Position numbers and translations under genes: made by a program
Shown here: piece after piece, positions 1-64,000 of the stretch
Numbering within the stretch: position 1 is the stretch's first letter
How the letters are laid out: every line of letters starts with the position of its first letter
Notes under the pieces: generated by a model
Seen by the model: only the letters and a program-made list of their open reading frames with translations
Told to the model about the DNA's origin: nothing
Databases searched by the model: none
NCBI GenBank assembly: GCA_965637545.1
Contig: OZ281495.1
Coordinates: 4,650,001-4,714,000, forward strand
Reading direction: 5' to 3'
Length of the DNA stretch: 64,000 nt
From: Phallusia mammillata
Taxonomy: Eukaryota

Positions 1-247
1 TTTTCATTGATTCGCAAACACATCATAACATATAAAACTTTTTTAACTCGCTGAGATTTTGAAGTTTCAAAAAATACTCAACCTAAGGTTTGATTCCTGA
101 CAAGTTTAGAAAGAATTGAGAAAACGTTTGCTTTATATTAATACAAGTTTGATTTATGCTAGTGTTAAACTATCAGCGTTACCTGACAGACGTAGTTAAA
201 AGACAAAAAAAGAAGTTGAAATGTATGAAGGTATTGAATGCTCAGTC

Positions 248-3200
248 TTACCTGATAGATGTTTCGTTTTCTGGCAAATCGGTCAACACAATAACGAAAT
301 GCTCGTTTAATCCTGCTTCTTGCGGTTGACTAAGGTTGCCAACCAACACAGTTTCGTTATTAGCAAGCAAACAGGATTCAAAATCCGTTCCAAAGCAAGT
401 TGATCCGTTTAAACTGTAACGAACCTCGTAACTTGATGCTGTAACGACACAACAAGTCAAGACTCTAGCAGTTGGTAAAATTTCGTAAACAGATAAACTT
501 TGGACTTTTTTCAATATGTGACCTTTTTCAAATGATACCCATTTACAAACCTTTAAATTGCTATTGTAGTTACCTGTGCCAAAGTCCAGGTCGTCTCCCG
601 GTGCCGTAAAAGTAAGATTGAAGCCCGAACTCAGGTCGGAGATGTCATTTTGCGTTACTTGCAAGTTTAGAACCCGATTGGGTGCTGTGACGTCAGTGGA
701 ACCAGTGGCAGCTCTGAACAGTTTTAAAATCGCGTTTGCACTCAATTAATGACTTTTACAAATATGCTCATAAACTTTTTTGTCGACTTAAACCTAAACT
801 TTTGCATGTATATTTTAGCCAAATAATAATAATCCTCAAAATTTAGTAATTTGTACCTTGCGACGGGGATTCCCCCTGGTGAGACACTTCTTGTGAATGA
901 GCCGAGCTGATTCGCGGGAATTCCCGTGCTTTGTGGCGGTGGTTGAACAACGTTGTTCGGGACGAACGTGCCTTTGTGACAAAAAATGTAAGATTTTCAG
1001 CAGAAAATTTGCCTCCTACAAACAGTTAAACCTGCTGCATATATATGATCTATTACATAAATATTTACACACTAAACGCATCAAACCAAATTTTGGTTTC
1101 ATTTCTGTCAATTGGTACAAACAAACCATTTTCAAGAAGAACTCCAGTATTAAAAGCAGCCCCAGAAGCAAAATTTGAAGAAACGTTTCCATTTCCAGAA
1201 CCACGAGCTTCAACCTAAACAAACGTAATTCATTTGTATTATACTCATGAACTTCATTAATTTATCATAAGTCTTTCTTTTCATTTGACTCTACAATGTA
1301 CATTATCTTGTAGGTAAGAAATAGATTGACAAATCTTACATAAAATAAACATTCAACTAAGAACAAGATTTAGTTGGCACAAGTAGTTACTACATTAATG
1401 TATTTGATCTGATGGATTGTTTCGCTGATTTTGGTAATTTTTTACTAAAGCGACTTATTAAAAACGCCTAATTTTTGTTTCAGGTTAATTAAACGACAAT
1501 TTCGTTCTTGATTATGCTGCTTGCAGTTCGTGCCTGTTGAAGATAAAACTACAAAAAAATTAAACTAACCTTTAAAAGCTAGCAAAGCGTAAATATTTTG
1601 TTGATGATGACAACGGTTGTAAGAAAAAGTTCAAGGAATAAAATGATTTTTTTCAGTGTCTTCTTACAGCTTGTTTGTTTTTGGCAAGATGTTTTTTATG
1701 TTAAATCCAAAACTATTACGTCACTTACACGTAATGCGTGACGACCGACTTGAGTGGGCATGAAAAATCGAGAGTAAACACCATCAGTGGTTCTAACGTC
1801 AGGAGCTGCAAGAACAGTAGTACAAAATTATTTGATACAAACTAAATATGTGTTGCTTTTAACCTTCAGCTTTTGCTTAAACTGTGCTGTTCATATATTA
1901 GCAACGGTTGAATGGTGTAACGTTTCAAGTTAGCCTTTTTTAGTCTAAAATGGGTAATAACAAATTTGGAAGTACATAGTAAGATCTTTCTTCACACAAA
2001 TGTTTTTTTGATTTGCTTAACTGGTAGTTATACGTTTCATGCAAGCAACTATAACATTAATAGAGGACACTTACGTGCTCCTTTGTCAAACAGATCCAGT
2101 GTTATTTGAACTCCGTTTGGTTGGGTTAAAATGGCTTTCACGTCAAGACCCAAGACGGGTAGGAAACCGACCGACACCTAAAACATGTAACGCTAAAAAA
2201 GTAATTTGTTCTTTGAATTGGCTGCCAAAAACATTTTGTTTAACGTTAAGCTAATCAATACCATACATAGTTTGGAAGCTAGTATCTTCACGTAAACTAA
2301 CTAACATTAGGAAGTGCCAAGCTGTTGCTAATTAAAACAACAACTCACTTTACACTGTACGACAAACACATCACTGTTTGAACTGTTGTATGCTTTGAAT
2401 CCAGGTTCAACTAGAACAGGTTGTATTGAGCGACTCGCGGCGTATGACGACACGGTCAAGGTGGCCACTTGAGTTTCTGATGACCCAATACTGTATGTCC
2501 AATCGCCAGTCTAAAATAAAAACAACCAGTTGAGCTTGTTAAGCTACGCGTTCGACTGTAACCGGAAGCAATTTTTTATTTACTACCGATAGCTTTAAAA
2601 CAAATCTGCGTCAAATTTTACTTTCTGGTAAAACACAAATTGAATATCGAAAAACAGAATTTCACCTTTTTCACTTAATTGTTTACGTTTAGTTGTAATT
2701 GTAAGAGGTGATAATAGTTCACATTACAGAAACAATCGTAGGTTTAAATGAATTTGTCTGCAAAGTATTAGTTGATCGGTTCAAACCTCAGCAGTTCCGG
2801 GAATCCTAAACACAGCAGTTTTTGCGGCGCTGTCATGATTAGCCTCAATACAACCGGGTAAAGGTGTATTAAGACAGTATCTAACAGACAATGGCGATGA
2901 CAATACGATTTGGGGAGCAGACGTTCCACTGTAGGAGAAGAAGATTGCTGTGTTGTTTCCGATTGTGGAATCGATGGTAACAACTCTATTAACAGCTGGA
3001 CCACCTGCTAGCTCAATTTCTTCGTTGGCAATCTAAAATGTAAGGATTGATATTTTAATGAGCTTTGTACATCCATTTGTAAAGGTTAAAATAATGTTCA
3101 TAGAGCACCGTTTAAAAGAAACATTGTTTACAATGTCAGTTTACAGCTTTAAAACAAATGTTTACAATGGAACCTACAGGGATTCCTTCACAATATTGTT

Positions 3201-6200
3201 TACACAGACATAAAAACTCATAAAAAATATTGTTTGATTAACTCCACGGTGCTGCATCCAAATTTTGCAAAACGATTTCATGCTCTATTATGGCATACAA
3301 ACATCTTTCTTATATTTTGCGTGTGCAAAAATTACTCACGACTAATTAATGTCATCGATTTTGTACAAGATTTTTTTTTACTTGATACGGTTGGTCAAAA
3401 ACGTCTCCGTCATCAGTCTGAATTGCCGAAACAAACGTTGAAACCAATTCTTGTAGGCTATTTTCCTGGTTGAAGAACCAAGTCCCGCATGCTTCTTCAC
3501 TTAAATCTTGGAGGTTCGCGTTTCCCATGGTACCACCAGATCCGAAAAAAACTGCACTAACGCATACCTCCTAACGAACCAATCAAAAAGAATTACAACT
3601 TACCAAAATTATGTTGATCAATTCACAAAGCTCTTAACATCACGAAATGAGTTGGTTTTTTATTACGTTACACGATTAAGATCTGATCAAACTAGGTATT
3701 TTGGCCTGTTTTTTGTGTGCAGTCACCAACCATATTTTTAACCACGATTTGTAGCGCAAATTTAATATTAGGCTCGGAAGATAATTCGCCGTAGAGAAAC
3801 AACAGTTTCATACTTACATTTTATCATTCATTGAACGCATCTGATACAGTTATATTCGAACAATTGTTTCTTTCATAAATATTTAGAATAGTTAGTAACA
3901 CCAACTTACTTCGTCTATTACCTCAGACCTCACACCAGAAACATTTGGAGGTATAGAAGAAGTTTCTTGGCCATCAGTCAAAACAATCAATCGACTCCCA
4001 GGAACCTCAACCGTGGCAGTTGATAACATCTAGTATCGATTAAAAATGTTTCTTAGTTAATTTACGCTTCGTTACAAAACAAATGTGAAATGAGAGCTTA
4101 ACCAACAAGCTTACGTGAATTAATCCTTGCTTAACTATATGACACAAGTGGGGTCGGGCAATTTGGAACAGAGGTATGTTCTGGAATTGTTCTAGAACAT
4201 TTGTAGCGGTCACGTGCTTTCAAATTATTATTTTAGGACTTTGGTTTGGCTAAGCATTAAGTAATGGAAAATTTTAACTGTGCAAGCATTATTTTTCGAA
4301 TACGTGTTCTCATGATTCAGTAACTATTGGAAGTCCATAATCAGTGTCGTTGTTCCCACACTGTTAGATGTTCCCGGTTTCCAGTTATGTTCCAACAGCC
4401 TGACGGATAAAATTTGCACCGAACGAATTAATGAAAGTATGTAAAAACGTTTTCCCTCAACAAATGGTTAAAAAAAGAAAGAAAAAGAAAACAAAGCGTG
4501 TGTTTTGATTGCGCAACCGTTGAGTTCGATTGGCAAAATAGTTACAAAACAAAAACACGCTGAGTAGTTAAGTAATAAGCATGATAAAAACAAAATCGTA
4601 TTATCCGATTTAAATTGACTGTTATGAATCGGGTAGTTTAGGATAAAAAGTGGCATGCTATCTCGTGGCGTCACCGATTAAGGTTGATACGCTGTGTTGT
4701 TGTATTTCTCTTTACAATTGAACAGGTTTGTGTATATGTTTTACCTGTATTCCTGATCTGATTCCACAACCAATACATGTGTTGCCTCCTGCTGTCAGTG
4801 CCGAAAGACTGTTGAGCAAAGTTTGTCGGTTGTTGTCAATCAACTCAACAACCGCCACCACTGATGTAGCGCTAGAGAACTTAACGATTCCAACGTAACT
4901 TCCGTTCGGCAAATGTTCGCTCACAAGTAGCCTGGCAGCCGTTATCATGTCTTCAAGCTTGTTATCCTGCAAGGTGTTTGCGTTAAGCATTTCACATGTG
5001 ATAATGATTGGACAATAGATTTGTCGTGTGCATTTTCGCTACGAATTTCCAATCGTTGGTGGTTAAAATCTTAAGTCTGCAGTCTAAACTACCTGTAAAT
5101 ATGACATGATACAAAGGTATGGAAAAACGATTATTGATCTTACCGAACCCATGCTGCCGGACACGTCTAGTACAAGAACAAAGTTTTGTTCCGTTTTGGC
5201 TTGAACCACCTCAAACGTAGTGGCAAGGTTTAGATTCGGATTAGGTGCAACGTTGGAGAAATCCACTGAACCGTTTATAACTTCCCACACACTTCTGCGA
5301 TCACACAATCTGTTCTGTTCATTCAGGGCGTTAGGGTTGTGGAAATTTACAGGGTCCGTGGGGTCATTATGACAGAATCGAGTCACCTGTAACACATACA
5401 TCAGCCTAACTTATTACCTAATACATGTTCCCACTTATGTACAACAGATATATAGGGATAATTAGGATAGCATACAATAAGTTATTGGAATTTTAAATGC
5501 ACACGAAAGTACATTTAATATCGTCCATCCGCTGCCGTTCAACGAAGATAACCGACTGTCCTAGGTGAAGCAGGTGGCCACACATTAGGAAACCCGTAGT
5601 TTATTACGCGCAAAAATCTGATCGAAAAGTGTACTTCGAAAGGTTCGTGGTTCAAACCTCGCAAATAAGGTTATCAAGTTCTTCGTATGTGTGAATTCTA
5701 AGCAAAACAACCTTTTCAAGATATTGGTGAGACATTAAAGAAGTAGTGAGATCGGCATGTTGTGTTTGATTCAGTACAAAATGACAGCCATCCTCATAAA
5801 AACCAGTCGCAGGATTGACATCACAAGGAGCTGGGTTATTCTGTGGGCCTATCTCAATTAGAGCTTGTCCAGCAAGCGATTTGGGACATCTGCAGCAAAA
5901 GAGAATGCGATAATGCATGTGGTTTAAGTTTGTGTACATACTTTTGTTACAGTACCAACGTACCTTGTAGCTTCCAATTCCCCATTGTCATTCCGGTAAA
6001 AGGCGTCGACGCCGGCATTTATTTCATCAAAAACTCCCCAGCGTAAATGCGCCCATTCGTGAACTAACACTTTTCCTATGAAAAACACAATATTCAACCG
6101 AGAAACTATGTATTTCTTGAGCCAAAAAAGACAATTAGGTACTGCTTTACTTTGTTTGAAGCCATAAGGTAAACACAATTTTAAGCTAGAAGGTTTAACT

Positions 6201-7280
6201 CCCAAAGTTGCTAATTTAGGTACGACCAGTAAAGTACAGTGCAGATCTGTCCTGGACAAAAAAACAAAAACAAAAACACTTACAAAATAATTTAACTGCC
6301 CATTTTGGTGAAAGGAGTATTTTTGTCATTAAAATCGCAAAAAATCTAAAAAAAATGACATCTGTGGAATGTGTACATACAAATACTGTACACTGAGCAT
6401 AAATATTCCAATTATTCTGCAAAAAGTAACAAAGAAAAAAATCAAAACCTCTTGCTCCAAAACTAAGGTAGATGTCATCAAGTAAATAATCCGGAGTTAA
6501 ATGAATGTAACTCGCAGGTTCTCCACAGTCACCGAACTGTAAAGTGTAAGGTCCATTGCCGAACTGGGGATTGGGGTTGGCGATAATCACGTCAGCCTGT
6601 AACATGAAAAAAGGCTTGATTTGGGACATGACTTTACACTCCAAGACATTTTTGAAATTTCAAACTTTAACATAAAGGCTTAATTAAGGATGTTTGGAAT
6701 AATTCAGGCCCGAATACGGATGTGCATTTTGGGGCCCCAAGCGGGGGGTTTCGGCCCCGATTTTCAGGAAAACTTTAAATCTCTGCATCTCGCACCTCTC
6801 CATAATTCAACTTTCCAGCTGATGCCCAAGTTCCGTTCCAAGTCTTAGGAACGAGTATGGTCACGTGACCAAACGCAGCCATTTGATTGGTTGCATTGTG
6901 AAGATATCCTGAAGCTTCGGTAAATGCAGCCTGCGAGTTCATAACACGAAAATGTATGATTGATGTTGTAACTTATATTTTCTTTTTAAATGTATAAATG
7001 AAAGAAGTTTACAGATCGAAATTGATTGCATATTTAAAATGTTTTGTCAGGTAGTATAAAGTTGTTGGTTTAGGACGCTAATGATCTAGTAGAAAACTAT
7101 TACCTTTATTGCATTAATAATCGTAATATTTTCGGGCACAGCCGGATTAATTGCTACCACAGTTCCATTGTACAAGTTGTTTTGGAGCGACACTCGCGCA
7201 AATGATGATGTCGCGAAGTCAAAAATGCAACAAAAACACACAAGTCCAATACAAATTAGAAACAAACCGGCTCTGCACAT
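248..7280 (-). CDS. CLCA: Calcium-activated chloride channel regulator (CLCA-family secreted metalloprotease/VWA protein), multi-exon; 3' end at or beyond the left edge is uncertain
   Basis: Exons read by hand: 7280-7104 (signal peptide, [15 protein letters not shown]), 6930-6796 ([12 protein letters not shown]...ILVPKTW), 6596-6449 (ADVII...[20 protein letters not shown]), then [13 protein letters not shown] (HExxH), [10 protein letters not shown] (VWA MIDAS), [30 protein letters not shown] and [11 protein letters not shown]. All match CLCA family motifs in the expected order with GT-AG junctions. Confidence 0.95.
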
Positions 7281-8087
7281 GCCTACGTCGTATAGCCTAC
7301 AATAAACCTGACAACAAAAATTTAAACATGTTTTGGTTTTATAACTTTAAGGTCCACCCTAAAGTGCGCCAAAAATGTCGCGTAAGCTTTTTCACAGATG
7401 TTTAACTTGTCAATTCAAGGGTATTCTAATCCAAAGCGTCTGTGTTTTTTCAGCATTGTTATACAGCAGACATACATCCGGAACAGACAAAACGAAATAT
7501 AGCTTTATTCCTTGAACTAAAACGGAAGTACAGTAAGTAAGTAATTTGTAAATTAAGAATACTTAACAACATGCTTGCCTGCTGTTACTCTCAATTTTGC
7601 TCTGCAGAACAAATACTTCTAGCAAACCATAAAGTATGACAGGTGCTCTCCATCAAAATACTTAATATCCTGTCATACAATTGTGTTCATAACAAACATG
7701 GGTGTTTTCCAAATGGCGATAATAGCCCTTGCCTTGTTTATGTTCAAGATAATGTTTCAGTTCCTATGAACCGAACAATGACAAAATACACAAAGGTACG
7801 TTCCATCTGTAACAAACACCGAACAATTCCTATGTTATACCATATTATGGCACAACACACCTTGTCTCATTGGGGCGTTTAATTGCCTTGTACGCATTGG
7901 AACATGATTCGTCTTTGTACGCTATGCTTGGAACAATATTTTGGAAGGGTATTTCTTCCTGTTCACTGTTTTGTCCGTGATCGAATCTTGTGTAAGGCAA
8001 GGCTGGAGAAAAAACAAGAACATAGGTTTTTTAGTACTACATACATGCAATTCCTACACATTAAAAGTGAGAACTTAAATCTATAGC

Positions 8088-8266
8088 CAGTGGTAGGATT
8101 CTAATTTTTTTCAGCCGGTTCTATCACAAAAGTCATACTTTTCAGCCCGTTCTGTTACACAAAGTGCATTGACAGTATCCAGTAATGCTAGCCGGTTCGC
8201 TAATCTCATAAAATATCGTGAGACGGTTCTATAGAACCGGTGCGAACCGGCTGAATCCCTCCACTG
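8088..8266. mobile_element. hAT-type MITE
   Basis: TIRs CAGTGGTAGGATTC / GAATCCCTCCACTG; perfect 8-bp TSD TCTATAGC. Confidence 0.9.
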
Positions 8267-10478
8267 TCTATAGCCAATAAAATTACGCAAACTATTATGT
8301 TGTTGATGATATTTTTGGAACACACTATACAAAAATTGAAAGTATCACAAACATTTCAGCACGAACACAATTTGTGATTGGTCCAAATTATCCTTGGCAG
8401 TTGTTAACGCTTCAGTTAGCCTATTGAGACTGAATTATCTGTCTCAAGTCTAAACTGACGTCACGTGAGTCTCTCCAAGATATCACAAAAAAATAACCTT
8501 TAAATTCCTTATTCGATGTATGATGGATCAAACGCCTGATCGATAGAGCAGCAAAAACCGATTAGCTTGCATTAAGTTGACATTGCCCGAGACATAGGTT
8601 TTCAATCTTTTTGTGGTAGCCCAAAACAGACTTGGAGGATCAACTAGAAAACATGTTTTTTACTTCCTTAGGTGTAAATTGAAAACTATCAAACCCAGCA
8701 ATAAGTTGAGAGCCTTTCATTTAAAAATTAACTGGCTATGTTTGAATGACTGGAGTTTGCAGTAATATAACAGTCTAAAGCTGCTGCAAATCAGTAAAAA
8801 CACAACAAGTACAAACCACAAAAGTGAGTATTATTGAGAGCAAACCTTTTTGCGTGGTCGTATAAAAGAGGCGCGTCCAGCAACAAGTTATATCAGTGCG
8901 TGTAAAAAAGCGCGGGAAGTGCATATTTGAAAGTTGGGTCATGACAAACCTGGTTTAACGTCTACGTCATCACCTTACAAAGCGGCGTAAGGCACATTAA
9001 TGCTACGCAGGACGGTTGACATGGACACGTCTAAAAATTGTGACAAATGCAGAGTAAAACTTTGAAATAACACAAAAAAATGTTTGGTTAAATCACCGCA
9101 ATTTCCCATTAAGGCCAGTATGTGTAAAAGTAGGAACAACCCAGAAGCATATAACGCTTCGTAACTAGTTATGTAAGCGATGATTATTATTATTATCGTT
9201 AATACTTGAAACAAATCACTTGATAAACGGAGGTTAAGACATACTAACATCAACACAGCTTGGATCCAATAAAGCGCAATAGTTGACATATTGAAGCTGT
9301 AGTTGTGTACAATAATATGTGATAAAAATTTTGGAGAAAATGCTCTATAAAATACTAACTTCAGTTAACTCTCTTGGAATTAAAACTGAACGCATAATTA
9401 TTGATTACAAATTTTCAACACATTGATTGGGAAAAAGTTCAATTTTCTTTTTCCTAATTAAAGTGCAAAGAAAACAGTTACAGTTAAATCTACTAACAAG
9501 GTTTAGTGCAAAATACATCACAAGCAAAAAATAAGAAGTAACAAAAACATTATCTTGCTGTCACAAAAGTCAGTTACAATAGATTCAGCACCAGTATTAT
9601 ACCGTCTATTGCATTGTGCCATTGTTGTTGACAAACATAACAATGGGAATGTTCCACCACCTTTGTTATTTTAGAATTTGGCCACAATACAATGACAAAC
9701 TTAAGGGCAACCTGTGTATGTCACAAAATTTGGCCTATGTGACTTTGTAACCAGTCAGTTAAACTTTTCATTTTTGAAGTGCCGACACATAATAGAATTT
9801 CAACGTTCAAGAAGCAAACTAAGGGCGTTCGTATGGTTGATTGCGTACTTAGCAATGCGTAAAAGAAGCACAGGGCGTATCAAAAGTCTAAAGCATGGAC
9901 ATTCACTGGGTGAAAAAACACATGGTGCAAAAGCATTCTACAGCAAAAGCAAACTAGTGTTGTTTTCTGTTACATTTAGAAGAAAGGGTCACATAAACAA
10001 GCTCAGTTTGGATATGTAAGCAATATACATTCAAGACATGTCATTTTCTGATTGTCAAATTGAATATGAATTGCAGACACCTTTATCACACAAAAGTGTA
10101 AGTGCATTGGCAGAAACTGAAAGACAGTGCTGTTTTTGAGTTTAAAATGGACGCCAACTAATCCCCAAGCTGTGTGAGACCTAACAGATTGGTTTATAAA
10201 CAGAGATAGGTGTACATGGTGTGCCTGTGGTCATGTAAATGACCCAAAAATCAGGGATTACCTTTGCAACTTGATATCAGCTACTGGTTTTAATGAATAC
10301 AAAAAAATAGCATTTATTGCCTGTCATATGTATTAAATGAGGTGCTTGAGACTCCTATGTCATAGGTTGGTGACCCCTGAACTAGTGACAGGTGTCACTG
10401 GACAATATCTGGCAGGGCGGCAACTGTAACATAGAGTATAATACCCCAGTACCAAACAGTGCAACCAATCAAAAGTAT

Positions 10479-19870
<9,392 letters not shown>

Positions 19871-21869
19871 TTCAAAGCAACTGAAGCTTTCCTATTTGTT
19901 CTCCATTGATATAGGTTACGTTGCTTTTGACCAATTTTTTAATACAAGCTGAATTGTTAACTGAACAAAACAAATTACAAGTTCTTCAAAAACGTTTGTT
20001 AAACAGAAATTTTGCCGGAAATGAAGACAAACAGTTTTCCTTCCGAGTTCCGACTTTTGCATGAAAAACTTCCCCTAAAACAACAACACAATTGAAATAT
20101 CCAATGAGGGCAAAGATTGTTTTTATTGTTTATTTTGGTCAATATAGAAGTAATGCTAAGAGTTTTGTTTTAATTTTTTCGCAGTATGATAATTTCATTA
20201 TTTTGTGATGGAGAAGTGTTCAATTTTTTTGTTTCACGCGTTTGTTCAGTCTCGCTACGCCTCAATGATTTTATGCTCATCAGAGCGTTTTGTCTCATTT
20301 ACTTTGTCTCTGCTTCAAAACAAGATTCCAAACCCAAAATATTGTAAGATGGAAACTTTAGAAAATGTTTATTCATAGTCCCTTTCCGTCACTTTTAGGC
20401 GATTCTAACACGCCTACAATTTGGTGTTGGAAAACTCAGATTGTAGGCAAGCGCGGCATTCCCCCTTTGTCACTTTTTAACATATTGCATTAATTGTTAC
20501 CACTTAAACGGATTAGCAATAATATACATAAAATCCATCCTGCGATCAGCATCAGCCCGAAAGGATCTTGTCGTTGTTTCTTATCCCACCGCAGAATAGA
20601 TTTTTTTTAACCTTAATTGTGCCTTCGCCTTTAATAGGCCTGGCATACAAGTTACACAAAAGGTAAATAGCAAAAGAATAATTACTTTAATGGTGAAAAT
20701 AACTGCCCAAATAGACGTTAAAAGCGACATGCTTTATTGTTCAAACGTTTCGGCAAACGTTTGAACAATATCTATCGTTTTATGCGACGCTTGATTCGCA
20801 CCTTTTTATCATTCTTTTATGCGACTAAAGTGTATATAAATGGGTGCAATTGATGTGGCCTTCATATCACTAATGATGGTATGAGCATTTGCCGAAACGT
20901 TTGAACAATAAAGCATGTCGCTTTTAACGTCTATTTGGGCCGTTATTTTCACCATTAAACTTATGAACAGATCCGCATCTAGTGTTCCAAAATAATTACT
21001 TATTTTAAGTTTCAAGGCGAAAGTTGAACAAAAAATGCACAGGAAATATTTTCGAGTATGACATAGGCAATAATAGGATTCCAAAGGTGCTTCAGTTTTA
21101 GCTCTGCTGGCTTGTACATCTTTGCGACATAATTAAACACAAAAAGACTGGTGACATGTGAGTAACAGTTGTTGTCCGAAATGTTTGTGTGAATTAATTA
21201 TCATCAGTGTTTGTGTCAATTAATTATCAATCATAGGTCCGCTGTTAATTCGGTCTTGTTTCGCGCATTACGTATCTGTTTCCATATGTGTAGTTTTGTG
21301 TTACCTTGGTTGCACCATGTTTCCCATGGATTAGAGGTCTTTCTTTGTGTCGCCATTCGTATGAAATTCTTTTCTCAATTTCTGCAAACGCTGCAATAAA
21401 CTATCAAAGTGTAGAAATGTAGGAACTAATTACTTAGAAAATGATTTGTTATTATGTTGCAAATGCGCATTTATAACGCACTTATAGAAAGCAAAGTCAT
21501 TGGCGTTAATCGTTATACTCTCGTCAAATTCGTACACTAAACATGATCACGAATTGTTTAATAATTAAGAAAACAAAGACTTGGTTTGTGGATTTTTCTT
21601 GCTTTAAATTGTTAGTTTTGTTGCAATACTTTATTGCACCAAAACAACTATAGCCTTTTCAACATTCTATGTGATCCACTACAACAATGCCCTAATCTTA
21701 TTTTGTGGAGTGCTGACGTGATTACGCAACAGTATTTTATTCCGAAACAAAAGGTATTTAATTATGAGGTAACAAAGCTGGGCTATTCAATGAGCGCAAT
21801 AAAACAGGCGCGACAGCATTATGTTGAAGTGAAACTGTTGCAAGTGTGTAGTTTTTTCAAGTTGTCGAA

Positions 21870-22148
21870 ATGCCGGTTTTATCGCGACTAACACTTCTCA
21901 ATAAAATTACTGAAGATGTCATGCTAGAAGAGTGCGAAAACGATAAAGAAAAAGCAAAAACAGCTCTAACTGAAGATCTCAAAAAAGCAGTGGAATACAA
22001 AGACATAGAATATATCAACAACGTTTATCGAGAGAGTCAGCTGTCACGACAAAAAATAACCAAAGAAGCTTGGGAGACTTTCACTGCAAAAATGGACAAA
22101 AACGATAAAAGTGGTCAAGCCATTTTAAAGATAGTAACTGTTATGTAA
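21870..22148 (+). CDS. Small helical protein S1 (92 aa, unknown family; cassette 1 upstream partner)
   Basis: Intronless ORF; pyrimidine-rich acceptor TTTTTCAAG 8 nt before the ATG; shares L..L.K.TED...EC..D.E.AK..L..DL.KA....D.EY...V.RESQL..QKITK.AW..F with four other ORFs in the window. Confidence 0.85.
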   Translation: MPVLSRLTLLNKITEDVMLEECENDKEKAKTALTEDLKKAVEYKDIEYINNVYRESQLSRQKITKEAWETFTAKMDKNDKSGQAILKIVTVM

Positions 22149-22859
22149 AATAGGATAGGTCTGTTGCCAGAAAGTTTGGATGTTTTTGGTGTACAAAAAA
22201 CGACATAGAATTTCGTAAGTTAATAGTAGGTTTGTCTATGTGACGGTTTGCCAGTTTATAACCTTTAACCCCGCAAGGAGGTTTGTGGGTAATAAACGAT
22301 TAAAACCGAAATGGAATACCCAAATGCACTTAAAAATGAGTTTAAATTACTCGCGTATGTGATGTGATGTAAAGGTATTTTTTGTTTGTTTCCGAATTTT
22401 TTGTTTCATTTTTTCGTGTGTGTATATTTTCCTGCCGTTATAAACCATTTTTCGAAACTCAGGATCATCAAATACAATATACTATGACCTGCTGAGAGCG
22501 ATTTGCACTTAAGATATTTTACTTGTGTACAGACAAAAAGTGAAAAAAAATGTTTTGGTGTTTAATGATGCAAATGTCGGCAAATAGACGTAAAAAGCGA
22601 CACGCTTCTCCAAACGCTCATACCGTCATCAGTGATATTAGGGGCCACACTAGTTATACCCCTTTATAACGACTTGAGTCACATAGTTTTAAAGGTTTGC
22701 CGCTAACGTTTAAATTATAAAAGCATGTCGCCTTTTACGTCTATTTGGGCTAGAATTTTCGTGTTCCTATGTTGTAGTTTTTTTGTGTTTTATCGATGTT
22801 TCCATTTTGTGTTTACCAATGTTCAAAAAAATATTTTTTTAAGGAAAATTAGATACAAA

Positions 22860-24595
22860 ATGGCGAGTGTAGAAGGTCCGTTACTAAAACTTTATGACAT
22901 CATTTTCGGAACAATTGTTCCATGGTGGGAAACACTGTTAATGCTTTTCATATTTATTCTGTTTCTGATTGGACAAACAACTGACAATTACAAACCGGGC
23001 AAAGAGGAAGATCTGCTTTCATGTTGCAGAATAATTACAGGTGCGTAGTATTTAAATCAGAGGTGAGCAACCTTTGTTACTGTAGGGCCAATTACAAATG
23101 TCAAAATTAGACCACCCCTGATTTAAATGCTGCATGATATTACAGATTTTTGAGCTGTCTTGTCTTTTAGTTTTTTACCAAAGTATTTAACTGGTGCTTT
23201 GTATTGCAGATCCTCCTATTACACCTGTCGGAGGAAATCGCTGTAATAACTTTACCTCTTGCTGTTCTGTTAACTCCACCAAAGAAAGGTATAATATAAA
23301 ACTCGGTGAGTGCTGTGCTTTCTGCAACCTGGTGTACAAGTAGAAGTAAGCATTTGTTTAGCAAAGATTTATTTTAGACATTTCGTTTCCGGCACAAACT
23401 TCGTCTGACCTCACATGCGAAAAGGATAATCTGGGTAAGTATGTTTAATGATACAATAACGGTCCAAAAAAAACTTAGACGTAAAAAGCGGCATGCGTTT
23501 GAACAATTAAGCATGTCGCTTCTTACGTTTATTTGTCCCTACTTTACGTCTATAAACTTATGAACAATCAATCAATCAATTTAGTTTATTTGTTTCAGCG
23601 CCCACGTACAATAATAAAGACGAATAACATACGGTTAAACATATAAAACAAGCGTTAAAACAAAAAGGGTGCAGCTGGAGCCACAATTGGATATTTTTGC
23701 AAGCTGACCCTATCTATTTGTATATGGCGAATTTATGTACACATTGCGATAAGTAGAAGAAAAATAATAAGCACTGCGTTATACGACATCAAATTTTTCC
23801 CATTTAATAAATAAAATATTGACATGAAAGGTTGTGAAGATAAGAACAGATCCGTATCGTGTTCCTGGGTACGACTTTCACAGAGAGTTTTAACAAGAAT
23901 TATTCCTTTTAAATAACAAACGTTATTTAGCAGATGATCATGCCCTTGTTACCTGTGTTAATCAACTTTCCTGGGTAGAACGAAACTTCGGGTATTTCAT
24001 CACAATTTTGGCCTCCGTATTTGTGTTTGTGGTTCTTGTTTGGAGACTTAATCCGGAGGCCAGACTGGTTTTGAGCGAGTGGAATTTCATATTTGAAGAG
24101 ATATATGATATTTCACTTGACGAAATTATCCAGTTTAACGACAGAATATTAAGACCCCAACAACGACGAAGAAAGATCAATGACAGATATAAAGTCTTGA
24201 ACAAAATTAAAAAAATTGTAGTAGACTCTACCAGCGGGGAGAAAAGCTGGTACGTTAAACAACTTACATCGTATGCAATAAAAATTGGCTGCACTACCAT
24301 TATCACTATTGTCCTATGTTTTTGTTGCTACAATTATGTTCACTCTAACCATCGGTGCTCTATAAAGCAATATAAACCTGGAACTTACAGTTGCATTCTA
24401 AAATCCTATGAAGCATACTGGACAAACTTTATTTTATGTTTTATAGTCTTTGTCAGCATTATAACCATGATTTGCGCCCAATGGCGTCTACATAACAAAC
24501 AATTTGGCACCCCCGACTATATGGTAATGCTGCAGTCAAAACAAAAACAAGTTCTACCCGGTATCAGACAGAGACTGACGCAACTAGAAAATTAA
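22860..24595 (+). CDS. LRRC8/pannexin-like 4-TM channel lacking LRR domain, copy A (exons 22860-23040, 23378-23434, 23931-24595; 300 aa)
   Basis: In-frame GT-AG splicing (phase 1/1). Motifs TIVPWWE (LRRC8 KPWWD), TCVNQLSWVERNFGY..VWRLNP (LRRC8A VCYENRLHWFAKYFPY..FWFKFP), and HRC..TYSC before TM4; four hydrophobic segments; stop about 35 aa after TM4. Confidence 0.85.
23058..23120. mobile_element. 63-bp hAT mini-MITE in intron 1 of channel A
   Basis: TIRs CAGAGGTGAGCAAC / GACCACCCCTG; perfect TSD ATTTAAAT. Confidence 0.8.
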
Positions 24596-24652
24596 ATAAA
24601 AAAATAACATCAAAATATCTAAAAACAATTGTTCGCGTTTGTTATACTAAAC

Positions 24653-24709
24653 CAGGAGTGTGCAACAGGCGGCCCGCGGGCCACAATCAAAAATTGTTGC
24701 ACACCCCTG
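24653..24709. mobile_element. 57-bp hAT mini-MITE
   Basis: TIRs CAGGAGTGTGCAACA / TGTTGCACACCCCTG; TSD 6/8. Confidence 0.75.
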
Positions 24710-27356
24710 CACTATACCCTCTGTGCCACGGTGTGCTTTTTATTTGCGTTGCCATAAATGTCTCGCTTAAAATTTGATTGTTTTTCTTAGGCGTATCGCC
24801 GTCTAAAAACGCCGGTATTTGTGATTTGGTATGTTTCGGAAATTTTTATCAAAATAATCAAACAAAATGAAAACTCAGTATTGCTGACTTATACGTTGAA
24901 CTATACCTTACCGCTTTTTGCTACTGTGTGAATTTTTTGAGGTGATTTGTATGTTATATTTCTTTTGAAGAAAGTGTCACAATAGAAGCGTGACGTTATG
25001 ATTATAAAGTTTAACAAACAATTTATTATTATTACTGGTGCACTGTTTACATATTTTTGAACAAAGTAAAGCTTTTGTTTGGAAATAAAGTTCATTGTGT
25101 CGTTAATATGGCGCCCTGTTAAACATAAATTTGTCCAACCACTAGCTTGTGCTACTGAGCTGTTTACTGTGTTAATCGACACCGTATTATCCCAGAAGCT
25201 TTTGTGAAACTTGTTTGTCATGTAATGACTGAAAACAAACCTGCTGACTCATGATTACCTGTTAATCTGATTAAAACCTGAGCAAAGAGAAATTTATTGT
25301 AATTGAGCACCTGAATGGAGCTCCGTATGCGTAGATCGGTTATATCCAAACTTTTTAAAATATGGTTTAATGTAAAATTGTTTGTAGCTCCTCGTGTTTA
25401 ATTGCAAAGGCATTTATTGATTGGTCATGAGCTTTTTACTACCACATACAAAGTAACAGCCTCTAATATAAAACTTTGCTGTGGGTTACAAAAAGCCCTG
25501 CTGTCCAAAAAAAAAAACGTTTTCTGCTGGATTGTGCTTCACAGTGTCAAAAGCAGCGTCGCACACAAAGGATGTAAAAAAGACTAACCAGGCAATGCAA
25601 CTTTACAACATGATAATTAATCATTTCAATCCTCAATTCAATATATGCAACAAAGTTTTAGAAAAACGAATATGTTTCAAAAAAGCGTATTAACTTCTGC
25701 AAAAGTTGTACAGTCGGTAGATGACGCAAGAGAAAAAGTTATGCAGTCAATAGATACTGAGTTTTTCGCTATAAAGCACGTCAGTATTCCAGTGAATTAA
25801 TGCAGTCGCGGCTGATGCTTCACTATGAACACTGCAACGATTCTTGCCAATGCTCATTTTTCTTTCAATATTGTGTTAGCATGTTTGCGGGTTTTTTTTT
25901 GTAGAAGCCGTTCTTGTCCTTTTTGGAGCACACGCGCGTTGATTGTCACATTCCCACGCTTGCAAAAGCCTTTCTGAGGCGTGTTCCGCGCTGTAGTTCG
26001 ATAGCGTTTCATTCTGTTTGAGAGGGGCGTTGTGCACGTTTTGCCCTACACTTGTAACTTAGTGAAACCTGTAAATGACAGCTTTAAAGCTGTTGGAAGA
26101 ATCACAAAACCCTAACAAACGTTTGTTAGTAAACGCATCAGCTGTTTTGTTGTTATTGTACGTTTGCTTGAGTGTAAACAAGTTTGTTGAAGGATCTGGA
26201 AACTGTTTTAATAACAGACATGTATGATCCGTAAGCTGTGCTGTAGGTTTAAACTTGTTAACATGTCACCAGTTAGATCTAATTGATGATTACGACCAGA
26301 TTAGATGAGAACTTGAAAGCACTAGTTAAAAGAGGAAGGCGCGATGTTTCAAATGGCGAACAACTTTTTGTGCATTACAGAAGTGAGTGTAAGGAAACTG
26401 TAGAGTTATTGACAGAACCTGTCTGTATGACACGCCAAATGATAAACTAAATACTATTTTACAAACAATCTATCAAACTGAACTTGGCGGACAATATTAT
26501 GTATCCTTATTTATACACTCAAAAACCTCTTCTTTCAATTTTTTATCAACATTTATAATTTGAATTGTAATCAAACAACTATTTGAATGGGCCCATTTTG
26601 ACCTGTGATTCCTGGAAACTAGGCAAAATATCGATTGCGCTTTCTAACTGCATGCATCGATAAAATACATCAATTTAAATATTAATGTTTAGAAAACAAT
26701 TTCAAAATCATCTATATGCACAATTTATATACTCCCCCTTGGGTACCACTTTTAGACACTGCGTTAATATTTTAAATATAACACGACAAAGTTAAACGTG
26801 ATCAATTTGAATAACACAAAGTTAAACGTGTTCAATTTGCGTGGTGGATATATGACAAACAGTTTTCGTACAAGATTGTTTTAACTGGAAGTCTTGTTTA
26901 ATCGTTACACAGCAACTACTAGAAATTCGAGAACAAAACCATATGATTTGTTTGTTTTGAATTAGTACAACTAACGTAGTGTATACCACCCTGTTATGCC
27001 TTTTTGCTGTTGACATTCTACAACTGTAAGCGGCGGACGGGTTTATATTGGTGACTTTTGTTTTGCTACAAGTGTTATTGTTTGTCGTTATCACGTAAAC
27101 CAATATTCCCATACAAAAAAGAGAAGTTTTAGGGAATACCGTAGTGATTCGCATCCCAGTGTCAATCTTCTTTGTTTGATGCAAAACCTTCTTCACTGAT
27201 GTAGACGAAGGTAAACCTGAGTTGAATAACAAGCTATGTTACCAATATTAGCAAAACCACTCGCTATAAAGCAGAGTATTTCCCAACAGATTCAGTCATA
27301 GGAATTGGTTGGTCGAGTTGTCGTTGTGGAAGGTAATAACTGTTTCAAACTTTTCA

Positions 27357-27460
27357 ACTGAAGATTGCTAAACGAGTGCGGAAACAACAATGAAAAAGCA
27401 AAACAATCTCTTGTTAAGGACCTCGAAAGGCAGTGACATTTGAAGGCACCAAATGTCTCG
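27357..27460 (+). pseudogene. Frameshifted fragment of a small-protein (S-family) gene, paralog of S2
   Basis: ACTGAAGAT..GAGTGCGGAAACAACAATGAAAAAGCAAAACAATCTCTTGTTAAGGACCTCGAAAGGCAGTG aligns to S2 (TED..EC...EKAKQSLVKDLE.AV) with indels; upstream about 26940-27340 is homologous to about 28670-29070. Confidence 0.8.
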
Positions 27461-27784
27461 GGTTCAAAACGCGTTTCTTAAATTAAAACCTAAGAATAAA
27501 ACGCTACTCATTACATTTGCGCAAGATTCTTTATATTTCTTTATCTTTATAAATATGCTTTGTTTAAGATTTCCTTGACCTTTTTACACCAGCTATGAAT
27601 CTGTCACATTTACTACTTTGGCTATGGTATGAATTTGTAGATCTTCAGTGGGTCATGTTTAATATTATTTTCAGTATTTAGCGTAAAAGCAGTGTAACTT
27701 GTTTCTGGTTTTTCTGGTTTTCTGGATTTTTCTGGTAAAATCTACTCTTTTTCATCATGTTCTTTGACAAAAAATGCCCTAAAG

Positions 27785-27891
27785 CATCGGTTCCCAACCT
27801 GTGGGTCGCGACTCCAACTGGGACTGCCTGACAATTTGCCAGGGGTCGCCTAAGGCATGGCTAACGACACAAGAAAGGTTGGGAACCGCTG
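27785..27891. mobile_element. hAT-type MITE
   Basis: TIRs CATCGGTTCCCAACC / GGTTGGGAACCGCTG; perfect TSD CCCTAAAG. Confidence 0.85.
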
Positions 27892-29071
27892 CCCTAAAGC
27901 CTGTTGTACAGATTTGTTTTTGGCAGTCGCCGCTACACAGCGCAAAAGAGCAATCATTGCGGCAGTTTTAGGTATTAATTACGAAGTACGAAAGTGGGAT
28001 CATTGTTAATTTTTACTGCATTAATTTTACCACTGGCAACAGATTTCATAAACCTAGCACGTGGATGCAATCAAAATTAGAAGGTGGCGTAATGTTTGGT
28101 AAAAATGAGACGAAATTAAAACAATTTAGACATAGAACAGAAACAGCTGCAAATAAATACCTTTGTGTAACAGGTCACTTAAACCTGTTCCTGGTACTAT
28201 AAAATGGGACGAACTGTTGTGTATAAATAAGTGGTTTTGTTAAGTTTCTCTGGTGCCTGGCACCAATCCCGGCAGCGCAAACCAATTGCACGTTTATATT
28301 CGAGTACTGAGTGAACCTGTTACACTATTTGTTTTCAGTTTTTTATCATGTCATTGTTTTCAAATCCAGCCGCGTGCACAAAACGCTCTGCTTTTTCCTA
28401 AATATTGATATTAGCACAAAATCACAATAATATTATCACTTAGATGCATGTTGGCACGCAAAGTCATTATGACGTGGAAATAACAAGTAAATTGGCACGT
28501 TTCGCTCAAAAGGTTGGCGACCCCAGGTCTGGTGCAATCCAAACAACTGGTATTATTTATACCTGATTCATGAAACAACAGGGAAGCAAGTACAGTTTCC
28601 CTACAAGGTTGTTTTTACTGCTGCAAGTTGCGCAATCATGACAGCTCACGGACAAAAACGAGAACAAAACCATATTATTTGTTTGTTTAAAATCATTACA
28701 ACTACGTAACCAACCCTGCTATTGTGCTTTTTTGTTTTGACATTCTCTACAATTGTTAGCGTCAGGCAGGTTTGTAAAGTCGGACTTGGTTACAAGCGTC
28801 ACTGGTTGTCGTTACACCTCAGAATGTTGGGAGTACGGAAGTGATAATCGCATTCCAGTTTATAGTAAAATTAACCAATCATTATCCTCCTGTTTTGTAC
28901 AAAAACTTTAACACTGATGTGGGCCACACCAAAAAAAAACTTCGAGCGAGGGTTAAATTATAAGCCACATGTGACCATAGCAACAAACCACTCGCTAAAA
29001 AAGCAAAGAGATTTTCCTGAGAGCTTCAGTCGCAGAAACAAGAAGGTTATTGTGGTGATAACGTTGTCGCC

Positions 29072-29359
29072 ATGGAAGTTAACAAACGTTTGAGACTTCT
29101 CAATAAAATTACTGAAGATGTCAAGCCAGAAGAGTGCAAATATGACAAGGAAAAAGCAAAACAATCTCTTGTTAAAGATCTCGAAAAAGCAGTGGAGTTC
29201 AAAGACACCGAATATCTCAGCAACGTTTACAGGGAGAGTCAGCTGTTCCGACAAAAAATAGCTAAAGAAGCTTGGGATACTTTCACGGCAAACATGGCTA
29301 AAAGCGACGAAAACCGCAAGGCTTTTCAAGCAATTTTACAGACATGCATTGTTGCTTGA
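29072..29359 (+). CDS. Small helical protein S2 (95 aa; cassette 2), C-terminal CaaX-like CIVA
   Basis: Intact ORF, close paralog of S1 (LLNKITEDV..EEC..DKEKAK..L..DL.KAVE.KD.EY..NVYRESQL.RQKI.KEAW.TFTA.M). Confidence 0.85.
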   Translation: MEVNKRLRLLNKITEDVKPEECKYDKEKAKQSLVKDLEKAVEFKDTEYLSNVYRESQLFRQKIAKEAWDTFTANMAKSDENRKAFQAILQTCIVA

Positions 29360-29615
29360 GCAGTTCTCATATTTACATATGTGTTAATTAAATGCTGATA
29401 CTAGCCCTTACTAATCAATGCAGCTTTACGTCATGTATTTGGAAACGGGAACATATACTTTGTGTGTTTAAGAGTTTACTGCATTTATCACAAAAATGTC
29501 AACACTTTGTTGTGTAATTAGATTTTATATTTACTGTTCTTTTTACCTGGTATTGTGTGCTCTATATGTGGAGCAATACGGTTTTTCACCGACATAAAAA
29601 AACGTTGAATAAAAC

Positions 29616-29850
29616 ATGTCTATAGACATAGTTGAAAAAACATTACTGAAACTTTATGACATCATTTTTGGAACAATTGTTCCTTGGTGGGAAACGCTTT
29701 TCATGCTTGCTATATTTATTTTGTTCCTGATTGGACACACAACTGACAACTACATCCCGGGATCAGAAAAAAATCTTCTCATTATTTTAAACTCCATGTA
29801 ACCATCGATCTTTTCTTAATCTGCTGTGAAATTTCAAACAATACTCTCGA
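29616..29850 (+). pseudogene. Truncated LRRC8/pannexin-like channel copy B (exon 1 only)
   Basis: KLYDIIFGTIVPWWETLFML.IFILFLIG.TTDNY nearly identical to copy A. An insertion of about 40 nt with a stop at 29801 separates NLL from TGCTGT (CC). No exon 2/3 before S3 begins. Confidence 0.8.
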
Positions 29851-29973
29851 TATGAGACCTTAAAAACTTTGAAGCTTGTTTAGGCTTAACAATGAAAATT
29901 AATGCTTCGTTTTGCAGACTATTTCTCCATTTTAACAATGCCTGTGTACGTGTAAGTGGGACACAGAATCGAG

Positions 29974-30264
29974 ATGCAAGCTAATGCCTGTCTGTCACTA
30001 CTGGAAATGATCACAGAAGACATCATACTAAAAGAGTACAACAACAAAGATGATGATGCGACCGAATCTTTTGTCGCCGATTTGGAAAAAGCCTGGAATT
30101 TGAAAGATATACAATACATAGCCTATGTTGTGCAAGAGAGTCAACTAGAGCGGCAGAAAATAACTGGTGCAGCCCTCAAAAAGTTCCTTAAAAAAATCGG
30201 AGAAGACAATAAGAAAATACTGCTTCAGAAAGTGAATGAAATAGGTTCTGTGATGGTCATGTAA
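29974..30264 (+). CDS. Small helical protein S3 (96 aa from the first in-frame ATG; cassette 3)
   Basis: Divergent member: LSLLEMITED...DLEKA...KDIQYI..VVQESQLERQKIT; acceptor TTTTGCAG near 29918. Confidence 0.8.
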   Translation: MQANACLSLLEMITEDIILKEYNNKDDDATESFVADLEKAWNLKDIQYIAYVVQESQLERQKITGAALKKFLKKIGEDNKKILLQKVNEIGSVMVM

Positions 30265-31050
30265 AACATTGATTGAAACGTTTATAGCTTAAAGACAACT
30301 TACTTGTCCGAATGTAGATTTTCAGCCACAGTTAAAACTGTGTTTGCATCCATGCCGAAACCCTTTGGTGGACATATACTGATGTAAAATATGTTAAAAC
30401 ACTCTTCATGTTCAAATGTTACTTAAAGGCCGCCTCAGCAGGTCTTTGTAATGTTCCGCTGTAAGTTCGTTCAAAATTGTAAAAACAAATGTCAAAACTT
30501 ATGCGGCTAATTGCTTTTAGCTACAAATTAGCGTCGCTTATTTGCTGGTCTTCTTGCTTTATTTCTTTGAAAATAACCGCTGTAAATGATAAAACGTTGA
30601 AATTTTTTATACCAATACGTTTGTCTTGTGTATTTTGTTTACAAATTAATTTTAAAATAGTGCGTGTCTAAAACATATGTACGTTATACACTGATAACCC
30701 TTTGTTTTAAGTATCAAACTTGATCCCAACCTCGATAACCCGACCGCAAGTGTCAGGCATTTCTTCATCGACACGTTTTTTGAATCAGGGTATTTCCCTG
30801 AACCTGGCGTACCAATTAATTTAGTGAGCTATTTTGCCGCGTCACCCTTTTTTATTAAACTTCAAAACTCCCGCTGCAGTAAGCCTTGTTTTATTGTTTA
30901 CAGCCCAAAATTTCTTCATTTGCGTGCTATTTAGTTTTATGTAGTTTCTTGTTATGGATTTCAGTGCATACTAAATTCCTCAGATATACGCAAAGCACAA
31001 TGTATTCATTCGTGTAATTACTCATATTTAGTTTTGTTTCAGGCAGCAAA

Positions 31051-32511
31051 ATGCCAGTCATAGACGATTTTTCATTAAAACTGTTTGAATACCCATTTTT
31101 GACAATAGTTCCCTGGTGGGAAACATGTTTGATGTTCTTTCTTGTCGTTATGCTAGTTCTCGGGCAAATGGCTGAAAACTACATTCCTGGATCCGAAGAC
31201 AAACTTCTTTCGTGTTGCAAAACTAACTTGGGTATTTATTTTTTCATATTGTGGATCATACGGTAAACATAAAAATACAGTAATAAAATTAAGTAACTAT
31301 AAAGCGTAACACATTTAGAACCATAAGTTTATCAAAAAAGTTAAGGTATTTAAACACAAAGTTACAAACAAGCGTGGCTTTCGGAATCAAAAAACATTAA
31401 TCAGTAAAATAACGGTAACCTGCCATCCTGTCTAGTAGTTTATTTTGGAGATTTTGTTTTCATGCAATTATAATTGTTTGTTAAAAGTTAACCATCCATT
31501 AACACAATTGTTCATCAATAATATGTATTGCAGTTGTCTGTGCGGAAGATCAATGCGATCACATACCTACAAGCAACATATTTAATTCAAGTGCAACATA
31601 CGACTTCTGCGAAAGCACAACACCAGGTTCGTTGACATGAAAGCTGAACTTCAACTTTTTATGCAACAAACTACCTTAAGACCCAAATATTTTTCAGATT
31701 TTATTTACGTGAAGTTGTCCTCATTGTCCGATCGAAACTACCTAACAAATCACCTGTTTTGTCGAGATGAATCTATCGGTTTGTTCTTCTGTTTTAGTGG
31801 TTCCACACAAACCTACTATCTACCTGCTTATCCAAGTTTATTGTCGTTTTTTCAGACCCCCATGCCATTGCTTCCTGTGTTTTTCAACTCTCCTGGATAG
31901 AACGGAACTTTGAGTGTTTCATAACTATATTGGCTCTCTTGATGGGTACCCTTGTTTTTAGTTGGAGATTACATCCGGAGGCACGGTTTGTCATGAGCGG
32001 ATGGAAGTTTGTGTATGAGCATCTAGACACCATTTCAGTAGATCAAGTAGAAAAATTTAACACCAATCGATTTAAGCCACAAGAAAAACGAAAAAGTAAT
32101 AAAGTTAATGAACAACTGGACAAAATGAAAACAATTGTACTAAACTCTTCGTTAAACCAAAGCTCGGTTTTAATCAACTTAACCTCGTACTGTATAAAAA
32201 TTATTTTGACTGTTGCTCTTATTGTTGGTCTCGGTTTAAGTTGGTATTTTTTTCTAAAGCCCGACTATTTGTGCTACACAAAACACCATCATCCAAAAAC
32301 TTACCGTTGTATAATAAAAGCGTATAATTCCTATGTTACAGTGGCCTTTTTATCCATTTGCACTTTAACTTTCTCTTTCGCTGTTATGTTATGTGCGTGG
32401 GGACGCCTGAAAGGGCAAAAATTTGGGTCTAAAAATTACATGTTAGAAATGTTGTCAGCACAAAAACGTTTGTCTTTGAAACAAAAACAGATCGCTAACA
32501 AATTCCAATAA
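31051..32511 (+). CDS. LRRC8/pannexin-like 4-TM channel lacking LRR domain, copy C (exons 31051-31231, 31534-31626, 31856-32511; 309 aa)
   Basis: In-frame splicing; exon 1 is 181 nt as in copy A; TIVPWWE, SCVFQLSWIERNF, WRLHP, YLC...KTYRC (LRRC8A RTYRC), QKFGS. Confidence 0.85.
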
Positions 32512-35315
32512 AACAATTTAAGTTGTTTGCTATTTTTTATGTGCCACTTTGAGTTTAAAAATGGTCTCAATGTACAGTTCGTTTTCTGGAAACACGAATG
32601 TTTCCTCGACGTCCCACAAGTCAATCGTAAATAATTTTTAGTGATGTGTAAAACACAAACGACTAAAAGTCTAGTTTAATTGTTCCATAATCAATTAAGT
32701 TGGTTGTGTGTAAATAACCAGTACCAAGTTGTAAATAAAAAAGTTGCACAATTTCCTTTTTCAAATATATTTTCCGATGTACGTTTTTACTACATTCCTG
32801 CAGACATAACATAATAAATCTATGCAAACAGCAAATAAAATATTATGCAATTGTAATGTCAATCTTATCAAATGAAGTAATCAAGCCATGCGCCTAGGTT
32901 TCTACTATCACGCCATGCATTGAATAGGAGTAACTGTGGTTTTGGTGGTGGCGGGTCTTAACAACAGTGCTGCCAGGGTCGTTTTTTTCACACAAATGGA
33001 TGATTTTTGAAATCAAGTTGTGGGTTTTCAAAAAGCCTATTGTTGTTATTGTACATGCTTTTTCGCAATGAAATTATTAACGGTACAACTGGGCTCGTTT
33101 TGAGCTTGTTTGCGATCTTGGCTAGTTTTGACAAGCAGGTTTGCGGCTTGTAAGGGTTTGACCTGGCAACACTGCATTAGAATGTGATGCATTTATTTTT
33201 GTATGAATATGCAAATATCGCTCACCTTTACCTGTTTGCACACTTTGGTTTCAACACTCGTAACTGTTGGGTTGTCGTAGCAGTTTCGGATTCTGTATCA
33301 CTGTAGTGTAATGCTTGATTACGACAAAATGTATCCTTTTTGCGTGTATTTGCGTATTAGTGAAATTATACTTGCAATAGAATAGTAACAAATTACAAAT
33401 CGTGCCAAATACTTACTGGAGACTAATGGAAAGAAAACTCGTTTTTTACAACAAACAACTTTTTTCACCACTATAGACTTGCAGCATGGACAGAGATGTT
33501 TAAAAATGCTTACACTTTGCCAAATGACGTCATGTTTTGTAGCAAATAGCGAGTATTCATGCGCCAAAGAGCGGGAAGTACATCTCCCACTCCCCGGCAT
33601 GCTATAATCATAGATGACGCAATCAATTTTGAATAAGTGTGACGTATTGTAAGTTAGTTAGATAGTAACCCCTTATTGAGGTTTGCTTTGTATGTTTTGC
33701 CTAATGGTTAGTGAGATAGGTAGATAATTATAGGAGAAGCGCATCGACTTGGACAGAAAGAACCTCTATGTACTCCGTCATTTTAATCAAACTGGACTAT
33801 GACCAATTTCTGCATAAGCCTGTACAAGACTTCAAAAAACAACTAGGTAAACCATTTGACACAACAGGCCTATGTACAGCGTTTTTTATGTTGTTGTTAC
33901 AAGACCCAGAAGCTCTTGTATTTTTATACTACTTGGGCCAATTAGTTTAAAAAAGGTTTACTTGCACTTGCGATGTTGAAATGCAGCATCCAAAAAGGCA
34001 GTCTCGATCCCTAAATACTTTATATGTCCTTTTCTGATTTAAATATTTCACAGAAATATTTTCACAGAAAACAGAAATTTCACAGAAATATATTTAATCA
34101 ACTTTTTGTGATTTAGTTCATATAAGTATGCATATAACGCATTTATATTCTTTTTTGGTTATTTGCTTTTTCACCGTTTCAGGTTTACAGTAAATATAAC
34201 AAAAAAATTGTCTTACATGTCCTGTTGATTGTTACGTTTTGATTGTTGTCTCGATATCAGAATTTGATGCCAAAAAGCGAACACCTACCAAATTTCCAAA
34301 CAAACTTTTTCAGTGTGGAAAATAAAACTAAATTGTAGATATAAATGTAAATATTTGACAAAAAAAACAATGAGGATGGTACCAATTGTTATCACCTCTT
34401 TAATTGGGTTTTAAAGAAAAGCTCTGGAATGTATTTCGGTAATTTGATAAATGTATGACGACAAAGATTATATTGTAAGTTTTGAAATTGGGAGGTTAAT
34501 TGTATTGTTTTATTTTTGGCCACAGGTTTTTTTACTGTAGGGATGTTTTATAACCAATGTGCACAAGCCAAATTAATGCAACAGTCAATTGCGATTCAGG
34601 TAAAGCAAATATGTAACTTGGGGCTTTTCAGGTCACCATTCGAAGTTCAACAGAAACTTATTTGATTCGAGCCTGATTTTACACTCGTGCAAATTTGATT
34701 TGTAATTTTACGTTAGTCAACCTAATTTTCTTTACTATTCGTGCAAATCATGGCACATTTCCATGATCATCAAAACAAAACTTACCATGTAGATTTATTT
34801 ACAGCGGTGACAGCCTTAAATGTCTAAAAAGATTTCAAATGGAATATTTTTCTGATCGTATTGTGCTTTTGTATCAATTACGGAGGTAATGATGTTTGCA
34901 AATCCCTTCTGCTTGTTGTTGTTGTATGTGTTTACTTCATTGCAGTTTTATCCTTTGGCGATTCTTTGTGCTATGCTGATGATGGCTTGACTTTTGGATG
35001 AACTAAAACGCATGGATTTTTTCCACGTACAAACTCAGGTCGGTTAAAAAATTACATTTTTGATTATTATATGCTGTAACGTCCCGTGAACGCATGACGA
35101 ACGCATTTCTTGCTAGTCAGCGCAATATTATACAATCAGGAGCGGCTCGTACGAGGGGGCTGCGGAGCTTGTCGCGCACTTGGAAAAGCTACATGCCGGG
35201 CGAAATAGGCGCGAGGAGGCTGTGGCTCGCGCAGCCCATCCCGTGACGTAGCGCTAGTTGTGTTGTTCGCTTCGCGTCAGTAAGCTCCAAAGCCAAACCC
35301 GTGTACTGTTAAGTT

Positions 35316-35430
35316 CGACAGGAACGTGGCCGAACGGTCTGGCGCGCCTGACCCATATACAGACATAAAAAAACCTGATCGGGATTCGTCCCCGGGAGAG
35401 TCCTGGGTTCGAACCCCGTGAAAAAAAAAA
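35316..35430 (+). mobile_element. tRNA-derived SINE
   Basis: A-box TGGCCGAACGG, B-box GGTTCGAACC, poly(A) tail; further copies at 43055-43136 and 44502-44623. Confidence 0.75.
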
Positions 35431-38400
35431 GTTTAAGTTTAACAGTGAGTGCAGTTAAAAATTTATTTTGCTATCATTAAATTTATTGTTTGACTGTTGG
35501 TCGTGACTTTTTAAGATGACTGTAAGTGGGTTTCAGTTTTTACAGTTATCATTGAATTAAATAAGTGTATCTAACACCTTGAAAAAGAAAAAGAAGTCAT
35601 CTAACACCTTGAAAAATCACAATTAAACTATACAATAAATATCTGAATTAAAAAGTTTTATGAAAGTATGGGACAAAACATCTGCTACTCCAATGTCATG
35701 CAGGAATAAACAACAACAAGAAATACTCAGTTTTAGTTGTTAATGCTACCAAAAAATAAATTAAATTTGTGACTGTGAAGTTAAATGCCTCACTGAAATG
35801 CGGGCAATATCAAATGCAGAACAAACAATTGCAGAAGCAACAGGAATTTTGAAATACCTGAGTGAAGACAATAGTGTGCATTTCTTAACACACCACGTCA
35901 AGTGCAATCATGTGTATTGATATAATAGACATGTACTATTTCTCTAAACAGTAGCTGCTAAATTGCTTCACAGCAGGGGTTCTTAAACTTTTTCGGTCGT
36001 GCCCCACTTGACACTATTTATTTAATCTCACGCCCGCATGGCATTTTTTAGGTTAGCCAAAACAAATTGATAACTTTGTTACTGTTGTTGCTTCATAAAG
36101 ACGTAAGTAAATTGAATTGGTATTCTTCTGCCCATCTGTGCCTAAAAAGGGACTTAATTTTAAGGGCTATTTCTCTCTACAACGTTAAATTGAAACAAGT
36201 GCTCTTGATTTAACGAAATTATATTATTAAATATAATTAATTAAATAAACTATCCCATACCATTGCTGAATGGCACGTTGGTACTTCTGTATTTTCTAAA
36301 TGATTCACACCAAACCGTAATTTTGAATGTTGTTTTTCCGGCGTTGGCTTCAAAATATGATTTTTTAAATGCGATCACATTCAAGCGTCATATCCACCTC
36401 AGTAAATTCTGCATTGTAGTTTTACGAACATGTATATCCATTTAGTATGCGTACGACTTGATGCATGCAACCGATAACTCGATCAATTATAACATAAACT
36501 TATCTGCCAAGGGGAGGATATTTGTTCGTATGGGCCCTTTTGAGCTTATAAACTGGTAAATTTGTTCGCTGTCGGCCGCAGAAGTCTGGTTTAAAAAACA
36601 ACCATTGTCAAACAGCTTGTTGTGTTTGTGTTTAATGTTTATCATGTTGCAATCCTTTTATTCTCCCGTGACGTTTTGTTTTCGGATTTCGCCAAAGATT
36701 GTCACATGAATTGCGACACGTTGTGTTTTGGATTGAATTAAAACCCTCTTTTGTAATCTGTTATGTGTTATGACACGTAGGGCGTATTGGTTTCTCACCA
36801 ACATTAGAATAAAGATATAAGGTCACGGCGCTTTTTAAATACGTTTCAGGTGCTTTGTCTGTTTTGATTCAGGTCACAGACAATGACATGTTTCACAGCT
36901 TCAAAATGACTTTGCTGATTTTACAATCTTCTGTTACTCTATTGCTACATAACGCAACATCCAATGATGGGATTTTTCCGAAAGAACCTATTTCTAGGAT
37001 TGCTAGGGTTATGGAAATCGGATGCAAAATAAGTTAACATGTACAGACATTGCATCGAATATGCATACAAGTACACTACATGTGCTTTAATGTCACAATT
37101 ATTATAGCTTCATACCTGTTGGAAAAGTTTCAACATGCAATTGCTGACTCGATTGGATTTGAATTTAAACAATTGTAGGAAGCCACATTGAAATGCATCG
37201 ACACAAAAAAAACAATCAAAAAGAAGCCTTTAACAACTTGCCCTAAAACTGTATTTTTTTAAAGTGTAAAAAGGTGTTTCATGTTGGTTGTCGAAAAATA
37301 GATGCGAAACTGGTTTTATTTTTGAATTACGTATTGATGTTTTGTAGTAATCAAATAAAGACACGAGTCATTGACTTCATTGACAAATATGGCAAGTTTT
37401 GTCCCAGTGTTATTGCAGGGCTAACATTTCAATGAAGCTTTTTCTTTAAAACTCAAACAATCATACTGTGGCGACAACCGGTGTTTACCCAACTGCGTTA
37501 TTCATCCACTGGCTACAAAACCTCACAATACGTCAGGTGGCATTTTCTCTTGGCAAAGTGTCATTTTTCGCTCTTTCTGTTGTGTTGCCATTCGATATTT
37601 GGATTCGCGCAAATAAATAGCGCCACAGTACTTTATTGAAAACAGACATTCACCTCCAAGCATGGCAAATTAAAGGATCCTGTGCACAAAACATGATGCC
37701 AAATTTGCCAAACTAACCTTGGCATATTCAGTTCAAACACGTTGTGTTATCCAAGTCTACTGTAGAGGCGAGGCAATACTCTAGCATTAGTCCTTGTACA
37801 AGTCTGCTTGCATTAGTCCTCGTTAACCAAGTTATTTGGGCAAAAATTTGGAGCGCACGTTGGGCTTCTACAATTACCGTAAAACTAGTGGCGATGTCCG
37901 GTTTAGAGACCGACGCATACATATGTTTGTGTTCTAATGACGAAAAAGCCCGGCTTTGTCACTGCTCTGTTCAAGCTGTACAACGGTAAGTCTCTGCCAT
38001 GTCGCGCGATTACTGCGCAACCTTGTGGTAAACAAAATCTTCATTTGGCAAACGTATTTGTCGCCACATATATGTGCCTACAGCCTGCACGTTGCAATAC
38101 AAATTCAATGTCTAGTCTACTAAAATTTTTCTGTCTATATGTTTGCTCGCCCACATGCAGACATAAAAACGTTGATCGAAATGTTAGAGTTTAAACAAGT
38201 TATAGCAAAGTGCAACTAACTTCAGCCAAGTGTACTAATTAAACTTATGGTAATAATAAAAGTGATGTGTTCGGAATTTTTTTAAGGATGTGCTTTACCG
38301 TTTCTATTCAATTGTCAAAATTAATTAAGAATCATTTTATGCCTTTAGTGCAAGTCAAATTAAAACTTTTATTTTGAAACGTTGTGTTGATGTAACCATT

Positions 38401-38656
38401 TGTAACCATAACTAGAAGTGTTTTTTGGTGTGCTGTTGTTTTTGCGACATACGTGTTGCAATATCGGGTGGTTCATTTAACTTGACTGACAACTGGGTGT
38501 TTCCAATTGCGTGCTTGATTAAAAGAAAACATTGAGTGCTTGGTCAACAAAGGAATTTTGACTTTGCCCGATTGACAGAGACTATATAAGTGGCTTGTTA
38601 CTAAACATAGTTTTGCTCTACGATGGTTTGGGTATTTCTATCACCGTGCTCTACAT

Positions 38657-40408
38657 TTGTTTTATCAGAACAGGGAAAGTGTAAAAAGCGTTGGACTAAT
38701 CTTGGGAAAATACACAAACCCAAAATTGCAGGCATATACCTACATGTCGCTGCTGAATAAAATGCCGGATGGAAAGTTTGGAAACAAAGTGTATGGAAGA
38801 TATTCAGATGTTGCTGACTTGGAAAGGAAATTGGATTGGAGGGAATGTCACTTTATTCATAATATCGGCGATGAGAAACCACATGCAATAACGCAATACA
38901 TAAGAAAGGAGTTGAAAATTAAGGAGGATTCAACGAGCGATGAAGAAATCCAGGCACCTAATTTGGTCTGCCCTATTCCACACATTAGGAGGGCGGATTG
39001 GTATGATATTTCTAATTCATGGTTCTTTCAAAGGAACGCATGCTTGTCAAAAATTGAAGGAGATCCAACAAGCGATGAAGAAATCCAGGCATCTAATTTG
39101 GTCTGCCCTATTCCACATATTAGGAAGGCGGATTCGTTTGATGTTTCTAATTCATGGTTCTTTCAAAGGAACGCATCCTTGTCAAAAATTGAAGAAGATT
39201 CAACAAGCGATGAAGAAAACCAGGCACCTAATTTGATCTGTCTTGTTCCACACATTAGGAAGGCGGAGTCGTTTGATGTTTCTAATTCATGGTTCTTTCA
39301 AAGGAACTCATGCTTGTCAAAAATTGAAGAAGATTCAACAAGCGATGAAGAAATCCGGGCACCTGATTTGGTCTGTCCTGTTCCACACATTAGGAAGGCG
39401 AAGTCGTTTGATATTTCTAATTCATGGTTCTTTCAAAGGAACGCATCCTTGTCAACAATTGAAGAAGATTCAACAAGCGATGAAGAAATCCGGGCACCTA
39501 ATTTGATCTGCCCTGTTCCACACATTAGGAAGGCGGATTCGTATGATATTTCTAATTCATGGTTCTTTCAAAGGAACGCATGCTTGTCAAAAATTGAAGG
39601 AGATTCAACAAGCGATGAAGAAATCCAAGCATCTAATTTGGTCTGCCCTATTCCACACATTAGGAGGGCGGATTCGTTTGATATTTCTAATTCATGGTTC
39701 TTTCAAAGGAACTCATGCTTGTCAAAAATTGAAGAAGATTCAACAAGCGATGAAGAAATCCAGGCACCTAATTTGGTCTGCCATATTCCACACATTAGGA
39801 AGGCGGAGTCGTTTGATGTTTCTAATTCATGGTTCTTTCAAAGGAACGCATCCTTGTCAAAAATTGAAGAAGATTCAACAAGCGATGAAGAAAACCAGGC
39901 ACCTAATTTGATCTGTCTTGTTCCACACATTAGGAATGCGGAATCGTTTGATATTTCTAATTCGTGGTTCTTTCAAAGGAACGCATGCTTGTCAAAAATT
40001 GAAGAAGATTCAACAAGCAATAAAGAAATCCAGGCACCTAATTTGGTCTGCCCTATTCCACACATTAGGAAGGCGAAGTCGTTTGATGTTTCTAATTCAT
40101 GGTTCTTTCAAAGGAACGCATGCTTGTCGAAAATTAAAGAAGATTCAACAAGCGATGAAGAAATCCAGGCACCTAATTTGATCTGTCCTGTTCCACACAT
40201 TAGGAAGGCGAAGTCGTTTGATATTTCTAATTCGTGGTTCGTTCAAAGGAACGCATGCTTGTCAAAAATTGAAGAAGATTCAACAAGCAATGAAGAAATT
40301 CAGGCACCTAGTTTAGTCTGCCCTATTCCACACATTAGGAAGGCGGATTCGTTTGATGTTTCTAATTCATGGTTCTTTCAAAGGAACGCATTCTTGTCCA
40401 AAATTTGA
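38657..40408 (+). CDS. Unknown protein or exon with 11 tandem 45-aa repeats (EEDSTSDEEIQAPNLVCPIPHIRKADSFDVSNSWFFQRNACLSKI)
   Basis: 583-codon ORF with 88 unique codons followed by 11 in-frame units; possible acceptor TTTTATCAG near 38666, so the start may be an upstream exon. Confidence 0.55.
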   Translation: MFYQNRESVKSVGLILGKYTNPKLQAYTYMSLLNKMPDGKFGNKVYGRYSDVADLERKLDWRECHFIHNIGDEKPHAITQYIRKELKIKEDSTSDEEIQAPNLVCPIPHIRRADWYDISNSWFFQRNACLSKIEGDPTSDEEIQASNLVCPIPHIRKADSFDVSNSWFFQRNASLSKIEEDSTSDEENQAPNLICLVPHIRKAESFDVSNSWFFQRNSCLSKIEEDSTSDEEIRAPDLVCPVPHIRKAKSFDISNSWFFQRNASLSTIEEDSTSDEEIRAPNLICPVPHIRKADSYDISNSWFFQRNACLSKIEGDSTSDEEIQASNLVCPIPHIRRADSFDISNSWFFQRNSCLSKIEEDSTSDEEIQAPNLVCHIPHIRKAESFDVSNSWFFQRNASLSKIEEDSTSDEENQAPNLICLVPHIRNAESFDISNSWFFQRNACLSKIEEDSTSNKEIQAPNLVCPIPHIRKAKSFDVSNSWFFQRNACLSKIKEDSTSDEEIQAPNLICPVPHIRKAKSFDISNSWFVQRNACLSKIEEDSTSNEEIQAPSLVCPIPHIRKADSFDVSNSWFFQRNAFLSKI

Positions 40409-40618
40409 AATTTTTATAAAAAGGAATAAGGAAATCCAGGCCCTTATTTTGGTCTGCCCTATTCCACACATTAGGAAGGCGGATTCGTTTGATGTTTCTA
40501 ATTCATGGTTCTTTCAAAGGAACGCATTCTTGTCCAAAATTTGAAATTTTTATAAAGAGGAATAAGGAAATCCAGGCCCTTATTTTGGTCTGCCCTATTC
40601 TACACGTTAGGAAAGCGG
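38921..40618 (+). repeat. 135-bp tandem repeat, 11 full in-frame copies plus about 1.5 degenerate 3' copies
   Basis: Units start at 38921, 39056, 39191 ... 40271 with exact 135-bp spacing; a T insertion creates TGA at 40406. Confidence 0.97.
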
Positions 40619-42010
40619 CTTTATTGAAATGAAAGTTTCATCATTGTATGCCGTGAAAAATCCAATCTGCTGCATCAAAAATATTCGTAGATATGTTTCA
40701 CGAACGAAAATTGTATGCGCTCTTTATGAGGGGGGGTAAATTTAAGCTCACTTTAAAAACTAATTTAATCATTGTACTTTTTTAATCCTAGGTTACTAGA
40801 GTTTTTAAAGTATTTCTACTAAAACTGTATAATTACCATGCTTGAATCTGCACTTCCATGAATGAAGACACTTCTGAAGCTTCGTATGGACATTCAGGCT
40901 AAGTTAATGCAGTTTTATCTGCAACCTCAGCTAAGTACGAAGCTGCCATTTGAAGGCAGTCTTTAGGAATTTACAAACCCAAATATTAGTATTAATCTGC
41001 TTTTCGAGGTGAGGTTTTGCATCTAACTTGAACCATACATAATATCTTTTCAGATTTAAGCGGTCGGCCACCGTCAGATCCAATTTAAGACAGAAAAATC
41101 AGCTGCTTTACCGTGAAGGAACACTTGGTTCGTTACTCTATGCTTGCTTACTTCAGCCATTTGTAATTTACATCTAATTTTTTCGTTATCGTTAGTCAGC
41201 ATAAATGTGTTTAAGTGGATCAGAAACAGATTTGTACTTACTGCGTTTTCTTAGTCTAAATTAAAGGAGTGATTTGCTCTAGAGTTAAATACTAATTGCT
41301 TCTTGTCGATTTTTTCCTTGTTATAAAATTGCATTTGATTTTTGCAGACCATCATACCCGCGTTAACAAACTCGTGGCTAGAACGGAAGTTGTGGACATT
41401 TTTGGCCTTACAAAAGCCGGTTTTGTGTTCAGCTTTCCACAAGATCCTCACAGCAATTGCGACACGTTTTATTTTAGATATGATTGAAACGCTCTTTTGT
41501 CATTGGCATTGTGTTATGTCACCTATTTCGCTCTTGGTGCATAGGAACAAAGGGTTAAGGTCGCGACGCTTTTAGGTGCTTTGTTTGTTTTAGGAGGAAA
41601 AGTGATTTAGGTCACAGATAAATCAACAAAGACATGTTTTTTACAGACGCATTCAACTTTTGGATTTCACAATCTTCTCTGTACCTTGTTGCAACAAAGC
41701 ACGACATCCATTGTTAAGACCAGTTTCTGGGAAATAGTGTTTGAATAAGTGTTGATGTTTTTGTAGTCAACAAATAATAAAACAATTCCTTGACGTAAGT
41801 TTACTCAACATGGCGTTTTTTGTCCATTGTGATCGTACAGAATTTCGATTAATACAATTTTGATTGTCAACGGGTGTGTTTGGTAAACCATTAAATCACG
41901 CCTTCCCTTCAACAACAAAACATTGCGTGCTATGTTGAAAATAGACTTTCACAACTAAGCATAGCAAATTAAAGGAATTCATAATCCAAAACTTGCATGT
42001 TACCCTAGAC

Positions 42011-42312
42011 CAGTGGTCGCCAAAAGGCCGGATCCGGCTTTCGGCGCCATTTTATCCAGCCCGCGAAGGTGTTATTGGTTACGCAAAACGTTTGGAACAT
42101 TTTGTAAATGTACGCCACAGACACGAGCATAGAATAGTATTTGTATACATCCGTCATAGTTTTACAAATTAACAGCGGCATCATCTGAACGGAAATACTG
42201 CCTCGCGGGGTCCAGTTTGTGAAGGAGTGAGTTAGGGGTTGTAAGCCATGTGGCTTTCGTGGCTTATTATTAAATTTATCTGGCCCATTGTAAAAAAAAA
42301 TTTGAGACCCTG
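42011..42312. mobile_element. hAT-type MITE
   Basis: CAGTGGTCGCCAAA ... TTTGAGACCCTG; TSD CCCTAGAC/CCCTAGGC. Confidence 0.75.
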
Positions 42313-44501
42313 CCCTAGGCCAAATCGGATCCGTCGGAAAGCACTTTTTTATTAAGTGTATATTTTGCCAAATTCTTTTGTCCTCTTCAGTTCATATGAA
42401 TAAATGTAAAATCGATGAAACAGAGTAACGATAAAATAATACAACACAAAAGGCTGCCGTTATGTAACCTGAAAATTAACTAACACCACACTTCACAGAA
42501 GACCCCATTCGATAGGTGGCACAAAGAGCAGTTCAACCATTAAAAACGAAATATTTCTAAAAAAGCTTACGCTTAGGATTATAAGGGTCGGAGTAAAGCA
42601 TTAGCATTTAAAATTCAATAAACCAAGCAATAGAACTTAGTTTCTCATGAAAAATTTTCAAAAACTTTTCAACCTTAACCCTTTTAGCCGCTCAATGAAT
42701 AATGCAGCTCTTTGCGTCACCGTTCGAAATTAGCTAAATTTGGGTCTGTCGTGAGGTGTGGTGTGTGTGGCTCTAACTGTGTAACCTGCTAGGAACAGTG
42801 CAAAAGCAAGCGCAATAAGCACGCTATTAGACAGGCACGTCTCCTGAAGATGTGACGCAAAATTGGAAAACGAAGGCCCGAGGCTAAATTTTAAGTTGAA
42901 TGTTTATTTTGGCATTAAATTTTGGAGCGCAGGTTGTTTATTAGCGCAAACATATGTTTGTGTTCGTAATAAAGAAAGCGCGGATTGGTCATCCTTGCGT
43001 TGGTGTTGTGTAACGTTAAATCTTTAAGTGCGATGAGTGCGTCACCTTGTGACAAACTGGCGCGCCTGACCCATATACAGACTTAAAAACATGATCAGGA
43101 TTCGTCCCCGGGAACTCTCCGGGACAGGAAACTTGGCCTAAACTGCAACTGACCGTAATTATTATATGACATTCTCAACACCCATTTTAAGGTTTTTTGT
43201 ACTCTTGGGTGGTGTTTATTTTAATCATCTTTGCACACAGTTTACCAGACTGTCTGTCAAGCAAAATCGGCCAATATGCTGGCGTTGTTATTGGCCTCGC
43301 ACACATCCACATAGCACCACAAGCGGCAGCCAAATAATGAGAACAAAGGAAATGGCACTGCATCCGTGCCATAGAAAAAATGAGAAGCTTGTAAGTTTCA
43401 TTACCGGTAATTCGACATTTTCACTGTCAATGTGACAGTAAACCCTTAAACATATATACTTAATCCATCTATTTTTAGACCTGTGCGGAAACGTTTAAGC
43501 TACAAAGTAATAGCATGTTTACTCCAGAGTTACAAAACGCACTAGCAATACCCCTTACATGTTCCTTGCAACGCGATTTTGTGCGTTTGCTGACAGTAGT
43601 AGTGTAGAGATATTTGTTGCTTGTGTACATTGGTTTTCTTGCTTGTAACTCTTTGTTTTCACTTTCCTTTTTTGCGTTGTGGCACCTTAGTTATGTTTGT
43701 GTTATGGCACCCCGCTGCGGAAAGTAACCCGTCTACGGATGTTAAAAATAATTGCTCAGCTTTTAAATGATGCTGAAAACTGCTGAATGACTGTGGGAGA
43801 AATATAATGTAAGGATCTGAGCACCTTTTCTACTCCCCAGTAGTTTAGATGGCTAGCTAATAACATGAAACCAGTAAACCAGCCAAACAACAACCAACAA
43901 AAGCATTTGGAGACAACCATAGAAAAAACTTTTATCCAGGTAACACATTTCATGATTGCTTAAACGCTAGATGTCGCTCACGTTACGTCAAGTTATGATT
44001 GATTTCCGTTACTCATGTATTTACAAAGGCTTTACCACACCGCTACGAAAATATGACGATTTGAAGTATTTTAAACTTTTCTCCGTATACACAAGCCAGA
44101 ACGCAACCCTGCTATTGGTATTTGAGTACTCCTAGGCTCACAAACAAAGCCTTCATGCATTAAATACACGTTCACGCGATTGAAACTAATAATATATACA
44201 TGTATTCTTTTCGTCAATAAAGCTTGTATTTTATCAATACCATGCAAGAGATGGAATATGCAAGTGTGCAAATTTATTTGTTTGTTAAATTGGTTTGATT
44301 GAATTTATATCAACATATGGAGCGTGGGATATATAGCAGAAAGAACGTTATGGGAAGCAATTATTACGGACAGCTACGAACAAAAACGTTTTTTGACCAA
44401 AGATCTACTTTTTCAAGCATCCAATCATCGTAGCCCGTAAGACAAAAAAGTCATCGTGTATTCGGACTCTCGCGGATTTGAGAGTCCAGTACTACAATGT
44501 T

Positions 44502-44623
44502 CTTGTTTTTTTGCTTTTTTACGGGGTTCGAGTCCAGGACATTCCTGGAGACGAATCCCGATTAGGGCTTTTTAAGTCTGTATATGGGTCAGGCGAGCCG
44601 GACCATTCGGACAAGTTTCTGCC
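44502..44623 (-). mobile_element. tRNA-derived SINE with target-site duplication
   Basis: Reverse-complement copy of the 35316 element with an A-rich tail, flanked by direct repeat CTACAATGTT (44492-44501 and 44624-44633). Confidence 0.85.
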
Positions 44624-46156
44624 CTACAATGTTTTCGCTTGCTATAGTTAAATGTCTATTGTATTATACTGCCCCTGGTGATAAGCCAATCGTCGAAAAA
44701 ATGAAATAATACACAATTTTGTTTTTGCAGTTATACTTATAATGCTGAGCACCATAAATGCTTGCAAACTTATTTCCAAGACACAAATCTCTTCAATCGA
44801 AAAATAGCTGAACAACTGTAAAGTTATAAGTTATTTTCTGGTTGCTGTATATGTGGAGGGAGGGTAGTATCGACATTTTGCCTCTCAAGCAATAAACTGC
44901 GCAAAATTACACATTCAAACATTGAGAAAAACAAAACTGCAAGTCATACGGTATCTGGTAAGTTTGAAACGTTTTGATTATGATAAAACGACAATTACAT
45001 GTGTTGTTTAGTGCAAATGTTCATTAACTTTATCGTTTTACTCGTATACAAAATTGTCTTTTCTCCTGTTGAGTTTTTTTGTTTAGGTACGACTTTTTAT
45101 ATAATACAGGTGTGAAGAGTGACGACACACTCACACCTTCATTGTGTTGCGCAAGTTGCAGGAAAAACTTTTACTGTTCTTCGAGGTTCGCCCCATGACG
45201 GCGACATGGCACAGCCAGTCATCCAGTCAGGGATATCACTTTTTGTTGTTATCCTATGGTCATGGCGTCACAACAACCTGTGCCAAAAGTCTTTTCAGCC
45301 CATGTTTACTTTATGACTTTTGCTGATGTGAACGCAAACAACGAAAAACTAAAAACCTGTACGACGGAATGTGTCGTTTATTATCTTGCCCACTCCTCTG
45401 TATGTAATTGCGTGTTGTGTATCTGCAGATAGCAACTAATGAACGCCATGAAAATATCCCCATCCCCTACATAAATATTTATATTGCGTAGTCTCAAGAG
45501 TGGAAAAATGCTTGCTATCTGGCGTATCGTGGTCACGCAACGCACCACAATGGCAATATGACAGACACGTACAAACACAAACATAGAAGACATAGAATTT
45601 TGAACTCCAGCTTTATTCTGCTTTGTCACCTCCAGAGTTAAACCTTATTCACGCCAAAAAAATAACAACGGCATGTTTTCACAGATACTTCACAGATCAA
45701 TGACATTGTTGATTTCGGTGTTTTCCTCTATCACAACAACACACACCTTGCAGCGTTGGGACTTGTCCGGGTTTTAAGAAGCTGTTTCTGGGATTTCTTG
45801 AGCTGTTGGAATTGGTTCATAAGAATGCAACCAGCATTAAAGTTCAATATACAGAAAGGACAAGTAAATGTGTACAAGCCCACTATCTCTGCTTAAATAT
45901 CTGAGTTTAGAGTTTGTTATCAAATGAAAATGATAAAAACTAACTTAATTCAAGCACATTTAAAACACGAGAAAACATTCATTGTGGGCGCAAGGATAAA
46001 GTTAATGTTCATTGACATGACAAAATAAAACAACGTGTCTTACGGGAGAAATGCATGTTTTTGACATAATTTTCCTCAACAATCAAATTGTTATTGTTTA
46101 AAAATTGGCAGTTGAACAACTTTTCCGTCCAACTCGAGTTGCTTAACGTATTCATC

Positions 46157-46664
46157 CAGTGCGTCGAACCGAAACTGAACCCGAACGCGCAAACCGGATT
46201 AAGCGAATAATTTCATTAAACCTGAACCAAACCTGAACCGCTAATTACGATTTCCTAAAAACCCGAACCGGAGTTGAAACCCATATTTTGTGTGTTGGAC
46301 CTCAACCGGAACCAAACCAGCAAAAATGCAGTCTCTTATATTTTATAATTTAAAAAAAAATAACGCGCACTGAAAAAAAAGAATAACAGTTATATGGCGT
46401 GTCAAAAATAACAGTGCATGGTCAAAATTCTTTTGGAGTTTAAAAAGGGCAAATAGATGATTGGTAGAATTAAATTGAAACATATAAAAATTTGGACCGG
46501 TTTGAAAATCGCAAATCGGTTCGGACCGGATAATTTGCCTGAATCGGAACAAAACCCGAACCCGAAAATATACATTTATAAAAACCGAAACGAACCCGAA
46601 CCTTTAAAAAAAACAAAGTGAACTCGAATCCAACCTGAACCCATATGACAGGTTCGACTCCCTG
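46157..46664. mobile_element. hAT-type non-autonomous element with AACCCGAA/AACCGG subterminal repeats
   Basis: TIRs CAGTGCGTCGAACC / GGTTCGACTCCCTG; perfect TSD TATTCATC. Confidence 0.9.
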
Positions 46665-48102
46665 TATTCATCAAAAATAACTTGTAACTCGATTCTTGGC
46701 AATCACTTGCCCAAATATTTGTATTTCCAAGTGGTGTGAAACTTCCTTTTGAAGAGTGAGTAACAGATGCGAAACCCTTTTGTTATTGGATAGCGTGCTG
46801 CTGTTTTTATAGTTCCAACTTGTACCATTCGTGAGCGGGTGTGTTTGGATAACTAAACCTATTCTTTAGGTTTAAACAAACCATTGTGTGGATGCATAGT
46901 ATATATATTGATAAAATTGAACATGTTATCCATACTCGTTTTCAACTCGCTCACTTTCAACTGTGTGCTGCAGAATTCGGTATCAGCTTTTTAATTTAGG
47001 CGATTTGTGGTAGTCCAAATTAAAGAATGTACCGACGACTTAGAAAAGTGAACTATCTACTTTACAAAAAAACTAATAGAACCTTTTCAAAAAAAGTATA
47101 ATATAACCTGTGGGCAAGTCATGCTATAGTTCTTGATGTTTTGCTCTTGTCAAATTTAATTTTTAGTTTGATTGCGGTGGCGTTTTTCTTACTGTTTGCG
47201 CATTTGACAACCGCTCATAGGGGAATCGAATCGTGAAACTGATAAGCATTATGTCACGTCACGCGTTCGATTCGCTAAAGCGTAAAATTACATGGCTGCC
47301 AGACCGAATCGCATTTAAGGTTTTTCAGTTTTGCGCAAAGACGATTTGGAGTATTATGGGCATACATAAGGCCGGAATAGTGTTAATTTAAAAGTATTTT
47401 TGGACTGTATATGTCTATGCGTCCGAAAATATCTAAATTGATTTGTTTGTTGTTTGCGTTGAGTTCAGACATACCAAATTAATGTGTATCAGGAAAAGTT
47501 GGAACAAACATTTAAAATATAAAGATCACTCTCTGACTTCATTGTCAATTAGTAGTAACACCTGATATCAAAATTGGAGATACTATAACTATGTCACATT
47601 TTAAGGCCATACATTAGCACATTTAAAAATTCCCTTATATGACTGGACAAATCTGTTAAACTTTGTTTCATTGGAGTCTCTTGTATGTTATATGAATAAT
47701 AAACGACTAATTTGTATAACTTTGCACCAGTTAGACGAAAAACTTTTTTAATTATGCAACGTGGGGTATTGAAACGTTTGTTTAGCATCGAATACAAATT
47801 TCCCCGTTATGTTGGGTACAAAATTAAACAAACTAACATATGGTCTTAAGTTAACCCACTTGTTCAAAAAAAGGTTTCCGTAAGCGTATCGACGCCTAAG
47901 CGTATTCAAACCACCTGTACCGAGCGCATCGAGAATCAGAGAAGTCTAATACGCTTTGCCTTTTTTCTTTTTCGGAAACGAGAAAAATGCGTATCGAATA
48001 AGCGTATAGAATACACTTAAACGCTCCATGTAAGTAGACTTATTTTGTTTAGGCATTATCTGTTCAACTTTAAACCATTAGGTGCATAACTTGGCATGAG
48101 TC

Positions 48103-48402
48103 ATGCAGCAAGTTTATGAATCCTTGGCGGCTTTGCAGAAATTAACCGAACACTGCAAATTAAAGGCATGTAATGATGACGAAGAAATGGCAAAACAATC
48201 GCTTGCGGACGATCTCTGTAAAGCAGCTAAATACGACGATTTGGAATACATCACCAACATTCACAGAGAAGCACAACTCGAACAGCAGAAAATCACCAAA
48301 CAAGCGTGGGAGATTTTCGAGGAGAAAATTAAAAACAACACAAAGACTGGAAATACCTTCAAAACATGGGCGTCATATTATATTCCACATTGTGCCAAAT
48401 AG
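48103..48402 (+). CDS. Small helical protein S4 (99 aa; cassette 4)
   Basis: S-family motifs LAALQKLTEH...CNDDEEMAKQSLADDL.KA...DDLEYI.NIHREAQLEQQKITKQAWE.F; acceptor TTGTTTAG ending at 48052, 50 nt before the ATG. Confidence 0.85.
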   Translation: MQQVYESLAALQKLTEHCKLKACNDDEEMAKQSLADDLCKAAKYDDLEYITNIHREAQLEQQKITKQAWEIFEEKIKNNTKTGNTFKTWASYYIPHCAK

Positions 48403-48593
48403 AAACTGGTTTATTGTACCGACACTCATTTTTGTGTAAACCAAGTGAAGTATATCTTTATCGCCTCGCCTTGGGATAAAATTGTAGTTTACTAAAATAA
48501 CCCGTAAAATGTTATCATATTAGTGTAAATGCACTTAAAATGCCACGCATAATTTGTGTTTGCACTTAATTGTTTTCTTTGTGTTCGCATTCT

Positions 48594-48617
48594 AATAAAA
48601 CAACACGCATTTTTCAG
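48594..48617 (+). promoter_or_regulatory. AATAAA poly(A) signal immediately upstream of the splice acceptor of channel D (same arrangement at 56727-56752 for channel E)
   Basis: AATAAA at 48594-48599 then TTTTTCAG ending at 48617, ATG at 48643; AATAAA at 56727-56732, AG at 56751-56752, ATG at 56778. Confidence 0.6.
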
Positions 48618-48642
48618 GTTAGGTGTATTGCATAAGCACAAA

Positions 48643-49849
48643 ATGGCAACAGTACCAGACCCTTTACTTAAGTTGTATGATCATATACTTGGTACAATAG
48701 TCCCATGGTGGGAAATACTACTGATACTGGCATTTTTTGTTTTGTTGCTAATTGGACAGTCAACTGATGACTACATACCTGGATCAGAAGACAAGTTTAT
48801 TTTCTGCCATAACGGCTCTGAAAGTAGGTGCATGTTGATGGTTTGTGTATATAACTTTCGTTATGGCTAAATATAAAAATACGTTGCGAAAAAAACAAAA
48901 TCAGTCGATGCAAAATTTCGGAATACATGTTCTCCTAAAATTGGCATCGTACTGTAAAATCATGGAGTAAAATAGCAATAAAAATAATAAAAAATACGTT
49001 TTTTTCTTACACGCTTTTAATATGGCAGTTTTCGTCAAGTTCTAGTTGTGGTTTCCCAAAAAGAACTGTTTGTTTCTATGAAATTTTACGTTCCAAGTTT
49101 AAATATTATGAACAAATCAATAATATACTGTATAAGCGAGTTTTTAAAAAAAAAAAAACTGTACTACTAATTAAAACTATTTTATTCCAATAGTGCTCGA
49201 AGACGCCACACTTTGCATTGATCAAGTGCACTGGCTGGATCGAAACTTTGGCAGCCTGATTATCACGTTGACGTTTTTATTTGGTTTTCTAAATTTTATT
49301 TGGCGATTGCACCCACAAGCAAGACATGTGTTGGCAGAATGGAACTTTGTATTTCAACAAATGCCACAAATATCTCCCAATGACATAATACAGTATAACA
49401 CAGTTTTCGGAAAGCCTTCAAACAAGCCTAGAAAGAACCGACCCCAATTCGATGTAATACAAAAATTGAAAACTATTGTAACCAAATCTCACGATGTTGG
49501 TGCTAATCTAAGTCTCATTACTTCGTATTATACCAAATCGGAAGTTACGGGCATTATCGCATTTGTTTTGGCGATTTGCTTATGGTTAGTTCATAGTTCC
49601 TTTACATGTGTACTTTCTTACACACCCCAAGTCTTTCATTGTATTCTAAAATCTTATGAAAGCTATTGTACAAACTCGGGTTTTTGTTTTTGTGTTCTCT
49701 TATTATCTTATGTAATAATGTGTATTGCTGATAAACGGTTAAAACAGTGGAAATTTGGGTCACCAAGGTACATGTTGGAAATGTTGTCAAAGCAAGGCAT
49801 GTCTGATGCTGATCGAAACAAAGCTTTACAACTTTTGGCTGAAAACTAA
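48643..49849 (+). CDS. LRRC8/pannexin-like 4-TM channel lacking LRR domain, copy D (exons 48643-48823, 49194-49849; 278 aa)
   Basis: 181-nt exon 1, phase-1 junction in frame; TIVPWWE, LCIDQVHWLDRNFG, WRLHP, FTC...VFHCILKSY, WKFGSP. Confidence 0.85.
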
Positions 49850-50902
49850 ATAACAGTGTTATTTTTTCTTGAAATGCCATTGAGTGAAACACGTAGGTAA
49901 AACATTTCACTGTCACTTTTTCTTTAGATTTGATCCACGTTGAAACCAAAGTATTGTATAGTTTCAACACAATATGTGTCACAATAAATAGTTGTACTAT
50001 TTATTTTGCTGACTTTTTGTTGGAATCAGAAATCATTCCAAGACTGAGAAAAATAATTCTTTCGGTAATTAACAGTCTTCGCTTAAGTTCGCTCAGTTTA
50101 TGCATGTGTATGGAAAAAATCACTACGAAACAACTGATCAGTTTGGTTGAATACCTCGGTAGCTTTCACTCAGACTGGAATAAATTACCCACTCATTAGA
50201 GTTTCTTTTGTCACTGTTGTTTGCAAAATCAATATTTATACCTACATAAATATCTGCAACAACAATGGCTCTGTTTGTTCTTTCCTTCCTGTATTTTCTA
50301 TTCACTGTCATCTTGCTTCGAGTTAAAAATGAGACAGACAACAATACTGCAATGCTTTTATCCAGGTAACACCTTCTATGTTTGCTTGTTCGCTTGATGA
50401 CACTTTTCACATGAAGTGTGAAAATAGAACTACTAACATAATAACTCACAACAGTGTAAGTCTGTTAAGTGCCGATAAGTGGCGTAAAGAGCACAGTTAT
50501 TTTAATTAACAGTGAGAATGGAATAGGGTTAGCAATTATATTGAACGTTAAGTTTGAAGGATGGCTTCATTGTTTTATTATTATTACAAAACTTTCCCCC
50601 AACCCTAGCAGCCCCAACGGTCAACAATTCCACAAATTGTTTGTAAATATTAGCAAAAGCTCTTTGATTCATCCATCGGTATTTAGCAAACATCTTAACA
50701 CTTTTACTTTGGCGCTCCCTTTAAGTGTGCAGTCATTCGTGAACGTTCTATAGTTGGTGTTGGTTGGAGGTGGAAGTACATTGTTGTGCTGGTATGAATT
50801 AGAAAAATAAACAATTGTACATGACGTATTCGTGCGTTCCTCCGCCCAGCGCCAAAAAAAAAAAACAATGAACCAGACAAACTTTGCAAACTATATTTTT
50901 AC

Positions 50903-51335
50903 TAGTGATGCACCGAACCCTCCTAAAAAGGTTCGGGCCGAAACCGAATATTCGGCCTCTTCGGCCATGAGGCCGAATAATTTCGGCCGAATCAGGCCGA
51001 ACCTAAAATCCCCTTTCTTATGGATGTTTTCAACTGAACTTTGTGTTGTTGGTGCGAGTGAACTCAATTTTGACAAACTAAAATCACTTTCACATTGTGT
51101 AAGATTTACTAAACATCTAAGTTTTTGCCGACACAGTGGCTCTTATAGATACAACAAATAGTTAATTTATGATGTTTCGTATGGGCGAAAATGAAATCTA
51201 AGGCCTTAATTCCATGCAATAAAAAAGTTCGGTTTCGGCCGAATTTTCAAAAAAGTTCGGGCCGAAACCGAAACATTGGAAAACAACGGATTCGGCCGAA
51301 ATGTTTCGGCCAACCGAAACTTCGGTGCATCACTA
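50903..51335. mobile_element. hAT-type MITE with TTCGGCC repeats
   Basis: Perfect TIRs TAGTGATGCACCGAA / TTCGGTGCATCACTA; perfect TSD ATTTTTAC. Confidence 0.92.
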
Positions 51336-52199
51336 ATTTTTACCGTTTTACCCGCCGAATTAGTAAAAGCAATCTGGATTTTGCTTTTTTCTTTATTGTT
51401 ACGTAACAAAGCGCCTGCCATGATTGGTGCAATCTAATCACGTTTCACAGTTTCTTTCTGTGCTGTAAGCAGCCTTCTTTTTTAGAAATATGTGTAAGCT
51501 TACTGATCAATTTATTGTGGGCGGCTACGTGCAAAAGAATGCTAAACAGTAATGAACAGTGATTAGTTTTTAACCTGGTTTTACAACAAGTTGGTACGTT
51601 TGATTGTATGTAATTTTAATGTCGTGCTAACATTGTGGTGAATAGTGAAGTATTGACTTTCCTAGTGTCACATGTTTCTGTGTGTAACTTTATTGGCCAT
51701 TTTGTGTGTGCATATTACGTTAGATGATTATGACACTTTTCTGTTCGCTTTCACAGAGAACCAATGCTGTTCACAAAACGAAGGAATATACCCGTCAGGC
51801 AGTGTTGATTTCAAAACGATTTGGGCAGCCCTTGTGCAGTGGTCGGTGCAGATCCAGGCAGCACAGATTGTGAAATAAATTAAGGCCACTATAGAGTAAA
51901 CATATAATATTGGTTAAAATTTGTTCTAAATGAGCAGAGCTTTTCTTATTGAAGCCCCGGTAAAGAACATAAGTTTATGACCCGCTGTTGCCCATGTAAG
52001 AATCATATCAGCTTTTGGTAAAATCGGAAACTAAAAACGACCCCAGCAAACATTAAAATAACGTAAACCAAAAATATTAAAGTAATTCTTGGCAACATCT
52101 CTGCTCCACAGGAGTTTGTACGAATTTAAGACTTAACAAACAAACATTGCCACCAACCAGTAAAAAATCAGAAAATCACATGCAAAGCTTGTATCCAGG

Positions 52200-52709
52200 T
52201 AACACATTCTATTTTTTTTTGTTCGCTAGATGTCGCTCACACTACATCACGTTTTAATTGCTTCAGGTAACCGACGAACTTATGGTTTGCATTTAAAGTG
52301 TTGTTCGCCGACAGAAGAAAACAATAAAACAAACACACATAAAGCAAACAAAGGCGATTTTGAGTTAATAAAACTTTGTTACTGAGATTTGAAGCGTTAA
52401 AGTAGGATACGTAGGACTAACATAGAAGAATAAATGGCATTAAAGGTAAGACTTAGTTCACTTTTTAAATTTGTCAGTCCTAAATAATAGTATTTGTAGT
52501 TTATGTTACAGTACGAGATGATAGCGATACATACAACAACACTCTTTTCCTGAAAAACAAGTTGAACCAAACTTAATGAAAACCACATAACACCGTTTTT
52601 TGCCGTTTCCGTATCGTTCTCTTCTTTCTATGACCCCCTGGAAAGTTTGACGCTGTATATCATCCTGAGGAACGTCATAAATTCGAGAAACGTCAAAAGT
52701 CTCAGACGC
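52200..52709 (-). pseudogene. Decayed duplicate of the last exon and 3' flank of the EF-hand gene
   Basis: TTTTTTTGCAG|GCGTCTGAGAC..GAATTTATGACGTTCCTCAGGATGATATACAGCGTCAAACTTTCC matches exon 61242-61097 with TGG->TGA and an insertion; downstream flank matches about 60620-61090. Confidence 0.8.
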
Positions 52710-52808
52710 CTGCAAAAAAAAGTGTTATTTTCATTATCGTCATAATTTATTTGTGTTCCTATTAAAGAAATATTTACCACTTTACAACCGACATGGAATA
52801 TACCGGCA

Positions 52809-53016
52809 CAGAGTTGTAAGTCGGGTCGGGTTGGACCAGACCTCATTTCAAACAGCCCTAAAACGCCTTTGTCTATTGTGTTTGTTGTCTTGGTCTTTCC
52901 TGGTGCTATAATGTATAGGCCTGTCAATCAAACTTTCGGGCCTAAACGGCTTCTCAAAAACGAATGGGATTCGGGCCGGGTTTCGGGCTCCAATTTCAGG
53001 GCCGTTTACAACTCTG
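52809..53016. mobile_element. hAT-type MITE
   Basis: TIRs CAGAGTTGTAA / TTACAACTCTG; TSD TACCGGCA/TACTGGTA. Confidence 0.75.
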
Positions 53017-53842
53017 TACTGGTAAGTGCAAACCATTACATGTTATGTGAAAGTTTACACTTTTCAGCAGACAGTCTTTTTTTTCACTGGGTTTGAAGCC
53101 AAAAAGCTCCCGAAGACGAAACCTAAAGATTTGTTTGATATGGGTTAAGCGACCTAGACCATTCAGCCAAGTTCTTTTCCGAATGGGTCGTGTTTGCAAA
53201 TGTAACCTGACTAGAAACATTATGCATTGTCTGTGGGCAATGATTATTGTATTAGGTATTTCCTTTCATACTGAAATAACATCATTTAGTGGAAACCACT
53301 TTAATTTCCAAGCAGGTGCTTGGTCATTGTGGATGTTCTTCCTTCGTGGTGTTTGTATAGGTTCCATTCCGTTTCGGACTCAAATCAGCTATGACGTTAC
53401 TGGATAGCACGTGACTGCTCATGTTTATCGTGATGTCATGCAGCATCGCGATTCAACACTTGTTGGCATATTTCTTGGAGAAGCGCAACCAGTGGTTTTG
53501 TCGGGTTTTTAGTAGCAATAGGCCTATATCGGTATTGGCTGTTGATTGTTAAGGAGGTCAAAATCTCTTTTTACCCCGCCAGTTGCATGTTTTGTTTGTT
53601 TTCTGTTGATCCGTTAAATCATTTTTCATTTGATCGTTTCGCCTTTGGGCAATCAGTGACTTTAGTTAAGTATAATCCATCATATACCATTTCCAGTGCA
53701 TTATTAAGCGGTCAGAATGGGGTGGCAAGCGTCTTGGCAACTTCATGTAATGACACAAAGCCTTGCTGATAACGAATTTATTAAACATACATTTTTAATT
53801 GGTACTTAAGCTCATTTTTGTATGTGTTGTTTTAACATTTAA

Positions 53843-54538
53843 GGCCCGTTTACACTATGCGTATCGCGCTCGCTCAGACCTGCGTAAGTTTGTTTGTTTC
53901 ATTTTTTCTGTCTGGTCTCGCGCTTTTTTTCGGGCGCTCAAGTCTCGTAGAAATGAGCGAGCGATCGCCTGCCGAGCGTTTTTCTGCGTATCAAGCTGCT
54001 TGAACCTGCGCAAACGGTTTGTGTTATCGCTGTGTGCGGGTTTGTGATTTGAAAACGTTGGCTCATTTGCCAAAAATAAATGATGACACGCTATTTGCCT
54101 TCAATTTAAGTATTTATTACATGGTTACGATTGCATGTTATGTTTTATTGTGTTTAAATATTGTAATTAAGTGCATTTAAAATGTACATTTACCCTAGCA
54201 CAGCGGACTATATGTCATAGAAACATGAAAATGAGATAAACATGCCACCAATCTATACAACAACATCCAGAGCTATCCTGTATGATTACCAAGATGCAAA
54301 ATCATGTTTACTAACAAAATATGATTTAATTTAGATTGATACAAAGCTTTTTCGATCTAAAATAGGTAACAATAAATTTATGTGGTAATTTATGGTCATC
54401 GACATTTGCTGTGAGCTGAAAAATACGTCTAGTATATTATTTAGTAAGCTTAGGTACGCACCGATAATCGCAGTGTAAACGGAAGGGGTCGCAAGGTAAG
54501 GTTAGGTTAGGCGCCACTAAGCATAGTGTAAACGGACC
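53843..54538. mobile_element. Non-autonomous DNA transposon (PIF/Harbinger-like termini; superfamily uncertain)
   Basis: TIRs GGCCCGTTTACACTATGC / GCATAGTGTAAACGGACC flanked by TAA/TTT. Confidence 0.65.
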
Positions 54539-56206
54539 TTTACAAGCTGAGAAGCAATAGCTTTTTCGACATGACACGAGTCTTGGTATCATGATAATCT
54601 GGCAACGCAACACCTCTGGTGATGTTTTTAATTAGAATGTTACATCAGCTCAAGCGCAGTGGCTCAAGCAATAACAAGTAATTTTTGCATTTACATTATA
54701 CGTAGCATGTCAAACCTACGCATGTACTGGCTCATGTGTCATGTCTTGGAAAAAAAGAGGGATTGACTACCGAGATTTTTTCCGAGTGTTCCGAGCCTTT
54801 TCAAATTCAATTACTTATCACATACCTATAATTTTATGTGGTGTTTTTTGTATGTTTGAATATTGTAATTAGGTCTAGTTTTTCGCAAAAAGAATATATA
54901 AAATAACAAATGTAAGTTTTGTAGCTACAACAATGTCAAAGAAAAAGAGGTGCAGTGCTAAGCAGAAAAGTTTTACCCGCACATTTGAACAGGAGAACTT
55001 TATTTAAATCAGGGGTTCTTAACCTTTCATAGACTGTGTCCCCCTAAGTAACCCTTCAGGACCCTGCTTATTAAAAATGCAGATGAAAAACTCAATACTT
55101 ATAAAATCCAGGATCCATCAGGATAACAGATGAGTGGTATAAACTTTAAGACATTGAACTGCTCCTGCGTACCTCAACATGGATAACGCCACTAAAACAA
55201 TACGTTGCGAAATTTCAGTGAAATGTCGAAACAAGAATAGTTAACGGCAAATCAACTTTAGTTCCTGAATCGTTAAAGTTTATTAGCAGTTGAAGTAAAA
55301 GTAACATTATTTGTGGTGGCCTTAATACAGACACGAAGATTAAGTGAGAAATAGTCGATTTAATCAAGAATACGAATGTCCAATAACGCAATAAATCGAA
55401 ATTTAAGTAATATTTGGATATCCCCATCATTCAACGCATTGCGAAAGATAAGCGGGCTACATCACATTGGACAAATGGCTTAATGTCTTTTGGTGGATGT
55501 TTCTAGTGAGCCTACACCTGAAACTCCCATGTAATACAGCTCGTGTCCCCTCTGGGGAGTCGAGAAAGCGAGCGTTTTTTTGTAAAATGTGCGCGAAATG
55601 GACAGGTCAAAATGTGCAGGTGCCAAAATGTGCAGGTCAAAATATAAAATGTTGAACGGTAAAAAAAGAAAGAAAAAACCCAAATTAAAATAAGATAAGG
55701 AAATAAATTTTCTGATAATGCTAAAAAGCAGTGCCCATTCTGCACGACATTTTTGTTAAAAATAAGTGTCATGTTAACATTTTGACCTGCACATTTTTGC
55801 GCACATTGTGCAAGTATTCGTCATTAGCCCTGTTGTCCCTGGGGGCGATGGGTCCTGATTAACAACCGCTAATTTAAATGGATCAAGTTGAAATTGTGTT
55901 TATTAAGGTTATAGTAAGTAAAAAAATGTGTATGATTTTATTATTTTAAGAACGTAATAGGTTTTTAAATAAACTATCATTTGTCGCTTTATCCCTTTTT
56001 GCTGTCCCAAAATATCAAAACAAACCTTACATTTTTTAAACAGCACCATTGCATATTTGAGTCACGATCCGCCAGTAGTCACTTTTAATGGCGTCATAAT
56101 GTTAGAAAGTATTACTAATATTGCGTTACTGACAACAACAACGTTTTATTTATAGGAATTACCTAACCAACTTTAAACGAACTTGGTAAATAATTTGTCC
56201 TAAGCT

Positions 56207-56503
56207 ATGCAGGTTTACGAGTCCTTGGCAGCTTTGCAAAGGTTGACTGAGCATCGCAAACTAAAAGCTTTTAATGATGACGTGGAAATGGCGAAAAAAT
56301 CCCTATGTGATGATCTGAGCAAAGCTGCAGAATTTGACGATTTGGAATACATCAGCAACATTCACAGGGAAGCACAACTCGAACAACAGAAAATTACCAA
56401 ACAAGCGTGGGAAATGTTCGAGAAGAGTTTTGCAAACAACACAAAGATCGGAAAAAACTTTAAAACTTGGGCATCGTATTATATTCCGCAAAGTGTCGAA
56501 TAG
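56207..56503 (+). CDS. Small helical protein S5 (98 aa; cassette 5), close paralog of S4
   Basis: Intact ORF; homologous acceptor ending at 56155, 51 nt before the ATG. Confidence 0.85.
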   Translation: MQVYESLAALQRLTEHRKLKAFNDDVEMAKKSLCDDLSKAAEFDDLEYISNIHREAQLEQQKITKQAWEMFEKSFANNTKIGKNFKTWASYYIPQSVE

Positions 56504-56777
56504 AACATTTTTAAACCAATGCCTTTTGCCTGTACGTTTTTCTCTAAGCGTGATATTTGCAATCTTTTTAGCCGCAAGTTTCTGCCTTTTTCCTTTACAC
56601 ACGTTTTGTGCAGGCGTTTTTCGCTTCATTCTATTATTTCCGATAAAAATTGAGTTATAATTCGGATATTATTACTGTCATGTAGAACCAAGCCTTAAAT
56701 CGCACCTTCATCGCCTAACGTTTGGTAATAAAGCAAATCATGTATTTTTCAGGTTAGGTGAATTGTATAAACACAAA

Positions 56778-57730
56778 ATGGCAACTGTACCAGACCCATT
56801 ACTTAAGTTGTATAATCATATACTTGGTACAATAGTCCCATGGTGGGAAATATTACTGATTCTGGCATTTTTTATTCTGATGCTGATTGGGCAATCAACT
56901 GATGACTATGTTCCTGGATCAGAAGACAAGTTTATTTTCTGCCATAAAACGGCTCTGAAAGTAAGTGCATGTTGATGGTTTGTTGATATACGTTGATGAT
57001 GTTTTATTCTGTAAAGTTTAAAGAGCCAAGTTTAAACATTTACAATCAATTCGTTTTTTTATCAGTGCTTAAAGACGCGATACTTTGTATTGATCAACTG
57101 CACTGGCTGGATCGAAACTTTGGCAGTGTGATTATCATGTTGGCGTTTGTATTTGGCTTCTTGAACTTTATTTGGCGATTGCACCCACAAGCAAGATATG
57201 TGTTAGAAGAATGGAATTTCGTATTTCAACAAATACCACAAATATCTCCCACCGACATAATAAAATATAATACAGCTTTCGACCAGCCTTCAGACCCAAA
57301 AAATCCTAGAGAGAACCTACCCGAATTCGATGTAATACAAAAATTAAAAACCATTGTGACCAAATCTCACGATGTTGGTTCTAATCTAAGTCTCATTACT
57401 TCGTATTATAACAAATCGGAAGTTACGGGCATTATCGCATTTGTTTTGGCGATTTGCTTATTCTTAGTTCATAGTTCTTTTACATGTGTACTTTCAGATT
57501 GCACACCCAAAGTCTTTCATTGCATTCTAAAATCTTATGAAAGCTATTGGACAAACTCAGGTTTTTGTTTTTGTGTTCTCTTTTTATCTTATGTAATAAT
57601 GTGTATCGCTGATAAACGGTTAAAACAGTGGAAATTTGGGTCACCAAGGTACATGTTGGAAATGTTATCCAAACAAGGCATGTCTGATTCAGACCGAAAC
57701 AAAGCTTTGCAATTTTTAGCAGAAAATTAA
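56778..57730 (+). CDS. LRRC8/pannexin-like channel copy E; +2 nt in exon 1 relative to D (frameshifted, or rescued by an alternative acceptor)
   Basis: Close paralog of D. Exon 1 56778-56960 is 183 nt (CATAAAACGG vs CATAACGG). The homologous acceptor ending at 57065 is then out of frame, while AGs ending at 57016 or 57025 are in frame. Confidence 0.65.
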
Positions 57731-58648
57731 CATGCAAATAACATGATTTGTTTACTTGAAATGTCATTGTGTGAAACGCATTGTTAAAACATTTCACTGT
57801 CACAGTTTCAATGGATTTGATCCACTTTTGAGTTTTAAATCAATGTGTCACAATAAACAGTTATACTATTTATTTTGCTGAGTTTTTGTTTTAGTCTGCA
57901 TTTATTTAAAGAATGAGAAAGACACTCTTTCTGTAATAAACAATATTTGCCTGAAGAAACTCACTGTGTTATTAATTTTGAATTAGGTACGTCGAAAATA
58001 TAATAATGACCGGGATCAGTCATAACCGTCCACCAGCGACAACGACAACGATGCTTGTGATACGAGTTTTGCTGGATCACCACTAAGCTAGTGTTGCTTA
58101 GTTCGTAGTGCGCGAGTCCCAGAAGAACTCACGTCGTGGGTTTAAATCCCACCACAGTCTAGATTTTCCGCCTTCGCCGCTTTGCCATTTGAGAATACTT
58201 TTTTTACACAGAATATACAGAAAAGCGAATAAAATTAAGATTGAGCATTTATGGCCGAAACTCTTGCACGTGAATACTTGGTGGTCGGCTGATTTAGTAG
58301 GTCGCTAAAGCGGTCGAAGCAGCGGCGCTAAGTCCGAGAGTCGTGTTATAAACGCAAAAGTGGTAGAGGCATTGATACAGGCGGGCAATGACAATAACAG
58401 ATAAAAACTAAATGACACGCTTCGAGGCACATGACTGATTCCGGTAGTGACGTCGCTACAATGCCTTCAATGGACCTGGCGTAGTATGATTAATGTTTAA
58501 TATTAATCGAAAGATGCAGATACATATGTGTGTACATTTTATACCGTTGATTCTTTTGAATCGTGTGTGCACATATAGGCGCCGACAGAAAGTTTTGGGG
58601 CACATTTAGACAAATACTCACGATTTAAATAATAATGTACACATAGGG

Positions 58649-59566
58649 CAGGGGTGGGCAACATACGGCCCGCGGGCCGGATCCGGCCCGCGACGGGATT
58701 TTGAGCGGCCCGCGGACAGTTTCCGGTCTTACATGATAATGTGGCCCGCGGCCACAGTCTGCCGCAATCCCCCATTACTTACTTACTACGTCAAATTACA
58801 GTTGTAACGGACAGTAACGCTCCCCAATAGCAAAAAAAAATCCATTGCACCATACGTCCATTGTTACGACATAACTACCAACCTTGTGTGTGTCCTACTT
58901 TAACGGTTTCCTTTGTTTCCACACGTATAGCCTAGTTCAGGGGTGGGAAACCTGCCGCCTAAAGGCCACATGCGGTCTTTTAGGGCACTAAGTGCGGCCT
59001 TCGATGGCAAAATACATTTTTAAGATGTTGATATAACCGACTGCACCAGGCGCTGAAAAAAATAGACAGAAACGTATTTTTGATTTTATTGCAGATTATT
59101 TTTTGATTTGTTCCAGGGCAGCGGTTTTCAAACAAGACCCATGGTCCCATAGTGGTACATAAAGCGATTTCCATAGGACTACCAAAAACTCCAGGTTCAG
59201 CAATTTTAGGTTAAATAAATCCTGAATGTTGTAGTGAAGATGAAAATGTAGTGAATTTTAATTAGCTTGGACCGTAAGTCCCACAAACTACGAGGAAATA
59301 GCAAAACGACCATTCTGTAAGTCAAAAAGTTTGAACATCACTGTCCTTGGCCTGGGAAATAGTCTATGCGGCCTACACGAGTGTCGATAAATCGTTTGGT
59401 AGCCTTTATAAACAAAAAGGTTTCCCAACCCTGGTTTAGGTGGTCAAAAATCCGTTTTAAATCATTGGATAAATACGCGATTAATGTATCGATTCAGGAA
59501 TCCGGCCCGCCAAGTACTTCATTTTCCCATATCAGGCCCGCCGAATGGAGAAGTTGCCCGCCCCTG
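58649..59566. mobile_element. hAT non-autonomous element containing a nested older MITE (58938-59433)
   Basis: Outer TIRs CAGGGGTGGGCAAC / GTTGCCCGCCCCTG with perfect TSD ACATAGGG; inner TIRs CAGGGGTGGGAAACCT / AGGTTTCCCAACCCTG with degenerate TSD. Confidence 0.88.
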
Positions 59567-61096
59567 ACATAGGGGTTGAATGTGTATTGTATTCAAGCAG
59601 TCAATACTTTATTGTGGAGCGGTTAATTAAAGGTACACTAAAATTGAGGGGTGTGTGCTCCCATATGCCCTTACGTGCCGACGCCCACTGGTGTGTAACT
59701 GTGTGTAAGATTGTTTTCGTTAGGTTTTCAGATGCTGTTCGATTCATACCACGGGGAACAGGAAGTATCAAAGGCGTTGTTTTTTAATTGCGCGCTGCGA
59801 TGTGACGTCAAAGCGTGTTGTGCCTCAAGCAGACTTTGTTTGATTGAAGCGGGTGAAACCTTAGTGCCAAGCAATGCTGCTGAACAACACAGTTAATGCA
59901 ACAGGTTGTAAAAGGCTATAATTGCAGTTTTGTTATTTAGTAATACAAGGTTAGCTTTTTTTCAGATCTAACAACAACTGCTTTTGCTGATTTAAATTGC
60001 AAAAAGTAGGCAGAAGCCAAGGTTAGGTATATGAGAGATGTTGAAATTCGATTGCAAAGAAGAGACCGACAATTTAACTGCTTTTTGACAAAAAGTAACT
60101 TTTGTTTTTTGTGTGTGTCTTGCTTGACTAATAAAGTTACTGCGCTGAAATTACTATTTATGGTATAATTTTTACCCTTGTATGTTTTACTGCATTTTTG
60201 TGTTACAAATACTTTTTGTTTTTTTCTCTTGTAAAGTAGCTGTGCTATTGGCGACCTATGTGGCAACTAATCACATGGTTTTCTTATAGTGCCAACGGCC
60301 GTTTTTCAACTAATGATATTTCATAATTTTCTATGAAAAGATTTTTACAATTCACAAGCAAAAGTGTTTTCAAAATTTGTTCCTGGAAAGCGCATAAAAG
60401 ACACACAAGTCGACAGAGATAAGAAATAAAAGGTTTAAGTTACAGCCGTAATAAAATTGCTGAAGCTTTTAAGTGATGCAGGTAGCTGCTGAATGAGTAC
60501 GAGAGAAAAAGCTAATGTGGAGATCTTAGCAGAACTTTAAATAGCTCTTCAAATGATGTTAAACTAACTGAACAGCAACCAGGAAAAAACATTTGCAGAC
60601 AACTATGCAAGATATCTGATTAAGGTAACCTATTTTTTGTTCGCTAGATGTTGCTCATGTTACGTCAAGCTTTTATTGCTTCAGGTCACTCAAGTACACA
60701 AAACGGCTGTTGAAGATCTGACTGCTCTACAAAGGATGGATAATTTCTTTGTCGATTTTTTTACTTTGTCAGTAAGATTTGAAGCTTGGTACTCAAAAAC
60801 ACGTACGTATTACGAAATGGATTATTTTACAACCTGAGAGACAACATTGTTTTTTAATACTTAAAACATTAACCGTAGCTCATCAAATTTTTTAGGTATT
60901 AAGGAAGGGGATAACAATAAATAGCATTAAAACTACAAATTTAGTTCAGTATTGCAGTTTGCCAATGTCTAAAAAGAGGTGTGGTTTAGATGATTCGGAT
61001 TACGACATAATATACATTCAACAACACTCTTGCTCGGGAAAAGTTCTTTTAAGTTGAACTAAAGCCTAACAAAAAACATTTGGCTGCGAGTTTATT

Positions 61097-63603
61097 TCAT
61101 GGAACAAGACTCTCTTTTCGTTTTGGAACATCTGGCTTTTGTGCCTTTTTCGTATCGTTCTCTTCTTTCTGTGCCGCTCCGGAAAGTTTGACGCTGTAGA
61201 TCATCCCGAGAAATGTCATAAACTCGGTAAAGTCCCAGACTCCTGCCAAAAAACAGTTGTTGAAAAACAAATTTTGTTCATTATGATCTTTATTTTCATG
61301 TGATAGTCACAATTTAATAGTGTTAAGCACAAACATACAAACTAGTATCCGACTGCAGAACATTTCAATGTTTTAACAGTTTCTATTTTTATCGTCAGGT
61401 AAAAACTGTAGAAACTTTGCAACATTGCAAACATATGTTTTACACTCAGATATTGGCTAGGTCCGCTTCGCTGAAAATACTCAAAACCGTGAATTATGTA
61501 CCTAATTGTGTTCGGTGTTATAGACCAGTGGTCGGCAACCGCCGGTCCGCACCCCGGTACCGGCCCGCGAGGAGTTTGTTACCGGGCCGTATAATTTTTA
61601 GTTTAAATTGTATAAAACTTTTTGCCCTAATATCCCGGGGATGATAAACTAATGTTAGCGTTTTTATAGCTATATATTTGTAGTTTTATGAAGACCGGTC
61701 CGCGATGAAATTTCACTTTCAAAACCGGCCCGCAGCACAAAAAAGGTTGCCGACTGCTGTTATAGACAATGTGCCGTAATGTTGTTACAAGAGACTATAC
61801 CAGGGGTCTCAAACACGCGGCCCTCCAAGGGTTTTTGTGGGGCCCGTGAAGTAACTTTCAGAAGTTATGTGTTTTACTTAGGCGGAATATCCTGTTAGAC
61901 CGGTGAATTTACATGGTACAATCGTTCTCTATTGGTGGTATATGCAGCGTTTAAATGAGCGAGATCATTTTTAAAATCAGCAATTGCGATTGTTGCGTCA
62001 TATTTTGTACATTGTTGCATCATTGTAGGCCATTGTTTCCACACAAAGCAATATAGCACAGTTGACTCTTTCACTTTGCTACACTGTATATCTGTTTCCT
62101 ATTTATTACAATTTTGTTTTTTAATGTAGTTAAGTCGTATTAATGCATATTTCACTTTTTAATCACACAATGTCTTTTCTTGTCATGTTACACCGTAACA
62201 AATGTGTTGATAGTGTGGCCCCCGACTTACTTACAAGTTTGTTTTTGGCCCCCAAACCAGTTTGAGTTTGAGACCCCTGGCCTATACGGTCATTGTTTTG
62301 TGACCAGCTGCACTGATTAGACCATGTAGACAGAAATAATTTGTACTGCCTGCAGCTAATTCATTGATGTAATTCTTCAATAAATTTACATTTGCTTTTT
62401 TCTGTTTTGCAACGAAGAAAAGGTATTACTTTAAATTGCAGCAGACAAACGCGGTGTAGTCTTATTCAAATGTAAACAAACGATTGACGTCATTTCCTAT
62501 ACCATAACGCTTATCAACGACTTAAGACTGTTATTTGGTTGAGTCAGTGAGGTTACTGGTATTTCATATTGTGTTGAGTTGTAGCCACATCTCTACTTGA
62601 TTTCCTGATTGCAGATAATTAACACTGAGCCTGGTATCCACCCTTACTATGGGCCTTGTTATACATTTTCATTTCCGCAAAAGACTTAATGGCTTTGTTG
62701 GGTTTGAAAAATGTGCTCGATTGGGATTTGGTCACTTTGTAAAGCTAGATCGCAACTCGTTTAAAACAAATATTTTAGCGACTAGAGCTCAAATGTGCAG
62801 TGACGTAACTATGACTATGTTATGACGTAGGCTACTTCAGTTTATCCGCAGCGGCACCGAAAGGCCGTTACGGGAAAAACTACAACTTCAAAATTAATGA
62901 CCCGTTTACATGTTGTTAGTAGTTTCGGGTTTCTTCTTATTTTTTTTTTGTAAAAACAAGTCTATACTTCCTACCGTCGCCATTTGAGTCGATTCCTTTT
63001 AAGCATTCCGTACATTCCTGTTCTGATACTTCGATGTTACAAGCCTGATAAGAAAACAACTTAGTGTAAGCAATTGACAACAAACAAGCGGCAATCACGC
63101 TCATTATTACGTGTTATAGTAAACAACGCTGAGCTAATTTCCAAATAAACAATGAAAATTGATCACATTAACCCAGCTGTTTGCAATCTTTTTCTTTAAA
63201 TCAATCGCCACATTTTAATCCACATAAAAAAGAGAGTATTTCACATAACAAGCTAATTCTTAAAACTCATATGCAATTTTAAGAATTAGGATTGCTTAAA
63301 TCAAATCATAATTTTACTCTAATGTAAAACCATTTGCACATTCAACCCCATATTAAAACAGAGAAAGTACTGCACAAACTTACAACTCTTGCTAATATGT
63401 TACATGTTTCAAGTTGCTGTGTAAATGTACGATGTTATTTTACAATTTAAAATCAATTAACAACGCCGAACCTTTAGCAAAGTTAGAACTTCATTATGTT
63501 CCAGCGTACCACTTCTATCTTCATCAAATTTTCGGAATATCTTGTAAGTTGAACGAAGGACTTTATCTAAATCCATAATAACAGATCGCAGGTCGCTTTT
63601 CAT
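61097..63603 (-). CDS. Two-EF-hand calmodulin-like Ca2+-binding protein (115 aa; exons 63603-63472, 63044-62975, 61242-61097)
   Basis: Spliced translation MKSDLRSVIMDLDKVLRSTYKIFRKF-DEDRSGTLEHNE-VLTLLKACNIEVSEQECTECLKGI-DSNGDGVWDFTE-FMTFLGMIYSVKLSGAAQKEENDTKKAQKPDVPKRKESLVP*; two 12-residue EF loops with calmodulin-like spacing and GT-AG junctions. Confidence 0.88.
61526..61759. mobile_element. hAT-type MITE in an EF-hand gene intron
   Basis: TIRs CAGTGGTCGGCAACC / GGTTGCCGACTGCTG; perfect TSD TTATAGAC. Confidence 0.9.
61801..62279. mobile_element. hAT-type MITE in an EF-hand gene intron
   Basis: TIRs CAGGGGTCTCAAAC / GTTTGAGACCCCTG; TSD GACTATAC/GCCTATAC. Confidence 0.88.
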
Positions 63604-64000
63604 CCCTGCGTTATGAGCTATCAGTTATGATTCAAAGTTTGCATCAACTGACTATAGTGCGGAAGTTGGCGTGAAGTGAGTGGGCTGCGGCAAGCAACAA
63701 ACAACGAGTAAATAAAGTTGACTCCAATTAAAAGAAATATAACTCAAGCCAACCCACACTGCAATAAAACCACATTATAAAACCATATTGTTAAAATACC
63801 TAATTCCCCAATTTTTGAAGATAGTTTAGTTGTAAACAGTTTAACTTCTGAGATAGCTAATTATAAATACAGATACATAAATAATGTAGCCTACACAGAT
63901 ACCGACACACTTATATATAACTTATATGCATGTATGTCAGTTGGAAAAATTTAGGTTTTTAAACGAAGCCTAAAGATTCATAATTGCCTAATCTGCTCTT

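Follow-up and report, generated by a model that had tools for sequence, protein, structure and literature searches.

A birth-and-death array of paired genes for a small soluble protein and an LRR-less, pannexin/LRRC8-like membrane protein in Phallusia mammillata: a candidate tandemly amplified two-gene transcription unit

Within 36 kb of the 64,000-nucleotide stretch of Phallusia mammillata DNA analyzed here (the window), four whole two-gene units, one unit with a truncated second gene and one pseudogene of the first gene form a birth-and-death array. The first gene of each unit encodes a small protein, denoted S, and the second a four-transmembrane (TM) protein that, on the evidence of structural modelling, appears to be an LRR-less protein with the fold of the pannexin/LRRC8/innexin large-pore channels (hereafter, the channel). 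Both genes are under purifying selection, and S has been kept beside every intact channel gene through duplications old enough to saturate silent sites. We interpret the array, with a probability of roughly 55%, as a tandemly amplified two-gene transcription unit in which S is the upstream cistron and the channel the downstream one, and a shared transcription unit explains the pairing more simply than a partnership between a regulator and its channel.

To our knowledge, large-pore channels (pannexins, LRRC8, innexins and CALHM) are regulated mainly by the channel's own parts, and hardly any dedicated auxiliary proteins have been described. Two genes that have stayed together over repeated ancient duplications offer an inexpensive genetic hint of an auxiliary partner of this kind. 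The question of how LRRC8 arose, on which Abascal and Zardoya reportedly worked in 2012 (listed in PMC6391747), is also touched by a channel that apparently has the LRRC8/pannexin fold, lacks LRRs and escapes sequence detection in a chordate lineage close to where LRRC8 originated. Should the pairing be an operon artefact only, the array would still be a clear case of an entire operon amplified in tandem, part of the unit having later been homogenised alone.

Results

Composition of the array

The array contains five intact, homologous S ORFs of 92–99 aa and, on the same strand, five channel starts (Table 1). The initial annotation had placed an S ORF 240–790 nt upstream of every channel copy and had found no intact S without a downstream channel. 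Five same-strand pairs are indeed present, with 711, 256, 786, 240 and 274 nt between the S stop codon and the channel ATG in units A, B, C, D and E, respectively, but only the channels A, C, D and E are whole. Because B is an exon-1 relic, S2 is left without an intact partner, and the whole modules number four rather than five; the second claim accordingly holds for S1, S3, S4 and S5 and fails for S2. The B relic retains 78% amino acid identity to A and the GT of the old donor site, its 182 nt put it in the wrong phase, and it is followed by no later exons; S3 starts 177 nt after its end. The S pseudogene has about 470 nt of upstream flank in common with S2, and neither a channel nor a channel relic was found 3' of it. 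Among the whole channels, D lacks the Cys-rich loop exons 2–3 that are present in A and C, and the frame of E is preserved only with a donor 4 nt further on than in D.

Self-comparison of the window showed that the segments common to the units are those of S and the channel, and nothing else. All five adjacencies descend from a single ancestral one and do not represent independent associations, and the non-chance signal is that both ORFs remained intact under purifying selection.

Table 1. Features of the S/channel array, with positions counted from the first letter of the window
Feature	Position	Strand	Description
S1	21870–22148	+	Intact, 92 aa, single coding exon
MITE-like insertion	22586–22742	.	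157 nt, inverted ends; widens the S1–A spacer
Channel A	22860–24595	+	332 aa; 4 exons: 22860–23040, 23210–23305, 23378–23434, 23931–24595; introns all GT-AG
S pseudogene	about 27317–27460	+	Start lost, frameshifts, stops
S2	29072–29359	+	Intact, 95 aa
Channel B relic	29616–29797	+	Exon 1 only
S3	29974–30264	+	Intact, 96 aa; most divergent S copy
Channel C	31051–32511	+	336 aa; 4 exons: 31051–31231, 31534–31626, 31698–31778, 31856–32511
S4	48103–48402	+	Intact, 99 aa
S4–D junction	48594–48617	+	AATAAA, followed at 17 nt by a T-rich tract with CAG acceptor; D ATG 25 nt further on; start of the D/E homology tract
Channel D	48643–49849	+	278 aa; 2 exons: 48643–48823, 49194–49849
S5	56207–56503	+	Intact, 98 aa
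S5–E junction	56727–56752	+	AATAAA, T-rich tract and CAG acceptor, 25–26 nt before the E ATG
Channel E	56778–57730	+	283 aa; 2 exons: 56778–56964, 57066–57730

The membrane protein

Each channel copy has four hydrophobic segments (19-mers), with modelled helices at the same places, and invariant cysteines distributed 2+2 over the two loops (Cys55 and Cys120 in loop 1, Cys254 and Cys266 in loop 2); the model also contains a helical cytosolic loop. The protein ends about 35 aa after TM4, and neither a cluster of LRR motifs nor hidden LRR exons were found on either strand within the window, in agreement with its earlier description as LRR-less.

The AlphaFold model is poor (mean pLDDT, 48.6). When it was compared with the PDB (350,542 chains) using Foldseek, the best 50 chains were all LRRC8 or pannexin, LRRC8A, LRRC8C and LRRC8D chains ranking highest, with no claudin, tetraspanin or other four-TM protein among them, at E-values of 0.1 or worse and TM-scores of 0.35–0.39. 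Re-alignment with VIA gave Z-scores of 8–9.5 over about 200–240 residues, with INX-6 on top (9.5) and values of 9.3 for PANX3, 9.0 for PANX1 and 8.4–9.2 for chains of LRRC8A, LRRC8C and LRRC8D; all are below 13, and Z-scores under this value do not settle the matter for helical proteins. The structural matches have no more than 8–16% sequence identity to the channel. An ESM feature search with the last exon of A retrieved Pannexin_like (0.93, 215 shared features), pannexin and innexin clusters, the top cluster bearing PF12534; the search with the last exon of D did not recover pannexins (best score 0.77, unrelated clusters). At the sequence level, none of the four channel copies matched Pfam PF12534 (Pannexin_like) or PF00876 (Innexin) at E ≤ 10, neither profile nor phmmer searches of the PDB sequences, LRRC8 chains included, produced a match, the channel profile had zero matches among 1.84 billion representatives, and a word-indexed search of 5.8 billion clusters with channel A yielded no homologue. 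The label "LRRC8/pannexin-like" has its basis in the fold comparisons (AlphaFold, Foldseek and VIA) and, for A, in the language model; the relationship is invisible to every sequence method.

These blank searches, together with the low model confidence, the Foldseek E-values and the failure of the ESM search to recognise D, would also be expected of an unrelated, lineage-specific four-TM protein whose weak model resembles pannexin and LRRC8 by chance. We consider this quite unlikely, given that nothing other than LRRC8 and pannexin appears among the best 50 PDB chains, that INX-6 also scores in the re-alignment, that the ESM search of A independently arrived at the same superfamily, and that the invariant cysteines and the helical cytosolic loop fit that superfamily.

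The predicted resemblance to the pore domain of LRRC8 (VRAC/SWELL1) comprises the four TM segments, a long extracellular loop 1, a cytosolic loop that is helical and, past TM4, short helices, along with the Foldseek and ESM matches; TM1 begins with a P-W-W motif that may resemble one in LRRC8. Unlike LRRC8, the channel is encoded by multiple exons, has a loop 1 of only about 30 aa in D and E, stops soon after TM4 without an LRR domain, and lacks sequence similarity to PF12534 and to the LRRC8 chains in the PDB. Two conserved cysteines per extracellular loop are typical of the pannexin/innexin superfamily, and the channel shares this feature with pannexins and innexins, as well as the lack of LRRs and a size of about 280–340 aa, along with a tentative match at the level of the fold; it differs from them in the absence of a PF00876 match, in its low identity to the structural matches and in having no long regulatory C-terminal tail.

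The S protein

S is a genuine protein-coding gene under selection (dN/dS, 0.08–0.42), and its product is soluble, with no TM segment, and helical, with six short helices. No match to S was detected by sequence or fold, and no known motif was recognised; a word-indexed search of 5.8 billion clusters with the S profile produced no homologue, JGI metagenome contigs contained no homologues of either family, and exact look-up of seven ORFs returned nothing. Given that the searched collections may be poor in tunicate data, these results are no proof of lineage restriction, and the S protein has so far been found only in this array. Several candidate identities were rejected. A death-fold domain, which also packs six helices into about 90 aa, was sought with Foldseek in the PDB, the AFDB clusters and the ESM atlas, where the best results reached only E 2.7 or TM 0.5; derivation of S from the cytosolic loop or tail of the channel received an hhalign probability of 0.1%; and a CaaX-like C-terminus of S2 (C-I-V-A) was dropped because the other S copies lack it.

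Divergence, selection and partial exchange

The dN/dS ratio of the channel genes (0.10–0.27) indicates purifying selection, as for S. By identity, S1 and S2 group together, as do A and B; S4 and S5 pair in parallel with D and E; and S3 and C are divergent. The congruence noted in the initial annotation is therefore borne out in the topology of the S and channel trees, but not in their depth. At silent sites, S4/S5 are about four times more diverged than D/E: 13 of 22 four-fold sites differ between the former (dS 1.37) vs 14 of 88 between the latter (dS 0.30), and synonymous codon changes among conserved residues number 28 of 76 vs 37 of 239 (Fisher p = 1.4e-4). Homology between the S4–D and S5–E units breaks between 48404 and 48593. 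The greater silent-site depth of S4/S5 implies separate copying or conversion of the channel part, and the D/E channel segment (48593–50082) was converted or re-duplicated long after the split of S4 and S5. Later exchange in the array was not always unit-wide, and the youngest pair is not strictly one evolving unit; the earlier view that the pair was duplicated and kept as a unit is correct for the persistence of S beside every intact channel and has to be amended for this segment, which was exchanged without S4/S5.

Pairwise dN values of S and the channel are similar (0.53 vs 0.55, 0.48 vs 0.52, 0.68 vs 0.63 and 0.11 vs 0.06). Relaxed selection on S2 after the loss of B was considered and not adopted, the asymmetry between 12 derived changes on the S2 branch and 9 on the S1 branch being unclear.

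S–channel junctions and transcripts

In both D and E, a pyrimidine tract ends in an AG acceptor 25–26 nt upstream of the channel ATG, and an AATAAA precedes this acceptor by 17 nt and the ATG by about 50 nt. A further AATAAA, at 29608, precedes the ATG of B by 8 nt. The D and E motifs fall inside one shared homology tract and count as one observation, to which B is added. A poly(A) signal also occurs 143 nt after the S1 stop. Units A and C, with long spacers, have no poly(A) signal at the acceptor and may therefore have their own promoters.

By analogy, the D/E junction appears to be of the ascidian operon type. In Ciona operons resolved by spliced-leader (SL) trans-splicing, the upstream 3' end abuts the downstream trans-splice acceptor and intercistronic DNA is absent (PMC1488885); the close same-strand genes and the S poly(A) signal abutting a downstream AG in D/E resemble this arrangement. 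The array differs from those operons in the canonical AATAAA at the D/E junctions, which is missing from most Ciona operons (PMC1488885), in the A and C spacers of more than 700 nt, in that no SL or dicistronic RNA was seen, and in the tandem amplification of the whole unit, whose two cistrons have diverged side by side; such a pattern was not found in the operon literature compared.

One spliced D/E-like transcript was found in RNA run X11; its contig spans the junction of exon 1 with the last exon, at which the predicted sites are used, and has the 5' end of the transcript outside it. No reads on S5 were found in four RNA runs, neither a dicistronic precursor nor a spliced leader on the channel was seen in the RNA runs, and about 0.00 of the words of the S4–D and S2–C stretches were present in them. 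Runs X1 and X2 contain about 0.82 of each of the two stretches examined, including their spacers and introns, and were therefore taken for DNA, which is silent on expression.

Discussion

Under the reading that we favor, one primary transcript, started upstream of S, would yield both S and the channel and would be resolved by 3' end formation of S together with SL trans-splicing at the abutting acceptor, although a shared promoter combined with alternative splicing or polyadenylation would account for the two products just as well. Given an operon-type junction, a duplication preserving channel expression would carry S along, such that any duplicate with an expressed channel would possess S. 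Co-transcription would bring S and the channel into the same cells and would make plausible, without thereby showing, a functional link such as the action of S on the cytosolic face of the channel.

The two genes could instead be independent neighbors with their own promoters, their adjacency being a passive by-product of segmental duplications that spanned both. The long spacers of A and C, the poly(A) signal downstream of S1, the different silent-site ages of S4/S5 and D/E, and the existence of an S-only relic and of an S with a truncated channel all suit this explanation, which we nevertheless consider unlikely: the proximity of acceptor and poly(A) signal to the ATG in D and E leaves no room for a promoter, order, strand and closeness are constant in every unit across saturated divergence, and the units have only their S and channel segments in common. 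Far less probable still is that S is not a separate protein but a 5' coding exon or a regulatory uORF of the channel mRNA. S does lie close upstream on the channel strand, and every copy can be read in frame through the leader from the acceptor to the ATG, a leader of just 3–9 codons. However, the stops of the five S ORFs differ in position and follow tails that are not conserved, a conserved or good GT donor is missing at any shared position, a poly(A) signal intervenes between S and the channel, and every channel starts with a conserved Met of its own. On these grounds, the 5' coding exon was rejected; a typical uORF, for its part, would not be expected to show amino acid-level purifying selection across about 75 residues.

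Compatible with the two-gene transcription unit, and adding a physical interaction to it, is the possibility that each S serves its cognate channel as a dedicated subunit in the cytosol (a gate, plug, sensor or antidote), replacing the LRR domain of LRRC8 in trans, the S–channel pairs co-evolving. We regard this proposal as tentative, with the odds against it. Each intact channel has an intact S, S is under purifying selection in four of four whole units even though duplicates should be redundant, the dN values of S and the channel track closely, and a soluble S accompanies a channel that stops shortly past TM4. Conversely, shared history by itself would produce the rate tracking, S2 is still intact beside a truncated channel with no clear relaxation, the homogenisation of D/E without S4/S5 is odd for tightly co-adapted pairs, and S has neither a known fold or motif nor similarity to the channel loops. 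Moreover, the genes of one Ciona operon are apparently expressed independently, neither tightly coordinated nor mutually exclusive (PMC1488885).

If S did act on the channel, it would join the C-terminal autoinhibitory tail of Pannexin-1 and the LRR domain of LRRC8 among the cytosolic regulators of large-pore channels. Those two are cis regulators, covalent parts of the channel; S, a candidate regulator only, is a separate gene product and is similar to neither. The furthest-reaching version of the proposal, which we find improbable, is that S represents the first case in which a channel of the pannexin/LRRC8 superfamily has a dedicated soluble subunit encoded by a separate gene, each S paralogue controlling its own LRR-less channel from the cytosolic side and the array diversifying as matched pairs by birth and death. 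The innate-immune, cell-death or allorecognition role that had been proposed for the array finds no support beyond gene turnover. As a side reading, the LRR-less, LRRC8-like genes of this tunicate might preserve, or have re-created, LRRC8 in its state before fusion.

Organization of the array

The S and channel genes are best explained as a tandemly amplified two-gene unit that is probably co-transcribed. The window, AT-rich eukaryotic DNA (GC about 0.35-0.40) with short GT-AG introns, was searched by tBLASTn using as queries the S open reading frames (ORFs), which encode small soluble proteins, and a hand-built model of channel A, one of five copies (A-E) of a gene for a putative four-transmembrane protein. 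Five intact S ORFs were identified, with S upstream of the channel ATG by 240-786 nt in every pair and all pairs in the same orientation. Self-comparison of the window exposed a sixth S copy that no longer has a start codon and is interrupted by frameshifts and stops; over about 470 nt its upstream flank matches that of S2, and no channel lies 3' of it.

Features of the window
Feature	Position	Strand	Description
CLCA-type exon	6216-6644	-	
MITE-like family	15640-15757, 16484-16500, 20713-20932, 22586-22742, 23477-23530		22586-22742: 157-nt insertion in the S1-A spacer
S1	21870-22148	+	intact S ORF, tBLASTn
Channel A start	22860	+	tBLASTn
S pseudogene	about 27317-27460		sixth S copy, self-comparison
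S2	29072-29359	+	intact S ORF, tBLASTn
S2 C-terminus	29345-29359		CaaX-like motif
Channel B start	29616	+	tBLASTn
S3	29974-30264	+	intact S ORF, tBLASTn
Motif in S3-C spacer	30854-30904		ATTAAA and acceptors
Channel C start	31051	+	tBLASTn
Tandem repeat	38657-40618	+	135-nt unit
S4	48103-48402	+	intact S ORF, tBLASTn
Channel D start	48643	+	tBLASTn
X3 and X8 RNA contigs	53839-54542, 55596-55813		
S5	56207-56503	+	intact S ORF, tBLASTn
Channel E start	56778	+	tBLASTn
X11 RNA contig	56909-57198		183 nt, spliced

The gene models comprise four exons each for channels A (332 aa) and C (336 aa) and two each for D (278 aa) and E (283 aa), both of which are devoid of the Cys-rich middle part of the first extracellular loop; the E reading frame is intact only if its donor lies 4 nt further on than that of D. 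Copy B, 78% identical to A across 50 aa, consists of exon 1 alone, whose 182 nt give the wrong phase; a GT persists at the old donor site, no later channel exons were found between this exon and the S3 start, and B is an exon-1 relic. Four units of the array are accordingly whole, a fifth has a dead channel and a further S copy is itself dead, so that the five-fold module described in the initial annotation holds for the S ORFs, channel starts, strand and spacing, but not for the number of whole units.

Selection and history of the pairs

The dN/dS values were 0.08-0.42 between S copies and 0.10-0.27 between channel copies, with silent sites saturated among the three lineages; five open, alignable S frames at such divergence cannot be chance. 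The topologies of S, ((S1,S2),(S4,S5)),S3, and of the channels, ((A,B),(D,E)),C, are the same, which for five taxa is a 1-in-15 match and is expected of adjacent genes. The ages of S1/S2 (dS 0.53-0.61) and A/B (dS 0.70) agree as well, but those of the youngest pair do not: 13/22 four-fold sites differ between S4 and S5 (dS 1.37) versus 14/88 between D and E (dS 0.30), and synonymous codon changes among conserved residues number 28/76 and 37/239, respectively (Fisher's test, p = 1.4e-4). Furthermore, unit-to-unit homology ends past S at 48404 and is regained precisely with the AATAAA at 48593, from which it extends to 50082; the channel segment was therefore converted or re-duplicated without S. 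The proposal that the pair was duplicated and kept as a unit from old to recent events consequently does not strictly hold for the youngest pair.

Affinity of the channel

Sequence searches returned no match, whether against Pfam (all four whole copies, E <= 10), against PDB sequences by profile and by phmmer, by word-indexed search, or with a channel profile against 1.84 billion representatives. Despite the poor quality of the AlphaFold model (pLDDT 48.6), the best 50 of 350,542 PDB chains retrieved with it by Foldseek were all LRRC8 or pannexin (E 0.1-1.7), and re-alignment to INX-6, PANX1/3 and LRRC8A/C/D gave Z 8-9.5 across 200-240 residues. A language-model search with the last exon of A recovered Pannexin_like, pannexin and innexin clusters (scores 0.90-0.93); the same search with the last exon of D, which is homologous to A (E 5e-41), recovered no clusters of the pannexin/innexin type. 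Each channel copy has four hydrophobic segments, and the alignment contains two invariant cysteines per extracellular loop, in agreement with the known pattern of pannexins and innexins. The protein probably belongs to the pannexin/LRRC8/innexin superfamily. No LRR-like exons occur in the whole window, consistent with the LRR-less architecture initially annotated.

The S protein

The S copies contain no hydrophobic segment, 16-17 acidic and 13-19 basic residues (pI 4.9-8.5), and are modeled by AlphaFold as six short helices (mean pLDDT 68.8). No match was found to Pfam or ESM atlas features, with an S profile in a 5.8-billion-cluster collection or PDB, or with the S model in PDB and AFDB clusters (Foldseek) or the atlas shape search. 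Alignment of S with the channel by hhalign likewise gave no match. At its C-terminus S2 carries C-I-V-A, a CaaX-like prenylation motif that none of the other four copies shares.

That S regulates the channel, as first suggested, is a reasonable hypothesis, although less likely than not: its only support is that intact, selected S copies have been co-retained, and it is slightly weakened because S2 survives without a whole channel and D/E were exchanged independently of S. An immune or allorecognition role of the pair would be speculative.

Transcription and the S-channel junctions

About 0.82 of both tested stretches (S4-D and S2-C) was present in sequencing runs X1 and X2, which were taken for DNA because non-coding parts were covered as well; the RNA-labelled runs contained about 0.00 of both, and four RNA runs placed on 53500-58500 yielded no S5 reads. 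In one contig from run X11, exon 1 is spliced directly to the last exon at D-type sites, which shows that the D/E-like subfamily is transcribed and spliced as modeled. The contig differs from E at 15/132 bases and matches D at only 5/13 listed variants; it stems either from a divergent strain or very divergent haplotype or from at least one further D/E-like gene, a third, outside the window. The contigs from runs X3 and X8, with word depth up to 90x, many mismatches and loose ends, are more suggestive of a multi-copy repeat that is transcribed than of a gene at this site.

In D and E, AATAAA is followed 17 nt later by a T-rich tract and a CAG acceptor located 25-26 nt before the channel ATG, a packing too tight to accommodate a promoter; in B, 8 nt separate AATAAA from the ATG. 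The S1-A (711 nt) and S3-C (786 nt) spacers have no poly(A)-type signal at the acceptor. Canonical AATAAA is missing from most Ciona operons, and genes of one Ciona operon appeared independently expressed (PMC1488885). The spliced-leader sequence is absent from the window. The ancestral unit was probably transcribed as a whole, as an operon or from a shared promoter with alternative processing, in which case co-duplication would be automatic. Within the S3-C spacer, ATTAAA precedes a CAG by 20 nt, and a second Py-tract acceptor comes after this CAG; the arrangement could represent a displaced 3' end or acceptor of S3, or else an additional exon in the 5' UTR of C.

Other features

The tandem repeat (12.6 units, 91% identity) has one frame open for 583 aa, encoding a D/E/S-rich 45-aa repeat with a conserved Cys and an S-N-S-W-F-F motif; its Pfam matches look like repeat artefacts. 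The MITE-like family, bounded by inverted ends of 17 nt (AGACGTAAAAAGCGACA type; 9 matches versus 0.01 expected), includes a 54-nt mini-copy inside intron 3 of channel A. The minus-strand exon clearly matches calcium-activated chloride channel regulators (CLCA) in their N-terminal domain (E 1e-12), and the array is therefore flanked by a different chloride-channel-related gene.

Follow-up and report, generated by a model that had tools for sequence, protein, structure and literature searches.

The window, the whole 64-kb stretch of DNA that was analysed, contains five copies of an exon encoding the tetrapeptide PWWE, all on the + strand and each with the motif opening a hydrophobic stretch (at 22920, 29682, 31111, 48703, and 56838), which bears out the original prediction of PWWE at the start of a first transmembrane segment. 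Four of the five exon-1 copies connect across GT-AG introns to a second exon, giving the genes g1, g2, g3, and g4, and these four complete genes and the one shortened copy form a tandem cluster (Table 1). Each gene has a single phase-1 intron located within extracellular loop 1. The products comprise 281 (g1), 278 (g2), 278 (g3), and 283 (g4) residues. In g4, two additional A nucleotides in exon 1 put the homologous donor (56960) out of frame, and a donor 4 nt downstream (56964), or another acceptor, is therefore required; a 298-residue product is also possible for this gene. Of the length range of 278–309 residues proposed earlier, 278–283 was recovered and 309 was not reproduced. The shortened copy, judged by its sequence, is a truncated duplicate of g1.

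Table 1. Coordinates of the channel-like genes, the small upstream genes (S family), and the operon-like junctions in the window
Feature	Position	Strand	Remarks
S-family gene upstream of g1	21870..22148	+	92 aa
g1 exon 1	22860..23040	+	N-terminus, TM1 with PWWE, first half of extracellular loop 1; donor CAG/GTGCGT
g1 exon 2	23931..24595	+	end of loop 1, TM2, 78-aa cytoplasmic loop, TM3, loop 2, TM4, 35-aa tail, stop; acceptor TTATTTAG/
S-family gene upstream of orphan exon 1	29072..29359	+	
Orphan exon 1 copy	29616..29801	+	PWWE, terminates in stop, without exon 2; 84% identical to 22881-23017
S-family gene upstream of g2	29974..30264	+	
g2 exon 1	31051..31231	+	
g2 exon 2	31856..32511	+	
S-family gene upstream of g3	48103..48402	+	
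Operon-like junction ahead of g3	48594..48617	+	AATAAA, about 16 nt on TTTTTCAG acceptor, 25 nt 5' of g3 ATG
g3 exon 1	48643..48823	+	
g3 exon 2	49194..49849	+	AATAAA 134 nt 3' of stop
S-family gene upstream of g4	56207..56503	+	
Operon-like junction ahead of g4	56727..56752	+	same type, AATAAA and TTTTTCAG, ahead of g4 ATG
g4 exon 1	56778..56964	+	donor at 56964 keeps frame
g4 exon 2	57066..57730	+	AATAAA 122 nt 3' of stop

Hydropathy analysis places four transmembrane segments in each of the four products. The N-terminus preceding TM1 spans about 19–22 residues, with PWWE at residues 21–24, and the cytoplasmic loop between TM2 and TM3 about 76–78 residues; the stop codon follows TM4 by 35–37 residues, in agreement with the predicted tail of about 35. 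The TM2-flanking motifs that had been described, C-x3-[LV]-x-W-x3-N-F ahead of the segment and W-R-L-[NH]-P behind it, were confirmed in all four proteins, as were the two invariant cysteines of loop 2. Loop 1 contributes a conserved cysteine that closes exon 1 and another that opens exon 2, six residues ahead of the conserved tryptophan. Since these motifs are retained across paralogues that are only 37–44% identical (41% for g1 and g2), they are not chance features within the family. Lysine and arginine are enriched in the TM2–TM3 loop and in the tail, loop 1 is acidic, and by the positive-inside rule both termini would be cytoplasmic. As anticipated, no LRR exons follow the genes: tandem LRR motifs were found in no frame of the 64-kb window, and a search for long open reading frames, downstream of the genes and in the rest of the window, yielded only an unrelated 45-residue repeat.

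A tandem array of this kind could consist of decaying, unexpressed duplicates without present function. One copy is shortened, g4 needs a shifted donor, and g3 was left without coverage by the contigs of four probable RNA runs from the same species, which matched dispersed repeats only. Those runs, however, were small sets of contigs, and their classification as RNA was a guess. Against decay, the frames of the four full copies are intact, conservation extends to their cysteines as well as to splice sites and poly(A) signals, and dN/dS stays near 0.2 in the young pair and does not exceed 0.28 in those older pairs with estimable dS. The four genes are under purifying selection, and decay is very unlikely. 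Taken together, the data support g1–g4 as genuine, selected genes for four-transmembrane proteins that end soon after TM4 and lack an LRR domain; that they are expressed appears probable.

When the exon-1 and exon-2 translations were compared separately with Pfam, neither PF12534 (Pannexin_like) nor PF00876 (Innexin) was matched at E ≤ 1, and the comparison of the two profiles that the original prediction had proposed as a check thus favored neither. Sub-threshold Pfam matches to Claudin_2, Pex24p, and DUF2207_C were dismissed as hydrophobic noise. A word-indexed homologue search returned nothing for g3 exon 2 or for a four-sequence profile, even at E ≤ 10, and no match was obtained when 1.84 billion representatives were searched exhaustively with HMMER. 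No account of genes like these emerged from literature searches covering the PWWD motif and tunicate LRRC8.

Two approaches nevertheless converge on one superfamily. A profile of the TM2 region compared with all PDB sequences retrieved pannexin-1 as the top family, with 24 of 25 matches (E 0.009–0.016) at the homologous position. The alignment takes in W-x3-[KN]-[FY]-F on the way into TM2 and W-R-[FL] on the way out, and further includes a cytoplasmic-loop helix with the pattern F-[VI]-x-E-E-[LI]-D, together with TM3 and the first of the loop-2 cysteines; the best match is weak, at 19 bits and E 0.009, and is limited to about 55 residues around TM2. PDB searches with single sequences or with the TM3–TM4 half found nothing relevant. 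Independently, the language-model features of g1 and g2 have as their nearest Atlas neighbors chordate clusters annotated with PF12534 Pannexin_like, Pannexin 2, and Innexin, at scores (0.93 and 0.90) in a range, 0.90–0.93, that by the tool's own note is also reached by 4–10% of shuffled proteins. The top neighbor is the same for both, a chordate cluster with PF12534 in 19% of its members, and the ranking of the neighbors is shared as well; with g3, the feature search gave nothing above 0.78. The similarity to pannexin-1 and to the Pannexin_like/Innexin clusters is weak but specific.

The weakness of these signals, together with the absence of homologues from very large libraries and of a confident structure, would also be expected of a lineage-specific four-transmembrane family unrelated to pannexins or LRRC8 proteins, in which the four helices, the 2+2 cysteines, and the tryptophan and basic/aromatic pair flanking TM2 arose by convergence or chance. 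Such an origin is unlikely. The two methods are independent and point to the same superfamily, the pannexin-1 match is topologically homologous and comes almost exclusively from one family, and g1 and g2 yield identical neighbor rankings despite their divergence. In addition, the combination of two cysteines in each extracellular loop with an extended, helical TM2–TM3 loop on the cytoplasmic side is the architecture of the pannexin/innexin/LRRC8 superfamily.

The Claudin_2 matches (PF13903), found with exon 2 of g3 (E 2e-4, 21.5 bits) and g4 (E 4e-3, 17.4 bits) below the cut-off of 29.1, raise a different reading, in which the proteins would belong to the claudin/PMP22/EMP tetraspan superfamily and act in junctions or adhesion rather than as channels. 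The match is missing in g1 and g2, and no claudin appeared among the PDB or Atlas results. It would also pair TM3, loop 2, and TM4 with profile positions 49–157, which we take to be claudin loop 1, TM2, and TM3, setting an extracellular cysteine loop opposite a cytoplasmic turn; moreover, the TM2–TM3 loop is very short in claudins, compared with about 76 residues here. A claudin-type identity is therefore extremely improbable.

Judging from the searches and the shared architecture, the proteins probably belong to the pannexin/innexin/LRRC8 superfamily of large-pore channels, as members that have diverged extremely and lack LRRs. A narrower form of this explanation, compatible with it, assigns them specifically to the LRRC8 lineage, either as descendants of a pannexin-like ancestor that preceded the LRR fusion or as LRRC8 proteins that lost the LRR domain. 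The LRRC8-like identity originally proposed therefore probably holds at the level of the remote superfamily, whereas a specific affinity for LRRC8 is unsupported, the PDB profiles having found pannexin-1 and no LRRC8. Several features do lean toward LRRC8: the top Atlas neighbor carries PF12534, the PWWD of human LRRC8A is roughly as far from the N-terminus as PWWE is here, and the cysteine-to-tryptophan spacing ahead of TM2 is LRRC8-like and not pannexin-1-like. PWWE at the start of TM1 is not known to be a pannexin feature. AlphaFold models of exon 2 alone reached a pLDDT of only 61 and 54 in two runs, and fold searches with these models (Foldseek against PDB, VIA, and Atlas), another of the checks that had been suggested, retrieved only generic helical bundles; LRRC8 chains were nonetheless co-linear with the partial model from before TM2 to past TM4, at noise-level Z, and LRRC8 was the sole channel family among the long co-linear alignments of this low-confidence model. 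On the other side, three PDB-wide profile searches returned no LRRC8 chain at E ≤ 10 despite the many LRRC8 entries in the database, while pannexin-1 did come up within that limit, PF12534 is unmatched, and the defining LRR domain is missing. The claimed likeness of PWW[DE] to LRRC8 was not significant in the PDB-wide search, where the exon-1 profile that includes PWWE matched neither pannexin nor LRRC8. Placement within the LRRC8 lineage is accordingly a tentative option that we consider doubtful. Nor does the missing LRR domain have to signify a pre-fusion lineage or a secondary loss, because pannexins and innexins are not known to carry LRRs, and a protein that stops directly behind TM4 is the norm in this superfamily.

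Comparison with the individual families reveals a mixture of shared and divergent properties. Pannexin-1 (PANX1, PF00876), the sole PDB family of relevance detected by sequence, likewise has four transmembrane segments, cytoplasmic termini, two cysteines per extracellular loop, and no LRR domain. The matched PANX1 chains are longer, however (344–447 residues, compared with about 280 here), the loops of g1–g4 are compact, a Pfam Innexin match is lacking, and the long, regulated C-terminus of pannexin-1 contrasts with their 35-residue tail. Invertebrate innexins share the probable superfamily, the 2+2 cysteines, and the absence of LRRs, but the g1–g4 products are about 100 residues shorter and have no Innexin HMM match, and the YYQW-type loop-1/TM2 signature of innexins was not seen in them. 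The tandem array itself is reminiscent of the lineage-specific tandem expansions of innexins (PMC9949713). Every chordate innexin or pannexin surveyed bears at least one N-glycosylation sequon (Welzel and Schuster 2022, PMC8769644), whereas a sequon in an extracellular loop is present in only one of the four proteins described here. With LRRC8A–E, the subunits of VRAC (PF12534 plus LRR), the proteins have in common the four-transmembrane architecture, an N-terminus of about 22 residues ahead of TM1, the PF12534-bearing language-model cluster nearest to g1 and g2, and 2+2 loop cysteines, comparable to the two disulfides that connect loops 1 and 2 in LRRC8 (C54–C350 and C153–C335 in LRRC8D; bioRxiv 10.64898/2026.01.22.701128). 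They differ in lacking the LRR domain (about 15–17 repeats in LRRC8) and the IL2 linker, in their far shorter loop 1 and IL1, and in the absence of a PF12534 HMM match and of LRRC8 chains from the PDB sequence searches.

By analogy with pannexin-1 and LRRC8A, a simple model would have the g1–g4 products assemble as hexamer- or heptamer-type rings around a wide pore lined by TM1 and the N-terminus. Disulfides between loop 1 and loop 2 would build the outer mouth, as in both of those channels, and the rings would pass ions or small metabolites through the plasma membrane, possibly between cells. Membrane orientation and function as an oligomeric channel are predicted.

More generally, the cluster may point to channel diversity that has stayed hidden in an invertebrate chordate. 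LRRC8 genes have been reported from vertebrates only (PMC6363415). A proposal by Abascal and Zardoya (2012; cited in PMC6363415) derives LRRC8 from a pannexin-like channel that became joined to an LRR domain, either at the chordate base or within vertebrates. According to a survey from 2022 (PMC8769644), a single innexin/pannexin is retained in lancelets, lampreys, and most tunicates, and from this its authors developed the idea that connexins evolved after innexin diversity had been lost. If the superfamily assignment is correct, surveys of this kind count too few superfamily members in tunicates, since the family escapes Pfam HMMs and is absent from very large protein libraries. The genes would then provide a concrete set of relatives without LRRs for testing in which order the steps of LRRC8 origin took place, and minimal channel subunits of about 280 residues for structure–function work.

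The array is best explained as a series of tandem two-gene modules, each with a small gene followed by a two-exon four-transmembrane gene. The genome is probably that of an ascidian (sea squirt), an origin with which the operon-like junctions and the chordate Atlas neighbors agree. The small genes, here termed the S family, encode orphan helical proteins of 92–99 residues, and one lies upstream of each of g1–g4 and of the orphan exon 1. A homologue search with the S family was empty, with no exact match on record. A bolder, composite proposal is that LRRC8/pannexin-type channels lacking LRRs have undergone a large, fast-evolving radiation in ascidians, so far unrecognised and missed by standard HMM surveys, and that this clade is the pre-LRR pannexin-like partner of the LRRC8 fusion or, alternatively, that the co-duplicated, operon-linked S proteins are separate cytoplasmic regulatory subunits replacing the fused LRR domain. 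As a whole this proposal is improbable; were the radiation real, early chordates would not simply have lost innexin-type diversity. Finally, in two of the modules (g3 and g4) the S gene and the channel gene are separated by an operon-like junction (Table 1), an arrangement that suggests operon-type co-transcription of the two genes.

The window (G+C ~35–38%) contains animal genes with GT–AG introns, and its six-frame translation holds five PWW[DE] motifs, all on the + strand, each opening a hydrophobic stretch after a 19-residue N-terminus. Four of the five first exons join a long second exon via a single phase-1 intron, giving four complete genes (g1–g4). Because of two extra A residues in exon 1 of g4, splicing at the homologous donor (56960) would break the frame, which is regained with a GT four bases downstream; the strong donor combined with an upstream acceptor would alternatively yield 298 aa. 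The remaining first exon duplicates module 1, the unit containing g1, in truncated form (84% identity). The upper length of 309 aa in the original prediction was not borne out, the models here spanning 278–283 aa.

Coordinates of genes, junctions, and other features in the window
Feature	Position	Strand	Description
g1	22860-23040 + 23931-24595	+	281 aa
g2	31051-31231 + 31856-32511	+	278 aa
g3	48643-48823 + 49194-49849	+	278 aa
g4	56778-56964 + 57066-57730	+	283 aa
Orphan exon 1	29616-29801	+	runs into stop
S-family gene	21870-22148		upstream of channel copy
S-family gene	29072-29359		upstream of channel copy
S-family gene	29974-30264		upstream of channel copy
S-family gene	48103-48402		upstream of channel copy
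S-family gene	56207-56503		upstream of channel copy
Junction	48594-48617		before g3 start; AATAAA, then within ~16 nt TTTTTCAG acceptor
Junction	56727-56752		before g4 start; AATAAA, then within ~16 nt TTTTTCAG acceptor
Tandem repeat	38915-40618 (ORF 38576-40405)	+	135-bp unit × 12.6
Probable-RNA coverage	50900-51400, 52870-53017		88–95% likeness
CLCA-like ORFs	4712-6644	-	exon-sized
MAP kinase-like exons	15223-16376, 11686-12777	-	C-lobe

Hydropathy analysis places four TM segments in every protein. TM1 begins V-P-W-W-E and is followed by an acidic loop 1 of 40–42 aa; a K/R-rich, predicted helical loop of 76–78 aa separates TM2 from TM3, loop 2 (~29 aa) lies between TM3 and TM4, and a basic tail of 35–37 aa follows TM4, close to the predicted ~35 aa. 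This layout fits with both termini lying inside the cell. Across paralogues that are mutually only 37–44% identical, the motifs first noticed in the sequence were all found and are kept. Conserved are one Cys at the end of exon 1, C-x3-[LV]-x-W-x3-N-F entering TM2, W-R-L-[NH]-P at the TM2 exit, and two Cys in loop 2. An extracellular-loop N-x-S/T sequon occurs in g3 only.

The proposed comparison of Pannexin_like (PF12534, the LRRC8 channel part) with Innexin (PF00876, including pannexins) favored neither, as Pfam returned no match to either at E ≤ 1 for the exon-1 and exon-2 translations. Neither a word-indexed search nor an exhaustive profile search covering 1.84 billion representatives found any homologue. 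When a profile built from the exon-2 translations of all four genes was compared with every PDB sequence, the four best matches were all frog pannexin-1 constructs (E 0.016–0.034), aligned co-linearly from the Trp before TM2 through TM2, the W-R-[FL] exit, the F-[VI]-x-E-E-[LI]-D helix, and TM3 to the first loop-2 Cys. With a profile of the TM2 region, pannexin-1 entries, from frog and others in the PDB, made up 24 of 25 matches at E ≤ 10 (best E 0.009). No LRRC8, innexin, connexin, CALHM, or claudin chain appeared among the PDB profile matches at E ≤ 10. By language-model features, the named cluster nearest to g1 exon 2 is a chordate one with PF12534 in 19% of members (0.93; 215/256 features shared), followed by two Pannexin 2 clusters (0.92 and 0.91), then an Innexin+Pannexin_like and a Pannexin cluster (0.90 each). 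The same top families were recovered for g2 (0.90–0.87), which is 41% identical to g1; g3 was not recognised by this search (0.78). The PDB matches and language-model neighbours are two independent, weaker signals in agreement. Two structural models, built from contiguous exon 2 only, reached pLDDT 61 and 54, and as low-pLDDT queries in fold searches returned generic helical bundles. A sub-threshold Claudin_2 match in g3 and g4 was rejected: g1 and g2 lack it, and, given the presumed claudin topology, the segments it aligns would cross the membrane in opposite senses.

The most economical reading, which we consider probable, is that g1–g4 form a compact branch of the pannexin/innexin/LRRC8 superfamily that lacks LRRs and has diverged very far. 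A specific affinity to LRRC8, as originally proposed for channels stopping right after TM4, is possible: the top language-model neighbour cluster carries PF12534, and LRRC8A presumably shares both the distance of PWW[DE] from the N-terminus and the short Cys-to-Trp spacing. The sole significant sequence link is to pannexin-1. The observation is borne out and the interpretation in part: these are four-TM, LRR-less proteins and probably superfamily relatives, and a specific LRRC8 affinity is not supported. Because pannexins and innexins, to our knowledge, never carry LRRs, ending after TM4 is the superfamily default and, taken alone, does not point to a lineage that predates the fusion or has lost its LRRs. 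As a divergent superfamily branch, the proteins would, by analogy, assemble as ring-shaped oligomers around a wide pore, and loop 1–loop 2 disulfides would stabilise its extracellular mouth. According to published accounts, invertebrates lack LRRC8 (PMC6363415), and only one innexin/pannexin is reported for most tunicates (PMC8769644). The literature search found no description of such LRR-less channel genes; the family is probably a new, highly divergent variant within a known channel superfamily.

The young pair g3/g4 (dS 0.30) has a Nei–Gojobori dN/dS of 0.21, and older pairs with unsaturated dS reach at most 0.28, so purifying selection acts on the gene copies. An AATAAA is found 134 nt past the g3 stop and 122 nt past that of g4, and similarity between the two peters out ~230 nt past the stop. 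As predicted, no LRR exons lie downstream: an LRR-core scan in six frames found no tandem LRR array in the whole 64 kb, and between the genes the + strand holds a single long ORF, a tandem repeat without LRR character. The repeat (91% matches), open for ~600 codons, encodes a D/E/S-rich 45-aa unit with two Cys, has no credible Pfam family, and may represent an exon of a repeat protein or a fortuitously open minisatellite. The small contig sets of four probable RNA runs from the same species left g3 uncovered; within 47900-53800 they covered only two parts, each matched by many contigs, and these parts probably consist of dispersed repeats or pieces of transposons.

Every channel copy (5/5 modules) is preceded by a single-exon S-family gene encoding a helical, charged protein of 92–99 aa, for which neither a homologue at E ≤ 10 in a word-indexed library nor an exact record was found. 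The spacer between the S and channel genes measures 711 nt in module 1 and 786 nt in module 2; modules 3 and 4 have AATAAA 49–51 nt upstream of the channel ATG. AATAAA followed by an acceptor is an arrangement seen in ascidian operons resolved by spliced-leader trans-splicing, and the junctions before g3 and g4 suggest such processing. Together with co-duplication in 5/5 modules, they suggest co-expression, with the S protein a possible co-transcribed partner of the channel genes; block duplication by itself would account for the pairing as well.

Rfam gave no family at gathering score across 1-64000. Elsewhere in the window, ORFs that combine a metalloprotease-type motif (HEWAH...GVFDE) with a VWA-like stretch recall CLCA (calcium-activated chloride channel regulator) genes. 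After the MAP kinase-like exons comes a long ORF (363 aa) of low complexity, rich in S/T/N/Q, that may be the tail end of the same gene.
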